From a virus (Duplodnaviria; Heunggongvirae; Uroviricota; Caudoviricetes), in the IMG/VR virus record IMGVR_UViG_3300035208_008116, positions 73,539 to 102,144 of that record: a DNA stretch of 28,606 bases; one strand, given 5' to 3'. A program made the position numbers and the translations under genes. The notes beneath the pieces were generated by a model. That model ran no database searches. It saw only the letters and a list, made by a program, of their open reading frames with translations, and was not told the origin of the DNA. Numbering within the stretch: the first letter of the stretch is position 1; each line of letters begins with the position of its first letter. Positions 1 to 28,606 of this stretch are shown piece after piece.

Positions 1-80
1 AAATTGCTTTAGCCCATCTAAAAGAAATCCCTGATTACTATACCCGGCTAAAGAAGATGGAAGACGGCGCGAAAAAATAA
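1..80 (+). CDS. 3' end of a small phage protein, DUF5661-like (partial)
   Basis: Frame from nt 3 reads IALAHLKEIPDYYTRLKKMEDGAKK* (TAA 78-80). The IAxxHLxExPDYYTRLKKME motif is recalled as the DUF5661 signature. Confidence 0.7.
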   Translation, partial: IALAHLKEIPDYYTRLKKMEDGAKK

Positions 81-84
81 AAAT

Positions 85-2214
85 ATGGCACAATCAATTA
101 AACCACAATATAATAGTTACAACCCCAATGATTTCGGACCCAAAGAGGTTGAGTTGAGGAATAAGTTTATGCTTCAAATGAATGATGCCCGGACTTATTT
201 CTTGAATATGATTAAACCAAGGCTTGATCGTTCTTACAAATTGTACATTTCCTATAATGGAGATAGACAGAAGGAGATCAAGAAATGGCAATCAAATATC
301 TTTGTTCCCTATGTCCAAGCGGTTGTCGAGACTTTGATGCCCAGGATCTTGGACGCTCGTCCAGATTTTGCTGTTCAAGGGAGGACAGAAGAGGATCAAC
401 TCAAAGCGGATAAGCAGCAACAATTGATGGATTATCTCTGGGAAATTTCAAAGATGGACCAAACAAACGAAGATGTTGTTCGCTCTTCCCTTGTTTATGG
501 GACTGGATATCTTCAAGTTAGTTGGAAGAAGGATGTTAGGACTTATAAGTTCCTGAAGACGAAAGACCTAGCCTCTAGTAAATATGTTTATGAGGACAAG
601 ACTAAGACCTTCTATGATGCTCCTTTTGCTGAGTGGGTGGATAACTATAATCTTTGGTATGACTGGCACAATACTGCCAGACAAAGCAAACAATTCTGGT
701 TTAAAAGGTTGGTATTAACTGAATCAGAGATCAAGAGGAAATACCCTTCTGCTGACAAAAAGAGGCTAGCTCTTGCCTTAAATTCTCCAGGAGGAGATCT
801 GCAGGACTTCGCATCTGTCCGCAATTTGGTAAAGGCGAACCATCAATACATCATTAAAGGTCTCGCCCCCCTTACTAGCTATCGGGGTATTGGAGATGAT
901 AAGTATAATATCTTTAGTGACCAACAACTTAGAATGTATGAGGTCTTTGAATGGACTCGTCCCTTTGATGATGCCTACTGCGTTCTTGTTGGTGGTAACT
1001 ATGTTCCGATTTTGAAAGGAGCGGTTATCCCTATCCCTTATGACTTTAAAGAGGCTTGCTTTATTGAGTTCCCATATCTTCGCCTCCCAGGGGAGTTTGA
1101 AGGCCACGGATTACCAATGATTCTTGAGAATCCTCAATTGATGCTGAATATGATTAAGAACCAGCGACTTGATGCTGCAACCTTGAGTATCCATAAGATG
1201 TGGATTGTTAACCCCCTGGCTAATATCAATAAAGAAGAACTGGTTACTCGTCCATTTGGTATTATTTACTCAATTGATCCTAATGGTGTTAGGGAGGTTC
1301 AGTTTAGCGATATTAAAGCAAGTGCTTATCGTGAGGAAGATCTTCTTAAGGGGGATATGCGTTATTCTTCCGGAGTGGATGATTTCTCTATGGGTGGAGG
1401 CGGTGGAGCGAGTAGTGCCACTGAGGTTCGACATCTTCGAGAGTCGACCCTTGAGCGTGTTCGGTTATTTGTGAATCACCTAGGAGATGGTTATGCGGAC
1501 ATGATGAGACTTTGGATGGATATGTCTCGGCAATTTTTCACAAAGACAATGATTATTCGAATCATTGGTGATGATGGGAAAGAAATGTTCCCTCTCGTAG
1601 AAAAAGATGATCTTCGGGGTAATTTTGACTATCGCGCTACAGTTCTTCCTTCGATTGCAGGAATGAATGATATTAAGAAGAAGCAGGATATGGACCTCTT
1701 CCAGTTACTCGTTGCTATGCCGTTCATTGACCCAAGAAAACTGACTTCAAAGGTTCTTGCTGACTGGAGTTGGAGTTTAGACAATATCGCAAAGTCTGAG
1801 GAAGCCCCGGAACAGGCTCAACAAATGGGTCCAGATGGAAAACCTTTGCCTCAGGAAATGCAAGGAGCTGAGCAACCTCAGCAGGGACAACCGGCAGGGG
1901 GAGAAGAAATGGATCTTGGGGGAGGTGTTCCCTACACTCCATCACAGATTCCTCCCGCTGTTCTTAAGAGTGCTCTAGCGATGCTTAAGGGAGGATCTTC
2001 GACAGGCGGAGCCGCCTTTGCTGAGGCTAGTTCTCCAATAAATTTATTGGCAGGGGGGCCTCCACCGACAGTCCAGGGGATAACTGCGGGAAAAACAACG
2101 AATCCTAGAGGATTAAATAGAGGAGGAGCCGTTAACACAAATATCCCGACGTCGGGAAGTTCAGCTAACCCTGAGGCAACATTACAAAATAGAGTCTTTA
2201 ACATTCAAAAATAA
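85..2214 (+). CDS. Portal protein (P22/SU10-like podoviral type), 709 aa, with low-complexity Q/P/G C-terminal extension
   Basis: Size, position upstream of scaffold and capsid genes, and motifs WQSNIFVPYVQAVVETLMPRI, LPGEFEGHGLPMILENPQLMLNMIKNQRLDAATLSI and SATEV typical of this portal class. Confidence 0.9.
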   Translation: MAQSIKPQYNSYNPNDFGPKEVELRNKFMLQMNDARTYFLNMIKPRLDRSYKLYISYNGDRQKEIKKWQSNIFVPYVQAVVETLMPRILDARPDFAVQGRTEEDQLKADKQQQLMDYLWEISKMDQTNEDVVRSSLVYGTGYLQVSWKKDVRTYKFLKTKDLASSKYVYEDKTKTFYDAPFAEWVDNYNLWYDWHNTARQSKQFWFKRLVLTESEIKRKYPSADKKRLALALNSPGGDLQDFASVRNLVKANHQYIIKGLAPLTSYRGIGDDKYNIFSDQQLRMYEVFEWTRPFDDAYCVLVGGNYVPILKGAVIPIPYDFKEACFIEFPYLRLPGEFEGHGLPMILENPQLMLNMIKNQRLDAATLSIHKMWIVNPLANINKEELVTRPFGIIYSIDPNGVREVQFSDIKASAYREEDLLKGDMRYSSGVDDFSMGGGGGASSATEVRHLRESTLERVRLFVNHLGDGYADMMRLWMDMSRQFFTKTMIIRIIGDDGKEMFPLVEKDDLRGNFDYRATVLPSIAGMNDIKKKQDMDLFQLLVAMPFIDPRKLTSKVLADWSWSLDNIAKSEEAPEQAQQMGPDGKPLPQEMQGAEQPQQGQPAGGEEMDLGGGVPYTPSQIPPAVLKSALAMLKGGSSTGGAAFAEASSPINLLAGGPPPTVQGITAGKTTNPRGLNRGGAVNTNIPTSGSSANPEATLQNRVFNIQK

Positions 2215-2216
2215 TT

Positions 2217-2558
2217 ATGAAGAAAAATAATGAAGGAACTAAGAGTGCTCAGTTTATGACCGATAAAGAGGCTGAGGAAATAAAAGACATGTCAGATAGT
2301 GAAATGAAATCCCTTTTGTTAGGTCTTCGGTCTAGTCGGGTTTGGATCGCGATATTAAAGTATAATTTTGAGAGGCTTCAAATGGCTGATCATGCCCTCC
2401 ATACCCTTGACCCCTTTAAGGACCCTACCAGCATGGCAAGACATCAGGGGATTATCACAGGAATTTCAGATTTACCTGAGATGGTCTCTATCCTAGAGGC
2501 AACGAGAACTCCAAAGGAAAAAGATAAAGAAGATGAATATTCAGATCTTCCTGAATAG
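2217..2558 (+). CDS. Hypothetical protein following the portal (possibly Bbp19-like), 113 aa
   Basis: Starts 2 nt after the portal stop; helical pattern ending ARHQGIITGISDLPEMV; this position is common in podophage head modules. Confidence 0.7.
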   Translation: MKKNNEGTKSAQFMTDKEAEEIKDMSDSEMKSLLLGLRSSRVWIAILKYNFERLQMADHALHTLDPFKDPTSMARHQGIITGISDLPEMVSILEATRTPKEKDKEDEYSDLPE

Positions 2559-2574
2559 TAAAGTTCGTTTATTA

Positions 2575-2590
2575 GGACTTATGTTATACT
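2575..2590 (+). promoter_or_regulatory. Putative late promoter, extended -10 (TGnTATACT), copy 1
   Basis: GGACTTATGTTATACT in an intergenic gap; 15/16 identical to 11096-11111. Confidence 0.6.
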
Positions 2591-2613
2591 AATTATAAGA
2601 AAAAAATAAAAAC

Positions 2614-2784
2614 ATGGCAGGTCAATGGATAAAAAGTGCAATTAAGCATCCGGGTGCTCTGACGGAGCAAGCTTCCTCGGCGGGGAAGTCTCTTGATCAA
2701 TATTGTTCGTCTCCAGGCATTAGTACAAAAACAAAGCGTCGATGTGCCTTGCGAAAAACATTAATGGGATTTAATAAAAAATAA
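2614..2784 (+). CDS. Small basic phage protein, 56 aa (not in ORF track)
   Basis: MAGQWIKSAIKHPGALTEQASSAGKSLDQYCSSPGISTKTKRRCALRKTLMGFNKK*. The WIxxAIKHPGAL...RxxLxxTL pattern is recalled from small hypothetical phage proteins; A-rich leader. Confidence 0.75.
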   Translation: MAGQWIKSAIKHPGALTEQASSAGKSLDQYCSSPGISTKTKRRCALRKTLMGFNKK

Positions 2785-2785
2785 T

Positions 2786-2950
2786 ATGGCACTAACAAAA
2801 GAAAAAAAGAAGAGATTCTTAAAAATGATAGCTAAGAAGGCCGGGAAAAAGGGAGAGGGTGTTGAGGGTAAGGAAGAAAAAGGAGAAAAAGAAGAAGCCG
2901 GCGAAGGCTGTGGAGCTATCAAAGGTTATCAGTCTTTAAAGAATAAATAA
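2786..2950 (+). CDS. Small K/E/G-rich protein, 54 aa (not in ORF track)
   Basis: MALTKEKKKRFLKMIAKKAGKKGEGVEGKEEKGEKEEAGEGCGAIKGYQSLKNK*; TAA-T-ATG junctions on both sides. Confidence 0.6.
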   Translation: MALTKEKKKRFLKMIAKKAGKKGEGVEGKEEKGEKEEAGEGCGAIKGYQSLKNK

Positions 2951-2951
2951 T

Positions 2952-3182
2952 ATGGACAGAGCTATTTTAAGAAAAAAATTGAAGGAAATCGTCAAAAAAG
3001 CCATTCCTGCGGGGAAGAAGGTTGTGAAGGTAGCTACTTACCCATTCACAAAGTTTGGAGATCTTGTTGAAAATGCAATGAGGACAGAAGAAGGGATGAG
3101 GACTATGACGATGAAAAAACTCCAAAAGAAACAAAAAGATGATTTGGACCTAATGCGGGGCTTTGCCCCAGATAAAGATTAA
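2952..3182 (+). CDS. Small Lys-rich protein, 76 aa
   Basis: ORF track; tiles with its neighbours via TAATATG junctions. Confidence 0.6.
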   Translation: MDRAILRKKLKEIVKKAIPAGKKVVKVATYPFTKFGDLVENAMRTEEGMRTMTMKKLQKKQKDDLDLMRGFAPDKD

Positions 3183-3183
3183 T

Positions 3184-3369
3184 ATGGCAACTAATTCTTT
3201 TGAAAAAACAGGGAAATCAATACTGAATTCAGTAAAGAATGTATCGACTCCAAGAACAACCGCAACCTCAGCCTTAGAAGGTCGACTTAAGGTGGGAGTG
3301 GCCGCAAGAAAAAAAGCCAAAAAGAAGAAAATCCTAAAGGCTGCGGTTATTAAAAAGGTAAAATTTTAG
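3184..3369 (+). CDS. Small very basic protein, 61 aa
   Basis: Track start is 3163; ATG 3184 preferred because it follows the upstream TAA by 1 nt like its neighbours. C-terminus AARKKAKKKKILKAAVIKKVKF. Confidence 0.6.
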   Translation: MATNSFEKTGKSILNSVKNVSTPRTTATSALEGRLKVGVAARKKAKKKKILKAAVIKKVKF

Positions 3370-3373
3370 ACAA

Positions 3374-3796
3374 ATGAACATTGATAAAGGAAAAAAAGGA
3401 GAAAAAGCTGCGACTGACGTCGTTGCTCGAGGGCCTCAATCCTCTATTGGCCCCGAAGATGGAAAAGGTGGGGTGATCTCTTCGATTAAGGATAAATTGG
3501 CTAATCGAAAAGTGGGGGTAAAACCTTCCTTAGGAGATCTTGCCAGTCACTCGATCAAAGGAGTTCTTGGAGGAATTAGAGAAACTGGGAAAAATGTCAG
3601 CGATGCTTTGTCGAAGGGTACGTTGGGAAAGGTTCCCTTGAGACCTAATGTGGGGAACCAGCCTACTTATGGGACTCCCGCTAAAAAATTTGATCTCGAG
3701 ACAATAAGACCCAAAATACTTGATAGATCCCCAAAAAGGAAGAAATTAGAGGATGATATTAAAACAAAGATGAAATTGAGAATGTTGCAAAAGTAG
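3374..3796 (+). CDS. Basic G/K-rich hypothetical protein, 140 aa
   Basis: ORF track; starts 4 nt after the previous stop and precedes the scaffold gene. Confidence 0.65.
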   Translation: MNIDKGKKGEKAATDVVARGPQSSIGPEDGKGGVISSIKDKLANRKVGVKPSLGDLASHSIKGVLGGIRETGKNVSDALSKGTLGKVPLRPNVGNQPTYGTPAKKFDLETIRPKILDRSPKRKKLEDDIKTKMKLRMLQK

Positions 3797-3848
3797 GTTA
3801 GAAATTCGTGCACAAAATTTTAACAATTAATTATGAAGATAAACAATC

Positions 3849-4634
3849 ATGGCAGATAATAATTTAAAAGACGGGTCCGTTGAAACGGGTAGCCCAATAG
3901 GAAATGGTCCGACTAATCCTAACGCCTTAGGGGGCTCAGTCGGGCAGCCATCAACTGGGCCAGATTATAAGGCGCAATATGAAGAACTAGAGTCGAAGAT
4001 GGGTCCAATGGGACAAGAATTAGGAGACTACCGCAAATTTTTTGAGGGAGTCGCTCCCCTTCTTGACAAATTGGATCAAAGTCCTCAATTAGTCCAGGCT
4101 ATTATGGAAGGCAGAATCGATGCTGACCTAGCCAAAGCAGCTCTGGAAGGTAAAATTTCAATCGCGGAAGCGGCTGTTGTTACCCAAGCTAGCGAGGAAG
4201 TGAAGAAAGAACTTGGAAAGAAGGCATTAGCCTCAACTTCAACAGACGATATTAATCGTCTTATTGAGGAAAAGGCGGCAACCATTCGCCAAGATCTTGA
4301 GGCAAAAATGAAGGAAGACAAGGACGAAAGAGATTTCGAAGCCAAAGTCAATGACTTCATTAGCAATACTCCAGACTTTGAAGATTACGCCAAAGACATA
4401 AATGAGTGGTTAGACAAACATGATGTCACAGACATTCAAGTTGCTTACTACGCCGTCAAAGGTGAACTTTCAGAGCGCGAGGCCCGCAAGAAAGCCCAAG
4501 AGGCTGAAGGTGAAGGCCAAAAAGGTTTAGCGGCGAATGCTGCTGGCGGTGGCTCCCTTGGAACCACTATCGTAGGAGGTGAGGACCTCGTCGACACGCT
4601 TATCGCTGGTCGTTCAAACCCTAACCTGTTCTAA
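3849..4634 (+). CDS. Capsid scaffolding protein, 261 aa
   Basis: Immediately upstream of the MCP; disordered N-terminus, YKAQYEELESKMGPMGQELGDYRK motif, acidic coiled-coil body. Confidence 0.8.
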   Translation: MADNNLKDGSVETGSPIGNGPTNPNALGGSVGQPSTGPDYKAQYEELESKMGPMGQELGDYRKFFEGVAPLLDKLDQSPQLVQAIMEGRIDADLAKAALEGKISIAEAAVVTQASEEVKKELGKKALASTSTDDINRLIEEKAATIRQDLEAKMKEDKDERDFEAKVNDFISNTPDFEDYAKDINEWLDKHDVTDIQVAYYAVKGELSEREARKKAQEAEGEGQKGLAANAAGGGSLGTTIVGGEDLVDTLIAGRSNPNLF

Positions 4635-4666
4635 ATTATTACTAAATTATTAAAAGTTATATTATT

Positions 4667-5935
4667 ATGGCTAATCAATATCCTTATTATACTGAACCTA
4701 CTCATACCCAAGGTGTGGTGACGAATGCGTCTTCAAACGCTGCCCGAACTACTGCTACCTCGGCGACTGAGGAACGGTTAATTGTCGACGCGGTCGATAA
4801 AATCTTCTTACTCGAACCGAACAAGCACCCTCTCGTAACCCTTTTGACTAATGTTGGAAAGGTTTATGACGGTAAGGCTTGGAGAGGCTCTTCAATGTTG
4901 AAGCGCCCGACCGGTAACCCTGAGTTCAAATGGTTTGAAGACTACTACGGTGGTCGTTACGCCAAAGTGAGTGGTACTTGTACTTCAGCGGTGGATCAAA
5001 CCCCCACTGTGACAGGAGCTGGCTCAAACTCTGGTTACATCTTTACTCCTGGGGACGTTGTTAAGAACATGAGAACTGGTGAAAACGCTGTTGTCGACAC
5101 AACGATTGCGGCGACGACCGTTAAACTCCATGTTCGAGGCTTCGGTTCAACTGCAGCGGCCGCGATGGCTGATGGCGATTCTCTCTTCATTGTCGGTAAC
5201 GTTAATGAGGAAAACGGTGGAGCTCGTACTGTAAACACCACCCAAACATCTCCTCAGACCAATTATACCCAAATCTTTAAGACCACGATTGCTCTCTCCA
5301 ACACCGAAAAAGAGGCTAATCTGTATGGTGGCAAAGACTTGCCTTATCAGAGAGCTAAGAAAGGTACCGAGCACGCGCTCGATATCGAAAGAGCTTTCTG
5401 GTGGAGCCAAAAGACTACGGATACCGGTGGTACCCAAGGTCATACCCGTCGCTCGACCGGTGGTATTCTTGAATTCATCGAGGCTGGTAATTCTTACGTT
5501 CAAAATCAAGGCGGTCCTTTAACTGCCCCAGATTTGAACACTTTCCTCCGAGAAGGTTTCACTTATGGGAATGACACAAAAATGTTGTTCTCTGGTGGCA
5601 TCGTCCTCCAAGCAATCAACGAAATTGCCCGGGGTCAAATCTTGACCAAACCTCTTGATACTACTTACGGTATGAAGATCAGCCAATGGCAAACAGCCTT
5701 TGGTACTGTAAACATTGTTCACAACCCATTATTCGTAGAGGATGCAGCTGGTTCGGCTTTCATGCTTGACATGGACGGATTTGCTTATCGTTACATGAAT
5801 AACCGAGACACGAAGCTTGAGACTAATATCCAAGCTCCTGATGTTGATGGTGAGGTTGATCAATACATCACTGAATGTGGTTTGCAACGAGCCCAAAGCC
5901 CGAAGCATGCCTATCTCAAGGGTGTAACTTCCTAG
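4667..5935 (+). CDS. Major capsid protein (HK97 fold; SU10 MCP/DUF5309-like), 422 aa
   Basis: Motifs PEFKWFED, NYTQIFKTTI, HALDIERAFWW, RRSTGGI, TTYGMKISQWQTAFG, VHNPLF, DQYITECGL; strong high-expression codon bias (about 36 of ~42 Gly codons GGT/GGC by hand count). Confidence 0.92.
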   Translation: MANQYPYYTEPTHTQGVVTNASSNAARTTATSATEERLIVDAVDKIFLLEPNKHPLVTLLTNVGKVYDGKAWRGSSMLKRPTGNPEFKWFEDYYGGRYAKVSGTCTSAVDQTPTVTGAGSNSGYIFTPGDVVKNMRTGENAVVDTTIAATTVKLHVRGFGSTAAAAMADGDSLFIVGNVNEENGGARTVNTTQTSPQTNYTQIFKTTIALSNTEKEANLYGGKDLPYQRAKKGTEHALDIERAFWWSQKTTDTGGTQGHTRRSTGGILEFIEAGNSYVQNQGGPLTAPDLNTFLREGFTYGNDTKMLFSGGIVLQAINEIARGQILTKPLDTTYGMKISQWQTAFGTVNIVHNPLFVEDAAGSAFMLDMDGFAYRYMNNRDTKLETNIQAPDVDGEVDQYITECGLQRAQSPKHAYLKGVTS

Positions 5936-6023
5936 TCTATCGTTTGGCTAGTAATCCTACCTGGGGGTGGGATGAAAAATCACCTCCAGGCGAAGGGTAA
6001 CCTTCGTCCCGACACGTCACGGG
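5932..6023 (+). other. Cluster of four adjacent RNA hairpins after the MCP stop
   Basis: CTAGTC/GGCTAG (5932-5951); CCTGGGGGTG/CACCTCCAGG (5960-5990); CGAAGG-GTAA-CCTTCG (5991-6006); CCCG/CGGG (6008-6023); no U-tract. Confidence 0.5.
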
Positions 6024-6063
6024 TAATTGACTATTAACAATCTTAATAACGAAAATAATTATT

Positions 6064-6792
6064 ATGGCTTCATTAGATTCATTACAAGTTCGACAATTAA
6101 TGGCTAAGGGGGTAGTGGTTCAGAAAGCTTCTGATACTTCTGTTGCTCTTCGCCTGCGCTACGTTGGTACTGGTACTGTGACTTCGGTTACTACTGTTAC
6201 TGCGACTAGCGTTGTCACTATTTCAACTGCGGGGACTGGTTATGCGACAGAGGGGACAAAGACTTATCTTTTCTCTGCTTATGCCACAATGGGGGAGCTT
6301 GCTGACGCTATTAACGCTGACGGGATTTTTGAGTGCAAGGTTCTCGATGTCCTTCGTTCTGATGCTTCAGACAATAATCTCTTGGCCTCAGCTTTAACAG
6401 ATACCAATGCCATTGATGAAATGGGGAATGCTACTTGGGATATCTTCACTGATACCTCTGCCTTCTTCCAGCTTGGTGTCTGTCTTTCGGCTCACCGAGG
6501 CTTCGATGCTCCAAAGAATCGACGTGTTCATTTGCAAGAAATTGCTTATGTCGCCGATGTTGGCACCGCTGCTTATGATAATCTCCAAATTTGGAGACGA
6601 AAGGGTTCCACTGAAATCCAGATTTGGTCTGGGTTGAATGTTGACCATGCTTCCACTTTGAACACTATCAATTTTGCTAGTGGTCTAGGTAAAATTACTA
6701 GTGGGGAAGACGAAGAACTGATCGTCCTGGTGAAGGATGCTGGCTCTTTGGCTGACACTGCCTACATGAGACTTACGGGTATCATTGAATAG
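6064..6792 (+). CDS. Probable virion structural protein (capsid decoration/minor head), 242 aa
   Basis: Directly downstream of the MCP; T/A/S/G-rich beta composition. Function inferred from position only. Confidence 0.6.
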   Translation: MASLDSLQVRQLMAKGVVVQKASDTSVALRLRYVGTGTVTSVTTVTATSVVTISTAGTGYATEGTKTYLFSAYATMGELADAINADGIFECKVLDVLRSDASDNNLLASALTDTNAIDEMGNATWDIFTDTSAFFQLGVCLSAHRGFDAPKNRRVHLQEIAYVADVGTAAYDNLQIWRRKGSTEIQIWSGLNVDHASTLNTINFASGLGKITSGEDEELIVLVKDAGSLADTAYMRLTGIIE

Positions 6793-6798
6793 TCTCTC

Positions 6799-6836
6799 TC
6801 TTGCGATGGGGAGGGAAACCTCCCCTCCACGCAGGA
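6799..6836 (+). other. Strong stem-loop (GGGGAGG-GAAA-CCTCCCC core with extended outer stem)
   Basis: Perfect 7-bp stem with GNRA loop at 6808-6825; outer TCTTGCG/CGCAGGA pairing. It is followed by an A-tract rather than a U-tract, so it is not a canonical intrinsic terminator. Confidence 0.6.
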
Positions 6837-6873
6837 AAAAATTATGAAGATTTTAATTAAAAAGTAAAAAAAT

Positions 6874-7380
6874 ATGAAGTTTATATCTAAAAATGCGAAC
6901 TTAAGAATTGTCTTGCGCCCAGGAATCCCTGGAAATATATTAGCCGGTCAAGTGGCGAAGCCTGGAGTTTATGTTAAATTCCAAGATGGGGTCGTAGAGG
7001 TGAAGGAGGAAGAAACAATCAATATGATGAAACTTCATCCTGGGTTTAACTCTGATTATATCGCTGTTGATCCAACTGAACTAGACCCGTTTATTGGGAC
7101 AAGGGAAGAAATTGAGCCCGGCCACAGTATCTCTAATATAAAGTATGGGCATGTTGAAAAAGTCGCATCTTCTTTTAAAGCTCCTAAACTAACTCCTCAA
7201 ATGCAAAAATTCTTACAGGATCAAGCAACTGAGATGGCGAAGGATATTGTAAAGAAAATGCTCCCAACTGCTGTAGAGGAGACAATTAAGGCATTAGCAG
7301 AAAGACACAAAGACGACAAGAAGGCTGAGGAACCTCAGATTGAGGAAAAATCAGGAAAAAAAGAAAAAGTTACGGCTTAA
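6874..7380 (+). CDS. Hypothetical protein, 168 aa, K/E-rich C-terminus
   Basis: ORF track; A-rich leader; in the structural operon. Confidence 0.75.
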   Translation: MKFISKNANLRIVLRPGIPGNILAGQVAKPGVYVKFQDGVVEVKEEETINMMKLHPGFNSDYIAVDPTELDPFIGTREEIEPGHSISNIKYGHVEKVASSFKAPKLTPQMQKFLQDQATEMAKDIVKKMLPTAVEETIKALAERHKDDKKAEEPQIEEKSGKKEKVTA

Positions 7381-7430
7381 CCCTCTGACCATGCTTGTCG
7401 GGTCGTAAATCTAATTAATTAAACATAAAC

Positions 7431-7988
7431 ATGGCAAATGATAGTATAAATTTCTACTATGATCCGACTCGTCAAGGGTTAGATACCACTCTCTGGAAGA
7501 TTCTGTCTGGGACCCCATCGTATGCTGGAGGTAAGATTACCTTGAATGCTGCGGAAATGATCGGTTATGCCGACATCTTAAAAGGGGAAATCACCTTAAG
7601 TGTCACCATCCCGACGGCTCCAACTGCTGACCTACGGAAGTGGGGGCTTTTTCAGAAAGCCAACGGAGCTGGAGTCTGGTTTGATATTCTTGCGGATGTC
7701 TTTTCTTGTAATGTCAAGAATCAAAATGGAACGACGGAATCGGCAATTGTTGAATGGCAGACGGCATGGACAGCAAAAGCGGAATGGACCATTAAGTGGA
7801 CAGGCTTTTCGGCAGAATTCCTTGTAAACGGAGTTCAAATTGCCTTCCTTAATGGGGATACTCTTACTGAAAAGTACTCAACCAGTAGCGTACCAACAAC
7901 CCCTTTGAGCATTTATCTTCGAAACGACAACTCTGATAACATGGATCTGTCTTATGTAGAAGCATTGAATGTCCAGGGTTATGTCTAA
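7431..7988 (+). CDS. Probable beta-sandwich (ConA/LamG-like) virion protein, 185 aa
   Basis: Trp-rich alternating strands, EWTIKWTGFSAEFLVNGVQIA and PLSIYLRN...MDLSYVE typical of lectin-like jelly rolls; fold is inferred. Confidence 0.55.
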   Translation: MANDSINFYYDPTRQGLDTTLWKILSGTPSYAGGKITLNAAEMIGYADILKGEITLSVTIPTAPTADLRKWGLFQKANGAGVWFDILADVFSCNVKNQNGTTESAIVEWQTAWTAKAEWTIKWTGFSAEFLVNGVQIAFLNGDTLTEKYSTSSVPTTPLSIYLRNDNSDNMDLSYVEALNVQGYV

Positions 7989-7997
7989 ACAACTACT

Positions 7998-9503
7998 ATG
8001 TTAAATGGTAATAAACCACAAGCAAGCCCGGGAGCTGAGGGGGGAGCAATCCTTTATCGGGGAACTTGGGATGCAAGTGCAAATACACCAACTCTGGCTA
8101 GTGGAATAGGTACAGCTGGTGATTATTATATTGTCTCAACAGCAGGCACCACCAGTATTGATGGGATAGCTGTTTGGGGTGTCTCTGACTGGGCAGTCTT
8201 CAATGGGTCCACATGGGAGAAAGTGGACAATGCAGGAAACGTTTCTGGCCCAACTTCTTCTACGGACAATGCTGTCGCCAGGTTTAATCTTGCGACCGGC
8301 AAGGTCATTCAGAATTCTGGAGTAACTATCGGAGACGATGAATCGTTAACAGTTGGAACAACAGAGGCCGTGGTCCTGACGACAATGGATGGAGGAGTCC
8401 TTGGGACTATTCCTTCAATTGAATTCAGTTCTCCTTCTTGTCCTTTTGGGACAGGGACGGGGGCAATGAAAGGAGGGCTTATTATTTATGATGACCCTGC
8501 TGTTGCTTCAGGGGTTGCTTCTCTTGTTTTTGTTGACAATTCTTCCCTTTCTTCTTCTCCTCGTGCGACGACTCTTTCGAATAAGTTGGATACTCATGAG
8601 TTATATCTTGAAGGAGCCTATAAATTCACAGTGGAGGGGCATCTTTCCAGTATAGGGACTGAGGGGTGGTTTGGTCCCGCGACAGGGACTGTTGAGGCAG
8701 GTGCGGGCTCAGGAGCCTCTTACTCACTCGTTGCTCCAACTGATATGGCGGGAGAGATTGTCTTAACAACTGGAACAACGGCGCTCGCCACAGCCAGTGT
8801 CTTTACCCTTAATTACTCAAACCCTTATAGTTACTCTCCCTCTATTTCTTTAACCCCAGCAAATGCTGAAGCTGCGGCTCTTGCCGGGGCGACAGGTGTT
8901 TGGGTTAGTTCTGGAACAGGGGGTTTCTCTATCTATTCTGGTGCGACAAAGTTAGGAGATGCTACCGAATATCATTGGTATTACCAAGTGATTGAACACC
9001 AGATGGAGGTTTGGCCCGGCGAGGCAGGAGACGACCTCTCAATTGCTGACGTCGTTAATGTTAGTTGGTATTCAGATGTTTCATCTGTTTATGATGATAT
9101 CGCAATTTCTGAGGATGTCGAAATCGACAAGGTTGATCCTGTTATTTCTGAAGGAGGGGAAGATTTGACTATTGAAGAGGATGTAGGAATGTTCACTGAT
9201 GCTTACAATGTTTCTGATTCTAATGATGAGGATGTTGATATCGCTGAAGATGTTGAGGTATTTACCGACATTTACTACTCGGAAACACCTGGAGATGATA
9301 TCTCTCTTAATGAGGATGTCGAAATGTTCACAGATCTCTATCATATCCCAGATGTTGCTGAAGAAGTACCTGCTGCAGAAGAAGACGTTGAAATGTTCAC
9401 TGATGCTTATAATGTCTCAGACACCATTGACGAGGATATTGGGATAGCTGAAACAGATTACACTGTTGAAACTGACCAGATTGAAGTTGAAGCACCGGCT
9501 TAA
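7998..9503 (+). CDS. Fibre-like virion protein with acidic C-terminal repeats, 501 aa
   Basis: N-terminal YRGTWDASANTPTLASG...DWAVFNGSTWEKVDN and GPTSSTDNAVARF motifs common in phage fibre proteins; C-terminal ~160 aa made of D/E-rich repeats. Confidence 0.7.
   Translation: MLNGNKPQASPGAEGGAILYRGTWDASANTPTLASGIGTAGDYYIVSTAGTTSIDGIAVWGVSDWAVFNGSTWEKVDNAGNVSGPTSSTDNAVARFNLATGKVIQNSGVTIGDDESLTVGTTEAVVLTTMDGGVLGTIPSIEFSSPSCPFGTGTGAMKGGLIIYDDPAVASGVASLVFVDNSSLSSSPRATTLSNKLDTHELYLEGAYKFTVEGHLSSIGTEGWFGPATGTVEAGAGSGASYSLVAPTDMAGEIVLTTGTTALATASVFTLNYSNPYSYSPSISLTPANAEAAALAGATGVWVSSGTGGFSIYSGATKLGDATEYHWYYQVIEHQMEVWPGEAGDDLSIADVVNVSWYSDVSSVYDDIAISEDVEIDKVDPVISEGGEDLTIEEDVGMFTDAYNVSDSNDEDVDIAEDVEVFTDIYYSETPGDDISLNEDVEMFTDLYHIPDVAEEVPAAEEDVEMFTDAYNVSDTIDEDIGIAETDYTVETDQIEVEAPA
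9027..9500 (+). repeat. About 7 tandem 22-24 aa acidic repeats
   Basis: For example EDLTIEEDVGMFTDAYNVSDSND / EDVDIAEDVEVFTDIYYSETPG / DDISLNEDVEMFTDLYHIPDVA; exact 18-bp DNA repeat AATGTTCACTGATGCTTA at 9188 and 9392. Confidence 0.85.
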
Positions 9504-9538
9504 GGTCAAAAATTATTAAAATACTAAAAAACTATGAT

Positions 9539-9985
9539 ATGGCACCTGTTACCGAAATTGGAATGTATGTAATCTCTTTACTGAGAAAAATTATCGCTTA
9601 TCCGATAGAGAAGGCTCTCTTTAGCCTTTTGCTTATTGTTGGGGGGTATCTCTTTGACGAAGCGATGTTTCCTTTGCTTGGGGGGTTACTAGTTCTTATA
9701 ATTTTTGATTTTATCACGGGGGTGGCGGCGGCAAAAACCAGCGGAGAGGAGATTACCTCTTCAAAGATCTCAAGAAGTGCCTTTAAGGTTGTCTTTTACT
9801 CTATCCTTATCTCAGGGGCTCATCTTGCTGGAAATTCTGTTCAGGTTATCACATTATTCGATGACTTGACTCTTAGCTTCTTATCTGTCACGGAGTTGAT
9901 CTCGATTATTGAGAATGTTGGACGGATGGGGTTTTGTACGCCAAAAAGACTCCTTAATACTCTCAAAGATTATACGACTAAATAA
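9539..9985 (+). CDS. Holin (Phage_holin_4_1-like), 148 aa
   Basis: Several hydrophobic segments; DFITGVAAAK...ITSSK and ELISIIENVGRMG...PKRL motifs; adjacent to the endolysin. Confidence 0.85.
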   Translation: MAPVTEIGMYVISLLRKIIAYPIEKALFSLLLIVGGYLFDEAMFPLLGGLLVLIIFDFITGVAAAKTSGEEITSSKISRSAFKVVFYSILISGAHLAGNSVQVITLFDDLTLSFLSVTELISIIENVGRMGFCTPKRLLNTLKDYTTK

Positions 9986-9993
9986 TAAAATAT

Positions 9994-11079
9994 ATGGAGA
10001 ATTACATACCTTCTTTGGGGGGGAATCCCTCACCAAAAGACTATCGAGATATCCCATTAGGGCAAGTTGTTCCGCAGTTAGTATCTTACCCAGATAAATA
10101 TCTGGTGGACATCTCGTTACTGCCCGTTTGGTACCAACGAAAAATTGGGGCTTGTGTGGGGCATGCTTGCGGAAAGTACAAACAAAGTCTAGATATCCCC
10201 GTAACGACTCCTAATATTCTTCCTCTTTCTGCTCGATTTCTTTATGCTTATGCAAAAGCTCTCGACGGATATGAAGGTGAAGGAACCTACCCGAGGTTGG
10301 TAATGAAGATTCTCAAGGATGTAGGGTGTTCAACTGAGAGGACTCTTCCGAATGATACGACCTTAGATCATGAAGCTTATGTCTTTTATAGAGATATCAA
10401 TAAGATCCCTAAGGTTGCGATAGAAGAGGCCTCGCTAAACAAGATTAAGTCTTATGCCTCTGTGTCCATGACAAAGTTGGGAATTCAGCAAGCCTGCTTC
10501 TCGGCGAGGGGGTTGTCTCTCCTTGTGAAACTAGATGAGAGTTGGTGGAGTGACAAAAATGGGGTGACCTGGGATAAGGATCGGATTCTGCCTCTTTGTC
10601 CTCCAAGGAACTCTGTGGGGGGGCATCAGATCTACATCTATGGATATGAAGTAGTCGGGAATGATATGAAGGTGTTCTTTCTCAATAGTTGGTCGAAGGA
10701 TTGGGCCGATAACGGCTGTGGGTGGTTCTGGTTGAGTGAATATCAGGCCTCCTTGGTTGAGGGGTGGACGGCAGTGAATATCCCCGATTACCTCCTCGAG
10801 GAAGTAAAGAATCTTCCTCCTGTATTCTCTCATCACTTCTACCGGTCTATCAATTATGGGGAGTCCAATGAGGAAGTAAAAGCCCTCCAGCGAGCCCTAC
10901 TGATTGATGGAGAGTTTGATTATATTGTCACAGGTTACTATGGAACGATCACATCTGCGGCAGTAAAAGCCTTCCAACGAAAATATCAAGTAGCTTCATT
11001 AGCTGAAATTAATGGGTTAAATGGCCGGTCAGCCGGTCCAAAGACCCGCAAGAAGCTAAATGAATTATTTGATAAGTAA
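9994..11079 (+). CDS. Endolysin: C1A papain-like cysteine peptidase plus C-terminal PG_binding_1 domain, 361 aa
   Basis: Catalytic Q..C (YQRKIGACVGHA), H (GGHQIYIYGY), N (LNSWSKDWADNG); C-terminal GESNEEVKALQRAL...GYYGTITSAAVKAFQRKY. Confidence 0.85.
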   Translation: MENYIPSLGGNPSPKDYRDIPLGQVVPQLVSYPDKYLVDISLLPVWYQRKIGACVGHACGKYKQSLDIPVTTPNILPLSARFLYAYAKALDGYEGEGTYPRLVMKILKDVGCSTERTLPNDTTLDHEAYVFYRDINKIPKVAIEEASLNKIKSYASVSMTKLGIQQACFSARGLSLLVKLDESWWSDKNGVTWDKDRILPLCPPRNSVGGHQIYIYGYEVVGNDMKVFFLNSWSKDWADNGCGWFWLSEYQASLVEGWTAVNIPDYLLEEVKNLPPVFSHHFYRSINYGESNEEVKALQRALLIDGEFDYIVTGYYGTITSAAVKAFQRKYQVASLAEINGLNGRSAGPKTRKKLNELFDK

Positions 11080-11095
11080 GTTAAAAGGTTCAATG

Positions 11096-11111
11096 GGACT
11101 TATGATATACT
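11096..11111 (+). promoter_or_regulatory. Putative late promoter, extended -10, copy 2
   Basis: GGACTTATGATATACT, 15/16 identical to 2575-2590, 54 nt upstream of ATG 11166. Confidence 0.6.
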
Positions 11112-11165
11112 TATCATAGGTCGAAGTCTAAATTATTAGGTATTATTAATTTTTAATTTTTAAAA

Positions 11166-11636
11166 ATGAAAAAGGAAATTAAAGCAAAGAATCCTCGCGG
11201 ATTCTATCGCATTCAGATTACTGAAGATGGTAAAGGTGTCGTTGGCGACTCAGGTTGGAATGAAAACCAAGTCGTTAATGATGGGATTCAACAGTATGTC
11301 GTGAACTGGCTCGTCGGTGATACAGGTAATGGTAAGAGTATTACCTATATGGCTCTTGGTTCAGGTTCTCAACCAGCTTCTAATGGTACCTCTCTTTTGG
11401 GTGAGGTCGTTAAGCGAGCGGCTGTGACCACTTCGGTCACGTCTTCTCGAACTGCTGTCTTTACTGCTCAGTTTGCTAGCGCCGCGTCATTCGTGACTGG
11501 CACTGTAAACATCAGTAACATTGGCTTGTTCAATACTTCTTCTGGCGGTACTATTTTTGCTGGAAACACTTATGCTTCTAGCTCTTGTGCCACTAACCAG
11601 AACGTCAACGCAACGTATCAGATCAGATTTTCGTAA
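11166..11636 (+). CDS. Small structural protein resembling a stand-alone tail-collar/fibre base domain (DUF3751-like), 156 aa
   Basis: Pattern NQVVNDG...ITYMALGSG...TSLLGEVVKR...VFTAQF...ISNIGLFNTSSGGTIFA...ATYQIRF; 15 of 18 Gly codons are GGT/GGC. Confidence 0.65.
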   Translation: MKKEIKAKNPRGFYRIQITEDGKGVVGDSGWNENQVVNDGIQQYVVNWLVGDTGNGKSITYMALGSGSQPASNGTSLLGEVVKRAAVTTSVTSSRTAVFTAQFASAASFVTGTVNISNIGLFNTSSGGTIFAGNTYASSSCATNQNVNATYQIRFS

Positions 11637-11700
11637 ACTTGTCAAGTCCTTTGCCAATTTAACCCTTATCACAAACCATCTTTTTTCTTGTGTTCAAAAG

Positions 11701-11739
11701 CAGAAGGTGAAAGAATCTTGAGATTCCTTTTACATTCTG
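11701..11739. other. Long imperfect hairpin in the intergenic region
   Basis: CAGAAGGTGAAAGAATCT / AGATTCCTTTTACATTCTG can form about 16-17 pairs with one bulge and one mismatch. Confidence 0.45.
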
Positions 11740-11768
11740 ATTCGTTACTGCATTATCCTTCTGAGGAC

Positions 11769-11797
11769 TTGCAAAAAATGTTAATTAGGTATATAAT
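11769..11797 (+). promoter_or_regulatory. Sigma70-type promoter
   Basis: TTGCAA (11769-74), 17-nt spacer, TATAAT (11792-97), 30 nt upstream of the HNH start. Confidence 0.75.
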
Positions 11798-11827
11798 GGA
11801 AGCATTATAAATTTAGTTAATAATAAT

Positions 11828-12505
11828 ATGAAGAAAGTAAGAAAAGAGTGGAGTCGAGAAGAAATTGAGGCTGTCTATAATCGTCCTGGAGTTATTGGTC
11901 GGGAAGCAGCAAAAGAGTTGGGAATTCCTGTTAGAGAATTTTCAGCTTTACTAAAAAAACATTCTATTGGATTTAAGAAAAAAGAGTCAGCGAATCTTCA
12001 ACTTAAGGATAAAGAATGGCTTCGGGATCAGTATCTTAATAAACAGAAATCTGTCAAACAGATTTCTGTAGAAATCGGGGCCACTATAGGAAATGTTAGG
12101 TCAGCCCTTGTCTGGATGGGGATTAAGACAAGAGGTGTTAAAGAATCTCTTGCTACGAAATATCCTCATGGGCGATTCGGGAAAGAATCCGGACGTTGGG
12201 CTGGGGGACGAAGAAAAACAGGCCGGGGATATGTTCAAATATATTCCCCAAACCACAAGGAGGCCGATATTAATGGATATGTGATGGAACATCGATTGGT
12301 TATGGAACAAGCTCTTAATAGGCCTTTATTAAAGAATGAAGACGTCCACCATCAAAATAAGGATAGGGGGGACAATCGACTTGAGAATCTTATTGTTTGC
12401 TCAAGAAGCCAACACAAAAAGATTCATTCTCTGATGAAGCAAAATGCTGAATTAGTTAACAAATTAAAACAATATGAAGAAAATATTAATCGATCCGAAG
12501 ATTGA
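11828..12505 (+). CDS. Free-standing HNH (homing-type) endonuclease with N-terminal DNA-binding region, 225 aa
   Basis: GYVMEHRLVMEQALNRPLLKNEDVHHQNKDRGDNRLENLIVCSRSQH is an HNH_3-type motif; basic HTH-like N-terminus. Confidence 0.9.
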   Translation: MKKVRKEWSREEIEAVYNRPGVIGREAAKELGIPVREFSALLKKHSIGFKKKESANLQLKDKEWLRDQYLNKQKSVKQISVEIGATIGNVRSALVWMGIKTRGVKESLATKYPHGRFGKESGRWAGGRRKTGRGYVQIYSPNHKEADINGYVMEHRLVMEQALNRPLLKNEDVHHQNKDRGDNRLENLIVCSRSQHKKIHSLMKQNAELVNKLKQYEENINRSED

Positions 12506-13037
12506 GGCTCTTCTCAAAGAGCATAATCAGGGGGTCAAGTTAGATTTAGGGTGTGGTGCTAATAAGAATCCTGGTTTCTTGGGAATTGACTATCGAGCGT
12601 TACCAGGAGTGGACATTGTCCACAATCTCGAAAAATTCCCCTTTCCCCTCCCTAATGAATGTGCATCATTGGCTGTTGCCTCTCACGTGGTGGAACACCT
12701 TGACCCACATGGCGGAAAGTTCATTGAATTTATGAATGAGGTCTGGCGTCTACTAAAACCAGACGGTGAGTTCTGGATAGCAGCTCCTTATGCTGGTTCA
12801 CCTGGCTATTGGCAAGATCCTACCCACTGCAATCCTTGTAGTGAAGTTACATGGGAGTACTTTGACCCAATGGGGCCAATGACGGGGGGTGCTTATTATC
12901 AAATCTATCGTCCATTACCGTGGAAGATCAAGCTTAACACCTGGCATGAAACGGGTAATTTGGAGGCAGTTTTGATTAAGAAGCGGATTGATAAGGCTAA
13001 TTTGGTCGACCCTAGCTATCTAGCAAAAATAAAATAA
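12474..13037 (+). CDS. Class I SAM-dependent methyltransferase (Methyltransf_11-like), 187 aa
   Basis: Motif I KLDLGCG, motif II FLGID, then SHVVEHL, EVWRLLKPDGEFWIAAP and DPTH. Confidence 0.9.
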   Translation: MKKILIDPKIEALLKEHNQGVKLDLGCGANKNPGFLGIDYRALPGVDIVHNLEKFPFPLPNECASLAVASHVVEHLDPHGGKFIEFMNEVWRLLKPDGEFWIAAPYAGSPGYWQDPTHCNPCSEVTWEYFDPMGPMTGGAYYQIYRPLPWKIKLNTWHETGNLEAVLIKKRIDKANLVDPSYLAKIK

Positions 13038-13038
13038 T

Positions 13039-13854
13039 ATGAAGAAGGAAAAATTCGTAAAACCGAGTTCTTTTACAGGTTTAAACAAGAATGATGGATC
13101 TTGGCACAACAGGATCTTGATCGCGACCCCGTCAACAGGGACGGTTAGAACAGAGTGGGTCTTGGCCCGATATGGTCAGATCATCCCCACGAATTGGTCA
13201 CATGTGGAGTTAATCCAATGGATCAATAGTTATGTTCCGATTGAGTACCTCCTCCCAGATGCAGAGAATCTTGTTGCTAAAGTAGTAGTTGAAGGTGATT
13301 TTGAATGGTTGCTATCAATCGAGGAGGATAATGTCCTCCCTCCTGATGCTTTCGTTAGAATCAACAACTATATGAGAGACGCAAAGGTTCCTATTGTTTC
13401 TGGTCTCTATTTTTCAAAATCTGAACCGCCAGAACCTATCCTCTATCGGGGGAGAGGAAATGGTAGTTACCAGGATTGGAAGATGGGTGACAAAGTATGG
13501 GTAGATGGAGTCCCTTTTGGGTTCACTCTTATCCATGGCTCTATCATCAAAGCAATGTGGGATGAGGCCCCAGAATATGTTGTCAGTGGACAAACCACAA
13601 GACGAGTCTTTGACCTCCCCGACAGGAACTTTGGAAGCGTAGAAGAAGGCGGCTATGGGGCTGTTAGGGGAACGACTGATCTCAATTGGTGTACTCAGAT
13701 AATGAAAGGAAACTTCTTTGAAAAAGCTGGCTGGCCAGAATATCAAAAGAAACAATATCCTTTCTTGGTTGATACCAATATCTTCATTAAGCACATAGAT
13801 AAACAAGGTCGACAGTATCCATTAGCAGGGATTCCTGCTCGTTATCAAAAATAA
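13039..13854 (+). CDS. GT-A fold (GT2-like) glycosyltransferase, 271 aa
   Basis: RILIATP; WLLSIEEDNVLPPD at the DXD position; VPIVSGLYF; VDGVPFGFTLIH; TDLNWC; FLVDTNIFIKHI. Confidence 0.75.
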   Translation: MKKEKFVKPSSFTGLNKNDGSWHNRILIATPSTGTVRTEWVLARYGQIIPTNWSHVELIQWINSYVPIEYLLPDAENLVAKVVVEGDFEWLLSIEEDNVLPPDAFVRINNYMRDAKVPIVSGLYFSKSEPPEPILYRGRGNGSYQDWKMGDKVWVDGVPFGFTLIHGSIIKAMWDEAPEYVVSGQTTRRVFDLPDRNFGSVEEGGYGAVRGTTDLNWCTQIMKGNFFEKAGWPEYQKKQYPFLVDTNIFIKHIDKQGRQYPLAGIPARYQK

Positions 13855-13859
13855 TTACT

Positions 13860-14033
13860 ATGGATCCAATAATTGAAAGTCATTTGAATCTTGAACATGC
13901 TGGCAAGGAGGAGGAATTTAAGGATTCCTGCATTCTTTGCAAAAATTTCTTAGAGGGTGCTTCTGTAAAAGGAGCTGATCTTGGCGTGAATCTTAGTGAT
14001 TCGGCCTCAACTAAGGATATTTTTGGCGGCTAA
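13860..14033 (+). CDS. Small acidic protein, 57 aa (not in ORF track)
   Basis: MDPIIESHLNLEHAGKEEEFKDSCILCKNFLEGASVKGADLGVNLSDSASTKDIFGG*; starts 5 nt after the GT stop. Confidence 0.6.
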   Translation: MDPIIESHLNLEHAGKEEEFKDSCILCKNFLEGASVKGADLGVNLSDSASTKDIFGG

Positions 14034-14047
14034 TTTTTCTAGGTCCA

Positions 14048-14260
14048 ATGAAAAAGAATCTCCGAATAGAGATAATTGATAAGGTTGTTGTTAAAGATAG
14101 CCCTAAACTTGATCGTAAAGCGGCTTATGGGAACTTTGTTGTTCTTGAATATAAAAATGACTGGTTACCTCAATTCAATCCTCTCTTTCAAGGAGTCAAT
14201 ACTTATAGCAGACCCCCGACGGAATCTTTTTCTAGTGGGAGGGGTTTTATTCTTTTTTAA
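14048..14260 (+). CDS. Hypothetical protein, 70 aa
   Basis: ORF track; N-terminus LRIEIIDKVVVKDSP matches the local repeat pattern. Confidence 0.55.
   Translation: MKKNLRIEIIDKVVVKDSPKLDRKAAYGNFVVLEYKNDWLPQFNPLFQGVNTYSRPPTESFSSGRGFILF
14210..14258 (+). terminator. Possible weak intrinsic terminator
   Basis: AGACCCC (14210-16) pairs with GGGGTTT (14241-47), followed by TTATTCTTTTTT; the loop is large and the element overlaps a CDS end. Confidence 0.3.
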
Positions 14261-14307
14261 TATTTTTAGACTTTACTTTTTCCAAGTGAGTCTAATTTTT
14301 GTATAAA

Positions 14308-14868
14308 ATGGACCTCAATATTAATATCATTGACTATGTCCCGTTGGGAAATGATCTCTTTTGGAAAAATTGGGATACTCCATGGAAGGACTGTTCTACT
14401 TCATGGAAAGACCTAACTGATCCTACCCCCCATGAGGTTGTCTTCTTTTTCCTTGAGACAGATTTAAATATCACTATCTTAGCGGAGGCTACAGATGTAG
14501 ACTCCGAATGTGATATCGCTAATTTTGATGGGGCGACGTCATTAACAGGGGCTGTTCCAGCAAGGGCACAGTCTTTCCTCTCTCAAGGGGGTGAATTGGT
14601 CTCAATGTCCTTCTACCTTTCAAAGAAGGGCCTTGTTTCAGGAACGATTGAGGCAAGAATCTATGATGCTGAGGGTGTCTATGGGACTACAAATATCCCC
14701 TCTGGAACCCCTCTTGCTACCTCCACCCCCGTGAGTGTTTCTACTTTAGATACTGAATATGACGGGACAGTTGATTCTGTTAAGGAAGTTTCTTTTGATT
14801 TCTCCTCGACGGTCTTTAACCTGACTCCAGGTAATTATTATTGTGCTGTAATCTACTACACACCATAA
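14308..14868 (+). CDS. Repeat- and module-containing virion accessory protein, 186 aa
   Basis: Track start 14299 is TTG; ATG 14308 with an AAA leader is preferred. Contains repeat units, a WKN/WKD heptad stretch and a C-terminally shortened copy of the ~150-aa module (RAQSF...YYCAVIYY). Confidence 0.75.
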   Translation: MDLNINIIDYVPLGNDLFWKNWDTPWKDCSTSWKDLTDPTPHEVVFFFLETDLNITILAEATDVDSECDIANFDGATSLTGAVPARAQSFLSQGGELVSMSFYLSKKGLVSGTIEARIYDAEGVYGTTNIPSGTPLATSTPVSVSTLDTEYDGTVDSVKEVSFDFSSTVFNLTPGNYYCAVIYYTP

Positions 14869-17800
14869 TGAATGACCTTAATGTAAATGTAAGAGAGACC
14901 CTTTCTTTGGCGGATGTCATTTTCTATCTTCCACCTCCTTCAATTGTTGGACAAAATTATTATGTTGATGCGACAGGAGGATTAGATAGCAATACTGGAA
15001 CAGACTCTGGCCATCCATGGAAGACAATCTCTAAGGTAAATGGGCAGATGGCCAATTTTCACCCTGGAGATCAAATTCTTTTTAAGAAAGGGGAAAGTTG
15101 GACAGAACAATTGGTTGTAAGTGCTTCCGGTTCTTCTTCAGGGGCAATTATTTTTTCTTCATATGGTTCGGGGAGTAAACCCCTTATTGATCTTGCCGAT
15201 AGCCTTGCCTTTGGGATCTACACAAATGGTACTTCTTATCTTGTTTTTAGAGATATTGAGATAGCTAATGCGAAAGATGATTCCAGCGCGAGTGTGGGGG
15301 TGGCCCTCCTTGATACGAATAATGTAACACTTTATGAATTAACTATCACTGACATAAAGGGTGTTGGGGGTGTATTCATAATGATTAATACAGCAGGGAG
15401 GGGGATTAACAATCTTGTTAAAAGTTCAACAATCACGGGGACATCTAGTACAACCTATAGTCTTGCTCAAGGGAATAAGGGGGTGGGTCTCTACGTGTTA
15501 TCTGGAGATGTATCCTATGGAAGTGGAAATATTTTTGAAGATAATACAATCACGGGGAATGGGAGTCATGGCATTGGATTGTTCTCTCCAAATACTAAAA
15601 TTTTAAATAATATCGTTAGTCAAAATGGGGAAGCGGGGATTGGTGGATCGGGCTTAGAGGTTCATGACACATTGATTCAGTACAACTTCTTAGAAGAAAA
15701 CTGCCAAACTCTAGATGACTGTTTTGGGATTAACCTCTTCCGAGTGGGTGTGAATAATATTGTTGATCGAAACACAACAAGGGCACAGCACGATACAATC
15801 AATGACCCTAGCGTCCCAATTAATCCTGGATCTGCCGGGAAGCTAGGAACAGGAGGAATCCGATTTGATGGAGGGGATATTGGTTTAGGCCCGGGGCTTG
15901 ATTATATTGATTCTTTAGGGAATGTTATCACCAATAACACTATCAGTGATGAATATGACGCTATTCAAGTTTGGAATTTTGATTATATTGGGATAACTGG
16001 AAATACGATCAGTGGAAGTACAAGAGCGGGTCTTTATGCTGGGGCTAACAATACAGCAGGGGAAGGAGGTGCAACTAAAGTTATTTCAGTCATTTTTACT
16101 GGAAATTTTGTGACAGGCACAGGAGTCGTTATTTATCTTGATACCGCCATTGTCACCCAAGATTTAGTTCCAACGGTTTTTACAAATAATCAGCTTGCCG
16201 CAACATTTGTTAAGGTCTCAGGGCTGGATGATGGGGGATCACTAGACCCTTCTTCTCCCTCCGTTTCTCAGTCCTTTACCGTTTACGGAGTTGATCAAGG
16301 AGGATATCTTTCCTATGTAGGAGTGGTAATAAATAGACAAACAACTCCTGGGGCGGGGACGATTGTCGCGAAACTTTATTCTCATAGTGGAACTTATAGC
16401 ACATCAAGTGCTCCTGGAACTCTTCTTGCAACTTCTTTATCTAAAAATATTTCTGACATCTCTGCAATTGCTCAATTTGTTTATTTTGATTTTTCTCCCT
16501 CTGCCTATTGGGTGGAGCCAGGCCGATACGTCTTAACTGTCGAAACTTCGGGGGCTGATTCTAATGGTCTTGCTATTTGGTGGAGCAATAATGGGGCAAA
16601 CTATGGAAAGACGTCGCCAACAGTCGAAACTGGTCATACTGGGAATGGGGGGGTCTATTATACAGGTACAGGCTGGGTTCCTCTTTGGTGGATGGATTTA
16701 AATTTTGCGGTATACCTGAGTGGATGGGGAGAAAATCTTATCACTGGGGAGGATGTTTCTGTCGTTTTTCAACATAATATCAATGTTTTTGATTCTACCC
16801 TTCACTACCAAAATCTAGGGACAATAGATAATGCTAGTTATAGTGAGTCTCATCATGTGGGGAATCTTTCCCTCGGAGGGGGAGGGGCTCCTATTATGCC
16901 TACTTTTGGAGAGACTTTTACCACAACAAATTGGGGGATATTAAATAAAGTCCAATTTTATTTAAGGAAACTAGGAGCTCCTACTGGGACAGCCGTCGCG
17001 ACTATCTATGATATCCATGGGACGTATGGGGTTGACGCTACTCCTCTGGGGCAACCTCTTGCCACGTCAGAGACTTTTGATGTCTCAACCTTGACCACAA
17101 CAAACCAACTGAAAGATTTTATTTTTAGTGATGAGGAAAAGATTGAATTACTTCCTGATCACCACTACGCTGTTGCGATTACCTACTTAGGGGGAAATAC
17201 TTCAAATTATTTAGGATTTAGTGTTGATAATTCAACTCTTGCTTATCCAGGGAATTTTTTCTGGAGGGAATATGAGGGGGGAGGATGGACCGCCTACACG
17301 GGTTATGACGCCTCTTTCCATGTTTGGACAGAAACAAATAATGTGGCAGAAGAGATAACCCTTATCCGGGATCTTGGAATAAATGTTTTTGAGTCAAGGG
17401 CGATCACAGAAAATGTTGAAAAGGAGCTTTCCTCCTTGACTCTCTCGCTTTCGGTTGTCGATGCGAATGTTTTAGCAGATGTTCCTGAAGTTAGCCGAAT
17501 CCATTTACTTTCCCCTGGGGATGATATTTCGATCTCTGATATCCCTGAAGTAAAAATAGAATGGATTATTTCTGTTTCTGATTCTCTTTCAATCTCTGAA
17601 TACCCCACGCCTACAGATTACCGAGTTCTCCCTCTCGTCTCAGATTCTATTTCCATCACTGAAGGTGTATCAGTTCAAACAGGGGCGACATTAGGTATTG
17701 ACCAAAATGACACTCTTTCGGTTGTCGATACCCCCACCCTCAGCCGCTGGCATGTAATTTCAACATCAGAGGATATAACTATTGTGGATAGCCCAACAGT

Positions 17801-20444
17801 AAGGAGAGATCCTTCTTTTTCCGTGAGTGATTCTCTTTCTCTTGGGGAAGACAGTATCGCAATGATTGTCGATAATGCTCTTTTAATAAATGTTTGGGAC
17901 ACCCCCGCCCTCTCAGACTCTCCTTTGTTAGAAAAAACCTCCATTATTTCAGTGTCTGATAGCCTTAATCTTTCGGAGGCGATTTCTAGGACGCTGGTTT
18001 TTAATGTTTCTGTTAATGATTCTCTCTTAATTGGAGAAACGGCGGGAGGAGCAGAATCTTTTAATATCTTAGTTAATGACTCCTTAGGTTTAACAGATTT
18101 CCCTGAATCAGCATTATCGGCTCTTACTATTTCTACTACTGAGGATCTTTCAATCTCTGAAGGGCTTGTCACTCCCCCCGTGAACTTATCACTCACCCCC
18201 ATCGATTCTCTTAGTGCAGATGAGTCAGTAACCCTTGCTTTTGACAGTTTCGCTTCTCAGGTTGAAACTCTTACCTTAAATGACTCAGCGATAGTTTCAA
18301 TAGAAGACCTTCTTATTATTGTTTGGGAAGCCCCCCAACTGGTAGAAGTTCCCAACACGCAATTTGATCAACCAGGACTAATTCCGGGAGAAGATATTGA
18401 AATTTCCGAAATCGTTAGTATTCTCTCTGGAGATATTAATGTTATTACGTCAGAATCTCAGACAATTACTGAAGATGTTTTTCTCCGTCAGGATTTAACC
18501 CCCGTAGATGCTATTTCCATTACCGAAATCGTAATGATTCAAAATGATCGGGAAGTAGAGGCTATAGAGCTCCTTGACAGTGGAACCTTTGAATATTTTT
18601 CTGTCGATCTCGGTGATCTTAGTATCGGTGTTAATGAGACTCAAGAAATAAGTGAATCTTTGGATATCTCTTGTGTTGAGTACCCGAACATTAATGTTAA
18701 CGACTTTCTTGCTATCGGAGAGATAATAACGGCCCAATCCGATGATCTTAATATCTCAAAAACTGAAAATTTATCTATTTCCGAAGGTTTCCTTTACCAA
18801 GCGGGGGAGTTAGAAATTAACCTAAATGAAAATGTTTCTGTTTCAGATTCCCTCACGAATATTTCTCTTAATCTTAATATTGAGATTGTCGAATTCTCTC
18901 CCCTTCTTCTTGATGGTTATTCCGAAACATATTATTCCACGCCATCGACATTTTATTCTACCATCCACGAGTACGGACAGGCTTTTAAGGCGAATCAAAC
19001 GGCAAAAATTAATTCAGTTAAATTTTATCTTTCTGCTCACGGGACAATTTTAGGGACGGCAGTTGCTAAACTATATTTAGCTACGGGTACTCCCGGGATT
19101 GACGCCAAAGGGTCTGGATCCCCTCTCGCAACTTCTGATCCTTTTGATGTCACTTCGATAGGTGTCGACACCTATGGGTTATATTCCTTTAATTTTTCTG
19201 GGGTAAATAAATATCAAATACAGGCAGGAGTAAGTTATGCTATTGTCCTTTACTATGATGTGACTTTAGATCCCTTTGTTGATTATCTTAGTATTGGTTT
19301 CGATACTTATGCGACAGTTCATGGAGGGAATAAAACATGGAGGCAGACGGGGGGTTATTGGAATTTTAACGCAGGTGATGACTTAATCTTTTATCTTTAC
19401 GGAGATAATGACTCGATGGTCGTTCCCATCACGGAAGATGTCTCTCTTCAACTTTCTCGTGACATCCCTCCCCCTGGGGTTATTGACCTCATCCCCATTT
19501 TAGATGTTCCAACATTGTCTATTTCAAACTTGGAGATCAGTGTCACCGATGAGTTGGAGATAAGTGAGGACCTCACGCTTCTTTTTGGGTCTATTCTTTT
19601 TCCAGGAGATGATATTTTGATTTCCGAGAATCTCTTGTTTGAGATGGTTAGCTTCATTGAAGAGGTTGATTCTATTTCGAACAGTGAATCATTAAATGTT
19701 TTCATCCTTGACATCAGCCTTACCACCTCCCCCAGTGACCCCTTGGAAATCTCTGAGTTGGCTACTGTTCAATCTGAGGACTTGTCACTTCTTGTTGCTG
19801 ACGAGCTTTCTATTTCGGAGATTTCGGAAGGAGAAGAAATTTTACTAAAGATTGATACCTCTGATGCGGTGGGGATTTCGGATGAGGCTGCCTTGGCAAT
19901 TTGGTGGGTCTCTTCAATTGGGGAGACCTTGTCTATCTCTGAATCTGTTATTGTTACTCTCTCTGATTTAAATATTCTAGTTAGCGATTCTCTCGAGATT
20001 GGAGAGCAGGTTGTTTCTTTTCCTGCTGTCGGAGGAATTAACCCTGGGGATGATATTTCTATTAAGGAGGATATTTCTTTTTGGGTAGAAGAGCCTAGCA
20101 TTAACTTTTTAGTATCAGACACACTCACCATTACAGAAGATGCTGAATTTTCCAGCGGGGCAGAGTCTCAATCAGGAGATAGCCTTAATATCTCAGACGT
20201 TCCCATTGTATCCATTGAAGATATTCCTATTAGTGTTAATGATATAGTGCTTTTGACAGAAAGTTCTACCCCGACATGGTCCGCACTCTTGGTGCTTCTG
20301 AAGCACTTACCGTCTCTGATGTGGCTACAGTCGGATCCGTCCTTCAGGATAATTCAATTATTGTTTGCCTTAATCAGGAGGGGACGGCCCATCCTGGAAA
20401 TTATTCTATCTTTAGTACCATTTGGAATTATGTTAGTCACCTAG
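14868..20444 (+). CDS. Giant fibre/adhesin-like protein, part 1 (1,858 aa): right-handed beta-helix, three ~150-aa modules and about 40 acidic repeats
   Basis: ATG overlaps the upstream stop (TAATG). NYYVDATGGLDSNTG...PWKTI...PGDQILFKKG...IFSSYGSG..P marks a pectate-lyase-like beta-helix start. The last ~56 aa are out-of-register sequence after ~20272. Confidence 0.8.
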   Translation: MNDLNVNVRETLSLADVIFYLPPPSIVGQNYYVDATGGLDSNTGTDSGHPWKTISKVNGQMANFHPGDQILFKKGESWTEQLVVSASGSSSGAIIFSSYGSGSKPLIDLADSLAFGIYTNGTSYLVFRDIEIANAKDDSSASVGVALLDTNNVTLYELTITDIKGVGGVFIMINTAGRGINNLVKSSTITGTSSTTYSLAQGNKGVGLYVLSGDVSYGSGNIFEDNTITGNGSHGIGLFSPNTKILNNIVSQNGEAGIGGSGLEVHDTLIQYNFLEENCQTLDDCFGINLFRVGVNNIVDRNTTRAQHDTINDPSVPINPGSAGKLGTGGIRFDGGDIGLGPGLDYIDSLGNVITNNTISDEYDAIQVWNFDYIGITGNTISGSTRAGLYAGANNTAGEGGATKVISVIFTGNFVTGTGVVIYLDTAIVTQDLVPTVFTNNQLAATFVKVSGLDDGGSLDPSSPSVSQSFTVYGVDQGGYLSYVGVVINRQTTPGAGTIVAKLYSHSGTYSTSSAPGTLLATSLSKNISDISAIAQFVYFDFSPSAYWVEPGRYVLTVETSGADSNGLAIWWSNNGANYGKTSPTVETGHTGNGGVYYTGTGWVPLWWMDLNFAVYLSGWGENLITGEDVSVVFQHNINVFDSTLHYQNLGTIDNASYSESHHVGNLSLGGGGAPIMPTFGETFTTTNWGILNKVQFYLRKLGAPTGTAVATIYDIHGTYGVDATPLGQPLATSETFDVSTLTTTNQLKDFIFSDEEKIELLPDHHYAVAITYLGGNTSNYLGFSVDNSTLAYPGNFFWREYEGGGWTAYTGYDASFHVWTETNNVAEEITLIRDLGINVFESRAITENVEKELSSLTLSLSVVDANVLADVPEVSRIHLLSPGDDISISDIPEVKIEWIISVSDSLSISEYPTPTDYRVLPLVSDSISITEGVSVQTGATLGIDQNDTLSVVDTPTLSRWHVISTSEDITIVDSPTVRRDPSFSVSDSLSLGEDSIAMIVDNALLINVWDTPALSDSPLLEKTSIISVSDSLNLSEAISRTLVFNVSVNDSLLIGETAGGAESFNILVNDSLGLTDFPESALSALTISTTEDLSISEGLVTPPVNLSLTPIDSLSADESVTLAFDSFASQVETLTLNDSAIVSIEDLLIIVWEAPQLVEVPNTQFDQPGLIPGEDIEISEIVSILSGDINVITSESQTITEDVFLRQDLTPVDAISITEIVMIQNDREVEAIELLDSGTFEYFSVDLGDLSIGVNETQEISESLDISCVEYPNINVNDFLAIGEIITAQSDDLNISKTENLSISEGFLYQAGELEINLNENVSVSDSLTNISLNLNIEIVEFSPLLLDGYSETYYSTPSTFYSTIHEYGQAFKANQTAKINSVKFYLSAHGTILGTAVAKLYLATGTPGIDAKGSGSPLATSDPFDVTSIGVDTYGLYSFNFSGVNKYQIQAGVSYAIVLYYDVTLDPFVDYLSIGFDTYATVHGGNKTWRQTGGYWNFNAGDDLIFYLYGDNDSMVVPITEDVSLQLSRDIPPPGVIDLIPILDVPTLSISNLEISVTDELEISEDLTLLFGSILFPGDDILISENLLFEMVSFIEEVDSISNSESLNVFILDISLTTSPSDPLEISELATVQSEDLSLLVADELSISEISEGEEILLKIDTSDAVGISDEAALAIWWVSSIGETLSISESVIVTLSDLNILVSDSLEIGEQVVSFPAVGGINPGDDISIKEDISFWVEEPSINFLVSDTLTITEDAEFSSGAESQSGDSLNISDVPIVSIEDIPISVNDIVLLTESSTPTWSALLVLLKHLPSLMWLQSDPSFRIIQLLFALIRRGRPILEIILSLVPFGIMLVT

Positions 20445-22600
20445 ATGTTATTTTTAAAGTTTTAAAGAATGGAGGAAATTCTGTTTCAATCTCTGAGTAC
20501 GTCTTGGTTGAATTTCCAAGAGACCCCCTCACAGGCGAAGATCTTACTATTTCGGAAGACGTTCAGTTAGAAGTATTTATTAATCTTGAGGCTTCTGAAG
20601 ATATTTTAATTGAAGATTTTGTCGAGGTCGTCCTTTCAGATATTGAAATGTCTGAAGCGATAACGATTTCTGAGGATGTCACTGTCTCTTTGGAGGACAT
20701 GGTAATTGAGGTCAGTGAACCCATTTCAATTGAAGATTCTTTAGATATCGAAATTCTTATAGACTTCTTTTCTGACGACTCCCTGACTATCGAGGAGGAT
20801 ATTACTATTAATATCGAAGATCTTACCATCTCTACTGATGAGGAAATCTCTTCTAATGAAGTCCTCGAATTAACTCTCGATGATCTCATTATTGAAGTAA
20901 CTGAAGATATTCTTAGCGAAGAAGACTTAACTTTTGAAGGGCCAAGCATTGATATCGATGTTTCCGATGGTGTGGAGATTACCGAAGCTCAAAGTTGGGA
21001 CAATAATCTCGCAATTGCTCTTGATGGGGATATTCATACCAGTGAAGAATATCTTGGGGTCGGAACGATTGTTTATCAAACTCTTAATGGTATAGTTATT
21101 TCTGAAAGAGCTCAATCTTTTATCTCCAGAGGAAACATTCTTGACTCAGTTAAATTCCAGGTAGCCACCGTAGGATCTCCAACGGGGGTCACTTATGCAA
21201 AAATTTATGTTCATAGTGGAACTTATGGAACGACAAGTGTGCCCTCAGGCGAAGCCCTTGCGACGTCTGAAGCTGTTGATGTTTCCACTATCTCTACCAC
21301 CCCAAGTCTTGTCACATTCTCTTTTTCTGGTGACCAAAGAATCCCGTTATCTTCCCAATATTATTGTGTAGCCATTTATTATCTGGATGGAGACGCTGGA
21401 AATTATTTGTCCATTGGTTATACCGATGATCAATATAGTGGGAACGAGAGTTACTATCTTACGGGGGCGGATTACTGGCAGTTCGAATCTGACCGTGATC
21501 TAATTTTTTCTATTTCGACAGAAAATTATAGTGAACCTCTTGTTATTGAGGATGATGTGACGGTAGCTACAGAGGACTTGGCAGTGGATGTCTCTGATAT
21601 TTTAACGATTACGGACTTTGTTGGGGATATGTATCAGGGGGATCTCTGGGTTATTGGGGTCAGTGATTTATTGACAATAGAAGAAGATCTTACGGTGACG
21701 ATGGATGATATTGCGGTTATTCTTGAAGAAGATCTTGTGAATGAGGAATTCCTGACGGAAGAAGACGTCACCATAAGCCTCGGGATAGATTTAGAAGCCT
21801 CAGAAGATATTGTTGTCACAGAGGATGTATCTTCCTCTCCACTTAATGAAATTGATATTTCTGACAATCTGTCACTGGAGGAAGAGGTTACAACGATCAC
21901 TGAAAATTTAGAGGTAGGTGCGTGGGAAGATATTTCCCTCTCTGAGTTAGCCAGTGCTTTTAATGGGTTTGAACTTTCTACCTCTGAAACCGTTGAAGTT
22001 CTAGAGAATGTAACTTTTGAAACTTCTCTTAATTTAGAAGCTTCAGAGGATATAGAAGATATTACGGACTTCCCTGAAGTAGAAACTGGAATTTTATCCA
22101 TTTTTATATCAGATGATCTTTCTCCTGAAGAAACTCTTGATTTCTCCCAAACAGAGGACCTCTGGCCTTCTCTTTTGGAAGGAATCTTTCTTTCAGAGAC
22201 TGTCTTTCTTCTTTGCGAGGATCTCGTTATCGAAGTATCTGATGATATTATTATCATTGACGAGGTTGATTCATTCTTCATTCTCGCGAACCGTGAAGTT
22301 GCTGTTACTGACGATATCTCCCCCTTAGATATCCCTTTCCTTAATCTTGATATTCTCTTAATTTCTGTCGTGGAAGATATCGGGACAGAAGAGGATGTTA
22401 CCATCTTCCATGAAGAATTCCCTCCAGTTTGGGATGGTATCTCAATAACCGAGGAAATAATCCTTGAAAATGCTCTCTCAGACATTGATGGGACTTATGA
22501 TATACTGACTATAGAGGATTCTGTTGAAGTCGTCCTTGTTAGCTTAATATCTGTTGATGATTCCTTAACGATCTCGGGGTCCGTGGTTATTGATTCTGTC
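17340..22600 (+). repeat. About 65-70 degenerate 20-22 aa acidic repeats in three blocks (~17340-18895, ~19410-21020, ~21530-22600)
   Basis: Consensus roughly [S/N/G/T][D/E]x[L/I]x[I/L/V]x[E/D]x[V/P]...[L/I]x[I/V]x[V], e.g. SDSLSISEYPTPTDYRVLPLV, SDSLNLSEAISRTLVFNVSV, GEDLTISEDVQLEVFINLEA; counted by hand. Confidence 0.9.
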
Positions 22601-22975
22601 CGATATTCACCCGGTGGATTTACAAGGGGGGAGACAGATGTTCAAAAACAGAGGGGAGAGATAGAGGTAAAAGACTACCGTCATTTAGTTCAAGTCGAAT
22701 CACCTCGAGGAGAGATAGAAAAACCGTCCCCGGCAGGAAAAATCAGTAATATTGAAGGAAGTCTTAAGGCAACCAAAAAAAATATGTACCAGAGAGGAAA
22801 AATAGGGATACCGATGCCTGGGACAACCACTTACTTCCCGGATATTCTCCCTATCCAAATAAGAGAACTACAAGCATCGACTGAAGTTATCACTCTTTTT
22901 TCTGACTTAATCGGTATCGGTTTAATTCCAGAGGCTACATCAATAGTGGAAAATATTTCAATTAATATTAGTTAA
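20276..22975 (+). CDS. Giant fibre/adhesin-like protein, part 2 (899 aa): about 27 acidic repeats, one ~150-aa module and a basic C-terminal segment; probably the -1 frame continuation of part 1
   Basis: Frame is open from 20243; the repeat register continues across the junction; the ATG context lacks the A/T-rich leader of other genes. Confidence 0.75.
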   Translation: MVRTLGASEALTVSDVATVGSVLQDNSIIVCLNQEGTAHPGNYSIFSTIWNYVSHLDVIFKVLKNGGNSVSISEYVLVEFPRDPLTGEDLTISEDVQLEVFINLEASEDILIEDFVEVVLSDIEMSEAITISEDVTVSLEDMVIEVSEPISIEDSLDIEILIDFFSDDSLTIEEDITINIEDLTISTDEEISSNEVLELTLDDLIIEVTEDILSEEDLTFEGPSIDIDVSDGVEITEAQSWDNNLAIALDGDIHTSEEYLGVGTIVYQTLNGIVISERAQSFISRGNILDSVKFQVATVGSPTGVTYAKIYVHSGTYGTTSVPSGEALATSEAVDVSTISTTPSLVTFSFSGDQRIPLSSQYYCVAIYYLDGDAGNYLSIGYTDDQYSGNESYYLTGADYWQFESDRDLIFSISTENYSEPLVIEDDVTVATEDLAVDVSDILTITDFVGDMYQGDLWVIGVSDLLTIEEDLTVTMDDIAVILEEDLVNEEFLTEEDVTISLGIDLEASEDIVVTEDVSSSPLNEIDISDNLSLEEEVTTITENLEVGAWEDISLSELASAFNGFELSTSETVEVLENVTFETSLNLEASEDIEDITDFPEVETGILSIFISDDLSPEETLDFSQTEDLWPSLLEGIFLSETVFLLCEDLVIEVSDDIIIIDEVDSFFILANREVAVTDDISPLDIPFLNLDILLISVVEDIGTEEDVTIFHEEFPPVWDGISITEEIILENALSDIDGTYDILTIEDSVEVVLVSLISVDDSLTISGSVVIDSVRYSPGGFTRGETDVQKQRGEIEVKDYRHLVQVESPRGEIEKPSPAGKISNIEGSLKATKKNMYQRGKIGIPMPGTTTYFPDILPIQIRELQASTEVITLFSDLIGIGLIPEATSIVENISINIS

Positions 22976-22986
22976 TAATATCAAAC

Positions 22987-24129
22987 ATGATCATTCTAAA
23001 AGCTGATAATCGTACCCTCCTCCAAGACGCCAAATATTCTTACCTCTTGACAAATTACGCCTCAGGGGTGAGCACTCTTTCAGTGGTGAATACTGACGGA
23101 ATGATCGCTGGAGGGTATGTTTTAGTGGGAAATATAGGGTCAGAAAGTACCGAGATATTTAAGTTGAGTTCCGTTGATGATGATACTGGAGCCTTAACTT
23201 TTGAAGATGAAGAGGGTGTCGCCGTAACCACAAAGTATTCACATGCGGAAAGTACAAGGGTCACTGCCATCGCTTATAATAAAGTTCGCTTCTATTATGG
23301 GACCACTTCTACGTACTCAACAGCCACGGCCCTTACGGGGTACCTAGATATCCAGCCAACTCAATGGTTCTCAACCTATAACGACGAAGCCCACTCGACT
23401 GGGTATGGGTGGTTTATCTTTTATAATACAACTGCCTTACTCGCTTCTCAGCCCTCGAACCCCATTCCTTATGCGGGCTTTGGGGCTAATACTGTGGGTA
23501 CCCTGATGGATGGATTCTTCAGTATGTTAAATCAGAAGGAGCTGAAGTTGATTTCTCTAGAAGATGCTTTTTCGTGGCTTAATGAGGGACTTTCTTTTAT
23601 CTTAAATTCTCTCAATCTTGTAAATTCTGAATATACGGTTACATCTGCCCAGACCTTAAATGTTACTGCCGGAACTCAAGAATACGCTCTCCCTGCAGAT
23701 TTCTCAGACATGGTAGTTGTCTGGGACTCTGAGTCCTTGCATACCATCCCCTTTATCCCGATTAAGGATGTCCCTAGCTATTCACTCTCCTTCCAAGGTT
23801 ATTATTACCAGAATGTCCAAGCTTACTACATTCGGGGAGCTTATATTGGGTTGGCTCCAACTCCAACCGAAGATTTTACTTATTATTATCAGTATAAGGC
23901 AAAGACTTCTTCTCTTGTCAGTTATGACCAAACGATTGATCTACCTGACAATGGCTTCTTTATTCTTAAAGATTTCATGCTTTATCGGGCTTGCCAAAAA
24001 TTAACAAAACCTGACGCTGCCTCTTATTATAAGATTTTTAATGATGGGGTTAATACTCTCAAGGTCACGGCGGTTAAGCGAGATGCCAATCTTGATACTT
24101 GGGGGCAAGATCCTCACACGATGATTTAA
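22987..24129 (+). CDS. Head-tail adaptor/connector protein with extra N-terminal domains, 380 aa
   Basis: C-terminal LNVTAGTQEYALPADF...YYIRGAYIGLAPTP...YYYQY...IDLPD...ILKDFML pattern typical of podophage adaptors (DUF6682-like). Confidence 0.75.
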   Translation: MIILKADNRTLLQDAKYSYLLTNYASGVSTLSVVNTDGMIAGGYVLVGNIGSESTEIFKLSSVDDDTGALTFEDEEGVAVTTKYSHAESTRVTAIAYNKVRFYYGTTSTYSTATALTGYLDIQPTQWFSTYNDEAHSTGYGWFIFYNTTALLASQPSNPIPYAGFGANTVGTLMDGFFSMLNQKELKLISLEDAFSWLNEGLSFILNSLNLVNSEYTVTSAQTLNVTAGTQEYALPADFSDMVVVWDSESLHTIPFIPIKDVPSYSLSFQGYYYQNVQAYYIRGAYIGLAPTPTEDFTYYYQYKAKTSSLVSYDQTIDLPDNGFFILKDFMLYRACQKLTKPDAASYYKIFNDGVNTLKVTAVKRDANLDTWGQDPHTMI

Positions 24130-24131
24130 TA

Positions 24132-25964
24132 ATGGCGACCGCACCAAAAAACCGAAAAGATATCCCCTATTTTGATGGGGTGAATGCTCTTGTTGCCTCA
24201 AACCTCGCAAAAGTGACGGAATTTTTCCATGCGGAAAATGCTCGAGGAGGAACAATAGGCATAATTGAAAAAAGAGAAGGGAGTACCTTGATAGGAACAG
24301 CTGTTGGTGGAGGAACTTTCACTTGTACTGCCAACTATGGCCTAGTTTTTTTTGAAAATGAAGGTACAAATAATTCTGGCCTTTATCGTTTTTCTAGTTC
24401 TGGAACACCAGCCAAGATTACCTTTTACTACCTTGATTCTTCCTCTGACGCTTGGACCCCTTTAACAGGAGATGGGGCAGGTATCTCACTTGGATCATTT
24501 GATCATGCAATGGCAGAAAGTTGTCTCTTTTTAGTAAATTATGTTGATGATAATCGGTATATCACCAGTGATGGAACAACGGTTAAGACTTCTGCCGATG
24601 CTGACGGCCATTTATTTAATTCCCCCAAGGCAAGCAAAATCTGCGTTTATAAAGACCGATTATATCTTGCTGATTATTATTATGGTACTACCAGGTACAA
24701 GAACACGATCCTTCGATCTTCTTACCCCTTGGGGATAGTTGCCCTTATTAGTGGGGATCCAACAGCGGCGGACCCTACTTCTGATCCATGGACAATTGAT
24801 ATCACTGATAGCCGTTATCTGTACACTGATGAAGGGGCAAATTCTCTAGATGTTTATCGAGGGAATACAAAAATTGCAGTTTTGACTGTTACCTCTATTG
24901 CCGACTCTAGTATTACGGCGACTGTGGCTTTCGAGGCTGGGCAGACACAGCTTCTATCATCAGACGAGATGTGGATAACGGGCACCTATACAGGGGGTAA
25001 GGTCTTTAGATGGATTACGAATCCCACACTTTCAGGAGTGAATGTCAAACAATATGACACAATGAAACTAACGGGGGGAGATGATAGTGAGATAAAAATG
25101 CTAGAAAGTATTGGAAATGTTCTTTTGGCTGCAAATAACAACTCCCTTTCGAGTTGGAATGATTATACTTTAGAAAACTTCGATTTGAACGTAGGATGTG
25201 TTTCAAAGAAGGGGTCTGTTAAATTCCAGGGGTCTCTCTTTTTCCTTCATTATACGGGGGTTTGGGTAACAACGGGGGGGATGCCGAAGCTTCTTTCCGC
25301 CAAAATCGAACCTTATATTTTTGGGGCAACAAAGACGGGGAAGGAAGCGAGTGTCGCTGGAGCGAAAGGGAGGAGTGTCTTTTTTACATTAGGGACGGTT
25401 ACCCTCTATAATCCTGATGGATCAGTGGAAAAAACTCTTTCAAACGTTGTGATTGAATACAATATTACCCAAGAGAATTGGTATATTCATGAAAATGTTA
25501 AAGCGACTGATTTTGCAACCTTTGTTGAGGCCTCTGATTCTGATCGCTTAATGATGACAACAACAAATGATGACATGCCTGTCAGGGAGTTTCTTAGTGG
25601 AGATACCGACGATGGGGAAGAAGTTCATTTCCGAGTAGATACGAATGCAATCACTCTATCTGCTTTTGAAAAGATATGTTATCCTCAGGATATCATTGTT
25701 GAATCTGAGAGAGGGAGTTCGGTTAGGGCTTTCGTCTCGCTGGACAGGGGGCCATGGTATGAGGTAAGCGGGCAAGTTGTCAAAGGTTGTTCAATTTTAA
25801 AAATAAATGGTCGAGATGACGACAAAGGGACAATCGCGAGAGGAAGGACTTTGAGGGTTTCCTTGAGAGATTCTTCTAAGCAACGTTGTCGAATTTTAAG
25901 AATGTCTGTTCGCTTTATTGAAGCTCCTGATGAGGAACAACAAAGAGAGAACGACGAGGTTTAA
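24132..25964 (+). CDS. Tail nozzle/tubular protein B-like (P22 gp10/T7 gp12 class, beta-propeller), 610 aa
   Basis: Follows the adaptor; ATG 24132 preferred over the track start 24099. Propeller-like motifs (CLFLVNY, ICVYKDRLYLA, VGCVS...SLFFLHYTGVW) and a C-terminal beta-sandwich ending GRTLRVSL...RILRMSV. Confidence 0.75.
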   Translation: MATAPKNRKDIPYFDGVNALVASNLAKVTEFFHAENARGGTIGIIEKREGSTLIGTAVGGGTFTCTANYGLVFFENEGTNNSGLYRFSSSGTPAKITFYYLDSSSDAWTPLTGDGAGISLGSFDHAMAESCLFLVNYVDDNRYITSDGTTVKTSADADGHLFNSPKASKICVYKDRLYLADYYYGTTRYKNTILRSSYPLGIVALISGDPTAADPTSDPWTIDITDSRYLYTDEGANSLDVYRGNTKIAVLTVTSIADSSITATVAFEAGQTQLLSSDEMWITGTYTGGKVFRWITNPTLSGVNVKQYDTMKLTGGDDSEIKMLESIGNVLLAANNNSLSSWNDYTLENFDLNVGCVSKKGSVKFQGSLFFLHYTGVWVTTGGMPKLLSAKIEPYIFGATKTGKEASVAGAKGRSVFFTLGTVTLYNPDGSVEKTLSNVVIEYNITQENWYIHENVKATDFATFVEASDSDRLMMTTTNDDMPVREFLSGDTDDGEEVHFRVDTNAITLSAFEKICYPQDIIVESERGSSVRAFVSLDRGPWYEVSGQVVKGCSILKINGRDDDKGTIARGRTLRVSLRDSSKQRCRILRMSVRFIEAPDEEQQRENDEV

Positions 25965-28606
25965 TGGCAGATTTTAATTATTCTACAATCAGTCCAGCTT
26001 ATGATGACCTCTTGAGCCGAGCTGAAACCATCGCCTCAGATCAAACTGGGGGAGCTCCAACGGTGACAAATAATATTTCGTCATCTTCGGCCAGTGTCTC
26101 CAGTGATTCCTCTGGAAGCTCTTCTATCGCGAGTAGTGGGGGGAGTGTAGAAACAACGAGTGTTAAGTCTTCAGGGGCAATTGGTGATATTTGGATTACT
26201 AGTTTTATTAAATCAACGAATTATAAACCAAAGAAACAGGGATTTTTAATTAATGGACCAACAGGGTATATCGAAGCCGCTGAGGTCTGGCTTTCTGGGA
26301 CAATTACTGCCGTCTCCGGGGCTATCGGTGGGTGGGATATTTCTCCTGGAGAATTGTCAAGCGGCAAAGTTAAACTTCAATCTAATTATCAGAGATTTCT
26401 TTTTGGGGATGCCACAAGTTATTCTACAGGAATTGGGATTTTCTTGGGACTAGATGGATCTGATTACAAGTTTCGAGCGGGGGACCCTGACGGGGATTAT
26501 TTAGGGTGGGATGGAACCAATCTTAATATTTCAGGAGCAATTAATGCTACGTCCGGGACAATCGGAGGTTTTGTCATTGAGGCTGATAATATCCATAGTA
26601 CGAACTACGCTAGCGGGGTGACTGGTTCTGGTCTTTACTTGAGTAACAATCTTGTCGAGTGTGGAAACATTGCCACTAGAGGGATGATTCGAACTGCGGT
26701 TTTTCAAAAAGACGTGGTCTCTGCAGTTGGGGGGAACCTGATGGTGATAAACTCCGATATTCTTAATACTGATATGACGGCTTTGGACACCTGTAATCTC
26801 GAGATAGGTGGAACTTCTTCATTCTCCACAAATGACTTTTTAAGGATAAAAGAGGGAGATGATGACGAGTGGTTTCAGGTAACGGGGATTGTTTCAACCG
26901 GTGTTTACTCTGTCACTCGTGATATGGCGGGGGATTATGATGCTGATGACAACCCCCTTTGGAAGAAAGGGGCGACGGTTGTTTCTTATGGCCCTTCTGG
27001 CGCTGGGGTTGTCTATATGACAGCTTCGGAAACAAACGCTCCTTATGTCAGTATTGCTACCCATTCAGGATCTCCTTGGACGACCATGGATACAAAAGTT
27101 CGCTTGGGGAATCTTACAGGAACGACAGATCCTTCGGACGGGAGCTCTTTGACCGGGTACGGCCTTTGGACAGATAATGTTTATCTTTCAGGGGTGATTG
27201 TTGCAAATACTGGGAAAATTGGAGGGGCTTCCGGTTGGTTGATCACGGCAGGAAAGATGTCTTCAGTAGCGAGTGGAAATACAACAGAGATTGCTAGTGG
27301 AGTGGGGAATGTCTTTATTGCAGGGACAACGGGAGCTCCTCAATTTATCGTTACGAGTACTGGGGATCTTACCGCAAGCTCTGCCACAATTAGTGGAAAA
27401 GTTGATGTTAGCGCGACAGGGTATGTAAGAGGGGGGCAAACTGCGTTTAATACAGGAACGGGGTTTTTCTTGGGGTTTGATGATGCTCCAATTATAGACA
27501 TCATTAATGAAGCAGGAAGTGGGGGGGCAGGAGGAACAACGATTTATGGAACAAATTCCGGTATTGGATATCGTTATTATGGCCAGGCGTTTACTTCAAA
27601 TCTTGGAGTAACGAATTATAGCATCTTTAGTATTCGCCTTGATGCTTATCGAGCAACCTCAGGGGGAACAGATCCTATTTCTGTTGATTTTAATTTATAT
27701 TTATCAGATACGACAACTTATCCAATTTCTCCTTCTGGGGCCCCTCTTTTTTCAACAACTATTGATGTAGCTGTTAATTCTGAGGATCAGTATGATGTGG
27801 ACATCAGTTCCGTCACGCTGACGGAAAGAACTTCTTATGTTGTCGTACTCTCCTTCACTTCAGCCGCGGGAAGTTACGACTCTATTGGTATCCCCCTGTT
27901 TCTTGGCCCATGTTCCTATCGGGGTCCCGAAATCCAGTCTCAAGATGGAGGCACTTGGGTATGGGGGCCTGGATCTTCCAAGTTTCAAATTACCCAGATT
28001 GTTTCTGGGTATAAGGTTTCGATTGGGGATCCTACCAAGGGGGTTTTTGCTTATGATGGATTAAAAATTGCGGTTAAAGGGGGGTCATCATTTATTAACA
28101 CAACTTATAGTGGGACTGCGATAGATATCAATACAAATGCCTTATCTTTAAATTACTTTGAGGGAGGAACAGAAATTTTTTATATTAAACCCAAAGTCGC
28201 AACCATAGGTAATAAGGGAGGGACAATGGCTATGGGGTGGAACATTCGGTCAACGAAATCGGAGATTTATTTTAACCGAGACACTTCAACCTCAGAAAAC
28301 ACTGCTGGAATTACCTTTAATCTAAACTGGATGAGCGGAACTACTCCTTTTTACAGAAATTATAGTTTCGGTTCAGATAACAATGGGTTCGTGATTTCTC
28401 AGTCAGGAACATATAGTTGTTCTCTTGGTAGTCAGGTAACACCCTTTGGAAATGCCTATATGACTCAAATCGGAGATAGTTCTACTCCTGTTACAAAAAT
28501 CTATGTTACAACTATCGGGACTCCATCTATGAAGGCTTCAATCTACGGGAACATTGTTGGCTGCCCTCTTCCTATGGTAGAAGATTCTCTCGCCATTCTT
28601 GATCGT
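25964..28606 (+). CDS. Tail fibre/spike protein, partial (at least 881 codons, no stop in window; absent from ORF track)
   Basis: ATG overlaps the upstream TAA. Hand translation stays open to the window end (MADFNYSTISP...CPLPMVEDSLAILDR) with G/T/S-rich fibre repeats (ISGAINATSGTIGGF, LSGVIVANTGKIGG). The final residues may begin an S74-type chaperone domain. Confidence 0.85.
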   Translation, partial: MADFNYSTISPAYDDLLSRAETIASDQTGGAPTVTNNISSSSASVSSDSSGSSSIASSGGSVETTSVKSSGAIGDIWITSFIKSTNYKPKKQGFLINGPTGYIEAAEVWLSGTITAVSGAIGGWDISPGELSSGKVKLQSNYQRFLFGDATSYSTGIGIFLGLDGSDYKFRAGDPDGDYLGWDGTNLNISGAINATSGTIGGFVIEADNIHSTNYASGVTGSGLYLSNNLVECGNIATRGMIRTAVFQKDVVSAVGGNLMVINSDILNTDMTALDTCNLEIGGTSSFSTNDFLRIKEGDDDEWFQVTGIVSTGVYSVTRDMAGDYDADDNPLWKKGATVVSYGPSGAGVVYMTASETNAPYVSIATHSGSPWTTMDTKVRLGNLTGTTDPSDGSSLTGYGLWTDNVYLSGVIVANTGKIGGASGWLITAGKMSSVASGNTTEIASGVGNVFIAGTTGAPQFIVTSTGDLTASSATISGKVDVSATGYVRGGQTAFNTGTGFFLGFDDAPIIDIINEAGSGGAGGTTIYGTNSGIGYRYYGQAFTSNLGVTNYSIFSIRLDAYRATSGGTDPISVDFNLYLSDTTTYPISPSGAPLFSTTIDVAVNSEDQYDVDISSVTLTERTSYVVVLSFTSAAGSYDSIGIPLFLGPCSYRGPEIQSQDGGTWVWGPGSSKFQITQIVSGYKVSIGDPTKGVFAYDGLKIAVKGGSSFINTTYSGTAIDINTNALSLNYFEGGTEIFYIKPKVATIGNKGGTMAMGWNIRSTKSEIYFNRDTSTSENTAGITFNLNWMSGTTPFYRNYSFGSDNNGFVISQSGTYSCSLGSQVTPFGNAYMTQIGDSSTPVTKIYVTTIGTPSMKASIYGNIVGCPLPMVEDSLAILDR

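Follow-up and report, generated by a model that had tools for sequence, protein, structure and literature searches.

Known chain-like virion fibres

In the rope-and-bead fibres of phages that have been solved, dimers of a bead protein dock by β-strand augmentation on an extended rope, with about 20–24 residues per dimer, and for GP4 gp80, the phi812 arm segment and the Bas63 whisker an extended scaffold chain is described as holding the dimers together (PMC13730344; PMC12609058; PMC13433997). [quoted passage not shown] In fibre I of the Ralstonia podophage GP4, which is docked on the collar protein gp77, the gp80 dimers sit on a rope that has a gene of its own, according to the account of Zheng et al. 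(2023, J Mol Biol 435:168258) given in PMC12609058 (PDB 8JOU). Staphylococcus phage 812 and Listeria phage A511 have a baseplate arm made of a scaffold (gp117) and arm-segment dimers (gp118), with gp105 in A511 (PMC13433997), while in Escherichia phage Bas63 and Shigella phage Sf14 whisker dimers are threaded bead-like on the N-terminal rope extension of another protein (PMC12609058, PMC11821841). A beaded neck fibre (gp82-gp81-gp80) occurs in cyanophage A-1(L), where trimers are joined head to tail via their own N-terminal hairpins (PMC10966104). The rope-and-bead architecture is already known from GP4, VP1, Bas63, Sf14, phi812 and A1002, and the statement of an earlier note on the DNA studied here that no such gene system had been described is outdated, as GP4, Bas63, Sf14, phi812 and A1002 have been solved (PMC13730344, PMC12609058, PMC13433997).

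The window analysed is a stretch of 28,606 nucleotides from the 102-kb genome of an uncultured phage; the features given below with coordinate ranges lie on its + strand. It seems moderately likely that this region encodes a very large chain-like virion fibre, composed of a 2,702-aa rope and a 156-aa bead. The basis of this reading, computed in this work, comprises the repeats, a single ORF, protein folds, a hint of homology, gene co-occurrence and expression signals.

A giant repeat protein and its reading frame

The window contains a giant candidate rope protein of 2,702 aa, counted with a C that is missing from the record (14868..22975). Its parts are an N-terminal β-helix, four complete lectin-like modules, repeats grouped in four arrays and a basic C-terminal region. 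Repeats were detected with a position-specific matrix (PSSM) made from units, with the consensus ISVSDDLSISEDVTV. This matrix found 33 units in 14868–20270 and 28 in the second frame, compared with about one in composition-preserving shuffles, and their spacing is mostly 20–21 aa. The repeats announced in the earlier note are real, their number being about 60 by PSSM instead of 65–70. They form array 1 (17448..18878, ~22 units), array 2 (19473..~20340, ~14 units), array 3 (20465..21019, ~9 units) and array 4 (21521..22609, ~16 units), and array 2 spans a break in the frame over which the period is kept.

This break would be expected if the giant gene were in fact two genes or a decaying pseudogene, as the Table-11 ORFs in the record reach a stop at 20444 and resume with a new start at 20276 in a different frame. 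Comparison with other contigs revealed that the C-run CCCC at 20269..20272 is one C short in the record, a single-base indel that splits the ORF. An extra, fifth C behind 20268 is present in 4/4 contigs from other runs, belonging to three studies (landfill, groundwater), and consequently both frames join as one 2,702-aa ORF, as anticipated by the proposal of a single giant protein at 14868–22975. Considering also that the repeat period continues through the join and that a complete relative has an unbroken 2,683-aa ORF of like kind, two genes or a pseudogene broken at 20269–20272 would be very improbable.

The repeat period amounts to 20–22 aa across 32 independent repeat sets, in which the strand pattern is conserved. 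The Atlas monomer model covering the latter half of the giant protein has a pLDDT of 0.48 and a confident fold in the module only, which is consistent with the earlier suggestion that the repeats resemble donor strands more than a solenoid folding by itself. The acidic repeat motif has no detectable sequence similarity with known ropes. The last array is followed by a non-repeat basic C-terminal region, delimited from the sequence (22610..22975), and the gene at 22987, which abuts the giant gene, matches the Pfam family SU10_adaptor. Based on this gene order beside a head-tail adaptor gene, the basic region may act as the virion anchor.

Modules inserted in the rope and repeats in other genes

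The N-terminal segment of the giant protein is a right-handed β-helix domain similar to GH136 lacto-N-biosidase and NosD (14868..16220; phmmer against PDB, Pfam NosD), although the phmmer matches to PDB 7v6i and 5gqc (E 7e-10 to 6e-9) cover aa 26–162 only. It is followed by two tandem DUF4082-like β-sandwich modules (16260..17360; aa 465–638 and 672–831), and modules 3 (18879..19472; aa 1338–1535) and 4 (21038..21568) are placed further along the chain; all of them were delimited with jackhmmer, by which they are clearly paralogous to one another. Module 4 (aa 252–425 of the second frame) is matched by an Atlas cluster at TM 0.84. The match of PF13313 (DUF4082) to a sister module is weak (E 0.02, 15.3 bits, gathering cut-off 28.4), while in the Atlas neighbour cluster of the modules DUF4082 occurs in 55% of members (feature score 0.82). 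A 189-aa ORF (14299..14868) contains the first two thirds of the ~170-aa lectin-like module (jackhmmer, aa 77–187 equal to profile positions 20–126). No rope unit is present in it, and it may be what is left of a gene.

Outside the giant gene, a 501-aa fibre protein (7998..9503) combines an N-terminal tail-fibre-type domain (PHROG tail-protein matches, aa 16–84) with a C-terminal rope tail (nt 9018–~9480). About seven repeats had been claimed at this C-terminus: five are strong by PSSM (at aa 341, 362, 384, 407 and 429, spanning aa 341–449) and some two more, degenerate ones, were recognized by eye. Those attributed to the small ORFs 13860, 14048 and 14299 (14308 in the earlier note) are absent, as the best PSSM scores (0.6, −0.9 and 3.5 bits, respectively) are close to the 95th percentile obtained with shuffled versions of each ORF, or lower, and hence no significant repeat units exist there. 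In relatives, small globular proteins ending in a single repeat unit were found.

The 156-aa protein

The candidate bead (11166..11636) is a stand-alone β-sandwich of 156 aa with MCP-like codon usage, as judged from its AF2 fold, family profile and codons. The AF2 model (pLDDT 81) matched in VIA the fibre-I protein gp80 of GP4 (Z 9.0, 115/136 residues), A511 gp105 (Z 7.9), the phi812 arm segment (7.6) and the whiskers of Bas63 and Sf14 (6.8), against a baseline of Z ≤4.2 for unrelated rows. The top structural match (Z 10.0) was an internal domain of a tail chain of HFTV1 (953 aa); no bead role is described for this chain, and therefore this fold is not exclusive to bead proteins. None of the fold matches of the 156-aa model was a chain of the A-1(L) fibre, whose gp81 is itself without a solved structure.

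A profile of 62 diverse members of the family produced one match in PDB up to E 10, the 171-aa structural protein of 26LA/44NX, with a marginal score (E 0.0035, 20.8 bits) and an alignment of nearly full length; by its matching length, this chain corresponds to the A1002 bead gp41. The 156-aa protein itself matched no Pfam family, including PF23140 (Gp80, podophage GP4 fibre I protein), which was matched by 1/67 relatives (E 0.0031), and hhalign comparisons with the GP4 gp80 family (PF23140) gave non-significant probabilities of 0.6% and 3.5%. The protein resembles PF23140 in its fold and probable mode of action and is not a member by sequence. Clustering of its family at 90% and 50% identity gives ~1,958 and 642 clusters, respectively, and the members, of about 150–190 aa, are always stand-alone, never fused, and highly conserved, as is the gp80 family. 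A weak PHROG “head protein” match (E 0.0075) was also obtained and some clusters are annotated as tail-collar fibre.

Regarding expression signals, GGT and GGC represent 83% of the Gly codons in the 156-aa gene, 86% in the MCP gene and 0–58% in all other genes, which bears out the capsid-grade codon bias noticed earlier. An exact-word count over the whole 102-kb genome evidenced that the 12-mer TCTAAATTATTA (11127..11138) occurs on the + strand only 37–39 nt upstream of the MCP and 156-aa genes, the MCP copy being located 37 nt upstream of the MCP start (4630).

Neighbouring enzymes and co-occurrence

The bead gene is almost always followed by genes for a methyltransferase and a GT-A glycosyltransferase. 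In the window these fixed partners are a class I SAM-dependent methyltransferase (12474..13037; Pfam Methyltransf_11, E 4e-5; 75/77 loci) and a 271-aa glycosyltransferase of GT-A fold (13039..13854; AF2 and Foldseek; 68/77 loci), in agreement with the enzyme pair proposed previously, while the HNH endonuclease encoded between the bead and methyltransferase genes (11828..12505; Pfam HNH_3) is an optional mobile insertion, found in 14/77 related loci. The AF2 model of the 271-aa protein (pLDDT 84.5) gave 79 PDB matches in Foldseek at E ≤0.001, the best being STIV A197 (E 7e-10), and these include collagen galactosyltransferase and the PBCV-1 capsid glycosyltransferase (A64R). The protein is predicted to have a Rossmann-like GT-A fold with a DxD-type motif after β4; it contains the acidic segment IEEDN (aa 93–97), of which D97 is invariant in 50 relatives.

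Homologs of the 156-aa protein co-occur with repeat proteins, as the earlier note had expected. Of the 25 unique bead loci flanked on each side by 8 kb or more, 20 had an ORF with at least three repeat units within 10 kb and 12 had one with at least 10 units; the repeat-bearing loci include contigs with a different head module. In the reverse direction, the bead gene was present in 7/7 repeat-positive records of at least 17 kb vs 0/23 repeat-negative pattern hits. Complete relatives encode a 13-unit protein and, farther off, the unbroken 2,683-aa ORF, with 62 units. A nearly complete record with three similar units (G006) lacks the bead gene, and a complete relative with the bead (G002) has Ser/Pro-type repeats instead. 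In relatives the bead gene is placed just after the head genes, and the trio of bead, methyltransferase and glycosyltransferase genes was also found with a different capsid type.

Alternative explanations

The alternating hydrophobic/polar pattern of the repeats would also suit β-solenoids, and a GH136/NosD-like β-helix at the N-terminus is typical of trimeric tailspikes and depolymerases. It could be argued on these grounds that the repeats fold by themselves into a triple β-helix or β-solenoid, forming the shaft of a conventional fibre or tailspike of three chains, and that the 156-aa protein is an unrelated small collar or fibre-adaptor protein travelling with fibre genes. Its fold is also seen in HFTV1, as one domain of a baseplate protein that is trimeric, and in clusters with a tail-collar fibre annotation, which would lend weight to this idea. 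This explanation appears unlikely in view of the low-confidence monomer model of the repeat region, the match of the family profile to the proven bead protein A1002 gp41 and the bead/repeat co-occurrence, which is tight in both directions over unrelated head modules; moreover, an adaptor of few copies leaves the MCP-like codon usage unexplained, and single units at the end of small globular proteins in relatives make no sense for a shaft.

Even less probable, in our opinion, is that the acidic, Ser/Thr-rich repeats constitute a flexible and heavily glycosylated mucin-like spacer, targeted by the glycosyltransferase and the methyltransferase, and that the 156-aa protein belongs elsewhere in the virion at high copy number, e.g. 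as a decoration of the capsid. The resemblance of the GT-A enzyme to glycosyltransferases of structural proteins (collagen GalT, PBCV-1 A64R, STIV A197) speaks for such a spacer, and the weak PHROG “head protein” match and the location of the 156-aa gene directly after head genes in relatives speak for a decoration. Against this, the strict 20–21-aa period and the strand pattern conserved in 32 repeat sets favour a structural register, the fold matches of the 156-aa protein are fibre parts and not decoration proteins, and the association of the trio with a different capsid type makes a capsid-specific decoration unlikely.

Proposed assembly of the fibre

Under the preferred reading, a rope coated with beads, the 2,702-aa protein (14868–22975) would be the rope, and its ~60 units of 20–21 aa would be long amphipathic β-strand segments without autonomous folding. 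Each unit would serve as a docking site to which the 156-aa protein (11166) attaches, probably as a dimer, the rope strand being added to the β-sandwich of the bead as in GP4 gp80, A1002 gp40/gp41, the Bas63 and Sf14 whiskers and the phi812 arm segments. The repeat number would fix the length of the fibre, which at ~27 Å per dimer (the A1002 value) would reach ~160 nm, as well as the demand for beads, estimated at >100 copies per rope, a figure that agrees with the MCP-like expression signals. The β-helix domain and the four DUF4082-like modules would break up the rope and be displayed along it like the scaffold domains of the phi812 arm, while the 501-aa fibre and the small lectin-like proteins of relatives, which have short rope tails, would be coated by the same bead. 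The neighbouring methyltransferase and GT-A glycosyltransferase probably modify bead or rope with a (methylated) sugar. What we infer in this reading is the binding and its stoichiometry, the fibre length, where the fibre attaches and what the enzymes act on. The idea put forward in the earlier note, that the repeats are strands completing a small partner subunit, is probably right, as the fold, the A1002 gp41 match, the period, the co-occurrence and the expression signals fit the solved architecture.

Comparison with known systems

A1002 shares with the window small stand-alone beads (147–171 aa in A1002), one of which, the 171-aa chain, is matched by the profile of the 156-aa family, and tandem docking sites on the rope with ~20–24 residues per dimer and β-sheet augmentation, presumed in the window. 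Both have a rope with a folded domain within it or at its end, neighbouring genes for bead and rope, and a SU10-type adaptor. In contrast, the A1002 rope is part of the nozzle protein and carries 11 dimers, whereas the candidate rope of the window is a protein of its own, with 2,702 aa, ~60 units of an acidic motif, a β-helix and four lectin-like modules. The window also has a single bead gene where A1002 has two, and a methyltransferase and a glycosyltransferase are fixed beside it.

GP4 provides the best bead-type fold match, its rope is a separate protein and its bead family is highly conserved; the protein encoded beside gp80, gp79, has a significant 20-aa period and is probably the rope of fibre I. 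It differs in having five dimers only, in the lack of significant sequence or profile similarity and in the absence of inserted modules and of a nearby methyltransferase/glycosyltransferase pair. In addition to the fold match of their segments (Z 7.6–7.9), the phi812 and A511 arms are relevant because in phi812 the scaffold linkers complete continuous β-sheets between segment dimers, and the folded domains and receptor-binding-protein docking sites between these linkers are the closest parallel to modules along a rope. However, the arm is part of a myovirus baseplate, with six dimers and a scaffold that begins in the wedge and has no regular tandem repeat array. The rope extension of Bas63 and Sf14, whose whiskers share the bead fold, parallels the short tails on the 501-aa fibre and on the lectin-like proteins of relatives, but there are two dimers per rope, beads of ~107 aa and a location at the myovirus neck.

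The A-1(L) neck fibre, named in the earlier note, would share with the fibre proposed for the window a beaded look and many copies of one small protein. It appears to be the wrong comparator, because its gp81 trimers are linked head to tail and no templating chain sets their number; the described architecture includes no repeat rope (PMC10966104).

Phage virion glycosylation systems resemble the window in that a glycosyltransferase (here together with a methyltransferase) is encoded in the structural module beside a high-copy, Ser/Thr-rich virion protein, and differ in that the predicted enzyme pair of the window is tied to a fibre bead gene and not to capsid or tail-tube genes. Freeman et al. 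2023 reportedly dealt with such systems in the mycobacteriophages Che8, Corndog and Myrna.

Altogether, three things are new here with respect to the known rope-and-bead fibres: the scale, the lectin-like modules inserted in the rope, and a methyltransferase/glycosyltransferase pair as fixed companion. If the reading is true, the window would encode a far larger form of a fibre type that is known by cryo-EM in short versions only.

Genome Setting and Gene Order

The window is the final 28.6 kb of a 102,144-bp IMG/VR record rated complete, and the + strand carries all of its long ORFs. These encode, in order, a portal (start at 85), a scaffold (3849), an SU10-type major capsid protein (MCP, 4667), three small head-proximal proteins, a 501-aa fibre (7998), a holin (9539), an endolysin (9994-11079; papain-like C1 peptidase plus PG_binding_1), a 156-aa protein that is the candidate bead (11166-11636), an HNH endonuclease (11828-12505), a 187-aa class I SAM methyltransferase (12474-13037), a 271-aa protein with a glycosyltransferase fold (13039-13854), three small ORFs, a giant protein predicted to be the rope (14868-22975), and an SU10-type head-tail adaptor (22987) followed by two more tail genes. 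Holin and endolysin thus sit amid structural genes, flanked by fibre and bead genes.

The best match of the MCP is 31% identical and no cultured phage is close. Likewise, no match was obtained for the window among cultured phages (megablast), nor for the bead and glycosyltransferase in 50,697 phage records (tblastn). Three studies, of metagenomes from landfill (2018) and groundwater (2022), contain near-identical contigs of 46-52 kb (window 19800-20800 checked); the phage itself, or strains very close to it, is therefore widely distributed.

The Giant Protein

The reading frame of the record shifts at a CCCC tract (20269-20272), where all four contigs compared, from other public runs of the three landfill and groundwater studies, carry a fifth C and are otherwise identical. 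With this base the ORF encodes 2,702 aa and the repeat period runs across the join; moreover, a complete relative encodes an uninterrupted 2,683-aa ORF with 62 units. The four contigs and the intact relative therefore support one giant protein, as the earlier note had assumed; what breaks the frame is an indel of one base in the record.

Residues 26-162 match a GH136 lacto-N-biosidase-like beta-helix by sequence (E 7e-10), with a Pfam match to NosD further along. A module of ~170 aa occurs in four full copies (aa 465-638, 672-831, 1338-1535, and 2058-2234); it matches DUF4082 below threshold and has neighbours annotated as DUF4082 or lectin-like. The space between the beta-helix and these modules is occupied by repeat arrays. 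A partial copy (aa 1826-1886, window 20340-20530) covers profile positions 132-195 only, and the 189-aa ORF directly upstream of the giant gene (14299-14868) holds the first two thirds of a module (profile positions 20-126 only). Both fragments look like remnants left by recombination between copies of the module.

The Repeat Units

A 15-column matrix, built from motif-spaced seeds through four refinement rounds, converged on the consensus ISVSDDLSISEDVTV. At a threshold met about once in composition-matched shuffles, the giant gene had 33 units in its first frame and 28 in its second, and the 501-aa fibre had 5, mostly spaced by 20-21 aa; in the whole 102-kb genome, arrays were found in these two genes only. 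The repeats announced by the earlier note are consequently real in the giant gene and the fibre when scored against shuffles, at a count of ~60 instead of 65-70, and its further units in the three small ORFs were not sustained, as matrix scores there are no higher than those of the ORFs' own shuffles. Hydrophobic residues fill the even positions of the unit save two acidic positions six residues apart, and Ser, Thr or Asp predominate at the odd ones; the pattern is that of a predicted long amphipathic strand segment with a shorter one after it.

Searched with phmmer, the PDB contained no match to a repeat array, and a related-locus search seeded with a 13-unit protein returned the self-match only. 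Since hmmsearch counts of the repeats were too low and a sequence search with a repeat query overlooked the 62-unit ORF, HMMER negatives on repeats were set aside and the matrix scan was preferred. N-glycosylation sequons are frequent in just 3 of 32 repeat sets and occur in 3% of the window's units, hence they are not a general feature of the repeats. In the three sequon-rich sets, from a related genome (G003, 52471-60519, minus strand) and two related loci (L002, 13552-19319; L018, 14872-17049), Asn is the seventh position in 60-76% of units, placing N-[IV]-[ST] at a fixed site.

The 156-aa Protein

The 156-aa protein has no Pfam match. Clustering at 90% gives it ~1,958 relatives, of which many are 60-84% identical, and clustering at 50% gives 642 clusters, nearly all stand-alone proteins of 150-190 aa. 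Candidate natural fusions of bead and rope were rejected, the long ORFs being just stop-free upstream frames in GC-rich contigs.

Its AF2 model (pLDDT 81) was compared with the PDB, and the best match is an internal domain of a 953-aa HFTV1 tail chain (Z 10.0), followed by the GP4 fibre-I protein gp80 (Z 9.0), A511 gp105 (Z 7.9), the phi812 arm segment (Z 7.6) and the Bas63 and Sf14 whiskers (Z 6.8), while unrelated rows reach Z 4.2 at most. A profile of 62 diverse family members searched against all PDB sequences to E 10 had a sole match, a 171-aa structural protein (entries 26LA/44NX; residues 4-147 aligned, E 0.0035). Entry 44NX is the A1002 fibre, of which gp41 is the 171-residue bead (PMC13730344). 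Profile-profile comparison of the bead and gp80 families was not significant.

The bead gene shares expression signals with the MCP. Glycine codons are GGT/GGC in 15 of 18 cases, compared with 36 of 42 in the MCP and 0-58% in all other genes, and by a head-gene codon score trained with the bead gene left out it ranks second, after the MCP alone; the capsid-grade codon bias attributed to it in the earlier note thus holds. The 12-mer TCTAAATTATTA occurs on the + strand solely upstream of the MCP and bead genes, at near-equal distance. Carrying at least two beads per unit, a 60-unit rope would require MCP-like expression of the bead gene.

Gene Linkage and Associated Enzymes

Of 77 loci around bead-gene relatives, 75 have the methyltransferase after the bead gene and 68 have the 271-aa protein. 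The predicted fold of the 271-aa protein (pLDDT 84.5) matches GT-A glycosyltransferases, the best being viral A197 (E 7e-10), and the matches include collagen hydroxylysine galactosyltransferases and the PBCV-1 capsid glycosyltransferase; one Asp of its acidic motif is invariant. An HNH gene separates the bead and methyltransferase genes in only 14 of the 77 loci, as it does in the window, and NUMOD3-type endonuclease genes lie nearby in other relatives (loci L002 and L004). Homing endonucleases seem to target the fibre cassette often.

The expected co-occurrence of bead and repeats was found in both directions. Of 25 non-redundant bead loci flanked on both sides by 8 kb or more, 20 have an ORF with at least three units and 12 one with at least ten, generally a few kb 3' of the bead gene, and some of these loci lie on contigs with a different type of portal, MuF and capsid genes. 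In the reverse direction, matches to a three-unit DNA pattern were filtered with the matrix, by which about 12 of 80 loci among the matches listed were repeat-positive; a control pattern with an out-of-frame gap gave 5 matches. Among the matches listed, a bead gene accompanies 7/7 repeat-positive records of at least 17 kb vs 0/23 repeat-negative ones. An exception to the linkage is the near-complete record G006, with three similar units. Of three complete relatives that seemed repeat-negative, two have a repeat protein farther off and one has Ser/Pro-type repeats.

The complete 101-kb genome G002 (record of locus L052) carries the bead, methyltransferase and glycosyltransferase genes and lacks acidic repeats. 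At ~31.0-38.2 kb (minus strand) it has three large ORFs (890, 539, and 936 aa) of alternating Ser/Pro units, e.g., ISPSLSPSISISPSL, which may be a different rope dialect.

In relatives, one to four units form the end of small lectin-like proteins that are kin to the window's 185-aa protein (7431-7988). The 185-aa protein itself has none and the adjoining 501-aa fibre has them; by single linkage the former groups with the repeat proteins because its relatives elsewhere end in 1-4 rope units.

Interpretation

The observation in the earlier note is largely confirmed, and the mechanism it proposed, in which predicted beads assemble on the repeat chain, is the best and a probable explanation of the locus. 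Its chief rival has the repeats fold on their own into a trimeric shaft. Structure prediction for four 156-aa copies with a 41-aa two-unit rope piece (score 0.01, mark 0.32) is neutral on binding.

A broader reading, which we regard as doubtful, is that of a mobile fibre cassette shared across unrelated lineages, with repeat number setting a fibre length of ~100-200 nm, spliced-in modules and glycan-cloaked beads. Such a cassette would comprise the bead gene, the methyltransferase, the GT-A glycosyltransferase and at least one repeat rope, self-contained and moved horizontally between tailed phages; lectin and enzyme modules would be spliced into the rope and the two dedicated enzymes would coat more than 100 beads per rope with methylated sugar. 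If true, the cassette would be a programmable, glycan-cloaked multivalent adhesion filament.

The ~640 clusters (50% identity), whose phages are all uncultured and come from landfill, groundwater and other samples, suggest that the rope-and-bead principle is widespread, that it can scale to ~60 docking sites per chain, that the rope can hold sugar-binding and sugar-cutting modules, and that through short rope tails several different head proteins can share it. The locus offers a simple testable rule, by which repeat number would determine fibre length and bead copy number, and a defined enzyme pair tied to a fibre subunit. For annotation, it allows a large family of phage proteins of 150-190 aa, listed as "hypothetical", to be named, along with otherwise unreadable giant repeat ORFs.

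Comparison With Solved Fibres

The claim that no such system had been described is superseded, given that papers from 2023 to November 2026 describe the architecture. Structures of rope-and-bead fibres date from 2023 onwards only and cover a few cultured phages, with 2 to 11 bead dimers. The beads of GP4, A1002, Bas63, and phi812 are dimers of 100-170-aa proteins, lined up along an extended chain by which their beta-sheets are completed (PMC13730344, PMC12609058, PMC13433997). A1002 has 11 dimers on 226-268 rope residues, i.e., 20-24 residues per dimer (PMC13730344), in agreement with the window's 20-21-aa period, and the short rope of the Bas63 collar parallels the 1-4 units ending the lectin-like proteins of the window's relatives. 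The A-1(L) neck fibre, chosen as comparator in the earlier note, proved unsuitable: its trimers are joined head to tail without a template (PMC10966104), unlike the template-chain fibre proposed here.

In GP4, gp79 (locus L224, 8548-9525, minus strand; 325 aa, annotated as virion-associated) is transcribed directly after gp80 and has about ten Gly-rich units with significant 20-aa and 10-aa periods. A sequence search of the PDB did not find it, so gp79 may be the GP4 rope and the rope chain of 8JOU. No methyltransferase/glycosyltransferase pair lies near the GP4 bead genes.

Four features of the window are new compared with the solved cases: its scale, as one chain has ~60 predicted sites; the presence of a beta-helix and lectin-like modules inside the candidate rope; a separate bead family, found across hundreds of uncultured phage clusters; and a fixed methyltransferase-glycosyltransferase pair.
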